This document shows, one piece after another, positions 1-64,000 of a DNA stretch of 64,000 bases. Under the pieces are notes generated by a model. That model was not told the origin of the DNA. It was given only the letters and a program-made list of their open reading frames with translations, and searched no databases. The position numbers and the translations under genes were made by a program. The stretch covers positions 1 to 64,000 of IMG/VR virus record IMGVR_UViG_3300043399_001092; one strand, 5' to 3'. The first letter of the stretch is position 1, and every line of letters starts with the position of its first letter. The DNA comes from a virus.

Positions 1-1
1 T

Positions 2-508
2 TATGTGTACAAAGAGGGTGCTCCAGAAGAAGAGCAAGTGTTCCTTGAAGACGACATTGAGGAAAGAGTACTTGCTTTTATATGGGCCACCGATGAGATA
101 GACAACTATTTTATCTGCAATGGAGTAGTTGTAACTCACTGCTTCCTGGAATCACTGGAAGAATTCTGTGAAGATGATGCTTACGAAGACTTCTTTAATT
201 ACGTAAAAGACCTTGAACGTGAAACCGGGTACACCGGCGAAGGAAGGCTTAATGTGGGAAGAAGGGAGTATCTTGTGCTTACCGACAAGGAAGCCGACAA
301 GAAGTTCAAGGAGTATCAGAATGACATTATCAATGATTTTGTGCTACCGGAAATTCCCCAGCAATATCGATCGTACTTTAAGTACAAGAAATTTCGAAAG
401 GATGTTCTCAAGGAAGACGGTCGTGGTCCTACTTTGGCCGGGTACGATGGAGAAGAGTTGGAGAAGATGGTCAATGGAACTTTCTATTACATCTACAGAA
501 CCAACTGA
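2..508 (+). CDS. hypothetical acidic phage protein (probably 5'-truncated by the window edge)
   Basis: Frame is open to the window edge (GTG at 5 is only the first possible start); TGATG stop/start overlap with the next gene. Confidence 0.7.
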   Translation, partial: YVYKEGAPEEEQVFLEDDIEERVLAFIWATDEIDNYFICNGVVVTHCFLESLEEFCEDDAYEDFFNYVKDLERETGYTGEGRLNVGRREYLVLTDKEADKKFKEYQNDIINDFVLPEIPQQYRSYFKYKKFRKDVLKEDGRGPTLAGYDGEELEKMVNGTFYYIYRTN

Positions 509-921
509 TGGTTAATTTTCCTACCTTTGACCCCGGTGCGGTAGAGCGGCCGCACCGGGAGTATTTCCAGAGGCTTAAAGTAGTAATAGAAGATCCCTAT
601 AAGAATACCCTGGGATCCAAAGAGCTGCTTTCACTATGCGCTATTTGTACAGCCGAGGAATTTAAAGTACCTGTTGAGGAACTGTTTTTACACAAATCCA
701 AAATCGAGGATATTTCAAAGATTCGTACAATAGCAATGGAAGTGTGTATGGAGAATCAACCGTACATGACAAAGAGCGAAGTAAACGTTTTTTTCAAAAA
801 AAGTAAATCTTGGTACGTGGGAAACTGTATGTTTGAACGAACCAAAGCATTTCAGCTTAAGAAACAAACGTGTCTTGACAGAGTAAAAGAGATTATTGAT
901 TACCTTTATTCCCCCGATTGA
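508..921 (+). CDS. DnaA C-terminal (domain IV)-like HTH DNA-binding protein
   Basis: TAEEFKVPVEELFLHKSKIEDISKIRTIAMEVC...TKSEVNVFF resembles the DnaA domain IV pattern; no AAA+ domain. Confidence 0.5.
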   Translation: MVNFPTFDPGAVERPHREYFQRLKVVIEDPYKNTLGSKELLSLCAICTAEEFKVPVEELFLHKSKIEDISKIRTIAMEVCMENQPYMTKSEVNVFFKKSKSWYVGNCMFERTKAFQLKKQTCLDRVKEIIDYLYSPD

Positions 922-923
922 TT

Positions 924-1481
924 ATGAGCTTGAGTTTAAAAGAATACCAACAGTTGGCAAAGCGTACCTTTAAAGACTTGGGTACTGATCAAAAGAACCT
1001 GCTTCATATGAAGATGGGTCTTATGACCGAGATTGGTGAAATCCTGGATGCTCTCAAGAAGCACATTGCTTATGGTAAAGAACTGGATGTAGTAAACATG
1101 CGAGAGGAGTGGGGTGATGCTATGTGGTATATTGCCAACTACTACACCATCAAAGGTAAAGAACTTCACTTTGAAGCAGAAAGCGTCTTTGACCTGTTCT
1201 TCTACATGTCCAGTAAGAACAATCCGGAGTTCACTTTGCTGCAGAACATGGCCAATGTTCTTTGCCGCAACAACATGAGCTTTGATGAAACCGCTGCTCT
1301 TATCTGGAGCATGGGTAAGAATTTTACCAAGGTCGATGAAGAGAAGGGCGACCTGCTTCAACTCAACATTGACAAACTACGTAAGCGTTATCCGGAGAAA
1401 TATTCGGATGAACAAGCACTTGTCCGGGATACGGACGCTGAGAGAAAGATTTTAGAAAACCGTCAAAATCAAAACCAATGA
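924..1481 (+). CDS. MazG-like nucleoside triphosphate pyrophosphohydrolase
   Basis: EYQQLAKRT, TEIGEILD, EEWGDAMWY and NIDKLRKRYPE motifs typical of phage MazG-like NTP-PPases; ATG at 924 preferred over TTG at 918. Confidence 0.85.
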   Translation: MSLSLKEYQQLAKRTFKDLGTDQKNLLHMKMGLMTEIGEILDALKKHIAYGKELDVVNMREEWGDAMWYIANYYTIKGKELHFEAESVFDLFFYMSSKNNPEFTLLQNMANVLCRNNMSFDETAALIWSMGKNFTKVDEEKGDLLQLNIDKLRKRYPEKYSDEQALVRDTDAERKILENRQNQNQ

Positions 1482-1816
1482 TCAGACAAATGTACACCGA
1501 GGTCAAAAACGATCGCCTCGGAGAACTGGTTACGGAACTGTTCGAAGAGCTGAACAACGTAGCCAAAACCAAGATTACTGCACTCGAAGCCGGATTTATC
1601 TGGAAAGAGGAAGTGATGCAACTGGAGGAAGTAATGAAAGACAACAGTGCTACCCCAGAACAACATCAGCGTTATGCTGAACTGAAAGAAGCGTTCCACA
1701 ACATGAAAGGACGTATTGGTTATGTGGTTGCATCCCAGAACGATTGCATTTCGCATCTGAACCAAATGTTCAACCTGGCCGAAGGTATTTCCCGGGTTAA
1801 CGAAAGCATCGGCTAA
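1478..1816 (+). CDS. hypothetical helical protein
   Basis: 112-aa ORF, ATGA overlap with the MazG gene, followed by a terminator. Confidence 0.75.
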   Translation: MIRQMYTEVKNDRLGELVTELFEELNNVAKTKITALEAGFIWKEEVMQLEEVMKDNSATPEQHQRYAELKEAFHNMKGRIGYVVASQNDCISHLNQMFNLAEGISRVNESIG

Positions 1817-1834
1817 TATTGCCATAGAACTATT

Positions 1835-1876
1835 AAGGGGAGGCGGTGGTTTTATCCACTGTCTCCCCTTTTTTTT
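1835..1876 (+). terminator. intrinsic terminator
   Basis: AAGGGGAGGCGGTGG-TTTTAT-CCACTGTCTCCCCTT hairpin followed by a T run. Confidence 0.85.
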
Positions 1877-1888
1877 AAATCCTTACTG

Positions 1889-2122
1889 ATGAAAATCGAA
1901 GCTAATACTTGGTACCTTACCCGTGATAAGAAACACGTGGTCTATGTTTCTGAACTAATCCGTGATGAACACGGATATGTGGAAGGAATGGTTTGTTCCG
2001 ACGATGTTCCGAGAAACGAAAGAGGTATGTACTACCGGTGCAGTTACCATGCTCTTGACTTGACAAAGGTTGTAAAGGTTCATACTGCATCAGAACCGGT
2101 TCTCAAAAATACCTTCCTGTAG
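1889..2122 (+). CDS. small hypothetical phage protein
   Basis: 77-aa ORF with A-rich start context; 3' end overlaps the convergent giant gene by 33 nt. Confidence 0.55.
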   Translation: MKIEANTWYLTRDKKHVVYVSELIRDEHGYVEGMVCSDDVPRNERGMYYRCSYHALDLTKVVKVHTASEPVLKNTFL

Positions 2123-5100
2123 ATACTTTTCATCTTCCTCGCTCCATTCCAACAATCTACCAACGTTTGCCCCAAAGGGAACAAGGCCTTTAGAATAATG
2201 GAACCATTCCGCGCGATCGTAGGAAGAGTCTTCTTCATAGACCGTGTCACGTAGTTCATCAAAGGTGTTGACAGCAGCCTTGTAAACACGAGTAATAGCG
2301 TCAGCCAAAGGAATAGCGTTCTTTGTCAGACGGGTGTACTCAAGGGGATTTACCGTAAAGGATAGTTCAGAGTATGCTTTTCTCATAATGGAATATCCAA
2401 AGCGGAGAGCATACTCATCTTCTTCGTCATCATCCGCTTTCATTGCAGCAGACAGCATCAACAGGAACGCAATCAACCCAAAGATCATACGCATTTCCAC
2501 AATGGTAGCTCCCAGTTGCGATATTCTCATTTCGGCGTAGTCCTCAAGACTAATTTGTTCGGCCAAGTCTGGATTCTCTTCTTTCCAGACCTTGTATTCT
2601 AGTTCTAAGCGTTCTACGTCCGGGGTAAACTGTTTCTCTTTACCGGCCAAACTACGGACAGCGGAAGGTATGTATGTTGCTTCAGCCATCATTCTACCAA
2701 ACCGCGCCATACCGGTAAGTACAAGATTGGTAAACGGAATGTCTTTCTTACTGGTGTCCTGGAACAAGTGTTTGAAAGCAACCCGGTATCTACCTTGTTC
2801 AGCGGCCATTGTACGATGATCATAGGACAGCTCACCAAAGCGTTCCTTTAAGATATTCGGCATCCAAGAACGATACTGCATTATCAACATACCCCATACG
2901 GTCATGTTGACGTAGGACTTGTCTTCGTCAGATACTTCACCGGAAATTCCGTTTCGTATCTTTTTTAGAGCTTCCCGGAAACGAATGTACAAATGATGCT
3001 TCTGCTCATCGGTGGCATTGATGTTGAACCGAGGACCGTCTTTTTCATCGTACTCGAATATCTCATACATCTGTCTGAACCCTTGATCTTTTAGCTCCTG
3101 CTTCAGAGTGATACCGTCTTTTTCAAAGTCTTGTTTCTTGAAGCGGACAAACTCGTTGTTCTTGTTTACACCAAAGTTCTGTGATACCGCACCGATAAGA
3201 GCGTTGTCTCTGGTTTCAGCTTCGTATCTCCAGACACCCATTGCCATACGGTCAATGTTGAAGTTCCTCCACCACTGAGCATACGTATGATCTTTGAAGG
3301 TACGGATAAAGTCCTTTTGTCTAAACTTTCCCATATCTGCCGGGTCCATACCGACGGCTTTGAGTTTTCTTTCGATAACGCTTTCGGAGTAAATGTCCAT
3401 GAACAAACCCAAAGCAGACATCTTAGTAGGTTCTTTGTAGTACAACTTAACGGCATTGTTGAATTGATCAGTGCTGTAATGAACACCTTTAGCTCCATCA
3501 ATCCACGCATTAAGTTTTGCTGCCACATAACCACCAAGAGCTTGTTTAAGTCCAAAGGACAAGGTTATCATTGTCCATCGACTTTTGAGTGTTCTCAGAA
3601 TCTCTGTCCTTGAAATCTCACGATCCCCGATTTTGTATATGGCATCTTTGGAACGCATATCAATACCGTAAAAGTGATAGTCCCTCAAAGCTTCAGCAAT
3701 TTCTTTTTCTTTAGCCGTTACTTCACGAGTAGCAAATTCAGAACCTACCCTCTTAAGACTACCTCTTGCAGTAGTTTCATACAACCGGGAGTTACCGTAC
3801 GCTTCTACCAACATGTTTGCAATACCTACTCTTTGCTTTACGGCTTTATGCGTCATGGCCATCTTACCAAACACCAGTAGAGAGTGCATTAAGTCCATAG
3901 ACTTCTCTTCTCCAGGAATCGGGTTTCCGTTGTCATCCAGTACAGGTGACATGAAATACACCGGTACTTCTCTGTTGAGTTTGGAACCTTCATCCATTGA
4001 AAGGTATCCAGAATCGTTCCTGGCCATTATGGAATTAAGAACAGCATCTGCAAGTAACTTAGGACTCATTCCTTCACTGTTCAAGAATCCTTCTACCAGT
4101 CCTTGACGAATCCACGGTATGAAGTTGGCTCTTTCTGGAGCATCTACCATTCCCAAGAAATTGCCCATGCTTTTGCGATAGAAGTTATAGAACTCACCCA
4201 AGGGAGTGTCTATAATATCCGCATACTCTTTTGTAATCCAGTTCTTGTCGGAGAACAAAGACTCTTTCATTTTTACAGCTCTATCGTTGGTCCAAGCATT
4301 GATAGCTCTTTCAGGGTTGGTTGACCAAAGATTGAAGTTCTTGTCATACTGGTCCATCCGAGCTTTAATTTTTTTCTCATCAAGACCTTGCAGCTTCAGT
4401 GTTTCTCTGAAGCGGTTTTTCCGAGCAATAAACTCCTCCTCAGTAATGTAAGGTTCGTAGTATTTTTTGAACCAATCAACATCTTCCATCTTTTTCCTGG
4501 CACTTCTTTCGTCAAAGAACTTTTTATCCAACTGACCAATGAGGTTCTTGGTTTTTGGATTAACCAGTTTCTTTATGAAAGCGGCCCGGCTGTTTGCATT
4601 TATCCACTCGTTTACACTATTATTAACCTTCGACCAGTCTTTGATAAACTTCTCCAGTTCACTGTTTACTTGCCTTTCATTCTCAAGTTTGATTTCATTG
4701 AGTGCCCTCATAAAGTAGTTCTTCTGATCGGACAATCCAAAGAACATCTGATTCAGACTACCCTCTTCTCGCTGCATTTTAAGTTCTCCGTCCTCAAGAA
4801 CATTATCTCCCAGTAGCCCGGCAATATATCGGTTGACAACCATTGAGTCCATTTCGTTCATCATGTAGGTAATCTCCTGGGTAAATGGACCAATTACCGC
4901 TTTAGCAACATCCGCAAGTTCTTTTCCTTTATGACTTGACTTAGACATCCGGGAATAATACTCACCCATGCGGGTAAACATGTCGGCCGCAGATCTTATT
5001 TTTCCTACAAGCTCTACCGCTTCTTTGTCAGTGTAATGCTTAAAATTACTTTTGCCATTAGCAAAAAACTTAGGTTCGTCCTTTCTTTTTTCGTAGTCTT

Positions 5101-6142
5101 CCCAAAGACTTCTTATGTTGTTGACAAGAATAGAGAAATCGTGGTTGATGACGATAGCTTCTACTTCACTTCTTAATTGTTCCGCAGCAATGGCATCTTC
5201 TTGTTTGGTACTCTTTTCCAGTTTACGTATTTTTGCAAACTGGTCTTTGAGGAAGTTGTCGATGTTTTTGACTTTTACCTTTTCCGTGAGCAACAGTGCT
5301 TGGGTTACACCAGATCCTTTCTCAAACGGTGAAGCCAACCTGGTTATCTTTTTCTTGGTCTTGTAAGTTCGAGTAACTTTGTCGTATGTCGAATCAATAA
5401 GGATGGGTAGTACAATAGCTCTCCCGGCAATTACGTCTGTAACGCCATAAGCGGCTTTTACATCCGCCGCAAGAATACCAAGCTGAATTTCGTACTCCTT
5501 GTACTTCTTGGTAAGACGCTCTGTATTTATGAAAGTACCGGATGCGTCAAAGTCTTTTGCAGAAACAATCTGAAACTTGAAGTCATATACCATTGCTGTT
5601 TTATCGGAGAACACAACAATCACGTCAATGGTAGAAGCCCTGGACTTTTTGGGATTAATGATAATCTGCTCCGAAAAAATCTTGAAGTCTTTAGTAGGGT
5701 CAATTTCCTTTTGTCTCTTGGCAGCATACGCTTTTATTGAATCAACAGCATGTCTAATTTGATTCAATACTGTTTGATCAATCTCCCATTCTCCGATATG
5801 TGTTCCAACCGGCTCACCTTTTATTATTTTCTCAAAGACTTTGTGACCGGCCGTCCCGGCTTCTGCAAATATGGGATCATTTTTATACTCTTTCTTCTCT
5901 TTGTTTTTATTCAAGATTCTATCCCGGTCTTTGGTTGCCGTTGTCGAGAACTCTTGTTTCCCGGACAATCTTCCTTCAGCGTAATACACGTGATCCTCCT
6001 CACGAAGCTTTATGTTTTCGGAGGTATGCTTAAACCTTTTTTCAATATCTTCGTAGGTATCTTCTGGTCGTATCTCATACGCCATTTCCCTATTTTGAAT
6101 AAGGTTTATCAGTTCATCAATGTTGGGTACTGTACAAGCCAT
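2090..6142 (-). CDS. large cargo/ejection protein with N-terminal PD-(D/E)XK nuclease-like domain and C-terminal hydrophobic helix
   Basis: 1350 aa, last gene of the late block; GTAGHKVFE..SEQII..STIDVI..VYDFK..YEIQLGI nuclease-like pattern; TM-like IFGLIAFLLMLSAAM; synteny with crAss-like giant genes. Confidence 0.7.
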   Translation of the reverse strand: MACTVPNIDELINLIQNREMAYEIRPEDTYEDIEKRFKHTSENIKLREEDHVYYAEGRLSGKQEFSTTATKDRDRILNKNKEKKEYKNDPIFAEAGTAGHKVFEKIIKGEPVGTHIGEWEIDQTVLNQIRHAVDSIKAYAAKRQKEIDPTKDFKIFSEQIIINPKKSRASTIDVIVVFSDKTAMVYDFKFQIVSAKDFDASGTFINTERLTKKYKEYEIQLGILAADVKAAYGVTDVIAGRAIVLPILIDSTYDKVTRTYKTKKKITRLASPFEKGSGVTQALLLTEKVKVKNIDNFLKDQFAKIRKLEKSTKQEDAIAAEQLRSEVEAIVINHDFSILVNNIRSLWEDYEKRKDEPKFFANGKSNFKHYTDKEAVELVGKIRSAADMFTRMGEYYSRMSKSSHKGKELADVAKAVIGPFTQEITYMMNEMDSMVVNRYIAGLLGDNVLEDGELKMQREEGSLNQMFFGLSDQKNYFMRALNEIKLENERQVNSELEKFIKDWSKVNNSVNEWINANSRAAFIKKLVNPKTKNLIGQLDKKFFDERSARKKMEDVDWFKKYYEPYITEEEFIARKNRFRETLKLQGLDEKKIKARMDQYDKNFNLWSTNPERAINAWTNDRAVKMKESLFSDKNWITKEYADIIDTPLGEFYNFYRKSMGNFLGMVDAPERANFIPWIRQGLVEGFLNSEGMSPKLLADAVLNSIMARNDSGYLSMDEGSKLNREVPVYFMSPVLDDNGNPIPGEEKSMDLMHSLLVFGKMAMTHKAVKQRVGIANMLVEAYGNSRLYETTARGSLKRVGSEFATREVTAKEKEIAEALRDYHFYGIDMRSKDAIYKIGDREISRTEILRTLKSRWTMITLSFGLKQALGGYVAAKLNAWIDGAKGVHYSTDQFNNAVKLYYKEPTKMSALGLFMDIYSESVIERKLKAVGMDPADMGKFRQKDFIRTFKDHTYAQWWRNFNIDRMAMGVWRYEAETRDNALIGAVSQNFGVNKNNEFVRFKKQDFEKDGITLKQELKDQGFRQMYEIFEYDEKDGPRFNINATDEQKHHLYIRFREALKKIRNGISGEVSDEDKSYVNMTVWGMLIMQYRSWMPNILKERFGELSYDHRTMAAEQGRYRVAFKHLFQDTSKKDIPFTNLVLTGMARFGRMMAEATYIPSAVRSLAGKEKQFTPDVERLELEYKVWKEENPDLAEQISLEDYAEMRISQLGATIVEMRMIFGLIAFLLMLSAAMKADDDEEDEYALRFGYSIMRKAYSELSFTVNPLEYTRLTKNAIPLADAITRVYKAAVNTFDELRDTVYEEDSSYDRAEWFHYSKGLVPFGANVGRLLEWSEEDEKYLQEGIFENRF

Positions 6143-6145
6143 AAG

Positions 6146-9100
6146 TTAAATTCCGCATTGCAGGGGAAAATCCCCGTTGTTTAAAAGTGATTCAGCATAT
6201 CTCTTTTCTTCGTCCGTAAGATATTTCAAAGAAGGTATAGCATCCACCATACGCCCTTCTTTGTTCTCTACTTCGGTCAACTGGTATTCGTTGTTTGCCG
6301 CTACAAAGGTAGCTCTTTCATCTTTAAGCTGCTGTTTGTATTTCTCAAGTAAGTCGTAGGACAACTGTACGTTGAACTCCTTTTCGTTTTCGGTGATTTT
6401 CATAAACTCCGAAATCTTGTCACCATATACCGCATAGTAAGAATCAAGGATGCCTCTGACAATATCAAAGTCTTTCTTGACCTTTATGGTCGTTACATCA
6501 TCTTCTGCCGATACAGTGCCGTATTCTTCGATCTCAGACACCATTTCATTCAAGGTAGTACTTGATATAGGCGGAGTGTAAATAACGCGGCTATCGGCCA
6601 ATGAGAGGTACTCATACACATTCTGTTTCAGTATCCTCTTGTCCAGTACACCGGCCGCTACCAGTTCAGCCATGTTGTCTACAAACGTCTTCTTGTCATC
6701 CAGTCGTTGGTTTACCCACTTGGTCATTTCTGGGTCTGTCATGTAGCCTCTGATGAACGAGAACAGGTCTTTGAAGTGATCCTTCATTTCAACCTTATCG
6801 CCATACTGCTTACGAAGACGATCCAGTTTACCGGTTAGGTAGCTGTATTGTACCGTGTTGGATTGAGCTTCAAGACTCTTGGTACCCATCTTGTCAAACA
6901 GACCTACCAGTGTTTGATTGAGGATGTCTTTGGCAGCTTGGTCATTTTGCCCTTGTTCAACAACAGGAACCTCTACCTTACCAGTTTCTGGGTTGTAGGC
7001 TATCATCCCGGCGGTATCAACTTGTACCAGTTCAACCGGATTCTGTTTGAGCAACGGCTCCATCCTCTTAGCCAAAAGAGCGTTGGACGCATTGTTGTCC
7101 AACTTGGTTTGTTCTACAAACGCTTCTGTGGTTGGCGGCAGAGGAACATTTGTTGGTTCAACACGTTCTTCCTCACGATATACATTCTCGTAAGGAATAA
7201 AACGATTGTAGTCCCAAATATCTTTTAGTCTTCCAAAAGTTAGCTTTGCCTTAAACGTATTTCTCCAATCAGCAATATTAAGTTCAATTCCGGAAGCTAA
7301 TTTGATTCTTTGGCTTTTGAAGTTTTCTTCGTTGTAAGTATTGTAACTGAAAATATCAACAACCTTTGCTTCTACATTTCCCGTGTGAGAATCAGAAAGA
7401 GGTTCGTAGCTGCTTACAACAGTACCGTTTTTATCTACAATATCATATCCTCCGATTCGGTTGTTCGAGCCTTCCAATACAAGGTTTTCAATCGTGTATC
7501 CGTCAGGTGCAACAATCCAAGTATCTGTAGTATATTCCTCAGAAATAATTTCTCGAATGTAGTGGTTGCGAGGGTACAGACTTTCAAATATCTTTTTTGA
7601 TTGATTTCTGGCAAGAGGAGAAATCCAGTCCAAGTCGTGTACTGCATTTTCTTCTGGTCTGTACACCGTACCTTGTTCAGCCAAAGTAACACTGCCGGTA
7701 AGAATAAAGTGCGGCGACATCTTTTCTACAATCGTATTTGCAAACTTGTCTTTTTCTAAAGCCTCGTTCAAAGAAACTTTACCTATTACTTTTCCTACAG
7801 CTCCAGGTTTAAAGGTAGAAGAAGTTATCAGAGATTCGTTTTGAAGAAGTATGCCGTCTGCAATTATACCAACGTTCCTATTTATTCTATCTATGCGAAC
7901 AGAAGAAAGAAGCTCAAAGAATTGACGAATCAATGCTGCAATAGAATCCAACAAAGATTTAGGTAAAGCTGTATTTGTTCTTTTGTGAAGTTCCTGGGAA
8001 ATTAAATCTCCAACGGCATCCAACAACTCATCTTGACTGAGGTTCTTGAACATAGAATACTTTTTCATTGACGAAGTAATTTCCGTGACAAGAGGGTTGT
8101 GTTGCATCATATATGCAATAACTTTCCCGGCTTGTTGTGGATAATCACTTTGGTTATTCTTGTTTACGTAAAGAACCTTGTTTAAAATATCAACATGAGC
8201 AAAGCTGTCTATACCCAATTTAAACTGAAGGTCGTCAAGTGTTTCTGTTTTAATTCCAAACTTGGATAAGTACATGGCTAAACTTTTGTTTAGCTCTGTA
8301 TCCAACTCCTTGTAAACAGCAGGGTTGTTTATAATATCTTGACGGTTTATAGCTACTTTGTTTAGAGAAGAGTTCTTTATTATTTCGTTGACAACTCCAT
8401 CTACGTCACTTTTTGACAAATCTTTGTTTTGCAATTTTTTTGACAATCGATAAGCGTTGTAATCATAAATGCCAATTTGCTTTAATAGAGAAAACACTTT
8501 GCCACTTTCTTCTTTTTTATAACTTTCCTTCAAACGCTTAAGCAAAGAAAAGTAGTTAAAGAATGTGTCGTACTTGGCAACATCCTCATACGATACCTTA
8601 TCTACACTCTTCTTAAATATCTTTTCGATCAACTCCTTGTTTGAGAAATACAAGTTCTTAACCATGTCCTCGCCTCTAAAATCATAAGGCTTATCCACAT
8701 CAAGTTTGTACAATCCCTTTTTTTCAAGCATCCTTCCTATGTCTGCCGGAACAGAAGCCATAAAACTTACATTGCTAAAAAGAACATCCAGTTCGGCGTA
8801 TAACTCTCTTATTGAAGGAGAGGACATAAGTCTTCCTTTAAACACGTTGTTTTTAGAATCCCATTCGCCAAAGATGTAAGTGTTCTTTGATTTAAACACT
8901 TGTAAGTTTCCGAGAACAGCTCCTTCAAACTTATCCAAAGTAATTTCCTTTCCTTCTCTCTTTCTTCCCATAAGAGCAACATAGTTGTCATATATGGTTT
9001 TTATCTCATCCTTTGAAAGGTTGAGTTCTTTGGCGGTATTTATTATTCTGAACCCTCCTGACTTTTCATAAGCGGCTTGTTTATCAAACGGAACTACTGC

Positions 9101-10033
9101 TTCCTGTACACCCGGCTTAACCGCAGCACCTTGTTCACTGTATTCTTGAGCTTGTTGTTCTTGCTCTGGAGTCAAAAACAAATCCGCCAAGTATTTGTCC
9201 GTGGTAATCACTTTGCTTTGAGGAACTTTGGAAACCGCTTCATTTATCTGCGACTTCCATTCTGCAACATCATACTTAGCACCTCTCTCCTGTATTCTTT
9301 TGTTGAACTCCTTGTCCGTAAGATTGATGACCTTATCGAACAAGTCAAGGTTATTCCTCAACAGATTGGTGTTTGATGTAAACAAGGTCTTGCCTTCAGA
9401 CAAAGCTCTGTCTTTGGCTTTGTCAAACATAGACTGCATCATCTGGTTGTACTCTTTATTCCACTTTTGAGTACCGCCATCTTTTACCTGGTAAGGTGTT
9501 ACATTGTACTTGGCCGCAATTTCCTTTACAGCCTTGTTTATTTCCGTAGCATAGTCATCGTCCAAAGAAATAAACTTATCCTCACCACGAGTCTTCAAGA
9601 AGCTCTTACCGATAGTTGGATGCCCAAAGACAACCCTGTCATTTGGCGTAATCATCTTATCGAACCCCAAGGCTTGGTACACTTGGTTTGATACAGGTTG
9701 TGTACTACTTGGTGCAACACCAACATCCTTATTGTACACCAGTTTCTGGAACCCCGGCTCTGTCATAAACTCACTCTCCGGTAATCCACTTAGGTATGCA
9801 GCACCATAAAGTGCTTTTGCAATATCAACCGCAGAACGTCCGGCTATCTTGTTTTGAGATACCAGGTTATCAACGTACTCCTTATTGGCTGTATAAGAAG
9901 CCTTACGGTTGGTTATGTTTTTTTCGAGATCGCCGACAATTTTAGGGTAGAGCTCGGAAGCTCCACCCTGATTGTTTACTGCCGTATGCTCTCCTTTGTT
10001 GTTCTTGCCAAATTGAATACTGCAAAAAGACAT
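6146..10033 (-). CDS. multidomain cargo protein (P-loop, degenerate zincin-like and nucleotidyltransferase-like domains)
   Basis: Start reassigned to ATG 10033 (MSFCS; TAATG overlap with the upstream stop), 1295 aa; VVFGHPTIGKS Walker A; FILTGS..HDLDW..RLKD Pol-beta-type motifs. Confidence 0.65.
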   Translation of the reverse strand: MSFCSIQFGKNNKGEHTAVNNQGGASELYPKIVGDLEKNITNRKASYTANKEYVDNLVSQNKIAGRSAVDIAKALYGAAYLSGLPESEFMTEPGFQKLVYNKDVGVAPSSTQPVSNQVYQALGFDKMITPNDRVVFGHPTIGKSFLKTRGEDKFISLDDDYATEINKAVKEIAAKYNVTPYQVKDGGTQKWNKEYNQMMQSMFDKAKDRALSEGKTLFTSNTNLLRNNLDLFDKVINLTDKEFNKRIQERGAKYDVAEWKSQINEAVSKVPQSKVITTDKYLADLFLTPEQEQQAQEYSEQGAAVKPGVQEAVVPFDKQAAYEKSGGFRIINTAKELNLSKDEIKTIYDNYVALMGRKREGKEITLDKFEGAVLGNLQVFKSKNTYIFGEWDSKNNVFKGRLMSSPSIRELYAELDVLFSNVSFMASVPADIGRMLEKKGLYKLDVDKPYDFRGEDMVKNLYFSNKELIEKIFKKSVDKVSYEDVAKYDTFFNYFSLLKRLKESYKKEESGKVFSLLKQIGIYDYNAYRLSKKLQNKDLSKSDVDGVVNEIIKNSSLNKVAINRQDIINNPAVYKELDTELNKSLAMYLSKFGIKTETLDDLQFKLGIDSFAHVDILNKVLYVNKNNQSDYPQQAGKVIAYMMQHNPLVTEITSSMKKYSMFKNLSQDELLDAVGDLISQELHKRTNTALPKSLLDSIAALIRQFFELLSSVRIDRINRNVGIIADGILLQNESLITSSTFKPGAVGKVIGKVSLNEALEKDKFANTIVEKMSPHFILTGSVTLAEQGTVYRPEENAVHDLDWISPLARNQSKKIFESLYPRNHYIREIISEEYTTDTWIVAPDGYTIENLVLEGSNNRIGGYDIVDKNGTVVSSYEPLSDSHTGNVEAKVVDIFSYNTYNEENFKSQRIKLASGIELNIADWRNTFKAKLTFGRLKDIWDYNRFIPYENVYREEERVEPTNVPLPPTTEAFVEQTKLDNNASNALLAKRMEPLLKQNPVELVQVDTAGMIAYNPETGKVEVPVVEQGQNDQAAKDILNQTLVGLFDKMGTKSLEAQSNTVQYSYLTGKLDRLRKQYGDKVEMKDHFKDLFSFIRGYMTDPEMTKWVNQRLDDKKTFVDNMAELVAAGVLDKRILKQNVYEYLSLADSRVIYTPPISSTTLNEMVSEIEEYGTVSAEDDVTTIKVKKDFDIVRGILDSYYAVYGDKISEFMKITENEKEFNVQLSYDLLEKYKQQLKDERATFVAANNEYQLTEVENKEGRMVDAIPSLKYLTDEEKRYAESLLNNGDFPLQCGI

Positions 10034-10455
10034 TACTTCAGGAATTTGAGTTTGTAGATCGTACTGGACATTAGTTCGCACACATCATCGATAATCTGTT
10101 GGAGCGCACCTTTGCTGAAATTCATCTTCATCATTTCTACTTCACCACACTTCTTTTGCAGGTAGCTCAAGAAGTCAATGTTGTTCTGCACCGTTATGGT
10201 AGTATCATACTCTACAATCTTACCATAGAAGCCCTGGTAGCTTTCTACGAACCGATCCAGTAGATCAGGAAGACCATCGTAGAGTTCATTCATTGCCTTG
10301 TGAGCGGCATAAGAACCGCTTTGGAGGTGTGAGATATGGGCCTGGGTAGTAACTTCAAACAGAAGGGAAGCCAGTTCACCACAGGGGCATCCTACCGAGG
10401 AGCCGGGGAGAGTGGGGAGTCCACCGTGGGACATAATGCGTCTTGCGTCAATCAT
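10033..10455 (-). CDS. ferritin/Dps-like four-helix protein (DUF5856-like)
   Basis: QAHISHLQSGSYAAHKAMNELYDGLPDLLDRFVESYQG...IIDD...TIYKLKFLK matches the phage ferritin-like pattern. Confidence 0.75.
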   Translation of the reverse strand: MIDARRIMSHGGLPTLPGSSVGCPCGELASLLFEVTTQAHISHLQSGSYAAHKAMNELYDGLPDLLDRFVESYQGFYGKIVEYDTTITVQNNIDFLSYLQKKCGEVEMMKMNFSKGALQQIIDDVCELMSSTIYKLKFLK

Positions 10456-10476
10456 GGTTGTATTGGTTTTGGTTGA

Positions 10477-13400
10477 TTAAGAATTACAATCTTCTAATGC
10501 GTTCTCTTTTCCTTTTTCTATGTTATTCGGCAAAGATACACTGGGTTGAGTAGTAGCAGCGGTGGGTTGAGAGGGTGCTGTGGGTTTAGACAAAACATCA
10601 TCCAACTGTTGTCTCCAATTTGAATCCTGCATATTAATAGTCGGAATACCCTTTCTTCTTGCCATTTCAACAGCTTGACCAGTTCCCCCTTCAGGTCTGA
10701 TGCCTTTACCTTCATTGGCCCAGAACAAAACAAAGTCAACAGGGGTATCCAACTTGGCACCAAATATCTGATTGGTGTTCCTTGCCATTAGCTTTAATCC
10801 ACCTTCAGTTAATGCACTTGGTTTAGGATGTATTTCTTTAGCAATAGCTATTTCTTTAGCTCCTGCTTTTTCAGGAGCAAACAAGTTTTTCTTATTTGTT
10901 CCTTTTGAAAATGCAGCATCGGCACCCTCTTCTTTATTTCCAAACGTTTTACCTGTATTAAGCGTATATCTATCCGATAACTCTTTGGCAACCTCCGTCA
11001 TTTGCTGAAGTATTTCCGGCGGAGTTTGTCTTGACCCAATACCAGCATACGTCATTGTAGGAGTAGCAGACTTACCAGGAAGTTTATTAAACTCTGTGGC
11101 ACCAGGCTTTACGATTGTTGTAATAGCACTTGGTTCTGCACTTGGCGTAGGTGCTATTTCAGTTTCCTTTTCAACAGTAAGTTTTGGTCTTGCTGCAGAA
11201 GGAATCTGTATAGAACCTCCCAAGTCAGTGTTGTAAAACTTATAACCAAAACCAGATGTGGTTTCAAAGTCTCTTCTTCTTCCGCTAAACTCTACCACAT
11301 CCATCTTTTTTGTTTTTTGGTTGTAGGACTTAAAGTACACAGGAAGACCTTTAGCTTTTTCTCTTGCCTCATGTACTTGTTCCTCCATATCATCTTGATC
11401 CTTGTAAAGATTCTCCAACAACCAAGGATTAGCAATGTAAAACTTCCTTTTGAAATCGGAAAACACTTTATCTTTTTCAGCAGTCGGCATTGACAAAAAC
11501 CCATTAATTGCTTTTTGAGCCAATGAGAATTTACTTTCTCCATCGGTTTCTTTTTCAAACATTTCTGGTTTGACGGGAAGAAACGAATCCAACGACAAGT
11601 AGCCTCCCGAGTATCCGGTAGCGTAAATGTTGTAAGCAACCAAGTCAAGGAAAAACTCTTTTGCTCCGGCGGCAACATCTTTCATCTCTTCAATGTACTC
11701 ATTCAGCATAAAAAGACTTTCCCCCATATCCGAACGACGGATAGCATTAATAGGTTTGTTGTCATAAACCGCCGCATTAAGAGTAGGTATAAGCCTTTTG
11801 ATAATTCTAAACCGTTCGTTGTCTTTGATACCTTTAATCTTCTCCAACAGTTGTGCCGCCGATCGTTTATCAATTTCTCCGGTCAAGATGTTTCTACCAC
11901 GCCGACCTTTAAAGAAATCAAGGTTTTGAACCAGGTAGTTAATAAAATCTTCGTGAACAACCTTGTTAAACTTCTTTCTTTTTTCCGCAGAAATATATCC
12001 TCCTACACTTTTGTCTATTGTCATAAATACAGGAATATCTAATTTTTCCAAGATGTAAAAAGGCTTGTACATATCATTGTACTGACGATAAATGTCAAAG
12101 AACGCACTCATTGGTCCATCGACACTTGACTTCCAAGTATCTTCAACCAATCCTGTATTAACAGAAGCCTTTGCAATTTTATCACTTCTTTCCAACCAGT
12201 CTTCCCGGCGCTTTGGTTTAAAAGTATCCAAGCTGACTGCCGACATAAAGGTTCTGTGTTTGGTTGTTTGAGACTTTAGGTCCATAAACAAATCCAACAT
12301 GTAAGCTTGGGCTTCCGGCTTAAACTCTCGAAGTATTTTCAAGAAGGTCTTTTGATCATCAATTCCTTGGGGAACATCCGGTCTTTTATACACGTTCTTT
12401 CCGTTTTCATTTTTTCCAAGAACCATGAGTTTACCCATAGCTTCCATATAAGCCGTGTCAAAACTATTGATTCTATACTTCTGACGCAGACTGTTCCTTA
12501 TCTTGTTTGTCAACCCTCGCTCCTTATACGGAACAGAATCATAAATGGTTTTGTACTTAAGGTAATCTCGGATAGCCGGTTGAGCAAAAAAGTAAATGAT
12601 GTCCATGTGAGGCACACCTCTTTGCAACAAGTATGTTGCCATGTTCAGTGTTTCACCAACAAGACCAAGTACTTTAGCATAAGGGTCTTTAACGGCGTCC
12701 ACTTGCGATGTAAGAAGCCCGGACAGCAGTTCTGATATAAACTCATTATCTTGATTTAGGATGGTGGAGAACGAAGAATTTTTATCCGCCGGAAGAAACG
12801 GAATTGTTCTAACCTGTACCACTGCACCATCTGCATCAAGAACCTCTAACCTAATAGTGTACCCGTACAACTGGTTCACGGTATTACCGGTAATAGTAAC
12901 AGCCACTTGACCCACACCGCCTTTGGAAGCAATGTTCTCCCTGGTTTTGATGACGTTGGTTACTGCGGTATAAGCATCAAAGATAGAGACCTTCTTGTCA
13001 GGATTTAAACTTTCGTAGTAAGCCTTTTCTTCCGTCGTTCTTGCAGACTTTGCGCCCTTTTCAGATATTTCTTTCAGTTTGCTTTTGGCTTCAATCCTCC
13101 AGTGCGTATCATCCGTCGGCTTCATCAAGTTCATAAAGTTCTCTTCCAGAGTCATGATCTCCAACTCTACTTCCAACAACTCATTTTCTTCTGCTTTTCT
13201 GAACAGACTTTTCTTTCCTTCCAACTCCATCAAGTTCAACTGAAGTTTTTCAAAGACCGCTTTTTTAGCAAGGTCTTGAGGACTTTCCCCAAGATCATTT
13301 ATTTCTTCCCGGTATCTTTCGATTACCTGTTTGGCTTTTTCAATACCGAGCAAATTGCTGTCTGAAAATTCCGAATCTTCCATAAGAGTTAGAAACCTAT

Positions 13401-16400
13401 CGGTGTAGTCAGACAGGTTCTTCTCAACAAGTTCTTTGGTCAAGTACAAAAACTTCATGTTCTTACCTCTTCCAGACAATATGCCGTGACCCAGGTACAT
13501 GTTTAGTTTATCAATGTCAAAGTCCGAACCTACCTTGGTAGCAATAATCGGCGGTACTACTACCATTGCCGTATTGGTAGGAACAAAGAACCTCTTAACC
13601 CGGAATACGTCGTTGGAGGACAACTGTTGATTGGGAATACGAAGACCTTTGATGAACAACATTTGTTCGTCAAACTTACTAAAGTTGCCGTCTGCAATAT
13701 CCTTGTTGACTCTCTTAACCAGTTCTATAATGTCACGGGTTCCATACAATTCCATAAAGTCGTTAAGCCATTTGGTCGGAAATGGCATACCTATATCGGC
13801 ATACTTTTTATCTCCTTCGTACATTTGATAATCCTCAGATACATAAATCCTACCTTCAGTTCCTCCTTTTTCATCAGTGACTTCCTTGTAGAGTGTAGGT
13901 GTTTTGCTATCAACTTCTTCAAAGAAGATAGAGCTTACCTGGGGCACGGAGTTACCATTACGCTTTTGTTTTGTAACTTCGTTACGCACCAAAGAGTACA
14001 GCACCGGTTCAATCTTGAACCTGTTTGGAAGCAACTCAATAGCCTTATGTTCTGCTTCCGCAAACAAGTCCATTACATCCAATACGTTATTTGCAGCACC
14101 TCTTTCGCTCAAAGATCTCTTGAGTTCACCAACAAGTTTTTTGATGTCACTGTACTCACCTTCTTTTAAGTATCCGACTTCTTTCTCAAGAAAGTTAATA
14201 GACTCTCGAATCCGGTTTGCAGTTATATCGGAATACTTAGAAACCAAGTCGTAAATACGAGATACCTGTCTTTTTTTAAAATGCGGCATATCATACCAAG
14301 ATTCTCTAAGCTCCGGTTTAATATCGATTGGTACTCCCGCATTGAACAAATTGGAAATGGTTAGCTTATACGACTGACTGGAGGATATGACTTTTCCTTT
14401 TTCCTTGTTGGCAATAGCAACCTGGTGTTTGAAGTACTTAGCTTCCATAAACTGGATGTGAGAATCCAGATCTTCTTTCACGTTGTCATTGGCCACTGCT
14501 TTACCTTTATTGACCGTGTAAGCCATCTTCATACCTTTAACCAACTTTCTTTCACCAAGCTTCTTACTGTCGTCAAGAGCTTTTTTGTTCTGAGTCTTGA
14601 TGCGTTGTCCTACTTTCCGCGCAGAACCAAAACCTAAAACACCTATGCCATTTTCAACCAGGTTGCGATGGATAGACTCCAACTTGGTTCCCATTATCTG
14701 AGAAGGCAGCATTGGATAAAAACTGGTTTTAGCTACTCCTTTTGCAGCATAACCGCTCTTTCCTTTATTTTTCCAGTATGGTCCGGCGTATTGACCTTTC
14801 ATGGTTTCGGCTAATCCCAAGAACTCGTTGAAGTAAACGTATGCGTCTTCTCCTTCGGGTACAGTGTAAGCAGAGTAGTCACCGTTGAATATGCGAACCT
14901 CCATTTCAAACAACCGTTGATGAGCTTCAGACCATTGACCCCATTGTATCTTGGTGCGCCTCCATTGAAACAGGTTGATGTAAGATTGACCGTCACCCCA
15001 GTTGGTTTTCTTATAAGCATTCTTAAGTTTAGCTGCATGAATTTCGGAAAGATTTTCAGCCTCTTGTTCACTGTATCCAAGGTTGAGCAACATGGTCTTC
15101 ATAGAACCTTTTGCTCTTTCTTTGTAGTTGTTCAGTTGACTTTCCGGTACATAGTAATCCTCTTCTGCAAATGCTTTAGTAGCAATCATGTCCGGGTTAC
15201 TGGCATTAGGAATACTGCTGTAAGACACTAATTCCCTTTTACCTTTGAAGTTCATATAGAACATACTTCCTTCTCTATTTTCGCTATTGATGATAAAATC
15301 ACTTATGGTTTTTCCGTGAGCAGATAGTTCGCCGGTGGATGACCAAACGTTGAATCGCTTAAAGCTATCAGCACCATTCTTGTAAATCTTGGGATCACCG
15401 GTAAATATAAAAGACTGTTCAATGTTTCCGGCCAACGTGTTAACCGAATACAATCGAGAAATTACTTTAATAGCTTCTTCATAAATTTGATCCTGTTGTG
15501 TTTTAGGATCAAACTTGTATTTTTCAATTACCTCTTTTTTTACATCGTTCCAAATAGCGTTACTAATACCGACCGGCATAGAAACACCTCCAACTTCTAC
15601 TTTTCTGTATATACCTGAACTCTTTATGTACTCATGCTCATTTTCAAAATGCTTCATTGCGCCCTTGTACAACTTATCGAGTTCTTGTTTGAACTCTTTT
15701 GAGTTTTTGTCTACTACACGTCCGTCCTTTACCAGGTTATCGTAGTTTACAAAAGCTCCAAAAAGACTATCCTCGTTTAAGGCTGTACTCAAATACTGAA
15801 TATCAGAAGGACGATAAGCTAAACTTTTTGCTTCTTCATAAAGATAATCTGCAAAAAACGACTTGAAAGAACTTTCAAATTCTTTAAGGCCAATGTCTTC
15901 TATCATAAGGTTTTTAGAAATCTTTCCGGCGGCTTTAGGTATTTCAAGTTGCACGGAGTAAAGAACACTTCTATCAGAGTGCTTTACCGCTTGGTAGTGA
16001 GTTACACTTGAATTTAGCAACTGGTTGATATAAGTAGAAAACAGGGTTGTTTCTTCAACCTCCGAAAGATCCTGTGCTACTGACTTGTCTTTTGTTTGAA
16101 TACCTTGGTTCACGTTCAAACGTATCTTTCCTCCAGTCTGTAACATTCTTTTAAGCCAAGAACTGTTTGTAAAACCCCAAGATTCTAAATGCGGAAGTTT
16201 AGCTTTTAGTAAATTGAACTTCTGCGACAAAGAAAGATTGGGAGTTTTGTTTATTTCTTCAACAGCGGAATTTAACTCATTGACCATTTGGGTCATGTAG
16301 TTGTTCAGAGCAATACCGTAAACCCGTTCTCCCCCGGCTGTTACCATGGAGCTTTCTGTAATAACCCCTGTAGACAATATCTGATCAGCAATAATTTTAG

Positions 16401-18243
16401 CCGCCTTGTCAATAGGGAAAGTATTAAAAGCTGCGTTTGAAAACATTTTCAACAAGTCAGCTTTTTTAGCAGGATCACCTCCTATTTCTTTTACAACAGC
16501 ATCGTTTATTATCTTAAGCTGATCACGAAATCTTGTTTTTTCCTCATCGTTTTGCAATAGGTCATAAAAGCTTCTAAGGCCAAAAGCATCTACGTACTTT
16601 TCACCAACCACCTCCTTTGCGGTAGTAAATCCTTTCATTATCTTGAAGAACTCTTCAACGCCGCCTTTTTCGTTAATCGAGTTTATCAATCGGGTTGACA
16701 TTTCAGCAGCCGACTTCTGCAACCTTGCATATTTAGAGGAATCAATAATTTTTACATATCCGCCTTCGTACTCTGTCACCAACATGTTGTACCTGGTATT
16801 GGTGTACTGTACAATAAACTGAATACGGTTGTACATGGCAGCATCTTTTAGGTTGCTACCATCTTTTCCTCCAAGTACTTGAATCAACTTTGAAATAGCC
16901 GGGCCATAGGTTTTGTTATTTGACAGTTCCTCCAGTTTATTAAACACCGCTTCATCTGTAGCCAGTGTACCGGCAAGATTCTCGTTCAAGAAGTTGGAAA
17001 GCTCTACCCAGTTAAAGCTCCGGGTCATTCCATATCTTGAAGTGTCGTTTGTGTTCTCAATAGCCGACAGGATAATCCTAACCGCTGTCTTTACACGGGA
17101 GTTGGGATCTATTTCAAAAGACGCTTTGTCAAAAGCAGCCCCTTCACTTTGTCCATCTGGTGTAGTTTCCTCTACTTCCTTGTTTTCATCCGCCGGTTTT
17201 GTCAAAGGTTGTCCATCTGTATCCAGAACATCATCTTCGTTTTCTTGCACTTGAACAAAGCTAAGTTGCTTACTCAACAGTTCAGCATGTTGCTTATACT
17301 TGGCAAGTATCTTGCTCTTTGACTTGTCCGGTTGCATCAAGTCATTTTTCAATGCCAAGTAAAACCAAGCCTTGTCCTTTTCAAAAGAAGTGAGTTCGTT
17401 ATACGACTTTCTTTTTTCAAGGTAATCAGTCAAACCAAGTTGCTTTTCAATCTCCTTCAGCGTTTTATTGACAACAACTCCTTCGTTCATTTCTTTCTTA
17501 CCTTCAAGAATATCTGACAAGTTACCACCTGTCATAATACCTTCAATGTAGTTACGATGCATCAGTTCAATAACCGGAGCAAAGTCATCATATAGTACAT
17601 CAATAGACTGACCTTTGAACTCCAGTTTGATACTCTTTGATTTTTGAAAAGCATTGGTGACTGGTCTTGAAACATACCCTCCCTTGTTCATCATGTCATA
17701 GATACGCTCAATCTCCGACGGCTTAGCTCCGGTGATATACTTGAGCATCTTGGCCAGTTGATCAAACAGTTTCTGGAGGAACGTCCTGGGCTTAGGTTCA
17801 CCCAGGACAAAGTTTGCAAACTCATCCGCAAAGTACTCCTCGATCAACACGTCTTCGTTATTACCGTACTCTGCTCGGTACGGTTCAATCAACTGTTTCC
17901 AGTTCTTGTTGGTCTTGAGTTCCCTTACAGCAGCCTCTCGTTCTTGTGCCGTTAAAGCCCCCTGCCATACCCTGTGGAAGGTTTCGTGGTACACGGTGGA
18001 GGTAGTAGCCAGGTCGGACAAAAGAATCGTTCCATCGGCATTTAATTGACCTATAGCCCTATCTTCTATTAGCCCTTTGACAAACCCTATCTGGGAATCC
18101 GTCATCCCGGTTATGCGCCGTAGTTCTTCTTTGGCAAACGATTGATCAACCACCTTAGCGGATGCTATCTTACCATCCTTGATGAGTTTGAGCATTTCTC
18201 CACGGGAGTATTCGTTGCCATTATAAACGTATCTACAAGACAT
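10477..18243 (-). CDS. virion-packaged single-chain RNA polymerase (phi14:2 gp66-like) with N-terminal zincin and C-terminal SLOG domain
   Basis: 2588 aa; catalytic GSDFDIDK (~13504-13530) preceded by LRIPNQ; DGQSY, SARKVG and VDAVKDP motifs; HETFH..EEYFADEF near the N-terminus; YAGIGSR..GGTGQAV near the C-terminus. Confidence 0.92.
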   Translation of the reverse strand: MSCRYVYNGNEYSRGEMLKLIKDGKIASAKVVDQSFAKEELRRITGMTDSQIGFVKGLIEDRAIGQLNADGTILLSDLATTSTVYHETFHRVWQGALTAQEREAAVRELKTNKNWKQLIEPYRAEYGNNEDVLIEEYFADEFANFVLGEPKPRTFLQKLFDQLAKMLKYITGAKPSEIERIYDMMNKGGYVSRPVTNAFQKSKSIKLEFKGQSIDVLYDDFAPVIELMHRNYIEGIMTGGNLSDILEGKKEMNEGVVVNKTLKEIEKQLGLTDYLEKRKSYNELTSFEKDKAWFYLALKNDLMQPDKSKSKILAKYKQHAELLSKQLSFVQVQENEDDVLDTDGQPLTKPADENKEVEETTPDGQSEGAAFDKASFEIDPNSRVKTAVRIILSAIENTNDTSRYGMTRSFNWVELSNFLNENLAGTLATDEAVFNKLEELSNNKTYGPAISKLIQVLGGKDGSNLKDAAMYNRIQFIVQYTNTRYNMLVTEYEGGYVKIIDSSKYARLQKSAAEMSTRLINSINEKGGVEEFFKIMKGFTTAKEVVGEKYVDAFGLRSFYDLLQNDEEKTRFRDQLKIINDAVVKEIGGDPAKKADLLKMFSNAAFNTFPIDKAAKIIADQILSTGVITESSMVTAGGERVYGIALNNYMTQMVNELNSAVEEINKTPNLSLSQKFNLLKAKLPHLESWGFTNSSWLKRMLQTGGKIRLNVNQGIQTKDKSVAQDLSEVEETTLFSTYINQLLNSSVTHYQAVKHSDRSVLYSVQLEIPKAAGKISKNLMIEDIGLKEFESSFKSFFADYLYEEAKSLAYRPSDIQYLSTALNEDSLFGAFVNYDNLVKDGRVVDKNSKEFKQELDKLYKGAMKHFENEHEYIKSSGIYRKVEVGGVSMPVGISNAIWNDVKKEVIEKYKFDPKTQQDQIYEEAIKVISRLYSVNTLAGNIEQSFIFTGDPKIYKNGADSFKRFNVWSSTGELSAHGKTISDFIINSENREGSMFYMNFKGKRELVSYSSIPNASNPDMIATKAFAEEDYYVPESQLNNYKERAKGSMKTMLLNLGYSEQEAENLSEIHAAKLKNAYKKTNWGDGQSYINLFQWRRTKIQWGQWSEAHQRLFEMEVRIFNGDYSAYTVPEGEDAYVYFNEFLGLAETMKGQYAGPYWKNKGKSGYAAKGVAKTSFYPMLPSQIMGTKLESIHRNLVENGIGVLGFGSARKVGQRIKTQNKKALDDSKKLGERKLVKGMKMAYTVNKGKAVANDNVKEDLDSHIQFMEAKYFKHQVAIANKEKGKVISSSQSYKLTISNLFNAGVPIDIKPELRESWYDMPHFKKRQVSRIYDLVSKYSDITANRIRESINFLEKEVGYLKEGEYSDIKKLVGELKRSLSERGAANNVLDVMDLFAEAEHKAIELLPNRFKIEPVLYSLVRNEVTKQKRNGNSVPQVSSIFFEEVDSKTPTLYKEVTDEKGGTEGRIYVSEDYQMYEGDKKYADIGMPFPTKWLNDFMELYGTRDIIELVKRVNKDIADGNFSKFDEQMLFIKGLRIPNQQLSSNDVFRVKRFFVPTNTAMVVVPPIIATKVGSDFDIDKLNMYLGHGILSGRGKNMKFLYLTKELVEKNLSDYTDRFLTLMEDSEFSDSNLLGIEKAKQVIERYREEINDLGESPQDLAKKAVFEKLQLNLMELEGKKSLFRKAEENELLEVELEIMTLEENFMNLMKPTDDTHWRIEAKSKLKEISEKGAKSARTTEEKAYYESLNPDKKVSIFDAYTAVTNVIKTRENIASKGGVGQVAVTITGNTVNQLYGYTIRLEVLDADGAVVQVRTIPFLPADKNSSFSTILNQDNEFISELLSGLLTSQVDAVKDPYAKVLGLVGETLNMATYLLQRGVPHMDIIYFFAQPAIRDYLKYKTIYDSVPYKERGLTNKIRNSLRQKYRINSFDTAYMEAMGKLMVLGKNENGKNVYKRPDVPQGIDDQKTFLKILREFKPEAQAYMLDLFMDLKSQTTKHRTFMSAVSLDTFKPKRREDWLERSDKIAKASVNTGLVEDTWKSSVDGPMSAFFDIYRQYNDMYKPFYILEKLDIPVFMTIDKSVGGYISAEKRKKFNKVVHEDFINYLVQNLDFFKGRRGRNILTGEIDKRSAAQLLEKIKGIKDNERFRIIKRLIPTLNAAVYDNKPINAIRRSDMGESLFMLNEYIEEMKDVAAGAKEFFLDLVAYNIYATGYSGGYLSLDSFLPVKPEMFEKETDGESKFSLAQKAINGFLSMPTAEKDKVFSDFKRKFYIANPWLLENLYKDQDDMEEQVHEAREKAKGLPVYFKSYNQKTKKMDVVEFSGRRRDFETTSGFGYKFYNTDLGGSIQIPSAARPKLTVEKETEIAPTPSAEPSAITTIVKPGATEFNKLPGKSATPTMTYAGIGSRQTPPEILQQMTEVAKELSDRYTLNTGKTFGNKEEGADAAFSKGTNKKNLFAPEKAGAKEIAIAKEIHPKPSALTEGGLKLMARNTNQIFGAKLDTPVDFVLFWANEGKGIRPEGGTGQAVEMARRKGIPTINMQDSNWRQQLDDVLSKPTAPSQPTAATTQPSVSLPNNIEKGKENALEDCNS

Positions 18244-21200
18244 TAGAAACAGTTTTTGGTTACTTGATTGGTTTCCTCAAGGTTCTTGAGTATCGATCGA
18301 GCTTGATCAACATCAATAATCTTATTTGACTTCTTGTTTGATTCTGAAGGCTTTTCGGAAACTCCTATATAAACACTTGTTTTGTTGGCATGGTTTGTTA
18401 CATTGTTTAAATAAGAATTATTTACCGACTCTCCATCAAAAACTTTTTCTGCATCATTTCTTTGATTTGAATATATTAAAGGAATAGCTTCCAAAAATCT
18501 TTCTTTTGATTTTTCCGGTATTTCGTTGACATATATATTAAGCAGCAAAGACATTGTTGCTTGAGCCGATTTTTCTATATCCAGTAAATCTTTAGATTCA
18601 TTAATGCCAAAAGTGTTTCTGGTTTTTTGATCTACTGAAGAAAGTCTTATTTGAGTTACTCCAATAGAAGGATTTCTATCAATACCCAGCTCTATTGCTC
18701 CTAATTGAGCAATGTCGGTAACTCTTCCAAATTGACCTCTGAGTCCTCCATAACTACCAAAAGAAGACTCTTGCCCAAATATACCATAAGCAACTTTTGC
18801 AATTTGATTATAAACATCGTTTGAAACAGTCGGATACAGTTTCATTAACGCAGGTTTACTTTCAGACAATGTTTGCAAATACTCTTTTCCTTTTTCGTTT
18901 ACATTAGCCGCTTTAATTGTTATAGGTATTGGTTCGTAGTTAGTAATTGTTCTATTGACATCTTTATCACTTGACTTAAATCTAATTTCGCCATCTTCAA
19001 TTACAAATTCATTATGAGGATTATCTGGAAGAATATAGACAACGCCCTCTTCGGCAAAACCGCTTTCCCAAAGATTTTCTAAATCGTCCAAGTTAAAATT
19101 TAAACACCCGTTACTTAAACGATTATTTGAATAATCTTTATCCGAAATTGCAGTTCTTCTTGCCGCGTTTGTAACTTTATGAATAGCCATAGGTACTGCA
19201 ATACCTCTTTCATTCTTTAAATAAAAAGCTTTATCTCCATGATAAGTTCCTCTTTTACTAACTGTAAAAATACCGGCTCCTGTTTTTTTATTACCTTCCG
19301 TCCAATTTGTTTTTGAACTGTATCCTTTTTTAAGATAGCTTACTCCATCTTTTTGATAAGTGGCTTCGTTTGCAGAAACTTGTTTTCCGTTTTTGTCAAA
19401 AAAGATAGACTTTAAAACAGTTTGTTCGTCTCCAACGTTTTCTCCAACTCCTATTTCATAACTGGTTATCAAAGAATCTCCTTCATACAAATGAGCGATC
19501 CCTACAGACTTATCTACAATAATGTACTTGCCGGACTTGTTCTTTTGATAATTAGTAATTGCGTTTACGTTGCCAAGTTTATTTATTTCTTCTTGGTCAA
19601 GAAGTGTTTTTTCAAAAGACTTTAGATTTTCAATATTTGCGGTCCGGTATGTAAAAACATTTTCTCCAGAAGGAAACCTAAAGCTTCCCGCTGTAAATAA
19701 TGTAGAAATAATGAAAATATTAAGAAGCAAACTTTTTATTTTGGCTGCAACTTTTTGAAGCAGTGTTCTTTCTTTACCTTGTGATTTTTCTTTTAGCTGC
19801 CGCAAAACTTCTTTTTTTATAGCTTCTTTTACATCTTCTTTTTTAATATTTTCAGAATCAGAAATTTGTTGTATTTCAGATTCAGAAACGTTTTCTTCTA
19901 TAAGATTATCTATTCCGCTAACATCAACCTGTTCTTCTTTTTGATTAACGGGTTCAGCAGAAAGCCCTTCAGGTTGAGGTGCTACCGGCTGCTCTTCAAC
20001 ATCAAGGTCAGACAAAGGATCTATTTCATCCCGTTCCATCTTTTTTTCCTCTTCGCTTTTTTTCTTTATTACAAACTCCTCTTCTTCTTCTTGAGGTTCT
20101 GCACTTGGAGCAACACTTTTTGAAATAGCTGCTGCTGCATTTTGAGCATTGATGTTGTTCTCATCAACATCGTCCGGTATATCACCAGGCTCATCTTGTG
20201 ACTTACCTTCAGTTGAAGGTGCAGCTTCTGGTGCTGCCGGGGCAGCGGCCGGAGGAGTAGGTTTTGGTTGATTTTCTACTCTTTTTTTGTAAGCCTCTAC
20301 AAACTTTGCCTTTCTTTCATCTTTGTTTTTGTTCCATTCATTTTTAGATTCGTATGTAGAAATATTTGGATAAAAAGTGCCAATAAAATAAGTGTAATCT
20401 GTAAATGGAAAAAAACCATTTGGGTCATATAACTCAGTTGTTTCATCGTCGACAACAAGTGCCAAGTTGTCATTATACACTCTTATTAAAGGTCTATTTT
20501 TTTCAATGAAAAATACATTAATGTAAAATGTTACTGTATTACCCCCCGCGTTTATTTCAAACTTTAAGCCTTCAAAATTATCTCCATCTTTAATGTTTTC
20601 AATTTCTTGTTGACTAAAGCCAAATCTTTTTAATAAAAATTTTACACTATTAAGATTTTTCAAAGCCTTTTCAGAGTATTCTTTAAAATATTCATCTCCG
20701 TATTTTTCAGAAGTTTTAGCCTGTTCATTATTAACCGATTGTTCATTTTGACTACCTGTGACAGTAGATGTAGAAACAGGCGGTGTTGTGGGCGAAGACT
20801 GACTTGAAGTTTCAGTTTTTTTAGATGACTTTCTTTTGTTTGCTCTTTCTTTAATTACGCTGGTTAAGTTGGAAGGATCAATGACTAAGTTAGATTGAAC
20901 AAAAGGCTTGTCTTTCTGAATACGAGCTTCCAAGACATCGTCAAGAAGTTGTTTCGAATAGTTAACGTCTTTACGCAACTTGATTATTCCTTTTTCAAGA
21001 AAAGGAATATCTACGTTTTTACCAAGAAGTTTTTTGTTTACATAGAAATACCTCTTTTGTAAATGCTCCTTAAAGTTCTCAACCGCTTTCTTTTCTACCT
21101 CGGTTCTTTCCTTTTCTGGTTTGCGAAGTACCTCTGCGGATATACTGGAGGGTTTCTTATTAGCACCCTCCTTGTAATAAATAGTATCTCCCTTTTTGTA

Positions 21201-24200
21201 CAGCTCAAATACGTTAGAAGAACGCTTACCAACATTGATCAGTGTTGCAAGAAGTTCGGCAACCGGAACTTTTTCTATCTGCGTTTCTTCGGTTGACATT
21301 AAGTACATAACCGTTTCCGCCTCTTTTTCTGTCAACGTTCGTTGATGAAGAATAAGCGGAGGTGCGTTCTGAACAACGTAGTAAGGAGTGCCGGGTTTCA
21401 TCTTGTATATTCTTCCGCCGACACTAACTTCACCTTCAGAAACTCCAAGGTTCTGTAAGTAAAACTCCTTGTTTTTATCGTTTTGATACCAAGCAAAAAT
21501 ATCCTTTACTCGATACCCTTTGCCTCCTTTTACACGATTATAGTGCTTTGATCCTATTGGATTATTTGCATCAAGAGATAGTACAAACTCTCCCTCGGCA
21601 GTTATTTTTTCTGTGATGGCATCTATGAAATCCGTATAGTTTTCAATAGCCTTTTGCAGCTCCTCTCCCTTAAGACCAATTTTGCTTTCAAGGTTCTTCG
21701 TAGAACGAAATGAAGTAAAAGCAATCTTGTTGCTACCAAGACCTCTGAACAGTTTACCGGTTTCTTTATTTCTGATGAACACATAAACACCTGTCATCTT
21801 TTCTTCTTCAGAAATAACAGCACCTCTTTTTCTATCAAAGTCAATGGAGCTATCAATAGCTTCCTTCATTTCATCTGTGGCAGTAGCATAGGTTACAGCA
21901 ACATAATTGTTTGCACCCAAGTGACTCTGCATATCACCCTTGTTCTTTTTTGCAGCCGAGTTTACATAATCAAACCAAGCTTTGGAATAAAGGTTAGGAT
22001 TCCTTACCAGGTTTCCATCCTTATCCCGTTTATCAACAGCTCTTCCATTGACCGTATCAAACTCAACGTCTCTACCAGTAAGCAAAAACGGATTGGTCGG
22101 TCTTGAGAACAAGTTGCTTACAATTTCTTCATCGGCTTCTTTGGTAACTTCATCCTGTTCTTCCTCTTCGGCAAACTTATACATTTCTTCTTTAGCTGCA
22201 TACAAAGACTCAAGTCTTATTTTAGTAAGAATCTCGTTGTGCCTTTTGATTCTACCAAAGAGTTCACCAAAGGCAACAGCCTCTTCTTTTTTCAGCTCGT
22301 TTATCTCTTTGGCAATAGCATCAAATTTTTCTTGAGCTTCCTTTTGTAGTCTTTTGTAGTAAGTTGACTTTCCGATTGCAGAACTCCTTTCCGCTTGAAG
22401 ATCCCAAAGTTCTCCAACTTGTTCTTTGGTCCTTTCTTTGGGAGCAATAGAACGAAGTTCATTCAACCGCTGATTTATTTCCTCAACTCGCTTGGTTATC
22501 TCATCAACATTGTTGATAATGGATTTCAATCGATCACCTTGTTCAGTAAGCTGTTTTTCAAGATCCTCCAGTTTACCTAAGGCATCGGTAAATATGTTGT
22601 AGTACTCTTGGTTTTCAAGAAGTATGTTTTGGTAAGTTATGTTTTTATTTATCTCAAGAGCCAACAGTTTCTTTATAGTATTTATTTTATTAACCTGGTC
22701 GTCCTCTACATTCATTGCTTCTCTTACTAAAGAAAGCATTAGTCGCTCTTGTTCTTCAGAAAGCTGTTTCTCGGCTTCTTGCTCCAAGCCTATTTCCAAA
22801 GCTTCTAATCGTTCTCGATACTTTTTTAGGAAGTTCAGCTCTCTTTCAGCTTGACCAAAGGATGACTTAAGAGTTCTCAGACTCTTGTTGTCTTCTTTTA
22901 TTTCACTCAAAGCCTTATTGTAGGACTCGTATAAATCAGCCGCCGCTTTCCTTGCTTCAGAAAGTTTGTTTAGAATACGCTCTATCTTAGTGTTAGCCTT
23001 ATCTATTCGAGTTTCTTTATTCCGGGCAGTAAGATCATCCTCAAGCGTTTTCAAATCTTCGTTTGCTTTTTTAAGGCTATTCTCGATTTTTTGAATAGCC
23101 TCTTCTTTTCTGGACTTCTCTTTTTCAAATTTCTTTGTAAGAGCGTCAGTTGCCTTTTGAGCTTTATTAAGACTTAACTCAAGAGCATTCAGATTATCCT
23201 GTCTTTGCTCAATTTCGTTGTCTAACCTTATCATCATTTCTTTTCTCATCAGCTCCGCTTCACCCCTTATACGATCTTCTTTTAGCTTCTTAGACTCTTC
23301 CCTATCATAGATAGTAAAAGCATCAGGTCTCCTTTTAAACACCACCTCTATCGTTTCTGGTGACGTTTCAAAGTCCTCTATGTTCTTTCGAACAACGGTT
23401 TCTTTTCCTTTTGAGTCCTTTTCTTTGTAGAGAAGCGGTATTTGTTTTACAGACTTAGTGGCCGGATCCCAATTAAAAACGGCTGTCTTCCCTTCGTCTG
23501 TAAAGTACAGCTTACCATCTTTTCTCCAAAGAAGAAAGCGAACATCGTTGAAGTCAACATGAACTTCGTCAAAGTCTTCTTTGTAATCAATACCCTTTTT
23601 GTCAAACAACTTGTTGAGGTATTCTGGATCATCAACCGCTTGTCTAAGACGTTCCTCCTCAGACATCCCATATTTACCCTCGTTGTTCTTAAAGTCGTTG
23701 AACTCTTTCAACAACTTGTTGTTGTCAAACAGCTCATTGTAGCTTTTAACCGTTTCCTTGTACATATCGTCCAAGTGCTTCTTCCGATCTTTCTTTTCGG
23801 AAAGCTCTTGTTCCAGTTGAGGATTTACCCGGTTAGCTTCTTTGTTGCGCTCTACTTCAGCTTCGGTCCTTTTAATCTCATCATCAATGTTCTTGAGCGC
23901 ATTGTCATAGTAGTCCATTTGTGCACCGACATTCATCTTGTCGGCCATCACCAAATGCCGGAACATCATCTTCTCATCTGCTGTTCCGGGTTCTTCATCC
24001 AAGAAAGACGTCGTACTATGATTGGTATTTTCGATAATCCGCCGTTGCTTGGATAGTCTTTCAACCTTATCTATAAGGCGCATCTTCTCTTGAGTAAGAA
24101 AGAAGTTGTCCGCCTTTGTATTCTCACTGTACATCTTTTCCACAATCTGATCGACGTGAGCTTTGAATATCTCTACGCCACCTTCAGTGCTGATGTACGG

Positions 24201-26132
24201 GGAAAGTAAGAACGCCTCCCGGTTGTTCTTTACACCCTCCAAATGAACTCTCTCTTCTTGGGTGATAGTACCGTTTGCTTCTTTTTCAGAAAGAAAAGCT
24301 TCAGCCAAAGCGTTCATCGACATCATCTTTGTCAACTCTTCACTTGCTCCGGCTACCGCTTTTATTTTTTCTTGGTCCAGTACATACTGACCGTTTTCAT
24401 CAAACTCAAAGTTTCCATTCTCGTCCTTCTTCAGCAGTTCACCATAAGGAATAGTGTTGGCCTTTACCATTTCAGTAAAGTAGTTCACCATACCCTTTGA
24501 AGGAGCTTTCTCTTTCCTCCCGGTAATACGATCAAGGGTTCTCCCGGCAAACTCACTACCAAGAAACTTACCTCTCTTTTGAGTACCAGGAGAACCGAAC
24601 AGTGCCTCCTCTTCAGCCCTCAAATCTCCTCCAGTGCCTATTGCAGAAGCACCACCTCCAAGTATACCGCCCAAGGCAACTGCTTCGTAGAACTCACGAG
24701 AGGACTCCGTAGATTCAAGTTCAGTTAAGTTCTGCAAATACTTCTCTCCAACAGCAAACAAGTTACCCGGAATGTTCCAAGGGTTGTTCAGTTCGCCTTT
24801 CATAGCAGATTCTGTAAAGTACTGCTCTGTAGAAGTTTGCATACCTTCTTGAAAACCTTCAGAAATACCATTAATGGCAGCGTTCTTAGCGTAGATACCC
24901 AAGTTTTCCTTAAGGGTTCGTTTGGCAATACCTTTGGATGTACGTTCACCCTCACGTATTACGGTTGCCGCTAAATCATCGGCTGCTCCCCTTGCTACTC
25001 CTTCAGCAGTACCTTCAGCAACTTCTCCGGCGGCCCTCTGTTCAAGTTCTACACCCACTTGTTCAGCCGCTTCACCAACCGCTGCTCTTTCAACACCTTC
25101 AGCAGCTACACCCTCTGCAACACCTTCTACAGCTTCTTTAGCTGCACCTTTAGCTCCGGCCGTTACCGGTGCATCATCAAAGAACTTTAGTCCAGACATC
25201 CGTCTGGATATATTAGCCTGGGTGTCAAAACCTCTAAAAACGTATTTCTCCATTATGGTATTGGACAAGGCCAATATACCCACGTTAGCACTAAATACGT
25301 TTGAGGCTGCGTTACCGGCTATCTTGTTTGCATCTTCCTCGGAGTAACCTTTATTGATCAACTCCTGTCTAAGGTTCATGTACGTGTTGTTGGCCTCGGC
25401 AGAAGATTCAATGATTGTATTAGCAAATACGTTCATTATACTCTGTGCCCTATTAGCGGCCACTTGACTCTGACTGATGGTTTGCATCGTCCGAGCAAAT
25501 TTACCCAGTCCAGAAGTCGATAGACGAGATCCTGCGGCCAACATTTCAGCAGCTTGGGTAGTACCACCCAGTGCTTCTGCTCCCCGAGCAAGTGCTCCGG
25601 CAGTACCGGTAAGAAGTCTTCCGGCTTTTACGGTGTTCATTAAGAAACCGCCACCCATCATCCCTACCATGAAACCAATACCATCGGCACCGGTAGTACC
25701 CCACCAAGCCGAATCTGTTAGCTTACCTATGATACCACCTTCCTGTACGGCCGTGGAAACATAAGTAGGAAGGTACTCTTGGTTGATGTTGTTCATACCC
25801 TCTTGAATAGAGGATATCCAAGCGTTGTCCCAACCGTTACCGGTCATACCGGTACCCGCCGCAACCAGGTATCCGGGTGTGGATAGTACTTCTGCAACAG
25901 CTCTGGTTGCAACACGACCAACACCTTTAAGCAAATTACCTACCGCACTTTGGCTTTCGTAAGCTAATTGATTAAGGGTTTCTTGATCGTACGGAAGTGG
26001 ATTTGTTGTACCAAGATACTCCTGTATCTCCTTATAGTTTTCGGGAGCTACTGATTCAGCAATACCAGAAGCTTTGTAATAAGAAGATTGTACAGGTGTA
26101 CCAGTACCGTAAATATTATCATCACCAGGCAT
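18243..26132 (-). CDS. giant cargo/ejection protein with Gly/Ala-rich hydrophobic N-terminus, long coiled coil, and C-terminal L,D-transpeptidase-like and lytic-transglycosylase-like domains
   Basis: 2629 aa directly upstream of the vRNAP; YIIVDKS..AIH..SNGCLN (YkuD-like); GQESSFG..GVTQI..IYSN (SLT/lysozyme-like). Confidence 0.75.
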   Translation of the reverse strand: MPGDDNIYGTGTPVQSSYYKASGIAESVAPENYKEIQEYLGTTNPLPYDQETLNQLAYESQSAVGNLLKGVGRVATRAVAEVLSTPGYLVAAGTGMTGNGWDNAWISSIQEGMNNINQEYLPTYVSTAVQEGGIIGKLTDSAWWGTTGADGIGFMVGMMGGGFLMNTVKAGRLLTGTAGALARGAEALGGTTQAAEMLAAGSRLSTSGLGKFARTMQTISQSQVAANRAQSIMNVFANTIIESSAEANNTYMNLRQELINKGYSEEDANKIAGNAASNVFSANVGILALSNTIMEKYVFRGFDTQANISRRMSGLKFFDDAPVTAGAKGAAKEAVEGVAEGVAAEGVERAAVGEAAEQVGVELEQRAAGEVAEGTAEGVARGAADDLAATVIREGERTSKGIAKRTLKENLGIYAKNAAINGISEGFQEGMQTSTEQYFTESAMKGELNNPWNIPGNLFAVGEKYLQNLTELESTESSREFYEAVALGGILGGGASAIGTGGDLRAEEEALFGSPGTQKRGKFLGSEFAGRTLDRITGRKEKAPSKGMVNYFTEMVKANTIPYGELLKKDENGNFEFDENGQYVLDQEKIKAVAGASEELTKMMSMNALAEAFLSEKEANGTITQEERVHLEGVKNNREAFLLSPYISTEGGVEIFKAHVDQIVEKMYSENTKADNFFLTQEKMRLIDKVERLSKQRRIIENTNHSTTSFLDEEPGTADEKMMFRHLVMADKMNVGAQMDYYDNALKNIDDEIKRTEAEVERNKEANRVNPQLEQELSEKKDRKKHLDDMYKETVKSYNELFDNNKLLKEFNDFKNNEGKYGMSEEERLRQAVDDPEYLNKLFDKKGIDYKEDFDEVHVDFNDVRFLLWRKDGKLYFTDEGKTAVFNWDPATKSVKQIPLLYKEKDSKGKETVVRKNIEDFETSPETIEVVFKRRPDAFTIYDREESKKLKEDRIRGEAELMRKEMMIRLDNEIEQRQDNLNALELSLNKAQKATDALTKKFEKEKSRKEEAIQKIENSLKKANEDLKTLEDDLTARNKETRIDKANTKIERILNKLSEARKAAADLYESYNKALSEIKEDNKSLRTLKSSFGQAERELNFLKKYRERLEALEIGLEQEAEKQLSEEQERLMLSLVREAMNVEDDQVNKINTIKKLLALEINKNITYQNILLENQEYYNIFTDALGKLEDLEKQLTEQGDRLKSIINNVDEITKRVEEINQRLNELRSIAPKERTKEQVGELWDLQAERSSAIGKSTYYKRLQKEAQEKFDAIAKEINELKKEEAVAFGELFGRIKRHNEILTKIRLESLYAAKEEMYKFAEEEEQDEVTKEADEEIVSNLFSRPTNPFLLTGRDVEFDTVNGRAVDKRDKDGNLVRNPNLYSKAWFDYVNSAAKKNKGDMQSHLGANNYVAVTYATATDEMKEAIDSSIDFDRKRGAVISEEEKMTGVYVFIRNKETGKLFRGLGSNKIAFTSFRSTKNLESKIGLKGEELQKAIENYTDFIDAITEKITAEGEFVLSLDANNPIGSKHYNRVKGGKGYRVKDIFAWYQNDKNKEFYLQNLGVSEGEVSVGGRIYKMKPGTPYYVVQNAPPLILHQRTLTEKEAETVMYLMSTEETQIEKVPVAELLATLINVGKRSSNVFELYKKGDTIYYKEGANKKPSSISAEVLRKPEKERTEVEKKAVENFKEHLQKRYFYVNKKLLGKNVDIPFLEKGIIKLRKDVNYSKQLLDDVLEARIQKDKPFVQSNLVIDPSNLTSVIKERANKRKSSKKTETSSQSSPTTPPVSTSTVTGSQNEQSVNNEQAKTSEKYGDEYFKEYSEKALKNLNSVKFLLKRFGFSQQEIENIKDGDNFEGLKFEINAGGNTVTFYINVFFIEKNRPLIRVYNDNLALVVDDETTELYDPNGFFPFTDYTYFIGTFYPNISTYESKNEWNKNKDERKAKFVEAYKKRVENQPKPTPPAAAPAAPEAAPSTEGKSQDEPGDIPDDVDENNINAQNAAAAISKSVAPSAEPQEEEEEFVIKKKSEEEKKMERDEIDPLSDLDVEEQPVAPQPEGLSAEPVNQKEEQVDVSGIDNLIEENVSESEIQQISDSENIKKEDVKEAIKKEVLRQLKEKSQGKERTLLQKVAAKIKSLLLNIFIISTLFTAGSFRFPSGENVFTYRTANIENLKSFEKTLLDQEEINKLGNVNAITNYQKNKSGKYIIVDKSVGIAHLYEGDSLITSYEIGVGENVGDEQTVLKSIFFDKNGKQVSANEATYQKDGVSYLKKGYSSKTNWTEGNKKTGAGIFTVSKRGTYHGDKAFYLKNERGIAVPMAIHKVTNAARRTAISDKDYSNNRLSNGCLNFNLDDLENLWESGFAEEGVVYILPDNPHNEFVIEDGEIRFKSSDKDVNRTITNYEPIPITIKAANVNEKGKEYLQTLSESKPALMKLYPTVSNDVYNQIAKVAYGIFGQESSFGSYGGLRGQFGRVTDIAQLGAIELGIDRNPSIGVTQIRLSSVDQKTRNTFGINESKDLLDIEKSAQATMSLLLNIYVNEIPEKSKERFLEAIPLIYSNQRNDAEKVFDGESVNNSYLNNVTNHANKTSVYIGVSEKPSESNKKSNKIIDVDQARSILKNLEETNQVTKNCF

Positions 26133-26135
26133 AGA

Positions 26136-28880
26136 TTATTTTTTTGGATTTACTGTAGCAGGTTTTCTTTTAATGTCCGAATATCTGTCTAACGATATTC
26201 TTACCTGTTCCACATATTCAGGCTTCATCATTGCATAACCCATGTAGGATTGAGTTGCTTCAATATTGTCATATCGAGAATTTTCTATGGTCACATATTT
26301 AGCACCATCCCATTTTTTGGCAACATAAGTAGTTTTACCAGATGGACCTTTTTCGGCAAAAAGCTTCCAATTAAATTTGATAAGATTTCCGCTTGCATCG
26401 GGAACTGTTTGACTAAAAGTAGAAAGTTCTTTTTGTCCTCTTTCTTTTAAACCCTTTGATTTTTGACTTGCTGTATTTTGCATAACCAACGGTTTTCCGG
26501 TTTGATAATAAAATGCAAGTCGTCCTGCATTAAACTTATCATCATCTGTTGCCACATAAGTTCGATTTTGATGAATATCCTGAAAAAACGGCTGTATGAA
26601 TCCTTGCAATCCTCCTTGATGAGTAACTGTAAGTTCACTCAAAGGAACATAAACAGGTTTGTCAAGTTTTATTTCTCCTCCATCCTTTGCAAAAAGTTTT
26701 ATACCAACAACCGGAACACCTCCGCTACCTATACCAATATCGTTTACAACAACATTAACGGTACCTCCTTCTATTTCATCGGCATAATTAGAAAGTGTTT
26801 TGTTTCCGGTTATCATAGACCTGTTAATTCTAAAGTGTTCTTCGAGCACACCAAAACTTTCGGCCAATTCTCCTTTTACAGCAGTAGTGGTTATTATCTT
26901 TTGCATTGGAGAAGCCGCTTCTGGTTTTTTACTTATTGTAGCAGCAACTGCATCCCGGTGAGCTTTTTGATAATCGGTTAAGCTGTTGTAATCATCAGCA
27001 AAAAGAACTTCTGCGTCTGCTTTAGACATTACGTACTTTTCACCGTTAACGTTGTAAGAAAGTACGTTTTTATAATAATCAGGTGCTTTTTGATCACTAA
27101 CATTGCCTATTGACCTATAAGTAGTATATGAACTTGATGTTTGAAGATTAAAAGGTTTTGCAGACGAATGTCCGATAGTTTCATTAAATGAAAAATCTTT
27201 ATCCAAATTAATAACCGCCTTTTCCTCATAAGCAGCTCTGTAATTTTCTGCTTCTGCTCGGGCATCTTTCATGTCATTGTAAGCTGTTTGATACACGTTG
27301 CTTTTTAAATCATCAAATAACGTATTAAGATTAGTGCTATTCAAAACAGCATCTGGAACACCTTGTTGTTTCAATTTTGCTCTTAACTCATCTGGGGTTT
27401 TTGCATCTTGAGATTTCATAATAGCGTCTCCCAAAAAGTCAATTTGAGACTGTTGGGTTTTATATCCATTTTTAGCTAATGCTGCACTTGCAGCAACTGC
27501 TGTTCTTGGGTCTGTTGATATATAACTAAAATTTAATTTTGAGAAAGAATCTTCGGCATTTTTTAAACTTGCATCAAGCCCTTTCATTTGTTCAGCCGCG
27601 TTTTCTGGATCGGGTTCAATATCTGTACCTCCCCAAAAAGTACCTATTTCGGGAAGTTTTGAATAGCTTTCTTTAAGATCTATTAAAGCTGCGTCCCATC
27701 CATACCTCTTTTGGGCAAGATAAAAAGCGTCCCAGTTTTCAGCATATCCTCTTTCTTTTCCAAGAAGTCCTTTTGAAATATTTGTCATTCTTTCAGTATT
27801 GCTATAATCTAAATATTGTCCGAGATCAGTAAACTCGTTAAATCTACCTTCTCTAAAATTACTTAATCCGATATTTATTAGTTTGTTTATATCACCCTTA
27901 GCATTAATTCTTTCGTTTTCAGGAATAAATCCTTGAGAATCTAAAATTGCATAAACCAACTTTGTTTCATCTTCAGAGGGCTGCTGTTGATTATTTATTT
28001 TAGTTCTGTAATTAACAACAGCATTGTCTAACTTCTTAAGATCTCTTATTTTATCATTTGCGTTGGCAAGTAATTCCTCTGGTTCAACTGCTAACGATTG
28101 AGCGGTAGTAAATTTTCTTGCCGCTAACTGTTGTGCAAACTGAGGGGAGTTTAAGAAATTGGTTATTTCTCGTTGTCTTTCAGGACTGACACTTTTACCC
28201 CATCGTTTTACTTCATACTCTCCATTTGGACCAATACCTACTTCTTGAACAGTACCTTCTTCAAAACCCATAGATTTGGTGTACTCGTTAAGAGTTTTTT
28301 GTACATCTAAAAACGGATAAATATTTGCTTTACCAATATACTTTCCTCGTTCTCCAGGCTTTAACTGACCAACCTGTTTTCTGTATCTGGACATTGCATA
28401 AGGAAGGTTTTCAGCACTATACTGAATATCTTTACTTGCCGCTTCATTGATGGCTGCCAAGTTAGCCGTGTGTTCCTCAAGCCGTTTTTCCATAGTTTCA
28501 GCAGCTCCGCCAGGTGCCCAGTCTTTGTTTATATCCCTTTGCGCTTCCAACATTAAACGAGTGTATTCTTTCTTGTCACCTTTCAAGGCAGCTTCCGTAA
28601 GTTTACTTTTCCAATCTTCTATTTTTTGGACGTATGCTTCTTTTGCTTCTGTGTCACCAAAAACACCAGGTACCCATTCGCCAGTTATTGGGTCTCTTTC
28701 TTTATACTCCTGCGTCTCAATATGCCGAGGCATTTTAGCCAACAGCGCATCCATTGCTTCATCTTCCTTTTGTTTCTTATCCAATACTCCTGCCCACATT
28801 TGCATGTTCGGAGTAAAGAACTCCGGCATGTATCGGTCAAAGGAATAGTCGTACTGTCTTGGTTTATCGAACCGGTTCAT
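26136..28880 (-). CDS. cargo/ejection protein, function unknown
   Basis: 914 aa, helical, no Cys seen; MNRFDKP..Y N-terminus and position between cargo-1-like and giant genes as in crAss-like phages. Confidence 0.65.
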   Translation of the reverse strand: MNRFDKPRQYDYSFDRYMPEFFTPNMQMWAGVLDKKQKEDEAMDALLAKMPRHIETQEYKERDPITGEWVPGVFGDTEAKEAYVQKIEDWKSKLTEAALKGDKKEYTRLMLEAQRDINKDWAPGGAAETMEKRLEEHTANLAAINEAASKDIQYSAENLPYAMSRYRKQVGQLKPGERGKYIGKANIYPFLDVQKTLNEYTKSMGFEEGTVQEVGIGPNGEYEVKRWGKSVSPERQREITNFLNSPQFAQQLAARKFTTAQSLAVEPEELLANANDKIRDLKKLDNAVVNYRTKINNQQQPSEDETKLVYAILDSQGFIPENERINAKGDINKLINIGLSNFREGRFNEFTDLGQYLDYSNTERMTNISKGLLGKERGYAENWDAFYLAQKRYGWDAALIDLKESYSKLPEIGTFWGGTDIEPDPENAAEQMKGLDASLKNAEDSFSKLNFSYISTDPRTAVAASAALAKNGYKTQQSQIDFLGDAIMKSQDAKTPDELRAKLKQQGVPDAVLNSTNLNTLFDDLKSNVYQTAYNDMKDARAEAENYRAAYEEKAVINLDKDFSFNETIGHSSAKPFNLQTSSSYTTYRSIGNVSDQKAPDYYKNVLSYNVNGEKYVMSKADAEVLFADDYNSLTDYQKAHRDAVAATISKKPEAASPMQKIITTTAVKGELAESFGVLEEHFRINRSMITGNKTLSNYADEIEGGTVNVVVNDIGIGSGGVPVVGIKLFAKDGGEIKLDKPVYVPLSELTVTHQGGLQGFIQPFFQDIHQNRTYVATDDDKFNAGRLAFYYQTGKPLVMQNTASQKSKGLKERGQKELSTFSQTVPDASGNLIKFNWKLFAEKGPSGKTTYVAKKWDGAKYVTIENSRYDNIEATQSYMGYAMMKPEYVEQVRISLDRYSDIKRKPATVNPKK

Positions 28881-28913
28881 GTTGTTGATTTATTAGATTG
28901 TGATGTTGTTTAA

Positions 28914-31900
28914 TTACTTAGAAGCACCTTCCATGAACTTAATGGCTTGTGTAAAGTCATACTTTCCACTTTGCATTAGTTTCCAAGCTTCAGCAAGATT
29001 TTCATCATTGTAGCTCCACTTACCGCCACTGGCTTCATTGATAGCTGCAACAGCTTCCTTAAATTTGCCGAAGCTCATATCTCTGGTGTTCTTGTACATA
29101 TCCTTGTACATCTGCGCCTTGTACAACTGATTACCCACATTGGAAAGGTCACTGAAGAACTGTCTTCCAAAGTCACGTTGAGCAGCGTCATTCTGCGATT
29201 GGATGTTCTGACGACGGATGCGTTCGGCAGCTTCCATAGCTCCCAAGTTCATCCTGGTATTGGCTTCTTCACCTCTAAGCGCATTGTTCATAGCTCTTTC
29301 CTCCAGTTTAGCTCTAATAGCATTTCTTTCAGCATTGGTGTACGTTTGCATATCCAAAGCTCTTTGAACGTTTGCACTCCGAGCTTGGTTCGATGCCAAT
29401 GCAGCATTACGGTTGTACATAGCTTCATTGAGAGCCGCAGCAAGGTTAACGTTTCTACCGGCCATCATGTTGTTGACCAACCCGGCTTCCCTGTTTAAAC
29501 GCAACTGTTCCTTCTCTGCTGGTTGCAAAGCATCGTACAGGGATTTACCCAGGGCAAGACCTTTAAGTCCAATAGAGGCGTACTCAAGAGGTCGTAGGCG
29601 CAAAGGATCTTCACCGAGGTCTGTAAGTTGAGTACCGGAAACAGCAGAAGGTTGACCTGTAGGAGTTGTTGCTACAGGTTGATCTGGAGTAGGAGTATAT
29701 TCAATTCCTTGTGCCGCTAAATAATCACTAAAGGATTGCGGTTGAGGTACAGGTATTCCATTTGCCTGAATATAATTTTCACTGTTAAACGTCGGAATAA
29801 CTTCCCTGTCTGAAGTGTAAGAAACCGTCGGTAAATTATCTTGAGAAAAATTTTCATAATCTTGTTGTCTTTGTTCAAGCTGCTGTTTTGCATTTAATAC
29901 AGATTGGGCAAATTGACCTAAATCTAAACCAAAAGGAAATGAATTATTTTTAGGTTTTTCTAAAGGAATTTGAACTTTAGCAGCTATCTCCTCCAAACTT
30001 TCTGTTGAAGGTTGAGGTATTAATTTAGGAAAAGGGTTTGGTTCATCAAGGTCTGCAGGATTTTCGTTTAAATAATTTTGCCATTTTTCATAAGCAATTT
30101 TTTTTGCAATATTGGACAAATCATTAATTGCAAAATTTGGTAAATTTCCGCCATTAGGATACTGCGTCATATACCCTCCGTTCTTCCACGTAGCCCTTGC
30201 ATACGCACGGAAGTGAGGATTACCTTCCAAGTTCTTCTTATGTCTTGCGTAGAACGCATCTTTAGCCTTCTCACTGGGGTTGTTCTTCAAGTCGGGATCA
30301 CCAAAGAACTTTACCGTTCCATCTGGACCAGTAACCTTATGCGTCTTCCCTTTGCGCTCACTGCTACGAGTAACCGTGTAGCCACCGTCACCAAACTCCG
30401 GTAGCATACCGCCCATTTCATAGTTAGCAAGATTTAGATCCGGCATAGAATCAATGAATCCACCATCCTCATGTTTCTTGGCCATAGCTTTAAACGTCTT
30501 AGCCAAGTTATACCGCTTAGAACCCGGAGGACAAGAAGGACCGCCGAACTTACTACCGGTACACACACCTTCGGTTCCCCGGCGTTTGATGGAAGCAGTA
30601 GCCTTTTGAATCCAACCACCTTTCTTATATTCATCCAAAGGTGCTTCCGGTACTTGCAGCATACCGCCGTTTTGATACGGGTAGGTAGGAAAGTCAAGAC
30701 CCCCTCCCCAACGGAACTCACCGCCTTCTTGGGGCATCTGTTGTTCCATACCTTGTGGCATTGGTTGACCTTGACCTTGTTGCATCATCTGTTGCTGCAT
30801 CATCATCTGCATCATCTGATCTTGGGACATTTGAGGTTGTCCTTGTTGCATCGGCATTTGTTGTTGCATCATAGCCTCTTGCTCTTGCATCTGTTGCATC
30901 TGTGCCATTTCTTCTTGTTCTTTCTGAATCCGTGCAGCTTCGTTCTTTTGGATAAGCATCTTCATTTCCTTCTCCATTGTCTTCTTGGACAAAGGATCGC
31001 GTTTACCTTTGTACCGGTTGGCAATGGACTTGGAAATTTGAGCAAAGGTTCTACCGTTCTCTCCAAGAGTATCGGAGAACACATAGTTGTTCCAGGATGT
31101 TTCTTTCTTCTCGATTTCACCAACGGCCTTTTTAGGGTTGGTAGTAGGATTACCGCGACCATCAATCATCTGACCGCCATCTTCGTGAGTAGGAGCGTTG
31201 TATTGTTTCAGCATACCGCCGTTTTCATGTTTGTAAAGTTGTTTGAAAGTAGGATTGTCGGTGTCTTCTCCCAACATCATTCTTTGTTCAAAAGGAAGAG
31301 CGTGTCTTGTTTCCCAAATATCTTGAGCAGTCTGAGGAAGGACTGGGAGCATACTTGTTTTTCCAAACGGTCCGGGAGAACGTTGTTGCATCTGAAGATT
31401 AAAGAGCGCATTTTCAATAGCTGTTTGTTTAGCTTGATCAACAACACCTTCTTTTCCGCTTAAAGAATATGCCTCAATAAAATCTAAACCTGGTTGAGCA
31501 ACATCTACTACTCCTTTAGCCACTTTACCTATTCCGGGAATCCATTGACCTACTGCCATTGCAGCCTGACCTTTATCTTTCCAAGTAGGGTAGTTGTATT
31601 GCATCCAACTAACATCTTCAGGAAACACCATCCGCAATGTTTCCGGATCCGAGTTGTTGAAAATTATTTGTTTTTCGTAATCAGTAAACTGCGGTCTTAT
31701 GGGATTCCCGTTATTGTTTGCGGCTTCTTCGGCAGAACGGTTTATTTTGTTGGCAATTAAGTTTTCAGCAACATATCGCATCTTTTCTTTTTCATAGGCT
31801 TCTTCTTTTTGCTTTTTGCTAAAACGAACACCCATTTGTTTTTTAGGATAGTTCTTTACAAAATCTTGTTTGGGATTCATTTGTTCATACTGCCTTGAAA

Positions 31901-32345
31901 TCTGTAACCATTCAGGTATTTGTCCTTTTACAGTTACACCTGGAAGTTCTCCTCCATAGTAGGGTTTTTCAGCAGCAGCTTTTTTTAGATTTTTTATAGC
32001 TGCCTTAGACTTAGGGTCTCCTCCACCCAAAGCTCCGCCATTTGCAAACTTCTTAGTATCCATCCCCGGAGTCATCTTTTCATTGGCCATCGTATTGCCA
32101 CTGGACAAACCATAAGGGTTAGCATTTGCAGTAGCTCTTGCTTTATTGGACATCTGCATCGGAGGTTGTTGCATCATAGGATTTTTTCCATCTATAAAAG
32201 CTGAAAGCATGTTGGCTCCAGTAGAAATTGCTGTTCCGACACCTGGAGCAAAAGCATTAATTGCCATCGAAGCAACAGGGGATTTTGCAACATCAACTAT
32301 TGCTTCAAGAGGATTGACAGACTGCCAAATTCGTTTCTTTCCCAT
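28914..32345 (-). CDS. cargo protein 1-like modular virion protein with repeated [FYHW]xxGG motifs and a Q/M-rich tract
   Basis: 1143 aa following the muzzle gene; THEDGG..EIEKKET..YVFSDTLG..TFA block; Q/M low complexity at ~30730-30920. Confidence 0.65.
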   Translation of the reverse strand: MGKKRIWQSVNPLEAIVDVAKSPVASMAINAFAPGVGTAISTGANMLSAFIDGKNPMMQQPPMQMSNKARATANANPYGLSSGNTMANEKMTPGMDTKKFANGGALGGGDPKSKAAIKNLKKAAAEKPYYGGELPGVTVKGQIPEWLQISRQYEQMNPKQDFVKNYPKKQMGVRFSKKQKEEAYEKEKMRYVAENLIANKINRSAEEAANNNGNPIRPQFTDYEKQIIFNNSDPETLRMVFPEDVSWMQYNYPTWKDKGQAAMAVGQWIPGIGKVAKGVVDVAQPGLDFIEAYSLSGKEGVVDQAKQTAIENALFNLQMQQRSPGPFGKTSMLPVLPQTAQDIWETRHALPFEQRMMLGEDTDNPTFKQLYKHENGGMLKQYNAPTHEDGGQMIDGRGNPTTNPKKAVGEIEKKETSWNNYVFSDTLGENGRTFAQISKSIANRYKGKRDPLSKKTMEKEMKMLIQKNEAARIQKEQEEMAQMQQMQEQEAMMQQQMPMQQGQPQMSQDQMMQMMMQQQMMQQGQGQPMPQGMEQQMPQEGGEFRWGGGLDFPTYPYQNGGMLQVPEAPLDEYKKGGWIQKATASIKRRGTEGVCTGSKFGGPSCPPGSKRYNLAKTFKAMAKKHEDGGFIDSMPDLNLANYEMGGMLPEFGDGGYTVTRSSERKGKTHKVTGPDGTVKFFGDPDLKNNPSEKAKDAFYARHKKNLEGNPHFRAYARATWKNGGYMTQYPNGGNLPNFAINDLSNIAKKIAYEKWQNYLNENPADLDEPNPFPKLIPQPSTESLEEIAAKVQIPLEKPKNNSFPFGLDLGQFAQSVLNAKQQLEQRQQDYENFSQDNLPTVSYTSDREVIPTFNSENYIQANGIPVPQPQSFSDYLAAQGIEYTPTPDQPVATTPTGQPSAVSGTQLTDLGEDPLRLRPLEYASIGLKGLALGKSLYDALQPAEKEQLRLNREAGLVNNMMAGRNVNLAAALNEAMYNRNAALASNQARSANVQRALDMQTYTNAERNAIRAKLEERAMNNALRGEEANTRMNLGAMEAAERIRRQNIQSQNDAAQRDFGRQFFSDLSNVGNQLYKAQMYKDMYKNTRDMSFGKFKEAVAAINEASGGKWSYNDENLAEAWKLMQSGKYDFTQAIKFMEGASK

Positions 32346-35300
32346 TATCGAGGAGTTTTAATAGTTGTAACTGAATTGATGTTAATTGCTGTTCCATAAC
32401 TGGGAGTTTCCGGTTCATACCACAACCGGGTTGCAGCCCATTTACCCCGTACAAAGTCCATATTGAACGCTGACGCGGTTGTATCTATGTTGGTAGGTAC
32501 TAAGTCCACCCAACCATTTCCGAAGCCGTCAGCGTCAAAATACGACTGTATATCGGCCCATCCACGGGATACTACGGGAATACCGGTTGCCAAGTTGTAA
32601 AAACCACTGGTACGGTACTCATCCGCTACCCTCATTACATTCTTTGTGGTAGCACTGTAACCAATGTTTCCCCACGGGTTGGAAATTTGGTTCTGCAAAG
32701 ATATATCCACTTTGCCGCTATTCTGCTCTTCGTTGTACACCATAGCCCCATCAATGGTTCCATAGTTGTTGTCTTCTACCCATTGCCGGGTAATACCGTC
32801 CCAGTACTTGGTGTGACCGACCCACTTAAGGGAATCCACATTGAACGTCTGAAAGCTCTTGGTAACGGTTTCTACAAACGATGGCCACATAGAACCGTAG
32901 AAACTCAAGAACGTATCTGTTCCATGTTTCCAAGCGTAGTCGTTGTGACGATCGTTGAACGTGTAGAAGTACATGTTGTCACTGTAACTGTACGATGGCA
33001 TATAAGAGTGCCACGATACCCAGGACTTGTTGAGGAACGAGTAGGACATCGTCCAACATCGGCTGATAAAGTAGTCCTTGTTGTCGAATCCAATGTCTTC
33101 ATAACTTTCCCCGTTCCAGTGCGCAAATACACACTTATCCACATCGTAGTACAAGTTGTCCTCGATTACTTCAGCCGGAGGTTCAGCAGGTTTATACCCC
33201 AAAAACGCAAACAGGTTAAGTATTTCAAAGTCACGCTTCATTACTATCAGCCGTCTGAACCGAGGATCGTACACACACCGTACTCCTACACCTTTGACCG
33301 AGTTGTTGTTGACGCAGCAATAGTCGTTAATACCGAACAACTGTAACTGTTGCAGCAACTTCATGGGAAGGTTATCCCTAAACCAGTTCTTGGTTCCTTG
33401 TGCAGATATTTCCTGTACACCCTCAAAGAACTGAAACACCCGGCCGTCTTTTGCATCTATCCAACAGTGACCAAAGGGAGTATCGCAGATAGACTGAGGT
33501 TCATCTGCACCGGCATAACCAAAGTTCCTACGTTGTACAGCCTCCGGCGGAATGGACAAGAAGTCACCAGTGCCGATGTACAGGTTGGTCTGGTCCAGTT
33601 GCATCTGTTGTGGGTTGGGAGCCATAAACCAAGTAGTGTCCTGGGTATGTACCAACATCCGGTTTTTATCGAACCACAGACCGGTTATATCACCCGTAGT
33701 AGCATCCAGATCAAGATAGTCGTTTGCAGCATTGACTCTCCAGTTCTCGGATACAGATTCATCCTGGGACTTGGGCGACCAAATGATACGGGTAGGATAA
33801 AGACCGTAACAGTCGGAACAGTAGTTGATGAACCGGTTGTAGTTTGTTCCCGTATCTACACGATTGACAAAAGCGTAGTCTTGGTTCAACCTAAACTCTT
33901 CTTCAGCAGCATTGTCGTAACGAGAAAGTATTTCAAAAGTGTCAAGGAAAAATCCTTGCAGATAAGGTATATTATTATCCGATTGAAGGACAAAATTTAC
34001 CATCCCTTGCAATCCCACATAGTGATGTGGAAAGTAAAACGAGTTAGGAAATATAGTTCCGTGTCGCAATTCAGAGTTAATGTCGCTTTCAAATCCAGAA
34101 AACATTACACCTCTCATTTGAGCACCTACTCCATAAGCCAAACTACTCTGTCCTTTTGGAGCAAGTTTCTTAAAGCCAAAAAAGTTTATGAAGCAATCAC
34201 CGTTAAAAAATGAGTAGCTTTTGTCGCCAGTAACTTTTTTTAGAAGTATTGTATCTGTATTAAAAAGATCCGAGTTTACGTTTGGATTAAATTTCTTTAC
34301 TGCCACATAGTGACACTTTTGATCTTGGTAAACTTGAGGATTTCCGTTAAGTCCTGTTGTATCAAGTATTACACAAGAGGCATTTGTAAAGTAATCAATG
34401 TCAGCGTTCAGTTTTGAAAAAGTAGCTGAATGATAAACATTTGACATGTTTAACGGATAGATGTCCGTACCTATCAAAAACCCTTGTGCATCGTAACTTC
34501 GAGGAGATACATACTTTGACTCTTCGATATTTCTGTTGTACCACTCCTCGAACAAGTCCGGCTGTGTCCATTTTTCTTGTCCGAGAAACAAAGTCCACAT
34601 TCCATCAGGGTGTCCATTGTCGTTAAATCCAACATACGAATAGTATTTGGTTCCCTCTCTTCTATAATAATACCCGCTATGACTTGAAGGATAAAACTTT
34701 TGTCGAGGCGAGTGAAAAATTGTAATATTGAATTCTTCTATTTGTGGTCTTCCCACTTGAACTATATTTAGTCCCTCGGTTACAAAATAGTCGTTTGATG
34801 CAGTAACCGGAATTGCGCTTGAATACAAAGCTCCACTTATCGGGTTTGAAGGATAGGTGAAATTTATACTTGCCGGAAACATTGGAAATGCATCAGAGTA
34901 ATACGGGTACTTTCCGCTATCTGCTTCGGCAGCACCGTTTGAATAAACAGGACTTGGGTTATACCTTATGGCATGATATAAGATTCCTTTGTCTATAACC
35001 GTTGAATTTTCTGGAGTTCTTTTGGTAATTCCTATTTCATAATACTCGACATCATTTGCGTATTGTGCTGGAAATTGTACATTAAACACACAAAGACTTA
35101 TCTTTTTCTTTTCACCAAGCTGTGTGTTGAAATCAAGTTTCCAAAGGTAATCTACGCAACCAAGATCGGGTACACGATGATGTCTAATATATTCTCCGGT
35201 TAAAGCATTGCCCCAGTAATCTTCGCCCCAATAATCCTGCCCATCGCAAGATTCAACTTCGGGATATTTTTCTTCGCATTGATAGTAGGCCATTACATTT

Positions 35301-36961
35301 AAGTAATCACCGTTTGTAAAATTATAGTTGATGCCAGTATTGAACAAAAGCCATCGAGGAATAAGTGTATTACCAACGGTTCCTTTTGCAGGGTCAGTAT
35401 TTAACCCATATCCAATATCTGTTGTAACTGTCGTTACTCCAAACTGTTTTACCTCTTCAATATCAATCTGGTCGGATGTTCCTATACCGACACCTGTTTC
35501 AACAACTAAAGTGTAACTATCCCATCCTTCTCCTGTTGGACACAAAGGTCTTGTGTAACTATAGGCATTTCCTGAAGACACCATCATCAAATTTGACAAC
35601 GTGTTTATAGAAATGTCCGATTGTTTAAAAACACCTGCTGCATCCATTGGCCTTCCAGGAACGTGAAACTGCGGTCCCGTAATTCCTCCTTTCATTACTG
35701 GACGAATCCAAATGGAGTACACCTCGTCCGACATAAACGTTGTATGGTTTATGTAAAAGGATGCTGTGTTGTTTCTTGGAAGATTGTAAGGATAGGACTG
35801 ACCTCTTGCAAAAACAGCCGCCGGGTTATTGTTTGACGGAAACTGAAAAGGAAAGTACAATACGTACGGAGGTGCATATTGAGCAATATCGTCTGAGTTT
35901 TGAGGAACTTCCTCTACTGTCCAGTTAACAAGAGCTTTTGAAATCTCTCTTTGGAAAATAGACCAATCGTATGTCTTCTCCTCAAGATTAGCTCTCACCA
36001 ATCTCCCGGTTACAATCTCGTGGGTTTTGGACTTGGTGTAAAAGGAATTGGGTACAACCAACGGTTTAGCGTCCGCTCTGGTCACACTGGAAGCGTTTAG
36101 CGTAGAAAACTCCAAGTACGTTACTGTGTCCGTTATCTGCCTCAAGTCGTTTGTGTAGAACGTCTCATACGTCAATCCGTCACCGGTACGATAGATATTG
36201 GCGTACAACCGTAGGTAGATAACGTTCTCCGGAACGTTGGTCACAGAAAACCGCAAACGTTTATTGGTTAACGGAACACCACCGTCAGTAGCCGGTACTT
36301 GTTCGATATTAGCACCACCGTCACTGTTGTCAACAATGATAATCTGCGCCAACTCGTTACTTACACCGATACGGTTAAGGTCACGGTCAAGGCACTCCAC
36401 AAAGAACGTGTACGATCCCAAAGGAAGTGCGCCACCAATCAACGTAGTTTCATAAGACAGAATCGGCTGCCGGGTAAAGAAAGCTAAATCTGCTTTGGTG
36501 CAGTCAAACTCTTCTCCTGTATAGTAATCCTGCAACCGGTCAATATTGAGGTACTTATCCGTATTCTTACCATCGTACAGCGTTATTACTCGCTCACAGC
36601 CGTTGATGATCTTGAACACCCCTCGGATAGGGTAGCAAGGGTCAAAACCAAGACAATCGGTTGCCAATATCTGTTGGTAGGTACAGTCCATTGCTACACC
36701 CAAGTAAGACGTAGTACCGTCCGTAGAACACACCAACACTGAGTTGTTGTTCATTTCAACGTGACCAACAACCGTTTGTCCAGTACCTACCTGATAGCAG
36801 AATTGATTAGAAGCCTCGGATACCAAGTTTCCATCAAACTCTGCATCGGAGACGTTCATGTTGAGGGCAGAACGCCAAGTACCCTCCGGTTGATCCAGAG
36901 GGTGCATATCGGTGATTAGACCTTTTATAGGTTTGTCGGGTTTTTCTTCGATCAGGTCCAT
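32345..36961 (-). CDS. tail stabilisation / muzzle protein (P22 gp10-like, crAss Tstab)
   Basis: 1538 aa beta-rich; KGLITDMHPLDQPEGTWRSALN N-terminus; TFMSDEVY, WTMSYSF..WVSWHSY; follows the tail tubular gene. Confidence 0.8.
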   Translation of the reverse strand: MDLIEEKPDKPIKGLITDMHPLDQPEGTWRSALNMNVSDAEFDGNLVSEASNQFCYQVGTGQTVVGHVEMNNNSVLVCSTDGTTSYLGVAMDCTYQQILATDCLGFDPCYPIRGVFKIINGCERVITLYDGKNTDKYLNIDRLQDYYTGEEFDCTKADLAFFTRQPILSYETTLIGGALPLGSYTFFVECLDRDLNRIGVSNELAQIIIVDNSDGGANIEQVPATDGGVPLTNKRLRFSVTNVPENVIYLRLYANIYRTGDGLTYETFYTNDLRQITDTVTYLEFSTLNASSVTRADAKPLVVPNSFYTKSKTHEIVTGRLVRANLEEKTYDWSIFQREISKALVNWTVEEVPQNSDDIAQYAPPYVLYFPFQFPSNNNPAAVFARGQSYPYNLPRNNTASFYINHTTFMSDEVYSIWIRPVMKGGITGPQFHVPGRPMDAAGVFKQSDISINTLSNLMMVSSGNAYSYTRPLCPTGEGWDSYTLVVETGVGIGTSDQIDIEEVKQFGVTTVTTDIGYGLNTDPAKGTVGNTLIPRWLLFNTGINYNFTNGDYLNVMAYYQCEEKYPEVESCDGQDYWGEDYWGNALTGEYIRHHRVPDLGCVDYLWKLDFNTQLGEKKKISLCVFNVQFPAQYANDVEYYEIGITKRTPENSTVIDKGILYHAIRYNPSPVYSNGAAEADSGKYPYYSDAFPMFPASINFTYPSNPISGALYSSAIPVTASNDYFVTEGLNIVQVGRPQIEEFNITIFHSPRQKFYPSSHSGYYYRREGTKYYSYVGFNDNGHPDGMWTLFLGQEKWTQPDLFEEWYNRNIEESKYVSPRSYDAQGFLIGTDIYPLNMSNVYHSATFSKLNADIDYFTNASCVILDTTGLNGNPQVYQDQKCHYVAVKKFNPNVNSDLFNTDTILLKKVTGDKSYSFFNGDCFINFFGFKKLAPKGQSSLAYGVGAQMRGVMFSGFESDINSELRHGTIFPNSFYFPHHYVGLQGMVNFVLQSDNNIPYLQGFFLDTFEILSRYDNAAEEEFRLNQDYAFVNRVDTGTNYNRFINYCSDCYGLYPTRIIWSPKSQDESVSENWRVNAANDYLDLDATTGDITGLWFDKNRMLVHTQDTTWFMAPNPQQMQLDQTNLYIGTGDFLSIPPEAVQRRNFGYAGADEPQSICDTPFGHCWIDAKDGRVFQFFEGVQEISAQGTKNWFRDNLPMKLLQQLQLFGINDYCCVNNNSVKGVGVRCVYDPRFRRLIVMKRDFEILNLFAFLGYKPAEPPAEVIEDNLYYDVDKCVFAHWNGESYEDIGFDNKDYFISRCWTMSYSFLNKSWVSWHSYMPSYSYSDNMYFYTFNDRHNDYAWKHGTDTFLSFYGSMWPSFVETVTKSFQTFNVDSLKWVGHTKYWDGITRQWVEDNNYGTIDGAMVYNEEQNSGKVDISLQNQISNPWGNIGYSATTKNVMRVADEYRTSGFYNLATGIPVVSRGWADIQSYFDADGFGNGWVDLVPTNIDTTASAFNMDFVRGKWAATRLWYEPETPSYGTAININSVTTIKTPR

Positions 36962-37770
36962 ACAGATTTGAATCTAAGGTAAACAAGGTTTCTTCCTTGG
37001 ATGCTGTTGATCTTACGTCTATCCAATCCATGAGCAATAGCACGACCCCGGAATCTCTTCAGACGTATTTCAGCTTTCTGTAGAGCATCATCGGCAATCT
37101 TCATCATTGCCTCTTCTTTGGTCCACATTCTGTTCCTGGCTTCCATTGCTTCCGCATAAAAAGCCAATCCTTGTTTGAGGTCTTCATCATCCGGAATCAT
37201 GGGAGTACCATCGTCACAGGTAACTTCACCGAGGTAGTCAAAACAAATCCATCCGGTTGCATGGTTATGGACTACCATGTTGCCATTGTGGTTGAGGGAG
37301 AAGTAGCTGCTACACGTCAGATTAGTCGGATTGGGACAGTCTTCACAGAATACGTTATTGGCCGTTCCCATGTAGATCAGTTCCTCACCGCGTTTGTACA
37401 CCACCGAGTTTTCCCATATGCGATAGAACACCGTGGTACAGGGAGGTCCAATGGTATCTGCAAGGGTACTTTCACCTTGAGGAGTAGTATCCTCCGCAGT
37501 AGCTGTAGAAGTGGAACAGAGGTCTTCCACGTCACTTTGACACGGCATATCCTCCCACCAGGTAACCCGGACTATCCGCTTCCAGTCACAGGGTAGTTCA
37601 ACCCGGTTGTCTTTGACTTCCAGTACTTCAATCTTACGCTCAAAGCGGTTCGACAATTCCATCGTCCGATAAGCTTGGATAGCTAAATCAAGGATGGTAT
37701 CATCATCGGTTTGTTTGCGCATGTTTTGGGAAACATACGACAGAACGGTTTTTATAGGGATGTATCTCAT
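36952..37770 (-). CDS. tail tubular / ring protein (crAss Ttub-like)
   Basis: YIPIKTVL..LEVKDNRVELPCD..DDGTPMIPDD pattern; lies between the IHF-like and muzzle genes. Confidence 0.75.
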   Translation of the reverse strand: MRYIPIKTVLSYVSQNMRKQTDDDTILDLAIQAYRTMELSNRFERKIEVLEVKDNRVELPCDWKRIVRVTWWEDMPCQSDVEDLCSTSTATAEDTTPQGESTLADTIGPPCTTVFYRIWENSVVYKRGEELIYMGTANNVFCEDCPNPTNLTCSSYFSLNHNGNMVVHNHATGWICFDYLGEVTCDDGTPMIPDDEDLKQGLAFYAEAMEARNRMWTKEEAMMKIADDALQKAEIRLKRFRGRAIAHGLDRRKINSIQGRNLVYLRFKSVWT

Positions 37771-38237
37771 GTTCGTCCAGAGAAATTAAAGAAATCAACT
37801 TTGTCGCACCGGTCGAGGAACGTTTTTTTGGCAATAGTGAACTTGTACAGATCGGTAGCTCTATGGTTTCCCTTGCGCCAATCCACCAGTAACCCATAAC
37901 CGTCGTTCATCGGCATCTTGTCTGTTATCCACAGACCCTTATCCCGGTGCGTATGTCCATATCTCTTGATGCTTTTGGCAAAGGATACCCTTGACCTTTT
38001 GTATTTCTTCAATCGAAGAACTCCCAGTTTATAGGGCAGTTCAACCGGTAGGCCCTGGAACAAGGTATCCAGTAACCCATCAAAGTGCTTATACAGGATC
38101 TTCTTCCACTCTTCGAACGTCACCGAGTACTCATCATCGGTTCGTTCTTTCTTTGGAACATACGGCTTTGAGTTACCACACTGCTTCTTGTGTTCGTACA
38201 TCATGTACAGCTCCATCAGACCTACACGTTTTTTCAT
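37767..38237 (-). CDS. IHF/HU-like basic DNA-binding protein
   Basis: FEEWKKIL..GLPVELPYKLGVLRLKK pattern; basic; conserved crAss-like position. Confidence 0.65.
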   Translation of the reverse strand: MKKRVGLMELYMMYEHKKQCGNSKPYVPKKERTDDEYSVTFEEWKKILYKHFDGLLDTLFQGLPVELPYKLGVLRLKKYKRSRVSFAKSIKRYGHTHRDKGLWITDKMPMNDGYGLLVDWRKGNHRATDLYKFTIAKKTFLDRCDKVDFFNFSGRT

Positions 38238-38917
38238 TAGTTCGTTGGATTAGCGTTGTTCGTCATATCGTGGGGGAACTGCTCTTTGATACCCAAGAAC
38301 TTCAGTACCCTTTCGTAGGCCATTAGTTCATAAGCACCTTTCATCTGAAGATCTACCAGGTACGGGTCAATACACGTTTCCCCGGTGTAGTTGCCGTTCT
38401 CATCACACTTGGGTATGGAAGCCAGTTCAACTACATCTTCGGGAACCATGTCCACCCGTACTACCCGAGGGCGTACGTTGTTGGTATCTGCGTTCCACAA
38501 GATAAGGTAGCGATCCCGGATCTCCCAACCAATAGCGTTCTTTCTGAATTGCGACCACTTAAAAGACTCGGCTTGTTCTTTGGTCATGGGAACCAAACGT
38601 TGTTCACCGAGCGTATAAACCTCCATACTATCCCGGACACGTTGCGTCAAAGATCGAGGAATCTGGAACTTAGACTTGAGTACCACGCATCCAACGGGTA
38701 CACAGGAACAGTCGTGTGATGTTGCCACACACATTGGTACACAGATAGAGTATCTGTCGAAGTTAGACTTGAACTCAAACTTGTTGTACTCCTTGTCCAG
38801 GATTTCTGCCCTGGCTTTAGCGAGTAGTTCGTAGAGCAACTCATCAGTGTAGGTATTGTCGTCACTGGTCTTGTTGATCAGCGACCTGATTATCGATATT
38901 CCTTCTTGTACGGTCAT
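38237..38917 (-). CDS. tail ring/adaptor structural protein
   Basis: MTVQEGISIIR..RAEIL..Cys cluster..DMTNNAN C-terminus typical of crAss-like ring proteins; synteny. Confidence 0.6.
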   Translation of the reverse strand: MTVQEGISIIRSLINKTSDDNTYTDELLYELLAKARAEILDKEYNKFEFKSNFDRYSICVPMCVATSHDCSCVPVGCVVLKSKFQIPRSLTQRVRDSMEVYTLGEQRLVPMTKEQAESFKWSQFRKNAIGWEIRDRYLILWNADTNNVRPRVVRVDMVPEDVVELASIPKCDENGNYTGETCIDPYLVDLQMKGAYELMAYERVLKFLGIKEQFPHDMTNNANPTN

Positions 38918-39572
38918 CGTAGTATTGTTTTAAGGTTTCGGTAACGTCCGGTACAGGATAGACCTTGTAGTACTTGTTACCATCCTCCGTTAAGTGTATC
39001 AACCATCTTTCGTCTATGTCTATAACCTGCTCCAGAGCAAGTTCATAGTGTCCCAACTGCAACATGTACCGGTTGTGAGCATTGTTGATGTACTCCCCAA
39101 ACGGTTCATACAAACTATCTCCATAGTCCTTGTGCAGCGTTTCATTGGTCTTCCAGTCAGCAAGGATGATCTTTCCATCAACCTTGAGCAACAGGTCGGC
39201 CGTACCAAAGTAGTTCAAGTCGTAGTGGTACAACCGCTGTTCTGTTTGCAGCACCTCCGGATTTACATCCATCAAGAATTGCACCACTCCAAGCTCTTTG
39301 TTGTTTCTGGGCTTACCACAGTACTCAATGTAGTTCTCCGCAAACTCGTGTACCCTTGTACCGGCGGCTGCTGCTTTGTCACCCTTTTCCTTCCATTGTT
39401 TCCTCAAGTAGCTCGGAGCTTTGCTTCCGTCAAACTCCTTGTAGAATTTCTTTATCACGGAAGACACACTGGGTGCGGTCTTTCCGTTAAGAGTGTACCG
39501 ATGAAGAGCTTCATCGAACACAATGTCACCAAACTTTTCAATAAGGCTTTCCGCCGAATACGATCTTTCCAT
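38862..39572 (-). CDS. PD-(D/E)XK (Cas4/RecB-like) exonuclease
   Basis: HRY..PSVSSVI..GTRVHEFAE..EQRL..GTADLL..LADWKT..YMLQLGHY. Confidence 0.85.
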   Translation of the reverse strand: MERSYSAESLIEKFGDIVFDEALHRYTLNGKTAPSVSSVIKKFYKEFDGSKAPSYLRKQWKEKGDKAAAAGTRVHEFAENYIEYCGKPRNNKELGVVQFLMDVNPEVLQTEQRLYHYDLNYFGTADLLLKVDGKIILADWKTNETLHKDYGDSLYEPFGEYINNAHNRYMLQLGHYELALEQVIDIDERWLIHLTEDGNKYYKVYPVPDVTETLKQYYDDRTRRNIDNQVADQQDQ

Positions 39573-40428
39573 GTTTATAGCGTATGGTTTCTACAAATGA
39601 CTTCCCGTTAATAACAGTTACAACAGCTAAACCGTTGCACCAAACCTGTTTTTGTACTTTGGAAGCATAAGCAAAAACCGGAGCCGTGTGATCAGCCGCC
39701 GATCCTATTGCATAAGCCTCTACTTCTCTTTCGTGAAAAGACTGCTGCCGGTGTACATGTCCAAACATAACCGACTTCTTGATCTTCTGAAGATCGTTGT
39801 AAGCACAATGCTGATTGAAAGACTCTCCGTGGTATATCTTTAGATCACCCAAGATAAACTCATCCGCCGGATAACTTTCGTACACTTCGTAACCGCGTTG
39901 TATCAAACTCAGTGCTTCCATTGGACTCTTTATGGCATCCCGGATTTTGGAGTTGTCTGAGTCTTTAATGTACCGGTTGTGGCGATGTTCATGGTTTCCC
40001 CACATGTACACTTTACGTTTGAACGGGTAGGATTCCAGAACATCCAAAACGCTGTTTCCCTCGGCGTACTCTTTTCCCAAAGTCAATCCGGGAATGGGTA
40101 CTTTTCCACGATCGTGTGCAGAAAGAGAATTGAGGTCCAAGAAGTCACCGCCCAAAACAAGTCCAAAAGGTCTAATGGACTGTATCAAGTTGTTGATGCT
40201 CTCGAACATCTTACGGTTATGAAACGGTACGTGAGCATCAAATATGCACACCCAGGTTCCATCCTGTTGAGTCTTTTCACCGTTACCGGACTTGGAGCTT
40301 TTCCAGTTCTTATAACGCTTTCTAAGAGCATTACCGCTCATGTCAAAACTCAAAGCTGCCTTTTGCCAAGTGACACTTTTGCCACCAGATTCAACACTTC
40401 TGAAAAACCTTTCAAGTTCGTGTTTCAT
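39538..40428 (-). CDS. calcineurin-like metallophosphoesterase with N-terminal HTH-like segment
   Basis: DAH, GGDFLD, GNHE, HGE and GHVHR motifs; start reassigned to ATG 40428 (MKHEL). Confidence 0.85.
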   Translation of the reverse strand: MKHELERFFRSVESGGKSVTWQKAALSFDMSGNALRKRYKNWKSSKSGNGEKTQQDGTWVCIFDAHVPFHNRKMFESINNLIQSIRPFGLVLGGDFLDLNSLSAHDRGKVPIPGLTLGKEYAEGNSVLDVLESYPFKRKVYMWGNHEHRHNRYIKDSDNSKIRDAIKSPMEALSLIQRGYEVYESYPADEFILGDLKIYHGESFNQHCAYNDLQKIKKSVMFGHVHRQQSFHEREVEAYAIGSAADHTAPVFAYASKVQKQVWCNGLAVVTVINGKSFVETIRYKHGKIVFGGKPY

Positions 40429-40436
40429 ACAGACTG

Positions 40437-40473
40437 CAAATATAGTACACAAATAACTGTTTTTTCGTTCCTG
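40437..40473 (-). promoter_or_regulatory. Bacteroidota-type promoter (TATATTTG -7 box) with upstream CAGGAAC element
   Basis: Minus strand CAGGAAC-N22-TATATTTG; TAnnTTTG is the established Bacteroidota -7 consensus; lies just after a terminator. Confidence 0.7.
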
Positions 40474-40486
40474 TCACAACAAAATA

Positions 40487-40517
40487 AAACAAGGGAGTTT
40501 ACACCCCCTTGTTTTTG
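40487..40517 (-). terminator. intrinsic terminator after the holin genes
   Basis: AAACAAGGG..CCCTTGTTT inverted repeat followed by a T-rich tract on the minus strand. Confidence 0.6.
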
Positions 40518-40714
40518 ATGTTGATTTTCTCGGCACTTCTGCTGATACCATAAATGCCCAAGTCTGCGAATATCAAAAGTTGTAGCTCCGTTCCAATGTG
40601 GACCACCTGAAAACAGCTTAGTGCAACAAGGATTATCCACACAAATGATCGAAACGGACGGTTGTACGCAGCAAGTGTTTCCGGGTTTACGGCAAGTTTT
40701 TTGAGTATTTCCAT
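40499..40714 (-). CDS. holin-like membrane protein
   Basis: 71 aa; RP motif, two hydrophobic segments, YGISRSAEK and a basic tail as in small phage holins. Confidence 0.6.
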   Translation of the reverse strand: MEILKKLAVNPETLAAYNRPFRSFVWIILVALSCFQVVHIGTELQLLIFADLGIYGISRSAEKINIKNKGV

Positions 40715-41016
40715 TACGCCGTTTCTTTGTGTTTGTTTTCTACCCGGGCTTCCAGTCTGGCTATCTTTACACTGTGTTCATTTACGGTAACAGCCAAACT
40801 TTCTGTTCTTGCCGACAGATTGGTGTAGTTGTTTTTGATGTTCACCATATCCGTTTCTATGCGCACCAATGAACTCTTGATTTCGTCTTGACCGTCGCCG
40901 AGAAACTCTACCTTCTCAATCATCTGCTTGAGGTAGTATATGATAATACCTACCAGCGCAGAGAATAAAAAACTGATGGCATACATCATCAATTTAAACA
41001 GTTCTTCGTATGGCAT
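40714..41016 (-). CDS. single-TM coiled-coil protein (holin/antiholin-associated)
   Basis: N-terminal TM (YAISFLFSALVGIIIYYL) followed by a coiled coil; TAATG-coupled to the holin. Confidence 0.6.
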   Translation of the reverse strand: MPYEELFKLMMYAISFLFSALVGIIIYYLKQMIEKVEFLGDGQDEIKSSLVRIETDMVNIKNNYTNLSARTESLAVTVNEHSVKIARLEARVENKHKETA

Positions 41017-41031
41017 AGTGATGTTGATTAA

Positions 41032-41067
41032 ACAAGAAAGCAGTCCGGTGAGGGTACACCGGACTGC
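41032..41067 (-). terminator. intrinsic terminator after the fibre genes
   Basis: GCAGTCCGGTG-N6-CACCGGACTGC perfect 11-bp stem followed by TTTCTTGTT on the minus strand. Confidence 0.75.
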
Positions 41068-41078
41068 ATCCTGTTAGA

Positions 41079-41885
41079 TTAAGCAAACGTGTTGATTTTG
41101 TACAGCAGCTCTACCGTAACCGTGCTATCTCCCAAAGTGGGGTTTGCACCGGCACAAGAAATGGTAACGTCCTTAAACTCCTCCATTCCAATAGCATCGG
41201 TAATAACGCGAGGGAAAGCAAAAGAAGTTGTAGTTCCCGAGTTAAGAGGGTTAAGACTCGTATCTTGGAAGAACAAACTCGATCCAACGTTAAGATCAAT
41301 GCTCGTAACTCCCGTTACATCATACGCAGTGGTGTTGTAAAAGATTTTCCAGCTCAAGGCCAAAGGTTCAAAAGCAACACCAAGGGTGGCCGGAAGCAAC
41401 ACAATCGGCGTAGTTTTCATTGCCAGAATATCAGCAACCTTGAGTTCGATAACCGCATTGCGAACTACGTTTTGATACTGAGGGATCATAACCCATTCTC
41501 CGGCATCATTTCTTACAAAACGAACACAAGTGTTTGCCGGAACAGTAGCTTGAGTACCAATAAGGTTGCCGAGATAGTTGATCTGACCAGAAGGACTGGT
41601 AATGGTTGCCGCTTCGTTGGTAAAATTGGAAATGGTAATATCGGCCCAAGACTGAGCATCCTGGGGAAGATAGAAGTTACCGCTGCCCAACGAAATAAGG
41701 TTTACCAACTCATTCTGGTTGGTCATGTAGTAATCCCCGGTCCAAGAATTTACAAATTGGTTGTACACTTGGACAGCTTCATTAGCCAAAGGAGAAAAGG
41801 GAATACCGTTGCCAAATCCGAGAATAGTACCGGTAGGAGAATTTACGAACACCGACGAAGCGATGTATTTTTCACTGTAAGCCAT
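41079..41885 (-). CDS. putative virion fibre/decoration protein
   Basis: 268 aa, beta-rich T/S/N composition, last gene of the fibre cluster. Confidence 0.5.
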   Translation of the reverse strand: MAYSEKYIASSVFVNSPTGTILGFGNGIPFSPLANEAVQVYNQFVNSWTGDYYMTNQNELVNLISLGSGNFYLPQDAQSWADITISNFTNEAATITSPSGQINYLGNLIGTQATVPANTCVRFVRNDAGEWVMIPQYQNVVRNAVIELKVADILAMKTTPIVLLPATLGVAFEPLALSWKIFYNTTAYDVTGVTSIDLNVGSSLFFQDTSLNPLNSGTTTSFAFPRVITDAIGMEEFKDVTISCAGANPTLGDSTVTVELLYKINTFA

Positions 41886-41895
41886 AATGGTTGAT

Positions 41896-42045
41896 TTAAG
41901 AAGGTTGTTTTAGATTGTTTATGTACTCTTTACACTCTTGGATGCTGTCAAATAAAATCAGCACCGATCCGTCAAAGTAACTTGGTTTTTGCGGAACCAC
42001 CGGAGTTACCGGAGATCCGTCGGAATTGCAAGGAACTATTGTCAT
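41896..42045 (-). CDS. small fibre-associated protein, paralogue B (49 aa; not in the ORF track)
   Basis: MTIVPCNSDGSPVTPVVPQKPSYFDGSVLILFDSIQECKEYINNLKQPS; ATGA overlap with the upstream fibre gene; similar to 42680..42859. Confidence 0.75.
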   Translation of the reverse strand: MTIVPCNSDGSPVTPVVPQKPSYFDGSVLILFDSIQECKEYINNLKQPS

Positions 42046-42674
42046 TGTTTGTAGTATTTGATGAACGTGAGTTGAGATTCCAATAAGTCAAGAACGTTTC
42101 CTACTCCTCCGGCCGTAATAATATATTGATCAACCGTCCAATCTATTCCAACATAATTGGGCATATAATCAGCTCGGTGTTCAAGAATACTGTCTTCATT
42201 TACTGGAAAAACTATGGTTCCGTTTGCAGAATCAATATAGTGCAATGTTCTTACTAGTTGAATATATTTGATCGGAGAAACCATAGAAGCTTTTGCCAAA
42301 AGCTGTGCCCCCAAAAGAGATGGAGCCGTATTGACATAAACATTTACATACGCATCCGCAAGAGAGTCAATATTGGTAAACCGCATCAATACTTCTGCTA
42401 TTGTTCCGTTTTCAAACGTGTTTGCAGGAACAAGGGTGTACTGCAACAGGGTTTCCGATACACTTGTCGTGTATGCGGGGTTTTCGTTTGTGATAAACGA
42501 AGAAGTTGTATTAGCAGCATTGTAAGCAGCCATAAACTGCCTCAAGTATTCCGTGAGGTCAAACTGACCCTCGAACGCAAGAGATCCCAGTTGTTGGATA
42601 AACTGGTTTGGTCCGTGCATAAACTGGTTGGAGTTTATGACCGACGATCGAATTTTGATAGGTTGTATATCCAT
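42042..42674 (-). CDS. short fibre/receptor-binding-like protein
   Basis: C-terminal domain paralogous to that of 42856..44802 (LVPANTF, IDWTVDQYI); ATG at 42674. Confidence 0.65.
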   Translation of the reverse strand: MDIQPIKIRSSVINSNQFMHGPNQFIQQLGSLAFEGQFDLTEYLRQFMAAYNAANTTSSFITNENPAYTTSVSETLLQYTLVPANTFENGTIAEVLMRFTNIDSLADAYVNVYVNTAPSLLGAQLLAKASMVSPIKYIQLVRTLHYIDSANGTIVFPVNEDSILEHRADYMPNYVGIDWTVDQYIITAGGVGNVLDLLESQLTFIKYYKQ

Positions 42675-42679
42675 AGTTG

Positions 42680-42859
42680 TCAAAGTTGTTCTTCTGGTTG
42701 TTCAATGTTCTCTACAGGAGGATACTTTGTATTCCACCACACCGAAAATTCCTCTTCGCTGTCAAATACCCAAAGCGTTGTACCGTCATAAATGGTAGGC
42801 ATTGGGGGAACAATAGGTTCCAAAGGTTGTCCGTTTGGTCCACTGGGTACAGCTCTCAT
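42680..42859 (-). CDS. small fibre-associated protein, paralogue A (59 aa; not in the ORF track)
   Basis: MRAVPSGPNGQPLEPIVPPMPTIYDGTTLWVFDSEEEFSVWW...; ATGA overlap with the upstream fibre gene. Confidence 0.75.
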   Translation of the reverse strand: MRAVPSGPNGQPLEPIVPPMPTIYDGTTLWVFDSEEEFSVWWNTKYPPVENIEQPEEQL

Positions 42860-44802
42860 CGTTTGGTAAGATGTATAAAGTTAGAAGTTACCGTATCCGC
42901 TGCACTACCCAAAGTAGCAACCGTAAAAATATACTGGTCCACGGTCCAGTCAATATTGAGAGAAGTAACGGCCGTTGCACTGTTTTGGCTATCGGTAGCC
43001 AAAGCTGAAGCTGCACCAAACAGTTGAGTATTGGTAGCACTGATAATATTCAGTGTTCTTTCAACTTGGAGGAATGTACCTGCCGCAGCTAAAGTTTGAC
43101 CGGTAATGGTAAGCATTCCGGTTGTAGAAACACTGGTGTTTATATGCAGCCTTACCAACGCAGTACTGTTTGTTCCCGATTTAACGCACCGGTACATAAT
43201 AGCTATTACATCACCAGAGGTATAAGTATTTGCCGGTATCAAAATAGACTGCAAAATGGTAGCCGTGGTAGTACCGGTTACACTTTGTAGCACACTGTTC
43301 TTGAGGTAACTTGGATATGGAGGAGTTACAAACTCACCGTATCCACCACTTAACCACGTCATCACTTGACCGGTTGTTTCAGTACCGGTTTGATTCATGT
43401 TGTGGAGATCGTCAAAACCAATAGCTTCTCCAGGACGAACATAAATCTTGCCGTGATTAATGTGAGAATATTCTACATAACCCACAGATACTTTAAAATC
43501 AGGAGCCGTAGGTCTTACGTTGGTTAAACCACCCGGAGTTGTAGGAGATAACCACAATTCATCACCATCAACCCAAGTTTCACCTTGTAAAGAACCGGTA
43601 GTATTAATTTCCCGCACTTGTCCCAAAATGGTAATAAACCCTTCTTGGTTAACGGCAATATCTTCGGTAACAATACCCAAAGTTCCTTTTGCATTGGTTG
43701 CCGTATCTGCTTGAGCAAAGTCAACCGCTAATCGTTGTCCTTGAGCATCATCTACTCGAACAACCGCATAAGCAGCTTCGGTCAAGTTAGTACCGGTCTT
43801 GTTGACTACTCTTGCTACCATTTCTTGACCTACCTGTAAAGTTACATTACCACCCTTAAGACCTACATCCAACGTTCCATCAACATCGTTCCACTGCATC
43901 CTGGCTGTTGCACCAGTATTGGCCGGGGTAATATCAAAGTCAATAGAACCAACGTTGGTCAAATCGTTCTGGTTGAGGTCTATATCTAAACACGCTGTGT
44001 TTCCAACGGTAAGCACCGAACACAAATCCGGTGTAGATGAAGAACCGGATGGAAGAAACTCCGCTCTGGAGTTGGCAGATACCCACGTAAGCACATCATT
44101 GTTGCTTGGAGTAGTAGGTACATACACGTCTTGAATATCAGCCAATCCGTAACCGTAATTTGGTTTGACATAAATCTTACCCAAAGTAGCATGGGTGTAT
44201 TCAACGTAACCTACAATGACGCGGTAATTCGGGGAGGTGGGTTTAACGTTGGTAAGTCCTCCGGCAACCGTTGGGGACAGGTAAAGAATATCTCCGTCCA
44301 TCCATATTTCCCCTTGAGGAACACCGGTAGTGTCTATGTTTGCAACTTCACCCAGTGTACACACGAAACCTTCCCCTAAAACCGCTATATCTTCGACTAC
44401 AAGCCCTAAAACATCTTTGGTGGCAGTAGCATCCGCTCTTGCTAAACGAACGCTTACACGTTCACTAAATGCGTCATAGGGGTAAACTACTTTGTAGTCC
44501 GACTTGAGTAGTATTGCTGAGGTATCATTGATAACCCTGGTCATGTTCTGTTGCCCTACTTGTAGTACAACATCACCGCCACCAAGACCAAGATCAAGAG
44601 TTCCGTTGTCGCTGTTCCACACTAAAGTACCTTCCGTTGGTGTTCCGGTTGGAGTAGTGTCGAAAGTAATGTGATCAACATTGTCCAAAGCCGTACCGAT
44701 CAAACCGTTGATGTATCCGGTAAGATCAAAAGCGTATTTCTCCGGCAGCATAGACACCGGAACACCCAAACGGTCAGTAAATATCTTTAGGGTTACGTAC
44801 AT
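42856..44802 (-). CDS. head/tail fibre protein with two tandem ~190-aa repeats
   Basis: Repeat units GTLDLGL.GG.V.LQVGQ...EDIAV..EGF...W.DGD.L.LSPT..GGLTNV.PT.P...VGYVEY.H...GKIYV.P. Confidence 0.7.
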   Translation of the reverse strand: MYVTLKIFTDRLGVPVSMLPEKYAFDLTGYINGLIGTALDNVDHITFDTTPTGTPTEGTLVWNSDNGTLDLGLGGGDVVLQVGQQNMTRVINDTSAILLKSDYKVVYPYDAFSERVSVRLARADATATKDVLGLVVEDIAVLGEGFVCTLGEVANIDTTGVPQGEIWMDGDILYLSPTVAGGLTNVKPTSPNYRVIVGYVEYTHATLGKIYVKPNYGYGLADIQDVYVPTTPSNNDVLTWVSANSRAEFLPSGSSSTPDLCSVLTVGNTACLDIDLNQNDLTNVGSIDFDITPANTGATARMQWNDVDGTLDVGLKGGNVTLQVGQEMVARVVNKTGTNLTEAAYAVVRVDDAQGQRLAVDFAQADTATNAKGTLGIVTEDIAVNQEGFITILGQVREINTTGSLQGETWVDGDELWLSPTTPGGLTNVRPTAPDFKVSVGYVEYSHINHGKIYVRPGEAIGFDDLHNMNQTGTETTGQVMTWLSGGYGEFVTPPYPSYLKNSVLQSVTGTTTATILQSILIPANTYTSGDVIAIMYRCVKSGTNSTALVRLHINTSVSTTGMLTITGQTLAAAGTFLQVERTLNIISATNTQLFGAASALATDSQNSATAVTSLNIDWTVDQYIFTVATLGSAADTVTSNFIHLTKR

Positions 44803-45053
44803 TCAAGACAGGTAGTATTGCCGAAATTGGTACACAGACGCTTTTGAAGAGCAACAAAATCTTGCCACAGGGACAATTTGAAATTGCACCCTTGTTGTAT
44901 TAGGAACAACACCCGGCGTATTTTCCGAGCATCTTCCATGAGGTAGTCATTGCAGTCAATCAAATACTTTTTGCCCTCCACATACTGATATACGCGACGG
45001 ACATATTCGCATTTAAGACACTGTTCCGCATCCGCATCCAGTACTGGGTACAT
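44793..45053 (-). CDS. small Cys-rich structural protein
   Basis: 86 aa, 7 Cys, overlaps both neighbours in the structural operon. Confidence 0.55.
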   Translation of the reverse strand: MYPVLDADAEQCLKCEYVRRVYQYVEGKKYLIDCNDYLMEDARKIRRVLFLIQQGCNFKLSLWQDFVALQKRLCTNFGNTTCLECT

Positions 45054-45873
45054 TGCCGTTGGTTTTGGTCAGTGAACGAAGGTGGGTATAGATAGCTACC
45101 ATCTGGTTGCAATCAACACACGTGGATCCTTGAGCATGTAACTCATTCAGATAAACCAGTGCTTGGTAAACATCCAAGGTTTCGGTCAGGTCTTTGAGTT
45201 CAAATGCAGAAGTCGCAAGACAAACGTATTCGCAACAGACAAAAATACAAGAGGTCTCCGATTCAATGGCCATGTTGTACACACTGCACGGAAGAGCCAA
45301 AGTAGAATCACAAGGTGCGCCAAAAAAGAATCCGTAGGTGAACGTCATCGTTTCCGATTCGGAGTCATACGCAACACCGCAGGGAAGATCCGGGTATGTT
45401 ACATCTACACTATCGATAAAAATATCTCCACACTTAAGCGGTTCTTGAATATCAATGGTGTAAACGATAGTATATTCATTTCCATTGGTGTCTTTGATCT
45501 TAAAAGTTATTTGAGGATTGCCGGTGCTAAATTGAGCGGCAGTAATGTTCAACAAATAGCTTAGTTGAGAAACACCTGATACGGAACTAATATCGGTTGA
45601 GGACTCAACGGTAATCAAAGAAACATAAGAAACAGTAATTCCGGTTATGTTCAATCTAAAGGTGTAACCGTTTTCACTACTGAAAGAACAATTACTAATT
45701 GTTCCGTCAAAGTCGTAACGGTTTGGAAGTCGAACGGTTGTGTTGGTGCAATCGTTAATTGCCCAAGTAAAATCAACGTCCAGTTCTTGACCACTGTACC
45801 ACAATCCAAGAAGATCGGAATCTGGAGTAGTCGCCGTAATTTGATTACAGCTTTCGTTTGTTGCAAGAGTCAT
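45013..45873 (-). CDS. Cys-rich structural protein (hub/fibre-attachment-like)
   Basis: Start reassigned to ATG 45873 (MTLATNESC) because the upstream extension crosses a terminator; CGCG near the C-terminus. Confidence 0.6.
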   Translation of the reverse strand: MTLATNESCNQITATTPDSDLLGLWYSGQELDVDFTWAINDCTNTTVRLPNRYDFDGTISNCSFSSENGYTFRLNITGITVSYVSLITVESSTDISSVSGVSQLSYLLNITAAQFSTGNPQITFKIKDTNGNEYTIVYTIDIQEPLKCGDIFIDSVDVTYPDLPCGVAYDSESETMTFTYGFFFGAPCDSTLALPCSVYNMAIESETSCIFVCCEYVCLATSAFELKDLTETLDVYQALVYLNELHAQGSTCVDCNQMVAIYTHLRSLTKTNGNVPSTGCGCGTVS

Positions 45874-45877
45874 AGAC

Positions 45878-45913
45878 AAAAAAATAGGGGGAGAGGATAA
45901 CCTCCCCTCCCCC
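45878..45913 (-). terminator. intrinsic terminator/attenuator
   Basis: GC-rich GGGGAGG..CCTCTCCCC stem followed by TATTTTTTT after the 45929..47392 gene. Confidence 0.8.
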
Positions 45914-45928
45914 AGTACAAACAATCTC

Positions 45929-47392
45929 TTAGAAGAACAGGTTCGTGGACGTACACAGACCGTGCAGCGTAAAGTTGCTGTAGTTGTACGCACTACGCAG
46001 CCAATCGCCGAGAATAGTCTCCGTTTGACCAATCAAAACGTTGTTGACAGTGTCATACGTGTAATCTACAGCACCTGCAGCCAAAGTACCAGCATCAGCC
46101 GTCGGGTTAGTAGCAGCAGCAGGGAACAACATCACCACCGACTTCTCAAAGATCTGATGGCTGTTCATCGGCTCCAGATCATCGAAGTACTTGATTTCCG
46201 TGACCGTGTACAGGGCCGAGTACTCATTGGTGAAGTACAGGGGAACGGTCGGGAAGAAGTCACCGTGCGGTTGGTTCTGTTGCGAGTTCTGGATAGCAGC
46301 ATTAGCTCTCCAACGCATCCACAGAAGACGACCAACGTTCAGCGGCTCACGGCTTTCCGAACCTTCTTGGATAACCGGAAGAGCAGCACGGAATCCACCT
46401 TCGACACCCAGGATGACGCGCTCACGCATCGTCGGAATATCGGTGAAAGCAATGGGCAGCGTTTCATCCAACGCACAGACAATGAATCCGTCGATGATGT
46501 TGGCGGCAGCAATCGGGTTGACCGTGTTAATGGGAACAATCTCCGAGGTAGCCGTCAAAGCCGTGTTCGCAATAAGAGCGGAGACGGTTTGAACAAAAGC
46601 ATAGTCGGCAGTAAACGTCAAGGACGTACCGTTGACCGTAGCCCACGTAAACGAACCGCCGTTGACAATAGTACCCAAAGGTTGACCAGTGGAAGTACCG
46701 GCCAGGTTGATACCAAACACCACAAAGTTCTTACGACCGCGCTGACGACCGGGAGCATTGGACCACAGCTTGGAGAACGTTGCCAGTTTACCGGCAACAT
46801 TGTGAAGCATGTGGCTACGCGATTGAGTAGCCGTGTAACCCAGAGCCGTGTAGTCGGGAGTTACAAACGAAGCATACTGACGATCATCAAGCACTTGACC
46901 ATAGTAGGTGTGCTGACGGCTTCCACGCATCACCACCGAAGCGGCGTAATTGGTGTTGGACGTGGGAGTAGCCACGGAAGTCACCGAAACAGCGTTGTAG
47001 GAACCGTAGTTCGGGAAGGTCGTGGACACACTCCGAATACGATCACCAACAATGGAATCGGACTTTACCACCGGCTGATCACCGAAACCAAAGCGACCGG
47101 CAAGAGCCAAGTTAGCAGAAGCCGGAGTTCCTTGAACGATATAAATCGAAGGAACGCCAGGATAAACATCGTTAGCGGTGTTTTGAAGGTGTTCGTAATA
47201 ATCACGAACCGTGCTGTCCGAAGAGGAACAAACGGCGGAAATATAACCGTTTGGCAGATTCAACGCCGTACCCGTTCCAACAAGGTTGTTGTCAGGGAAA
47301 GAGGGCGAAGCAACAGGAAATGCAGTTTGGGTGTTACCCGCCACAATAAAGCAATCCTTTTGCAGAAAAGTGGTTTTCTTAGTAGTTGGCAT
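45929..47392 (-). CDS. abundant virion protein (auxiliary capsid / crAss gene73-like)
   Basis: 487 aa, codon bias like the MCP gene, own terminator, conserved position after the ring gene. Confidence 0.6.
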   Translation of the reverse strand: MPTTKKTTFLQKDCFIVAGNTQTAFPVASPSFPDNNLVGTGTALNLPNGYISAVCSSSDSTVRDYYEHLQNTANDVYPGVPSIYIVQGTPASANLALAGRFGFGDQPVVKSDSIVGDRIRSVSTTFPNYGSYNAVSVTSVATPTSNTNYAASVVMRGSRQHTYYGQVLDDRQYASFVTPDYTALGYTATQSRSHMLHNVAGKLATFSKLWSNAPGRQRGRKNFVVFGINLAGTSTGQPLGTIVNGGSFTWATVNGTSLTFTADYAFVQTVSALIANTALTATSEIVPINTVNPIAAANIIDGFIVCALDETLPIAFTDIPTMRERVILGVEGGFRAALPVIQEGSESREPLNVGRLLWMRWRANAAIQNSQQNQPHGDFFPTVPLYFTNEYSALYTVTEIKYFDDLEPMNSHQIFEKSVVMLFPAAATNPTADAGTLAAGAVDYTYDTVNNVLIGQTETILGDWLRSAYNYSNFTLHGLCTSTNLFF

Positions 47393-47395
47393 AAG

Positions 47396-48133
47396 TTACT
47401 GTTTTTGATTGATAGCCACTCCTTGTGGCACCAACAAAGTACGATAAAGGTTTTGCACCGTCATATCCACAAGCAGCGAGTGATATTGCTCGGGAAGATC
47501 GGAATTTACTTGAGGGTCCCCGGTTGTGTACAGTCCATCCAACGAATCATATCCGCCAAAATAGACAACAACAGGTTTTTTGATATACTCGATACGAACG
47601 GAGTTCACTGCAAACTGTCCGTCCGTGTACACATACAAAGAGCTTTCTCCAGTACCATTGTTCGTTTTTCCTATGGCACCGATGCACCGTCTCCATTTCA
47701 ACGACGGTTTTCTCAGCGGATCGATAAGTACTACGTTTAAGTCATCGTGTTGTACCAGTTGCAAATTGGTCAAAGACCAACCTGAACAATCCGTGAATAC
47801 ATAAGCTCTCAATATATGGACATAATCAAACGCAAGAGAAGAGAACGGAACCTCATAGACGTTGAGCGTCGAATCAAAGTTAATGGGTGCAACATCTGGT
47901 TGTTCGGGATTCTTGACCACCAAGGTCGAGAGCATATCCGTTCTCTGCTGCGTTACTTCAAATCCAAGATCGTAAGCCATTGACATCTTACCAGAGTAAA
48001 AGCCCTCCACGTAGTCCGTGGTTGCAGCATTTATAGCTCTGTCGATATGCGCCGGAGGTAAGTCCCGCAACACATTAGTATCAAGCTTATTGGCTCGAAA
48101 CTTTACCTCAAAGTGCATTTCGTTGATGTTCAC
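47396..48133 (-). CDS. ring/neck protein (crAss gene74-like)
   Basis: MNINEMH..FEVTQQRTDML..EYIKKP..SDLPEQYHSLLVDMTV pattern. Confidence 0.75.
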   Translation of the reverse strand: MNINEMHFEVKFRANKLDTNVLRDLPPAHIDRAINAATTDYVEGFYSGKMSMAYDLGFEVTQQRTDMLSTLVVKNPEQPDVAPINFDSTLNVYEVPFSSLAFDYVHILRAYVFTDCSGWSLTNLQLVQHDDLNVVLIDPLRKPSLKWRRCIGAIGKTNNGTGESSLYVYTDGQFAVNSVRIEYIKKPVVVYFGGYDSLDGLYTTGDPQVNSDLPEQYHSLLVDMTVQNLYRTLLVPQGVAINQKQ

Positions 48134-49266
48134 TACGCGATCTCAATTTTTTTGTTGAGGAGTTCTTCTTTGAGTTCTTTCCAAGCGTTGGAAGGTCCAT
48201 CGGGTTTTTTGGGATTAAAGGCTTCGTACTCACTGGTCAAGAACGAAATTACATCTTGCTCTTGTCCAAGTTTGTGCCATTGGGGAAGATCGGACTTCGA
48301 CGGCCACCAGATAAACCCTTTATCCGCACGGAACACACCGGTGTTCAAAGCTTGTTTGAGTGCATACATAGCTTCAAAACGAGGACGAGGAGCGGCGGTA
48401 GTAGCCATTTCAGCGATACTGTTGTAGCGACGTATGTTTTCAGACTGCTCTTTCTTGGTAGAATTGATGAACGCTCTTACTGCACCATAGACAGCTTCAT
48501 TGGAAACTTCTCCGGACACCAGAGACGCACCCGTGGTGCGATGGGTAAGAACAACCGCAATCTTGTACAAGTCGCGACCTTTGTTCTTCTTGGCAATACC
48601 GGTCAACGATGCAATAGCTTCATCCACCAACTGTTCTTTGCGGAACTTCTCTTCCAACTCTTCGTTCTCCAGAGCGATATACGCTTTCGACGTACCAGGA
48701 CGGATTTCGTCTTTCGACCGAGCTACCAGTTTACTGTTTTCACAAAGCTGAATGGCCAATGCTCCTCTCAGAGAATCATCCTTAAACACGTTCAGTTTTC
48801 CAGGATAGATAAACAGCTCAAAGCTTTCAATGATCGTCGGCTGACGGGTTTTGTAAGCGTTGATCGAATCACGGAGACTTTGGGTCAACAGGTCCGATTT
48901 GAGAGATCCGGGCACTTGGTCAAACTTTACTTCGAGCCACAGTTGCTTAGTAATGGTCTGTCGTTTGCTGATAGAAGCCAACTGTTCATCCGTCCAGTTG
49001 TTCTTACCGCTCAAGTAACTCTTTCCGTTCTCATTGTACCACGGGTTGCTGATTTCTTCTTCCAGACCAGTGATGTACTTACCCTTGTTGTGGTTAGGGG
49101 AAAACTGAAGGACAATAGCTTGTCCACGGGTATCCCGGATAATGTCAAGAGGGTGACGTACATCGTTTCCGAAAGAGTCCTTGTAGGTCATGGTAAAAGA
49201 ACCGCGACCTTGGGGATCAGAAGTCCGAGGAGCAATAGATACGTGAATGGTTTTCGTTGGATTCAT
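48133..49266 (-). CDS. conserved protein downstream of MCP (crAss gene75-like)
   Basis: Start reassigned to ATG 49266 (MNPTKT) after the MCP terminator; YITGLEE motif; synteny. Confidence 0.65.
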   Translation of the reverse strand: MNPTKTIHVSIAPRTSDPQGRGSFTMTYKDSFGNDVRHPLDIIRDTRGQAIVLQFSPNHNKGKYITGLEEEISNPWYNENGKSYLSGKNNWTDEQLASISKRQTITKQLWLEVKFDQVPGSLKSDLLTQSLRDSINAYKTRQPTIIESFELFIYPGKLNVFKDDSLRGALAIQLCENSKLVARSKDEIRPGTSKAYIALENEELEEKFRKEQLVDEAIASLTGIAKKNKGRDLYKIAVVLTHRTTGASLVSGEVSNEAVYGAVRAFINSTKKEQSENIRRYNSIAEMATTAAPRPRFEAMYALKQALNTGVFRADKGFIWWPSKSDLPQWHKLGQEQDVISFLTSEYEAFNPKKPDGPSNAWKELKEELLNKKIEIA

Positions 49267-49290
49267 TTTGGTTTGCGTTTTCTTGCGTTC

Positions 49291-49325
49291 AAAAATTGGA
49301 GGGGGCAGATTCACCACCCCCTCCG
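49291..49325 (-). terminator. intrinsic terminator after MCP
   Basis: GGAGGGGG..CCCCCTCC stem followed by AATTTTT on the minus strand. Confidence 0.8.
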
Positions 49326-49334
49326 AGGATTCAA

Positions 49335-50918
49335 TTAGTAGGAGGTATCGGGGACGTATTCAATACGACCAATACGCGAGGTATCCCACACACAAAGCGA
49401 ACCGGACATTTCACGAACAATTTTCGCTTTCTTGTTTTCAGCGTACACGTTGCCGCCGGACTTTTCAGCACCGGTTTCAAAGTCGTACACGTTGGACACC
49501 GTGTAGTAGCTCTCCACACCGTCCTGCATCACCATGGTGATGTTCTCATCGCGAGTGGAACCCGAAGCCTTCTGGTCCGTCTTACCGAAGTCGAAGATGT
49601 CCATGCAGAACGATTCGATGGGGTAGTTGGAACCGGGGGCCAGTTGAGGGAAGATGGCTTTGTTGTCCTTGATGGGATCGTACACCAGTTCAACCACGAT
49701 GCCGTTGGGAGCCAACCACTTCGTGAACTGACGACCGACTTCCATCGAGTTGCTGTGGAACTCCGACTTGGTCTTGTTGATCAACATGGTGTCAACCGTC
49801 AGCACCGAGCCGTATTCATTTTGCAACAGACGAGCCAAGAGAAGAGCACCGGCGGAACCCGTAGCGATACGGATGTGACGATCCGAGAACATCGTACGAC
49901 CGAAGAAGATCGTGTCGAGGTACTGGAAGATGCTATCGAGGGACAGCGAACCGTTGTGCATCATGTAGTGACCATCCTGGACAATCTGCCTCCAACCCGG
50001 AGCAACCTTCAGCGAGGTTCCCGTATCGGGGTCAATAGTGTTCTGGGTACGACCAAATTCCATCAGCATTTCACGGTCACGTTCCACCAGGTTCAGAAGA
50101 CGAGCTTCCGCTTGGGAAATAAACACACCCTGTTGGACTTTTTGAGCCGTCTTGGGATTGATGAAGTCCTGGTTGAAGACATAACCCACACCAACGCCGT
50201 CATAACCCGTGGGACCGGCAAACTTACCGGACTTCTTACGAGCAGCAATTTCAGCGCGGATGGTCTTATCGTCCACTTCAAGTTTACGAGCAACGTTACC
50301 CACCTGGGAGCGCAGTTTGAACATTTGCGCATATTGGTCACCACCGGCTTTGTAGTTCAGGTTGTCGCTGACAGCGGTAGCCACATCGAACATCACACGG
50401 CCGGGTTGCAGAACGTCCGGGGAAATGTAATCCAAGGGATCCGAGGTTTGCAGTTCTACTTCGTATTCCCACGACATGTTGCCGAGGGGACGCGAGTGAC
50501 CAATGATGCGGAGAAGGGGAGCATTGGCATCTTCCGTCTTCAGAAGGACGGGTTCGTGGTACCACGGTTTGTCCAGAGCAATTTTGAAACGGCTGTTGCC
50601 TTTACCCGGCTGAGTGTTTGTACCCAACAGGTCTTGAGTAATGGTCGCGGGAACATAAGCGTTACCCACCATTTCCCATTCGTACTCATCTTTGCCACCG
50701 TCGATCACATACACGTTGCCTTGGGCAATCGTCATGTACGTGAACTTTTTGTTCACAATTTCGGAGGCGGGGTCGGAGGAGAACAGTTGAGCGGTTTTGA
50801 CACCGAACTTAAAGGGTTCGTAGGTCTTGAACATATTTGCATATTGCACATAGTCCCAAGAACTTCCCCCGTACGGGCCGCGGTCAACAGTCACCAAAGC
50901 GGTCAATCTGTTAGTCAT
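49335..50918 (-). CDS. major capsid protein (crAss-like)
   Basis: 527 aa; EYEWEM, PGKGNSRFKIALDKPWY, APGWRQIV, TGSAG, GRQF..APNGIVV..DP..D motifs; follows portal and scaffold; strong codon bias. Confidence 0.9.
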   Translation of the reverse strand: MTNRLTALVTVDRGPYGGSSWDYVQYANMFKTYEPFKFGVKTAQLFSSDPASEIVNKKFTYMTIAQGNVYVIDGGKDEYEWEMVGNAYVPATITQDLLGTNTQPGKGNSRFKIALDKPWYHEPVLLKTEDANAPLLRIIGHSRPLGNMSWEYEVELQTSDPLDYISPDVLQPGRVMFDVATAVSDNLNYKAGGDQYAQMFKLRSQVGNVARKLEVDDKTIRAEIAARKKSGKFAGPTGYDGVGVGYVFNQDFINPKTAQKVQQGVFISQAEARLLNLVERDREMLMEFGRTQNTIDPDTGTSLKVAPGWRQIVQDGHYMMHNGSLSLDSIFQYLDTIFFGRTMFSDRHIRIATGSAGALLLARLLQNEYGSVLTVDTMLINKTKSEFHSNSMEVGRQFTKWLAPNGIVVELVYDPIKDNKAIFPQLAPGSNYPIESFCMDIFDFGKTDQKASGSTRDENITMVMQDGVESYYTVSNVYDFETGAEKSGGNVYAENKKAKIVREMSGSLCVWDTSRIGRIEYVPDTSY

Positions 50919-50933
50919 AGTAGATTAAAAGGT

Positions 50934-51929
50934 TTAAACTGGAATAAAATCTTTGAGCAAAGTTTCACCGACAGTACCAGGTCGCTTATCGGTGGTTTTG
51001 TTTCTGAATGAGCTTTTGACGATATTGTCCTTGAACTGTTGCACCTGTTTAGAAGCCGCTTGTTTAGAGTATGCTTCAATATCAAATGCCCCGTTTTTAT
51101 AGTACGATAAGAAGTCCGCAAATTGAGCAACCGCTTTAGGACTACTGCTAACCTTGGCCATGATGTCTTTTGTCTGTGCCAAAGTTTGTTTTACCGCAGT
51201 AATACGAGTGGGTGCCCAACCGCTTTCTTGAAACTCTTTTTCGAGGTGCTGCATAAAAATTGCTCTCTTCTGTTCCACCTCGTTATATTGTTTTTCCTGT
51301 TCTTCCAACAGTTCTCGTTGACGAAGTTGTTTGCGTTCTTCCAATTCACGTTTGGCTTCCGCCATCAGTTCATCGTCCAGTTCGAGTTCATCGAGTTGTG
51401 CTTTGATAGCCGCTTTGCGCATACCCTTTTCCAAGTAAATCTTTTCAAGGTAATCCCGCGCATCCTCTTCATCCCGAATGGTATCGCTCTTAGAATCTTC
51501 TTTGAACGCATCCACAAACTTTTGCAGTTTATCCACCGCAATCTCACCTTCGTTGTCATCCAGTTCGTTGTACACTAACTGCAACAACATCCGGTATTTC
51601 TCCGGGGCTTGGTCAATAAAAGCCGTAGCTACTTCTGCCGTACGGTTTTTCTCCCGTTCCTCCAGTGCCGTTTGAATAGACTCGAAAGTACCATCAAAGT
51701 TTTCATCGTCAATTACACCCAGACGCTTGAAAGTTTCAAAAGCAGCTTGAGCATCCGGCTCAAATTCAGCTTCCTCTTGTTGAACAGGTACATTTACCAG
51801 TTCATCTTCTTTCTCCTCCGCCGGTTGCGACGGTTCTTGTACAGGTTGTTCCTCTTTCGGTTCTACCAGCGAATTGTCCAGTGCCGAATCCTCTGGAACA
51901 AAGTCTTCCAAGTTGAAATTAATCTCCAT
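50934..51929 (-). CDS. acidic scaffold-like protein (crAss gene77-like)
   Basis: 331 aa, very acidic and helical, between portal and MCP. Confidence 0.7.
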   Translation of the reverse strand: MEINFNLEDFVPEDSALDNSLVEPKEEQPVQEPSQPAEEKEDELVNVPVQQEEAEFEPDAQAAFETFKRLGVIDDENFDGTFESIQTALEEREKNRTAEVATAFIDQAPEKYRMLLQLVYNELDDNEGEIAVDKLQKFVDAFKEDSKSDTIRDEEDARDYLEKIYLEKGMRKAAIKAQLDELELDDELMAEAKRELEERKQLRQRELLEEQEKQYNEVEQKRAIFMQHLEKEFQESGWAPTRITAVKQTLAQTKDIMAKVSSSPKAVAQFADFLSYYKNGAFDIEAYSKQAASKQVQQFKDNIVKSSFRNKTTDKRPGTVGETLLKDFIPV

Positions 51930-51957
51930 TTTCGTTGGTTTCGTTTAGTAATGAATG

Positions 51958-52036
51958 CAAAATTAAGCTATCTATTAACCGTGTTTTGCGCAAATACAGC
52001 TTGTTATATGGCTTTTTGTGTAGTTACGCAAAACAC
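51958..52036 (-). promoter_or_regulatory. promoter for scaffold/MCP genes overlapped by an inverted repeat
   Basis: Minus-strand TAATTTTG (-7 box, 51958-51965) with TTTG upstream; GTGTTTTGCG/CGCAAAACAC inverted repeat at 51981-52036. Confidence 0.55.
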
Positions 52037-52050
52037 AGCAATTTTGACTT

Positions 52051-54627
52051 TTACTTTTTCTTATCCTTGTTCAACATTTTGTGAATCTTCTCTCTTTCGA
52101 TTTCGAGTTTTTTATCCACCTGATCAAGTTTGCGTTTGTCGTTCTCCATTTGCTGGTAAATCTTCAACGCTTCTAGTTGATCGGGAACTCCGTCCTTGTC
52201 CATGTTCAAATCCTGTTGGAACTTGTACGTATCCAACACCTTGATTTCCATTTCCCGGTCTTTACGCAGTTGCTCCTGGATGATAATCTTATCGATTTCA
52301 TGCTTCTGTTGATCCTCCCTGGATTCAATCTGCATCTGAACCATTTTCTCTTGGGATTCCATTTGAGCCTTCTGCATTTCTTCTTGACGCTTCTGTTGCT
52401 TCTCTTCCAAAAGCAACAGCTTACGATGGATTACATCCGGGCTTTCTCCCTCGGTAATCATCTTGATCAACTCACTAACCATAGAAGCCCCTTGTCCGGC
52501 GTTTTGCGCAATGGAAAACACCGACTGCACCATCATCTGCCGGTACTCCTGTTCAGAAGAACCTGTCTTCACGTACAGACCAATACCTTCATGGTCAAGG
52601 TTTTCGGGAGTAACCTCAAAGAGTTCCACCGTTCCATCAGGAAGAACATACGACAGCCACTGGTCTTGGGACATATCCTCGTTCATCTTCTGCCGGTAGT
52701 AGTACCTAAAGTTGTTCAAGAACGAATTGAGAACATGGGTCCACACTTCTTCGTGTTGATCGTAGAAGTATTCGGTAATAGCATAAGAAGCGGCCAGGTT
52801 TCTCTCGTTGTCTGTTGCCGTCAACTGAGAATTGGCTTGTGCTTCACGCTGGGGAGAAATACCCATAGCCAACGAAATCTCGGTGTTTACATAGTCCAAC
52901 AACCGTTTGAGTGCAAACAGTTGATCGGCACTACCCAAGAAGTAACCATTGCTACCCGGTGAACGGGTGGACGGAGGAAGCGCACCAAAAGAGTTCTGAG
53001 AACCAGAGTAGAAGTTGTAACCTTCTTTCTTAAGATACGTAAGCCACACCGAGAACTTATCCCGGATCTGGTTTCCTTCCATGTCCTGACCAAGACCGTC
53101 GGGAATCTGATCAACGTCAATATCTTGAACAAATCCTTTGTACTTAGCCAATTCCTTGTTGATGACGTGGTTGATGTAGAAAGCCTGGAACTGGTAAGGA
53201 ATAGCTCTCTCAACAAGAGAAACGCTTTCGGAGTTACGGTCACTAAACACCCGGCCTTTGTAAGACAGTTCAAACTTTCCGTAAGGATCGTTTACATCCA
53301 CCGTTTGATTGGGAACCTCTCTACAGTTGACGTACACGTCACCCATCAAACGAGTAAGCTCATACTTCCAAGGAATCCACAGACGCTCCAAGACAAACGC
53401 CGTTTCTCCTTCCATCCATTCCCAAACCTCAATCTCTTCACCGTGCTTAATAGCCGTAGACTTGGTAGCATCTTTGGGAACCTTGAAGTCCTCCGACAAC
53501 ACCTCGGTAATAGTCTTACCGTACTCATCAATGTAGTTAAGGAAACAGACCTCTCGGAAAGCCTTAAACTCAATGTGGGTACACCAGATCAACGAACGAT
53601 ACCGGTCGCGGATGGTACCTGCTTGGGTCATGTGCGTACCTACAAACTTGGAAGCATTAGCTTCCCCTGGCCAATTTTCCCGGTACAACAGCTCATCCCA
53701 GTCGCTTCTAACGGGAACCGCGTTACCTCCACGAACATCAAACCGAGGGTCAGCAATAGTCGGTCCATTGGCATAAAGACCAAGACGCTGCATTTCCTCA
53801 TCCGTCAGTTTATCACCGTACTCCGTGATTACATCCACAGCGGTAATGGACCGGGTCGTGTAAACATAGTCACCCTTCTGGATCCACTTCTGGTTAGGGC
53901 TTTTGTGGAAACCGGTGAACAAAGGGTTGCAAACTTCAATAACCGGTTTATCGCCTCTCCAACCTACGTAGATGATACACCGGTCGGCAATAACGATGTC
54001 ATCCATCGTTTCCACTTTTTTGTCTTTGATCTCCATCGTCAACTCCGCCCACTTGAGTACCCGTTCATAGAAACGTTCCCACTCCGTACGGAAATTGGTG
54101 ATGCCAAAACCCTCCGGTAAGTTCTGAGCCAAGAACTCCTGTTTAGCTTGTTCCTGTTGCTCCGGCGGCATTTTAGCTATATCCATCATTTGTGCCATCT
54201 GTTGCAACACTTTCTCCTGTACGTGTTTCTTGTACTCCTCCGTTTTAGACTTGATGTCATCGCTGCTAATGGGAACCACATGATGTCGCGGACGACGTTT
54301 GATAGCTCCATCCCGGAAGATGTTGACCTTGTTGTGGATCATGTTGAAGGGAAGTATCTCCTCTTCAATAGCCACTGCATCCAGTTCACCAAGGGGATCA
54401 CAGAAGCGTTTGAACTCTTCCTTGAATCCGTTGATGTTGTTGTTCACCAGGTCATAGCACCGCTTCAGTTTTTCGTACTCACGAATGATAAACGTCAGCG
54501 TAGGTACGGTATATCGAACATACCGTTTAAACCACTCCGCGTTATTATCGTATTTCTCTTTTTCCGAAACCTTTAGGCTTAATGCTGTAACCGGACGGGT
54601 GTCCGTGTTGTTTGAAAATCCTACCAT
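52051..54627 (-). CDS. portal protein
   Basis: 858 aa after TerL; SLVERAIPYQF, AMGISPQRE motifs and C-terminal coiled coil with DLNMDKDGVPDQLE typical of crAss-like portals. Confidence 0.9.
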   Translation of the reverse strand: MVGFSNNTDTRPVTALSLKVSEKEKYDNNAEWFKRYVRYTVPTLTFIIREYEKLKRCYDLVNNNINGFKEEFKRFCDPLGELDAVAIEEEILPFNMIHNKVNIFRDGAIKRRPRHHVVPISSDDIKSKTEEYKKHVQEKVLQQMAQMMDIAKMPPEQQEQAKQEFLAQNLPEGFGITNFRTEWERFYERVLKWAELTMEIKDKKVETMDDIVIADRCIIYVGWRGDKPVIEVCNPLFTGFHKSPNQKWIQKGDYVYTTRSITAVDVITEYGDKLTDEEMQRLGLYANGPTIADPRFDVRGGNAVPVRSDWDELLYRENWPGEANASKFVGTHMTQAGTIRDRYRSLIWCTHIEFKAFREVCFLNYIDEYGKTITEVLSEDFKVPKDATKSTAIKHGEEIEVWEWMEGETAFVLERLWIPWKYELTRLMGDVYVNCREVPNQTVDVNDPYGKFELSYKGRVFSDRNSESVSLVERAIPYQFQAFYINHVINKELAKYKGFVQDIDVDQIPDGLGQDMEGNQIRDKFSVWLTYLKKEGYNFYSGSQNSFGALPPSTRSPGSNGYFLGSADQLFALKRLLDYVNTEISLAMGISPQREAQANSQLTATDNERNLAASYAITEYFYDQHEEVWTHVLNSFLNNFRYYYRQKMNEDMSQDQWLSYVLPDGTVELFEVTPENLDHEGIGLYVKTGSSEQEYRQMMVQSVFSIAQNAGQGASMVSELIKMITEGESPDVIHRKLLLLEEKQQKRQEEMQKAQMESQEKMVQMQIESREDQQKHEIDKIIIQEQLRKDREMEIKVLDTYKFQQDLNMDKDGVPDQLEALKIYQQMENDKRKLDQVDKKLEIEREKIHKMLNKDKKK

Positions 54628-56908
54628 TGTTGGATAAAAAAGTTAAAGGGTTTTTTTTGTTTGCATCTTTCTCTATGATTACCTCTTGCTCTTTAAGAGC
54701 CAACGGCAATCCCATTAGTGCTGACACCCCGTCGTAGTTTTCGTCGTCGTTGATGTCAAACATAGCTATCTGCCTTACCGTGTACAAACACGGAAGCCGC
54801 TCAATATTCCTCTTTTTTCCGTCCGGCAACTCTGTTTCATCCAGTAACCAGTCGTTCAAGTATTGCACCAAATTCAACTTGGCTGTTTTGTTGCCCACCA
54901 AATACCCATGCTCTGAAGTCTTGGCTTCGTAAATCCTGGATCCCTTAATAGTCATCGGCCTCACCGACAACACATATTGCTTGTTCTTCTTGATAAACCA
55001 GTGCCTTACGTTTTCACCACGGTTTGCTTCGTACCACAATCCACCCATAGGGTTTCCATAGTACTGCACCAGTTTCTCCAAGTTCTCGTTGTACTTATCC
55101 AAAGTCTCCGGCTTACCGATATACGTAGCCATCAGCATATTCCCAGGATGCCCCTCCGGTAAGTACTTGGGATTGGCAAATACATAGGTTGCTCCCAATG
55201 ATTCACCGCCCAAATTGGATACATAGGGGTCATGTACAATAAAGTACAGGTCTTTCTTCTTCGGGTCAAAGAACTCCGGTTCGTTATAGATAACTACACA
55301 ACCTTCACGTTTGTCCAGTTTATCGCTACCATCTACAAAGGGAGAGGTGATCGGTGTAAGCGTAAAGTCCGGGTTAGCTACAACACCACGGGGTGCATTG
55401 GGATCCCACACCAGTCTTACCGTTTTACCCAAGTCCCTCCAGACATTCCGCTTCAACAACTCTTTCTCCCGTGCCCTTGCTTCTTCCCTCGGCAAGAAAT
55501 TACCACCAGAGGTAATCCACATGTGACTAATTAGCAACGGTGAGTGCATACAAGCTGCCCTATATCCCACAGGGTTGTCCTTCAGCTTATCCAATTTATC
55601 CCAAGCGTTCTTCTTTGCAGCTTCCAAGTCAGTGTTGCCGTTCTTATCCTTGAACGCCATGTCAATCATATAAGCCGGTAAGAACAACCCCGTGCGTCCC
55701 ATTTGTCCCGTGTTCTCCAGTACATCCGGGTATGACACCAAGTCGTAGTCCATTGGATGTAAGAAAATCTGCTTGGCACCTTCTACCTTTTCAATATCAC
55801 CAGACGTACCAAGACCTACCAGTGTACCGGTTTTCCTTGCACCACGCTTAACCGTAAATTCGTTGGACGACCAAGCCACCGGTGCTTCTTCCAACAAACC
55901 AATTTCTTCGATGATGTTGTAGTTGTAACGACCAGAAGCAGCGGCTTCAGCATCGTCTTTGTAGTTTACGTGTTTGGCAAAAGACCCGGAACCAATATTT
56001 ACGTCAATACCGTTGGAACCTTTGACCAGCACCTGTTCCCTCCACGGGGATTTAGCGTTGTTCGGTTTTGTTTCCCCGGCCATGTTGCGGAAAAACGGAC
56101 ATGGTTCATAGTCATCCTCACCCACTTTGCCCCATACCCCTAACTCCGGGTTGATAGCAAACTGTCGCATTTGTTCTTCCATGTACTTAAAGAACTGCGA
56201 AGACTTACCGGTGTTTGATGCACCAATACAAATACCGGCTTCTTCTTGGTTCTGGTTGCGTTTCTTAGCCAAGTACTCATCATAGTTGGTTTCACCACAA
56301 AACAGTATCTCATGTAACGCAAAAGCAGACACCGTATAAGTCTTACCGGATGAACGCGCACCGAACAACATCGCGTTCTTAGGGGGATTCAAGTACAGCG
56401 GCCTACCGTAGTTCTTATCATGTAGCCTCTTACAGTACTCCAAAGGATCCTCCCAACGCTTTAGCTCACCGTTGAGCTTAATACATGAAGTATGCAACTT
56501 GTCTTTGGGAAACTCCCCTTTCCAGGCTTTCTGTAACTCAAGGCTGCAGTTGGTTTCATCGTCATCAGCAAACCCGGAAAACCCTTTTGCCACCAAAAAC
56601 ATGTACGCTATCTCCCAGTCAACGTCACGAAGCATAGGTTTAGCTTTGGTAGAAACTTTCTCCCCGTCATCCCGGACCATTATCCAGAAGTTGATGTAGA
56701 AAAACAGCTTTGGCGGCATAAACCTCCACAACCCAAAGTCGTTGTTCCAGAATCCCTCGATGCACCACCGGGAGTACTGCTGCCACAGATTGATGTACTT
56801 AGGTGACGATGGATGGATACGGGGAATCTCTGGTACTTTCCAGTTGTCCGCGTTCTCGATCCGCGTCCACATCCGCTTCTCAGCATCCAATACAGTCCAC
56901 TTTTCCAT
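54545..56908 (-). CDS. terL: terminase large subunit
   Basis: Walker A GARSSGKT, Walker B-like IIEEIG, LGTSG; RNase H-fold nuclease HDPY..YEANRG..NYDGVSALM. Confidence 0.93.
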   Translation of the reverse strand: MEKWTVLDAEKRMWTRIENADNWKVPEIPRIHPSSPKYINLWQQYSRWCIEGFWNNDFGLWRFMPPKLFFYINFWIMVRDDGEKVSTKAKPMLRDVDWEIAYMFLVAKGFSGFADDDETNCSLELQKAWKGEFPKDKLHTSCIKLNGELKRWEDPLEYCKRLHDKNYGRPLYLNPPKNAMLFGARSSGKTYTVSAFALHEILFCGETNYDEYLAKKRNQNQEEAGICIGASNTGKSSQFFKYMEEQMRQFAINPELGVWGKVGEDDYEPCPFFRNMAGETKPNNAKSPWREQVLVKGSNGIDVNIGSGSFAKHVNYKDDAEAAASGRYNYNIIEEIGLLEEAPVAWSSNEFTVKRGARKTGTLVGLGTSGDIEKVEGAKQIFLHPMDYDLVSYPDVLENTGQMGRTGLFLPAYMIDMAFKDKNGNTDLEAAKKNAWDKLDKLKDNPVGYRAACMHSPLLISHMWITSGGNFLPREEARAREKELLKRNVWRDLGKTVRLVWDPNAPRGVVANPDFTLTPITSPFVDGSDKLDKREGCVVIYNEPEFFDPKKKDLYFIVHDPYVSNLGGESLGATYVFANPKYLPEGHPGNMLMATYIGKPETLDKYNENLEKLVQYYGNPMGGLWYEANRGENVRHWFIKKNKQYVLSVRPMTIKGSRIYEAKTSEHGYLVGNKTAKLNLVQYLNDWLLDETELPDGKKRNIERLPCLYTVRQIAMFDINDDENYDGVSALMGLPLALKEQEVIIEKDANKKNPLTFLSNNGRIFKQHGHPSGYSIKPKGFGKREIR

Positions 56909-57444
56909 CAGATAATTGCTTTTTCAGATACCGTCATCTTCCTCTGACCTTTACCCACCAACCGGTTCTCCTCTTGCAACATTTCGTCCCTGGCAGATTT
57001 GTAAGCGTCCCAAAGTTTTTTGGTATTGCTCAACATTTTATCCAACGCATCACCGTTCTCAAGGTCGTAAGGTTGAGAAGCAAGAAACTTATCCCGTTCA
57101 ACCAGTTTATCCCTCCAACCCTTGAAGTTCCGCTCCGTGTCCGTCAAACATTTCTCTTCCCAAGCTTTCATACATTCGACAATCAGCTTGTTGTCCCAGT
57201 CAATAGGGTAAAAGTTTTCTTTGACTTGTTCCCTTCGATCGTCAACATTTAAGTTGTATAACGGATTCTTGGACGGATGCGGATCTTGACAAAGAAAGAT
57301 GCACCACATCTCTTTGGACGAGTTCACCGCACCCTTCGACTTGTCCTTCTTGAACAATTCGCAAAACGGCGACAATACCTTCATATGAGGGTTCAGCTCC
57401 CAGAAGTTGTTGTCAATGTCGAATATCTTGGATACGTTGATCAT
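56908..57444 (-). CDS. conserved protein upstream of TerL (terminase small subunit candidate)
   Basis: NFWELNP..DKSK..SSKEMW pattern; helical; TGATG-coupled to terL. Confidence 0.55.
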   Translation of the reverse strand: MINVSKIFDIDNNFWELNPHMKVLSPFCELFKKDKSKGAVNSSKEMWCIFLCQDPHPSKNPLYNLNVDDRREQVKENFYPIDWDNKLIVECMKAWEEKCLTDTERNFKGWRDKLVERDKFLASQPYDLENGDALDKMLSNTKKLWDAYKSARDEMLQEENRLVGKGQRKMTVSEKAII

Positions 57445-57911
57445 GGATTTACTACCAGTAGTTTACTCAAACCGGTCGGTCGGCAGTCCAAATGGTTCCA
57501 ACCTTTGGTGTACTCTACGTTCTCCACCGTGGTCAGACCTTTGGCCATCAACCGTTGTTCGTTAGCAAAAATGATTCGGTTGACCTCTTTGCTATCCAGT
57601 TGAGAACGGTCTTTGGAATTGCCGACAAATACCTGGATGTCCACAGCTCTACCAAATTTATGCTGAGAGAACTTGGCACCCATTGTTTCAGTAGGAAGCC
57701 GGAATCCAGACTTGGAACGATTACCTCCCACATGCCAGTTGTTTATTACAATAGACACCTGCTTAGGATAGATCTCTTCAAAAATATCCCGTAGCTCTTG
57801 CAAAAAAGCAATGGTTCGAGGGTCAATAAACCACACCGAACGTTCACCGTAAGCATCCCAAATAGCCTCCGGTACCAGTTCCCGGATGTCAAAGTTGTTA
57901 CTTACTTTCAT
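57441..57911 (-). CDS. peptidase M15-family endolysin
   Basis: SNNFDIRELV..SGFR..SQHKFGRAVD..WNHLDCR zinc-peptidase motifs. Confidence 0.85.
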   Translation of the reverse strand: MKVSNNFDIRELVPEAIWDAYGERSVWFIDPRTIAFLQELRDIFEEIYPKQVSIVINNWHVGGNRSKSGFRLPTETMGAKFSQHKFGRAVDIQVFVGNSKDRSQLDSKEVNRIIFANEQRLMAKGLTTVENVEYTKGWNHLDCRPTGLSKLLVVNP

Positions 57912-58179
57912 TGATGCGGATGTTTATCGTTACCGTTTTTTTACCCGTCTTGTCCGTAATACGAATAGTCCGGGTACTGTTCATATGCCCCTCATACAAA
58001 GGGTACTTCTTGGTAGCATCCTCAATACGAGGAGCTTTATAGGAAAACACTACGTTTCCGCTGTTGATGTTGATGATTTCCATACATCCACAACCCACTT
58101 CTGCCTTTAGAACATCTTGATCGTGTTCATAGACGTGGATTGTCTTGGTTTTTTCCGTAACCTGAATGTCCATTTCCAT
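57898..58179 (-). CDS. small CGC-motif Ig-like protein (DUF1573-like)
   Basis: KAEVGCGCM motif in a beta-rich 93-aa ORF. Confidence 0.5.
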   Translation of the reverse strand: MEMDIQVTEKTKTIHVYEHDQDVLKAEVGCGCMEIININSGNVVFSYKAPRIEDATKKYPLYEGHMNSTRTIRITDKTGKKTVTINIRINESK

Positions 58180-58185
58180 AGCACC

Positions 58186-58416
58186 TTAGTTGAAGCAACC
58201 GCTTTCGCACGGTTTGGATGAATAAAAAAGATGGGGCGTTTTGCATCCGCAGTTGATGCAGCTCTTTTGAGTCAGACAAAAGGGAGATTTCTTCTCTACC
58301 TTCAGTGCCTTTTCCATTGCTCTCTTTCTCCTTTTTGGGAAAAACGCTCTGAAAGTATAAAAGAAATGCCCTTCCAAGTACCATACTACCTTTTGAAGAC
58401 TGGAGTAACTAAACAT
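58186..58416 (-). CDS. small Cys-rich Zn-binding protein
   Basis: C-x5-CxxCGC...CxxxC pattern. Confidence 0.6.
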   Translation of the reverse strand: MFSYSSLQKVVWYLEGHFFYTFRAFFPKRRKRAMEKALKVEKKSPFCLTQKSCINCGCKTPHLFYSSKPCESGCFN

Positions 58417-58940
58417 AATTCAAACTTTTCCGGTGACAAAAAACTCTTTTGGGCCAACAGCATACTTCCGCTTTTAAACTGCCAACCCGCTACACCGCTT
58501 ATATTCAGCGGATAACCTATTGCGGCACCAAGATACAAACCTTTTCTGTATTCCGATACCTTCTTCGTTCTGTTGATTGTCACCGTGTTCGTTATTACCC
58601 TCTCCGGTACAGTAACCAAGTACTGAATATTAGACTCATACACCCGGCCGCCGGCTACAATAACGTTCTCAATACTTACCAAACTGTCTTCGATGTTCTG
58701 TACATACCGATACACCGTATCCCTGTACACCGTGTCCCAGTACACCACCGGCACACTGTCAACCAACACCGACTTAATAGTATCTCTACGAACCCGGTTT
58801 ATCAACACCGTGTCCGATACCTGTACCGTATCTATTACAACCTCTCTGTCAACCCGTATCGAACGATCACAGGAACGAAAGGTCATAAATACTAAAGCCG
58901 CCACAAGGACGGCTATGATTATCAATTTTCGATCAAGCAT
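58386..58940 (-). CDS. membrane-anchored/lipoprotein spanin candidate
   Basis: Start ATG 58940; MLDRK + hydrophobic segment + FRSC lipobox-like; DTV-rich stalk; amphipathic beta C-terminus; near the endolysin. Confidence 0.55.
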   Translation of the reverse strand: MLDRKLIIIAVLVAALVFMTFRSCDRSIRVDREVVIDTVQVSDTVLINRVRRDTIKSVLVDSVPVVYWDTVYRDTVYRYVQNIEDSLVSIENVIVAGGRVYESNIQYLVTVPERVITNTVTINRTKKVSEYRKGLYLGAAIGYPLNISGVAGWQFKSGSMLLAQKSFLSPEKFELCLVTPVFKR

Positions 58941-59539
58941 TGGATAAGGTGCGGAGGAACCAAGAAATATCCAAAATGCGGATTGGTGTAACTCTTCGGC
59001 GGAACATCGTCCGTGGACCAATGCGTAAACCCATGCTCCAAGTAAAAAGCATCAGCCGCTGCCAAATACCTCGGTGTAATAACCACCGGGGACAACTGAA
59101 CCAACGAACCCTGGGGAATACTGTTTACGTTGGAAGCCACTACAAAAGCCTTCCGGGTAAACTTGTCGTAGTCGTTGTCAACAGCCTTAGTACCAACCCC
59201 GGCTTTGGTATCACTCACAATCTTCTTGGCTCCGTTCATCAGCAGAAGAGAACCTTCTTTGATCTCAGGTACTTCGTGGGTAAACACTCTTACCAATACC
59301 CCGTTAAGAGGCTTTAGGCTGCCATACAACGGGTCAATCGTCGTTACCGACTCATTGTACTGCCGGGTAGCTTCAACCTCCTTGTCGTGGTTCTCACGAA
59401 GCTCCTTGAGGCGCATAGACTCCTTTTCTTCAGCAGACAACAATAGCCCACCTTCGGTACGCTCAATGCTCTTAGACACCGAGGGATAAGACACAATCTC
59501 CCTCTTATAAGGGTCTTTGACAAAATCGTTAAAAGTCAT
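58922..59539 (-). CDS. GroES-like co-chaperonin-fold protein
   Basis: TEGGLLL, LKPLNGVLVR and KAFVVA segments resemble GroES-like proteins found upstream of crAss-like TerL. Confidence 0.45.
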   Translation of the reverse strand: MTFNDFVKDPYKREIVSYPSVSKSIERTEGGLLLSAEEKESMRLKELRENHDKEVEATRQYNESVTTIDPLYGSLKPLNGVLVRVFTHEVPEIKEGSLLLMNGAKKIVSDTKAGVGTKAVDNDYDKFTRKAFVVASNVNSIPQGSLVQLSPVVITPRYLAAADAFYLEHGFTHWSTDDVPPKSYTNPHFGYFLVPPHLIQCLIEN

Positions 59540-59906
59540 GGTTGCGGTTTTTCGTTCGTTTCACTGTTCTTTCATACTTGCCGTCTGGATTACATATCCA
59601 TCCATCCAGACTTCCATATTCTGCAAGTACATCCTCTCTGTCCCGTATTTCAACCTGTTGCTTTACAGGACGCTTTCTCTGACTCTTGATAACCGATTCT
59701 TCCCAATCAGCTAAAAAAGTCCTATATGCTTCCGATTTATGAGGGTTGTTCTTCCTGGCAATAATCCCCGATTCATTCGGCTGAATACTGCAAAAATGCG
59801 GTATTACAATACCACCACTAACTGCAAACCGATCCCTCATCAATAAGTACATCGACTTCCAGAACTGCTGAACAACCTCCTCCTCAACCGTTCTCTTTTT
59901 TCTCAT
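59529..59906 (-). CDS. HU/IHF-like basic protein
   Basis: VEEEVVQQFWKSM..GGIVIPHFCSIQ resembles the HU helix-plus-arm pattern. Confidence 0.4.
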   Translation of the reverse strand: MRKKRTVEEEVVQQFWKSMYLLMRDRFAVSGGIVIPHFCSIQPNESGIIARKNNPHKSEAYRTFLADWEESVIKSQRKRPVKQQVEIRDREDVLAEYGSLDGWICNPDGKYERTVKRTKNRNHDF

Positions 59907-60301
59907 TGCTTGTTCAACTTAAAGCAAACAGCAAACTCTACTTCCTCGTGCCGCAGAATACCCTTGGCAAATATCTTCCACTTCTCATTCAATCCCATTG
60001 CTCCCGTAGCACTGTCGTACCACACAACATCCTCCTTGACCAAATCACCCTTAGTGATGTAGATCAAACTCTTCTTACACTCCATTTCTTTGCAGAAATA
60101 CTCCATGTCACTCTCCGATGATGTACTCCATACCCGGTCCGGGTACTCCATCATCAACGACAACATCTTTATCTCCCGGTCACGAAGACCAGTCTTCAAC
60201 ATGTCCAATAGACAATAAAAAGCATCCGAAGGCTTCACCTCCAAAAACTTCTTATTAACTACTATACTGCTTATTCCTTCAGTTACGTTTAAGTACATCA
60301 T
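59903..60301 (-). CDS. winged-helix-like DNA-binding protein, first gene of the late block
   Basis: LRDREIKMLS..FCKEMECKKSLIYITKGDLVKEDVV wHTH-like pattern; start at ATG 60301 or TTG 60307. Confidence 0.5.
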   Translation of the reverse strand: MMYLNVTEGISSIVVNKKFLEVKPSDAFYCLLDMLKTGLRDREIKMLSLMMEYPDRVWSTSSESDMEYFCKEMECKKSLIYITKGDLVKEDVVWYDSATGAMGLNEKWKIFAKGILRHEEVEFAVCFKLNKQ

Positions 60302-60652
60302 ATTCAAAGTAGTTAATTACCGTTTCTTCAGAGATGCTCTCTCCCCCTGGCCGCGATTAGGTTTTAACCTCTTCGCAACTTGGAGGACCTTACATCCCCG
60401 GATGACCAACAAGTTTCATCTACGCCGTACGTTCGTCTCTCGACCTCACCTCCAGGAGAACTCCAAAAGCTAAAATATCCCCAATAGCACATGTTCTCCC
60501 CCGTAGAATCCCCTCCATGTTGATCTCACAGCCTCCCGTTCATTATGTTTCTCCTAAGAGCATGAACATCTTGCTGCCGAGAGCCAAGGTCTTTACTGCA
60601 TTTCGAATGGTATGTATCCCTGGCGAGTCGGATCGCTATCTTCATAGCAACG

Positions 60653-60689
60653 CAAATATACAACCACTTTACTCTGTTTTTAGTTCCTG
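60653..60689 (-). promoter_or_regulatory. late-block promoter (TATATTTG -7 box) with upstream CAGGAAC element
   Basis: Minus strand CAGGAAC-N22-TATATTTG, same layout as 40437-40473, at the head of the minus-strand block. Confidence 0.7.
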
Positions 60690-60829
60690 CACTCAAAAAA
60701 ATTTTTCTGGAAATTTTTGGAATCCTACAAAAAATTTTTATGGTGAGTTGTGGATGGGGGTTTCCCCCACCATACCCCGGTATTAACGACAGGGGCGATA
60801 TTGCCCCCGTCATTCAAAATAACTTCGTT

Positions 60830-61267
60830 ATGGAGAACATTTTTCTTGGGTTTGAACCCGAAATCAACGAAGTGACCGGTGCCCTCGAGTGGCACGGTCG
60901 TGCTACAGTAGTAAGCGTTGACGACGAGGTCGTCGAACGCACAGCCAAAGACAATAGCGTAAAACGCTATCGTCGAATGACAATCTCTCTCCGCAACTTT
61001 GCGGGAGAGACCGTCCTTTCACCGTGCAACACGCCGGTGAAAGACACCGTGACCGAACCAAAGGTCGGTCAGGTGATCGACGTGCGGTATTCCTACCGCA
61101 ACGGTCGGACCGATTTCAATCGGTCCTTCCCGAAAGGCTCATCGTCTCGGTTAACCGAGAACGATATGCGCCAAGACCTTGCTAATCAGCATTTCGCTGA
61201 TAAGCTCAAGGCCTTGAAAAACTTCACGGCGGCCGTCAAGGTTGAACCCACCGGAGCTACTGAATAG
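60830..61267 (+). CDS. hypothetical protein, possibly OB-fold nucleic-acid binding
   Basis: ATG 60830 after an A-rich leader; beta-rich (ATVVSV, RRMTISL, PKVGQVIDV); followed by a terminator. Confidence 0.65.
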   Translation: MENIFLGFEPEINEVTGALEWHGRATVVSVDDEVVERTAKDNSVKRYRRMTISLRNFAGETVLSPCNTPVKDTVTEPKVGQVIDVRYSYRNGRTDFNRSFPKGSSSRLTENDMRQDLANQHFADKLKALKNFTAAVKVEPTGATE

Positions 61268-61275
61268 TAGCTCTG

Positions 61276-61292
61276 GGGGTTCACCCCTTTTT
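61276..61292 (+). terminator. intrinsic terminator
   Basis: GGGGT-TC-ACCCC stem followed by TTTTT. Confidence 0.55.
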
Positions 61293-61697
61293 ACCTTTTG
61301 ACGATAAGGGTGGTACCAACCACGCACACCGTCAAACGTTGATGCAGTTACGTAAAAACTGCAAACCACCCACGCAAACTTCCCCGCAGGGGGTAAACAT
61401 ACACCTCTTCATTATGAATTGTTGTGTGGAGTTTGCATAAGAAGAGTGAGAGAAAAATCACTATAATATAACCGGTTACTGCCCTTACACATGGCGCCGC
61501 AGTAAGTAATGTGTAACTGACCGAATCAATAGTGTAGTGTTGCTTTAAATATGTATCTTTGGTCGCAAGACACTGGTACATAGCACTATTGATCGTAATG
61601 ATTTACTGTTGGGTTAGCGACCGACAGTTAGTATACCGTTTCGCTAACGGTGCGTGGCTTATCCTACTTAAACGGCCCAGAAAACGATAGTAGGCGG

Positions 61698-61765
61698 GAA
61701 ACATTCGTCCAGTGGTAGGACACCTGATTCTTCAGGAGGCAAGGGTTCGATTCCCTTATGTTTCG
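61698..61765 (+). tRNA. tRNA-like gene (Glu-like) with a 4-nt anticodon loop; pseudo/atypical
   Basis: Acceptor GAAACAT/ATGTTTC; D arm GTCC-AGTGGTA-GGAC; anticodon arm CCTGA-TTCT-TCAGG; T arm AAGGG-TTCGATT-CCCTT; no encoded CCA. Confidence 0.7.
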
Positions 61766-61797
61766 CATTTCTTTCACCATTTAATTCTTTTTCTGTC

Positions 61798-62016
61798 ATG
61801 GAAACAGTTTATGTTCAGATAGATGCGACTGTCTCCTCCGATGAGCGTGGGGAGAAAGTCCATGCTATTATCACCTCTATGTCTGGAGAGGTGATAGTGG
61901 ATGCGGTGTTTGGGGATTGTTTCTCCGCACCGACACCAGACGCTTCGGGTAAACCGAAGCAAGTCCGTCGTAGAGAGATCTACGAAGACTGGATTCAACG
62001 TTACGGAAAGCGTTGA
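61798..62016 (+). CDS. small early hypothetical protein
   Basis: 72 aa after a pyrimidine-rich leader. Confidence 0.65.
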   Translation: METVYVQIDATVSSDERGEKVHAIITSMSGEVIVDAVFGDCFSAPTPDASGKPKQVRRREIYEDWIQRYGKR

Positions 62017-62020
62017 GTCC

Positions 62021-62043
62021 AAGGGGGCGCAGCATCCCTTTAT
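62021..62043 (+). repeat. intergenic hairpin motif, copy 1 (AAGGG..GCAGCATCCCTTT)
   Basis: Near-identical copy at 62344-62366, degenerate copy at 62705-62718. Confidence 0.6.
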
Positions 62044-62081
62044 CACACTGCATTTCTTTTCATCCTTAATACTTTTTTATC

Positions 62082-62333
62082 ATGAAACTGTTTATCGAAG
62101 TGGCCAATGGCCAACTCATTCTTTCCTCCGAAGACGGAAATTCCGTTCACTTCCCCAGCAAAGGGGAAGATTCCCCCAAGAGGGAGATTTCTGTTTCCGA
62201 GTATCGGGAACAGATGAACAAGTGTATCCGCAGAATCAGCGGCCCCGAAGGGGGCTGCTATGATGTGGAAACACAACAAGCCTTTGTGTACGGCTTTATA
62301 GCCGGACTCAAGGCTGCGGGTAAATTTGTTTAA
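62082..62333 (+). CDS. small early hypothetical protein
   Basis: 83 aa; AFVYGFIAG C-terminal motif common in small phage proteins. Confidence 0.7.
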   Translation: MKLFIEVANGQLILSSEDGNSVHFPSKGEDSPKREISVSEYREQMNKCIRRISGPEGGCYDVETQQAFVYGFIAGLKAAGKFV

Positions 62334-62343
62334 GTTTACCTGC

Positions 62344-62366
62344 AAGGGGGAAGGCAGCATCCCTTT
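62344..62366 (+). repeat. intergenic hairpin motif, copy 2
   Basis: AAGGGGGAAGGCAGCATCCCTTT. Confidence 0.6.
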
Positions 62367-62407
62367 AAGTAACTGCCATTTTTTATCATTCATAAAATAT
62401 GCACACT

Positions 62408-62689
62408 ATGGCATTTTTGATGAATGCGTTCTCGTTGCAGATGGTCACGGAGTTTCCGTGTACTATCAGCATCGAGGAGGTCAACCAGCTCCCAGAGGGA
62501 CTTGAGTCGGCCATTGGACATCAAGACACGGCTAACGTGTTGGGTGTTCCAATGAACCGGGTCAACGTGTCTCTGTCGAAGGGTGACGTTGCTTATGTAG
62601 CTCAGCTACAAGGCGGTCGTCTTCCTGAGGGGAGTACTACCTTACCTGAAGGCTTCTCTTTGAAGTTTTTCAAGGTAACGGTAGGTTGA
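62408..62689 (+). CDS. acrIII-1: DUF1874 (STIV B116-like) protein; AcrIII-1-type cA4 ring nuclease anti-CRISPR
   Basis: FLMNAFSLQM, SAIGHQDTANVL, NRVNVSL..GD and RLPEG family motifs, including the GH catalytic His. Confidence 0.8.
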   Translation: MAFLMNAFSLQMVTEFPCTISIEEVNQLPEGLESAIGHQDTANVLGVPMNRVNVSLSKGDVAYVAQLQGGRLPEGSTTLPEGFSLKFFKVTVG

Positions 62690-62912
62690 CTACGCGAACG
62701 TGGTAGGAGGCATCCTTTGACCACAGTGAAGGACAGGTTTTCGGTTATCTGTCGAAGTATGCAAAAGCCGAATAAATCCCAGTACACAGGTATCTAATAA
62801 ATACTTGTGTACTGGTTGGGTCACAGCCACTATGTGGTGCTCTGGAAGACAAATCCGAACAGAGTTAAATGTGATTGAGGTAGTATCTTTTCACCACCCA
62901 AATTTTAGATCC

Positions 62913-63308
62913 ATGAAAAAAGTAGCTGTTTCCTTTTCGGTATGGAGCCATCCGGACCTTGCCGTTCCGTGTTTGGAGTTTATGGGGATTGAAATTCCCC
63001 AAAACTTAAGTGACACCTATGATCTCTACCACTTTGCATGGGATCATATTGACGCAAAGGAAGCCGACGATCCTCAGATTGTTGCCTTCCTTGAGGAGTG
63101 GATTAAAACCCACCCTGAAGATGCTCGGCTTCTGGAAGAAGTCGAAGATGGACTCTCTTGGAACATCCAGGAAAGTGACGGATACCTGTTCCTCAACAAA
63201 TTTTTGGAGGTTTCCTCCGAGGAGTTGTTGGAGGGACTTTCTCAAGAGAAGGTTGATCTTCTGAAACACTGCCACGGAAAAGTGGTGGTTAAGGAGTTTC
63301 AACCTTAG
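62913..63308 (+). CDS. acidic early hypothetical protein
   Basis: ATG 62913 after a pyrimidine-rich leader; DDPQIVAFLEE..EVEDGLSWNIQESDG resembles a common phage protein family. Confidence 0.7.
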   Translation: MKKVAVSFSVWSHPDLAVPCLEFMGIEIPQNLSDTYDLYHFAWDHIDAKEADDPQIVAFLEEWIKTHPEDARLLEEVEDGLSWNIQESDGYLFLNKFLEVSSEELLEGLSQEKVDLLKHCHGKVVVKEFQP

Positions 63309-63421
63309 CTGCATCACCACGAGGACTGAAACCGGTCCTTGTGGTGAAAAGAGAACCTGAATTAACAGGTGCAAGGGTAGTTGGTACTATCCATTTTTAT
63401 TCATTCCTCAATCTATTCTAT

Positions 63422-63538
63422 ATGGATCAGTTGTCTTATTTCATCGTTTCCACATCGGTTTTTGTAGCTTTTGTGGGAACAGTATGTTTCATTGCAGTTG
63501 TGATTGCCAAGGTATTTGAGTACCTTAGCAACCGATAA
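63422..63538 (+). CDS. 38-aa single-TM peptide
   Basis: MDQLSYFIVSTSVFVAFVGTVCFIAVVIAKVFEYLSNR with the same leader type as neighbours. Confidence 0.55.
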   Translation: MDQLSYFIVSTSVFVAFVGTVCFIAVVIAKVFEYLSNR

Positions 63539-63616
63539 TTGTCCCCACGGTTTTTGTGCATTTCTCCGTTTACCCAGAAATGCACATTTTTTACTAACCC
63601 ATAATTCCACCAAAAT

Positions 63617-63859
63617 ATGGATTTTTGTGACGCATTGAAACAATGGTCTGCAATGGGCCACACAACCTCCCGTAAGACAGAAGAGGACGGCACATACACC
63701 GTTTTCTTCCTCAAAGACGGAGTACAGGTAGGATACTTCAAAGCAGTTCCCGGTTTCGGGTCCTACTGGGAGTATCCTGATGAACTAATTAAAACCACGG
63801 AAGAAACCGAACTGACAGCGGAAGACTGTTGGGACGGTGATGATTCCTATTGTGAATAA
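63617..63859 (+). CDS. small acidic early hypothetical protein
   Basis: 80 aa, AAAAT-ATG start context. Confidence 0.7.
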   Translation: MDFCDALKQWSAMGHTTSRKTEEDGTYTVFFLKDGVQVGYFKAVPGFGSYWEYPDELIKTTEETELTAEDCWDGDDSYCE

Positions 63860-63876
63860 TTTAAACCCCTTTCACC

Positions 63877-64000
63877 ATGAAACAGTACACCTGGACGACC
63901 CGTGACGGTCGCAAACTGGATGTTGACACCATTACGGATGTTCAACATCTCCGCAACATTATCAAGATGATGATGCGGAATGAACAACGGCTCTTAAATG
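63877..64000 (+). CDS. small early hypothetical protein (3'-truncated)
   Basis: MKQYTWTTRDGRKLDVDTITDVQHLRNIIKMM; WTTRDG..HLRNII pattern seen in small phage proteins. Confidence 0.6.
   Translation, partial: MKQYTWTTRDGRKLDVDTITDVQHLRNIIKMMMRNEQRLLN

Follow-up and report, generated by a model that had tools for sequence, protein, structure and literature searches.

Facing terminal cysteines along the giant cargo proteins of a crAss-like phage and the possibility of a disulfide-stitched thread

The four giant cargo proteins of a crAss-like phage are nearly devoid of cysteine (Cys), and almost all of the cysteines that are left sit at the protein ends, where those of consecutive proteins face one another. 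The pattern is conserved across Crassvirales and is coupled to the splitting of the cargo genes. By analogy with cyanopodophage A4, the four giants are on balance thought to form a linear thread, stitched by disulfides, that takes the place of a polyprotein. The DNA analysed here, called the window, is a stretch of 64,000 nucleotides (positions 1 to 64,000 of the IMG/VR record IMGVR_UViG_3300043399_001092).

Cysteine layout and make-up of the cargo block

Together the four giants make up this crAss-like phage's RNA-polymerase-associated cargo block. As in other Crassvirales, the block comes last in the structural module. The chain members and their junctions are as follows.

18243..26132, minus strand: g2629, 2629 aa, chain member 1; Cys 2343 (LSNGCLNF) and Cys 2628 (..TKNCF)
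18235..18251, minus strand: junction J1; ..TKNCF-stop overlaps ATG-TCT-TGT (MSC..)
10477..18243, minus strand: g2588, virion RNA polymerase (vRNAP) protein, 2588 aa, middle member; Cys 3 (MSC..) and Cys 2586 (..EDCNS)
10033..10455, minus strand: g140, ferritin-like DUF5856 gene at junction J2; Pfam PF19174, E=6.5e-22; PHROG 858
6146..10033, minus strand: g1295, 1295 aa, middle member; Cys 4 (MSFC..) and Cys 1293 (..LQCGI)
6134..6157, minus strand: junction J3; ..LQCGI-stop-CTT-ATG-GCT-TGT (MAC..)
2090..6142, minus strand: g1350, 1350 aa, final member; Cys 3 alone (MAC..), C-terminal Cys absent

The computed count gives 7 Cys in 7862 residues, in agreement with an earlier manual count, and there are no further internal ones. 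Six of the seven lie at residue 3-4 or 1-2 residues from the end, and they face each other in gene order: the first giant has a C-terminal Cys but lacks an N-terminal one, the middle two have both and the last has the N-terminal one only. At the Cys frequency of the window's other ORFs (1.20%), about 94 would be expected; the giants' content of 0.089% is far below that of the phage's other proteins. The probability that at least 6 of 7 Cys fall within 4 residues of one of the 8 termini is 3e-14, and clustering by chance is excluded.

The original prediction had placed all six terminal Cys codons correctly, among them those of Cys 2628 (18249-18251, one residue before the C-terminus of g2629), vRNAP Cys 2586 (10486-10488) and Cys 4 and Cys 1293 of g1295 (10022-10024 and 6155-6157). 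The g2629 counterpart in a relative at the 92% level (L004) has the identical ending ..NQVTKNCF. J1 is of a tail and leader type designated A ([IV]TK[NT]C / M.C[KR]Y.Y.G..Y), while J3 combines the tail L.NG.[IL].[IL].C.. with the leader M.C..P...EL. In an alignment of vRNAP (A1), whose profile matches PDB 6VR4 (phi14:2 gp66) with E=5e-77, C2586 is invariant and C3 nearly so. In g1350, C3 is invariant across 25 homologues of 15-23% identity (alignment A3). The AlphaFold2 model of this protein has a pLDDT below 50 for residues 1-5, so Cys 3 is predicted to lie on a floppy tail.

The layout depends on the start codons. For g1295 the ATG overlapping the g140 stop was used; its longest ORF begins with the GTG at 10081, which would make the Cys residue 20. 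In a public vRNAP gene call (P0001) the start lies 16 aa downstream and Cys 3 is lost. The chosen starts are backed by homologues, in which MSCRYVYNGNEY / MACKYIYKGN is kept at the protein level, and by L004, a close relative with the identical TAATG stop-start overlap. Gene callers that choose a later start thus mask the pattern, a masking for which the chain reading accounts.

Other features of the block and its surroundings are listed below.

26136..32345, minus strand: g914 and g1143, upstream cargo-like proteins; context, outside the chain
19065..19529, minus strand: candidate YkuD (L,D-transpeptidase)-like domain in g2629, housing the block's sole internal Cys (Cys 2343, SNGC)
17974..17988, minus strand: HExxH (zincin-like) motif of the vRNAP protein, directly behind the N-terminal Cys leader; H86, E87 and H90 invariant in A1
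13510..13524, minus strand: DFDID catalytic motif of vRNAP; D1574, D1576 and D1578 invariant in A1
10585..11058, minus strand: DprA/SLOG-like domain, C-terminal part of vRNAP; PHROG 768, E=1.5e-39; tblastn matches to phage DprA-like genes
5282..5971, minus strand: putative PD-(D/E)XK (RecB/Cas4/MGME1-like) nuclease fold, g1350 residues 58-287, from fold comparison

The seventh Cys had been assigned to an L,D-transpeptidase-like SNGC motif. Cys 2343 does lie in SNGC, and the PF03734 match of the surrounding putative domain exceeds the cut-off of 23.4 on the sub-region (24.2 bits) but falls to 18.3 bits on whole g2629. A PDB sequence search with the domain gave no match. It is missing from the L004 orthologue, whose sole Cys is the terminal one. 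The vRNAP motif was searched as [SA]D[FY]DIDK, and Drobysheva et al. recorded a zincin-like protease domain within the block. The DprA/SLOG-like domain is fused to the polymerase and followed by the terminal Cys 2586. The gene at J2, g140, has four internal Cys and is an insert outside the chain; its family is found at the equivalent junction in L004 and L031. The neighbouring g1295 is a mosaic: its Cys-tipped ends share 92% identity with L004, while its middle (residues 324-965) matches a segment of the last protein of a distant phage at 63% identity.

The predicted nuclease fold of g1350 was obtained with VIA-align (Z 8.2-9.4, 153-179 residues aligned, rmsd 4.0-5.5). Foldseek matches of the model are weak and point to the same family, and E158, D173, D187 and K189 are invariant in A3. 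Upstream, g914 has no Cys and g1143 has two internal ones; the crAss_CARG1 match of g1143 is weak, at 22.6 bits against a cut-off of 27. The structural module in the window further includes the portal, the major head protein and a virion structural protein (PHROGs), as well as homologues of CrAss_Ring_1 and CrAss_Ring_2 (Pfam), both of which are Cys-rich.

Terminal cysteines across Crassvirales

The pairing was followed in 80 IMG/VR loci (59 clusters at 70% and 26 at 50% identity of the vRNAP core), with 181 distinct junctions between ORFs of at least 400 aa. It had been predicted that a C-terminal Cys would be matched by an N-terminal one in the protein that follows, and this is borne out: both are present at 95 junctions and absent at 72, while 13 have only the N-terminal and a single one only the C-terminal Cys (Fisher p=1e-35, for junctions that are not phylogenetically independent). 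In 12 of the 13 the downstream protein is part of a Cys-rich module that is distinct from the chain and lies behind it. This leaves one or two real exceptions against the 95 pairs, such as a locus (L005) where a vRNAP without C-terminal Cys precedes a Cys-leader protein.

Across 193 distinct chain proteins (441,837 aa), 235 of the 289 Cys are terminal, and the frequency of non-terminal Cys is 0.012%. The upstream tail carries its Cys 0-7 residues from the C-terminus and the downstream leader at residue 3-6. The tail and leader sequences sort into cognate types that recur, and they vary together (r=0.22-0.26, against a maximum of 0.048 in 2000 shuffles), to which relatedness contributes. Two junctions of one genome (L022) carry the identical tail and leader type, so mispairing is possible there.

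The break position varies by lineage, and elsewhere the cargo block consists of one, two or three larger polypeptides. The expectation that new gene splits bear Cys pairs holds. Fused proteins of 4000-5000 aa lack Cys at the homologous site; one of them (L045) reads ETVTYKGTRY where the split N-termini read MACKYIYKGN. One lineage has an unsplit protein of 2150 aa with one Cys (L051), whereas the closely related L053 shows the order 421~C, GIY-YIG gene, C~1739, with a leader of 23 aa that has no counterpart in the unsplit protein. In cr108_1 the vRNAP is interrupted by a group I intron (RF00028, 80 bits), with no Cys pair at the break. Small links of 106-396 aa have exactly two Cys, one per end. 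Pairing at the junctions, together with pairs at splits and none in fused or intron-healed forms, therefore reflects selection at the protein level. Nor is the pairing an artefact of stop-start overlap or translational coupling, because in crAss001-like phages such as PhiCrAssBcn22 the 'first' chain gene lies on the opposite strand from its partner.

Could the terminal Cys then be a functionless by-product of gene splitting, for example cassette sequence, with their scarcity elsewhere reflecting the known avoidance of Cys in proteins that cross the periplasm? Such avoidance is documented in Schitoviridae, and T7 gp15 and gp16 have no Cys; some junctions hold GIY-YIG homing endonucleases or ferritin-like genes, and the L053 split came with a recombined cassette. 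However, the terminal Cys are invariant at 15-25% identity despite the 0.012% elsewhere, are encoded by both TGT and TGC, and are kept without an insert and with partners on opposite strands. The ejected proteins of Schitoviridae and T7, moreover, dispense with them. A by-product is accordingly judged very unlikely.

A more speculative view concerns the origin of the junctions. GIY-YIG nuclease genes lie between Cys-tipped ends of J1's type A in three loci (L048, L053 and L062), and none was found among the ORFs at J1-J3 of the window. The Cys tail and leader might be a small portable clasp that travels with inserted selfish or accessory genes and re-stitches the cargo halves by disulfide, a possibility that is rather doubtful. 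A homing endonuclease or ferritin-like gene would insert and cut the polyprotein of a giant cargo gene, and a disulfide within the particle would rejoin both halves. J1 (..VTKNCF / MSCRYVYNGNEY) would then be a clasp whose nuclease gene was lost. If so, this would be a third route, beside introns and inteins, for healing gene breaks caused by mobile elements, and it would explain why crassviruses tolerate many different splits. A portable clasp would also be a simple natural tool for end-to-end protein joining.

A putative thread and the alternatives

Crassviruses are the most abundant human gut phages. They store and inject about 1 megadalton of protein, RNA polymerase included; by homology, the giants of this phage are probably packed into the particle and injected in the same way. 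In the proposed thread, each tail would dock with its cognate leader, and once the particle is assembled their two thiols would be bonded as a disulfide between the proteins. The order would be 2629 -S-S- 2588 (vRNAP) -S-S- 1295 -S-S- 1350, and the whole would act like an unsplit polyprotein. Since the links lie at the extreme ends, the thread would be unbranched and hence able to traverse the narrow tail channel in a partly unfolded state. The purge of all other cysteines would keep wrong links from forming, whether inside the particle or within the oxidising periplasm, and reduction in the cytoplasm would release the parts. Analogy with A4 suggests a disulfide in crassviruses and, with it, co-packaging, fixed stoichiometry, ordered ejection and reductive release.

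The thread would explain both the free splitting and fusing of the cargo genes and their poverty in Cys. It predicts one huge species in non-reducing gels, defined cross-linked terminal peptides and a cytoplasmic redox switch that frees the polymerase. As to chemistry, assembly in the reducing cytoplasm and the anoxic gut of many hosts speak against disulfides. Disulfides in purified virions might arise in air.

The facing Cys may instead share a metal ion, in a Cys-metal-Cys bridge or a multi-junction cluster. Such a bridge could form in the reducing cytoplasm during assembly, which removes the reducing and anoxic problem, and the counts of facing Cys fit it as well as they fit disulfides. 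A ferritin-like gene also lies at a junction in this phage, L004, L031 and L005; the CPC motif of g140, however, is not kept in the L031 homologue. With a single thiol per end and no conserved His, Cys or Asp beside it, the two ligands would make a weak Zn or Fe site, and the sole solved example of the layout, in A4, is a direct disulfide. Metal bridging is considered improbable.

A tether to other virion parts (the portal barrel, the capsid interior or the cargo proteins C1/C2) in place of the neighbouring giant would be in line with crAss001 tails, which are rich in heterologous disulfides, and with the place of the RNAP block in the crAss001 head, which is not resolved in the structure. Against this, every complete block has as many N-terminal as C-terminal Cys, and in lineage after lineage the first member lacks the N-terminal and the last the C-terminal Cys. 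C2-like proteins have no Cys and C1-like proteins none at their ends, and the loss of pairs upon gene fusion is unexpected for a third-partner anchor. This alternative is regarded as very unlikely, though slightly less so than a by-product of splitting.

Covalent peptide ligation (thioester, intein or native chemical ligation type) that restores a true polyprotein is hardly credible: Cys at new termini, sometimes with a free-standing homing endonuclease between them, resemble the split-intein 'fractured genes' (PMC2677866), but the 0-7 residues after the C-terminal Cys and 2-5 before the N-terminal Cys are far too short for intein halves, which would need some 100 aa behind the N-side Cys and some 35 aa, with HN at their end, ahead of the C-side Cys, and the phi14:2 pieces are annotated as separate virion proteins (MS/MS), as they are in crAss001 MS.

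Comparison with known systems

The disulfide-stitched thread can be set beside several known systems. The gene block, vRNAP and Cys layout of this phage recur in phi14:2 (g067-g066-g065) and crAss001 (gp47/gp50/gp49), the only crassviruses in which the block has been found in virions by mass spectrometry. In phi14:2, whose three products are MS-verified virion proteins, the only Cys of g067 is its final residue, g066 has Cys 3 and Cys 2179 of 2180 residues, and g065 has Cys 3 only. In crAss001 virions, separate proteins of 262, 154 and 277 kDa were detected. Unlike these blocks, the one described here has four members, an inserted ferritin-like gene, a putative YkuD-like domain and a DprA/SLOG-like domain. 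Some Crassvirales fuse members into one polyprotein, for which protease cleavage has been suggested. In the crAss001 structure paper the RNAP-block proteins are unresolved and their cysteines unmentioned; many intermolecular disulfides were seen among ring and hub proteins, and the ejection order was thought to be set probably by packing and protein-protein interactions. The thread would give this idea a concrete form. Published work on the crassvirus block leaves the terminal cysteines unmentioned, and no paper describing a Cys-linked cargo chain was found for crassviruses. The original remark that no description was known needs amending, since one junction of this kind has been seen by cryo-EM in A4.

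The scarcity of Cys as such is not new. In Schitoviridae (N4 gp50-52, DEV gp71-73), which likewise eject giant proteins, a virion RNA polymerase among them, Cys is nearly gone from these; this suppression has been documented and ascribed to transit through the oxidising periplasm (PMC11445570). These proteins and T7 gp15/gp16 have no terminal Cys and are unchained, whereas the crAss block retains facing Cys.

For the clasp view, the closest parallel is the split NrdA of Aeromonas phage Aeh1, where tails born with the insertion of the homing endonuclease mobE assemble the halves (Crona et al., PMC3045599). There too a selfish nuclease lies between gene halves that new C- and N-terminal tails reunite. 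The Aeh1 tails, however, are non-covalent and no Cys pair is reported, while the window's junctions lack a nuclease gene; a nuclease between halves with novel tails is absent from the window and present in L053.

The thread reading itself leans on cyanopodophage A4 (Anabaena phage A-4L). In its particle the C-terminal helix of one pre-ejectosome protein, gp27, is docked into another, gp26, and cryo-EM revealed a Cys1715-Cys5 disulfide between them (PNAS 2025, PMC12002296). A check of the A-4L genome showed that these are the sole Cys of both proteins (gp27, 1717 aa, ..NPCQF; gp26, 1114 aa, MSKHC..). The likeness thus comprises consecutive genes, large ejected proteins and one Cys at each facing end, and the same layout is present in the window: a C-terminal upstream Cys, a downstream Cys at residues 3-6 and Cys otherwise scarce. 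A4 is an analogy only, because gp26 and gp27 have neither a sequence match to the crAss giants (phmmer, E<=1) nor a fold match, no A4 chain being among those of the g1350 model, which is long and of middling confidence. In the A4 paper the bond is a local stabiliser, with no rule tied to gene splits. A4 has a single junction and no RNA polymerase; here there is a chain of three junctions.

Cysteine layout of the four giant cargo proteins

The structural arm of a crAss-like phage makes up the window, with genes for a portal, a major head protein, a large virion structural protein and Cys-rich homologues of the ring proteins CrAss_Ring_1 and CrAss_Ring_2. A 1143-aa protein with a weak match to cargo protein 1 and a Cys-free 914-aa protein are followed by four giant cargo proteins. 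Their three junctions are referred to as J1 (g2629/g2588), J2 (g2588/g1295) and J3 (g1295/g1350).

Cargo genes of the window, in chain order (giants from the ORF listing), with embedded domains
18243-26132, minus strand: g2629; Cys 2628 (..TKNCF) near the C-terminus
10477-18243, minus strand: g2588, virion RNA polymerase (vRNAP); Cys 3 (MSC..) and Cys 2586 (..EDCNS)
10585-11058, minus strand: DprA/SLOG-like domain, vRNAP residues 2396-2553 (PHROG 768, E=1.5e-39)
10033-10455, minus strand: g140, ferritin-like (DUF5856), 4 internal Cys, between vRNAP and g1295
6146-10033, minus strand: g1295; Cys 4 (MSFC..) and Cys 1293 (..LQCGI)
2090-6142, minus strand: g1350; Cys 3 (MAC..)
5282-5971, minus strand: PD-(D/E)XK nuclease-like fold, g1350 residues 58-287 (VIA-align Z 8.2-9.4)

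The four giants contain only 7 Cys in 7862 residues, and six of these are terminal. At the Cys content of the window's other ORFs (1.20%), about 94 would be expected. The probability that six of seven Cys fall within 4 residues of a terminus by chance is 3e-14. The scripted count is identical to the manual one of the original prediction, whose codon coordinates for the terminal Cys were all correct on re-check. The pattern was also said to hold across the ferritin-like insert, and Cys 2586 of the vRNAP and Cys 4 of g1295 do flank g140. The seventh Cys had been placed in an L,D-transpeptidase-like SNGC motif. Cys 2343 of g2629 indeed lies in LSNGCLNF, inside a YkuD L,D-transpeptidase profile region, but the domain match itself is marginal (24.2 bits with the region scanned alone, cut-off 23.4). 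No match to this region was found among PDB sequences by phmmer. A lytic-transglycosylase-like motif near the C-terminus of g2629 was left unconfirmed by Pfam.

For g1295 and the vRNAP, the ATG taken as start shares bases with the stop before it (TAATG); this choice is supported by homologues of 40-65% identity, in which the first dozen residues are conserved at the protein level. The longest ORF of g1295 begins at a GTG 16 codons upstream of the ATG used. An N-terminal Cys can be hidden by automatic start choice: the public vRNAP call P0001 (2572 aa) begins at Met 17, 16 codons downstream, and Cys 3 is lost. The conserved leader dropped from this call (18196-18243, minus strand) is MSCRYVYNGNEYSRGE.

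By sequence comparison, g2588 is identified as the virion RNA polymerase. The vRNAP profile finds the phi14:2 gp66 structure 6VR4 in the PDB (E=5e-77), and across 16 aligned homologues the aspartates of DFDID do not vary, nor does an HExxH motif near the N-terminus. 6VR4 was reached by the profile only, the single sequence having no phmmer match in the PDB, and megablast of the gene against phage records gave no match. The C-terminal region looks like a slot for injected accessory domains. In the homologues P0004 and P0007 the same end carries helicase domains (PF13604, PF13538, PF05970) instead of the DprA/SLOG-like domain; in each vRNAP relative compared, the terminal Cys still stands behind the extra domain. 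The nuclease-like fold of g1350 has structural matches in MGME1, AdnA/AddA, Cas4, RecB and RecE, and its E158, D173, D187 and K189 are invariant in 25 homologues (15-23% identity); the fold may plausibly represent an injected nuclease domain. Residues 1-5 are of low confidence in the AlphaFold2 model (mean pLDDT 67), which would place Cys 3 on a free tail ahead of the well-predicted nuclease-like domain.

The pairing rule across relatives

A Cys is found at most 5 residues from the C-terminus in all but 2-3 of 52 database homologues (vRNAP and fused forms), and those of vRNAP size all have another at residues 3-6. A profile scan of IMG/VR yielded 80 loci (by polymerase core, 59 clusters at 70% identity and 26 at 50%). 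Nearly all of these read as chains of the type X~C C~Y~C C~Z, where C is a Cys at the facing protein end.

Cys at the facing ends of 181 distinct junctions (between ORFs of 400 aa or more; the junctions do not represent independent events)
Upstream C-terminal Cys yes, downstream N-terminal Cys yes: 95 junctions
Upstream no, downstream no: 72 junctions
Upstream no, downstream yes: 13 junctions
Upstream yes, downstream no: 1 junction

The expected co-occurrence of a C-terminal Cys with an N-terminal Cys in the next protein is thus borne out, in 95 cases versus one (Fisher's test on the 181 non-independent junctions, p=1e-35). In 12 of the 13 no/yes junctions a different, Cys-rich module lies behind the last chain member; the module falls outside the chain, since the last giant lacks a C-terminal Cys. 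This module was seen in L022, L024, L034, L036, L037, L039, L041, L051, L059 and L070 (loci of relatives). Its first gene encodes a protein of about 70-140 aa whose three Cys include an N-terminal one, and its second a large Cys-rich protein starting M..[ILSV]C....C (Cys 5 and 10), which may be a fibre or hub using disulfides.

The N-terminal Cys occupies residue 3 (50 cases), 4 (31), 5 (10) or 6 (4), and 0-7 residues follow the C-terminal one. Across the 441,837 aa of 193 distinct chain proteins there are 289 Cys, 235 of them terminal. Recurrent non-terminal Cys occupy fixed spots in enzyme domains, e.g. CEIM..WF about 75-82 residues before DFDID. As C[EQ][IV]M..[HR]WF, this Cys is kept as the single internal one in one vRNAP sub-clade (L021, L036, L037, L041, L051, L079 and others); the window's polymerase has no Cys at this position.

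The exceptions are few, and some are only apparent: L031 and L081 do have the C-terminal Cys, 29 and 18 residues before the end, and the Cys-less "split" of L032 reflects an overlapping frame break, the relatives in that lineage having the fused form. Only L005 departs clearly from the rule, with a vRNAP (2533 aa) that has no C-terminal Cys; a 61-aa ORF with an internal CHSC (17599-17784) follows it, and then a Cys-leader protein.

In phi14:2, where the original prediction had suggested looking, the pattern recurs without deviation: Cys is the last residue of g067, g066 carries Cys 3 and Cys 2179 (of 2180 residues), and g065 carries Cys 3 alone. Mass spectrometry has verified these three as proteins of the virion. 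In PhiCrAssBcn22 (crAss001-like), the 2341-aa "first" protein has a Cys only at -2, the vRNAP (2412 aa) has Cys 5 and, 8 from its end, a second Cys, and in the last protein (1349 aa) there is Cys 5 only. The first protein is encoded on the opposite strand, so the pairing follows the proteins and not gene adjacency. A stop-start or translational-coupling artefact was rejected in view of this opposite-strand partner in crAss001-like phages, the variable spacing and the use of both Cys codons, TGT and TGC.

Splits, inserts and tail-leader types

In many lineages the first protein and the vRNAP form one polypeptide of 4000-5000 aa, with no Cys at the point homologous to J1. The fused protein of L045, for example, has ETVTYKGTRY where split relatives have MACKYIYKGN. 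The position of the break depends on the lineage: here it lies directly before the zincin-like domain, elsewhere 500-900 residues before it. Other lineages have a single "last" protein of 2300-2580 aa in place of g1295 plus g1350, and it carries the N-terminal Cys only. The anticipated gain of Cys pairs by new splits was found within one 70% cluster. The last protein of L051 is unsplit (2150 aa, one Cys), whereas L053 has a 421-aa protein with a C-terminal Cys, a GIY-YIG homing endonuclease and a 1739-aa protein with an N-terminal Cys. From residue 24 to 1739 the last of these shares 91% identity with L051, which has nothing corresponding to the 23-residue Cys leader.

Homologous homing endonucleases (GIY-YIG/NUMOD3), with 31-43% identity among them, stand between Cys-tipped ends in L048 (15760-16353), L053 (19330-20004) and L062 (10024-10641). 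The leader that follows is each time of type A (M.CK[YHI].Y..), as at the N-terminus of the window's vRNAP, and no such nuclease was seen at about 100 junctions of other types. In cr108_1 (L002, MT774385), a group I intron (24391-24709; RF00028, 80 bits, E=9e-21) breaks the vRNAP gene inside the catalytic SD|YDIDK, with no Cys on either side. In the record this vRNAP is annotated as two CDS, of which the second begins unusually (LYDIDKMY).

Between giants, several loci also encode proteins of 106-396 aa whose two Cys, the only ones, lie at residue 3-4 and no more than 2 residues before the end. Judged by this layout, they look like extra chain links. Such small links are hidden by an ORF size cut-off.

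Small two-Cys links between giants
L005, 20680-21075
L012, 7703-8275
L016, 18280-18600
L048, 14518-15708
L058, 14076-14591
L082, 16684-17313

Ferritin-like genes between Cys-tipped cargo proteins recur in distant lineages: DUF5856 also follows the vRNAP in L004 (18265-18687) and L031 (15886-16296), and Ferritin PF00210 lies at another junction in L005 (20192-20683). A thiol oxidase role of g140, proposed from its CPC motif, is unsupported, the motif being missing from the L031 homologue.

Tail and leader types
Type A: tail [SN]G.[IL].[IK].C, leader M.C[KR]Y.Y.G..Y; J1 here and the three junctions with GIY-YIG nucleases
Type B: tail GY..E[EQ].G.I.K..C, leader CPN[IK]N..EW..LV; other loci
Type F: tail L.NG.[IL].[IL].C.., leader M.C..P...EL; J3 here

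Each tail and its leader have the look of a cognate pair for docking. Dissimilar upstream proteins share the type F tail: g1295, a 131-aa link (L005) and a 3113-aa vRNAP (L006). Tail and leader similarity co-vary over 110 junctions (r=0.22-0.26; maximum of 2000 shuffles 0.048), to which shared ancestry contributes. The g1295 protein has a mosaic build. Its residues 1-107 and 952-1295 match the 829-aa protein of L004 at 92% identity, and residues 324-965 match a stretch of the last protein in L083 at 63%; the polymerase of the L083 phage is only about 21% identical to that of the window. Apparently the central module was exchanged laterally and the Cys-tipped ends were retained.

A proposed disulfide-linked thread and its precedent

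By analogy, the facing Cys are best read as intermolecular disulfides that would form in the particle between each tail and its leader. The block would then be one unbranched thread that takes the place of the polyprotein found in other lineages. Pairing the ends head to tail along the gene order is the most parsimonious assignment. In two-member chains, the partner of the last protein's leader has to be the C-terminus of the polymerase-bearing protein, and this tail-leader type is unchanged when the first protein is split off. A read-through model of J3 as a single chain, with the stop read as a residue, was discarded, as a spacing of 7 residues between the two Cys is built into it.

Links at the extreme ends would be the only ones to leave the thread linear enough for the tail channel, which in crAss001 has constrictions below 50 Å. 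The linkage may further secure co-packaging at a fixed ratio and set the order of exit, with release by cytoplasmic reductants. In Schitoviridae, Cys have been lost from the ejected proteins, which was ascribed to passage through the periplasm (PMC11445570); a pre-formed terminal disulfide would be the one safe way of keeping a thiol on this route. T7 gp15 and gp16 have no Cys. A single one is present at residue 2 (MCW..) of T7 gp14 (L086, 1729-2319).

A metal bridge shared by the facing Cys is unlikely, given that each end offers one ligand only. Anchoring of the giants to a third partner is less probable still: neither the balance of ends nor the loss of pairs on fusion would be explained. 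It is very improbable that the pairs are a neutral by-product of insertions, since terminal Cys would hardly stay invariant amid a near-total purge of Cys. Intein-like ligation of the pieces is scarcely credible, with tails too short for it and separate proteins seen by mass spectrometry.

In the literature searched, no paper was found that mentions the Cys of crAss cargo proteins, and both the phi14:2 polymerase preprint and the crAss001 atlas leave them unmentioned. The crAss001 particles are held together by many intermolecular disulfides in ring and hub proteins. Both reduced and non-reduced samples are among the crAss001 mass-spectrometry runs of Bayfield et al.; on the disulfide reading, the 262-kDa protein would be bonded through its C-terminal Cys to the N-terminal Cys of the 277-kDa protein, whose own C-terminal Cys would be bonded to the N-terminal one of the 154-kDa protein. 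The original prediction knew of no description of such a mechanism; this stands for crAss cargo in that literature, but a single bond of this kind has been published for cyanopodophage A4 (Anabaena phage A-4L). In its cryo-EM structure, gp27 Cys1715 is bonded to gp26 Cys5, with the C-terminal helix of gp27 docked in gp26 (PMC12002296). A check of the genome showed that these are the only Cys of both proteins and that Cys1715 lies two residues from the end. A4 gp26-gp29 have no sequence similarity to the crAss giants, and no A4 chain is among the fold matches of the g1350 model, which is not evidence of differing folds. The principle of one such bond is thus known from A4, whereas the crAss block would be a multi-link version of it, coupled to gene splits, in a different and very abundant phage order.
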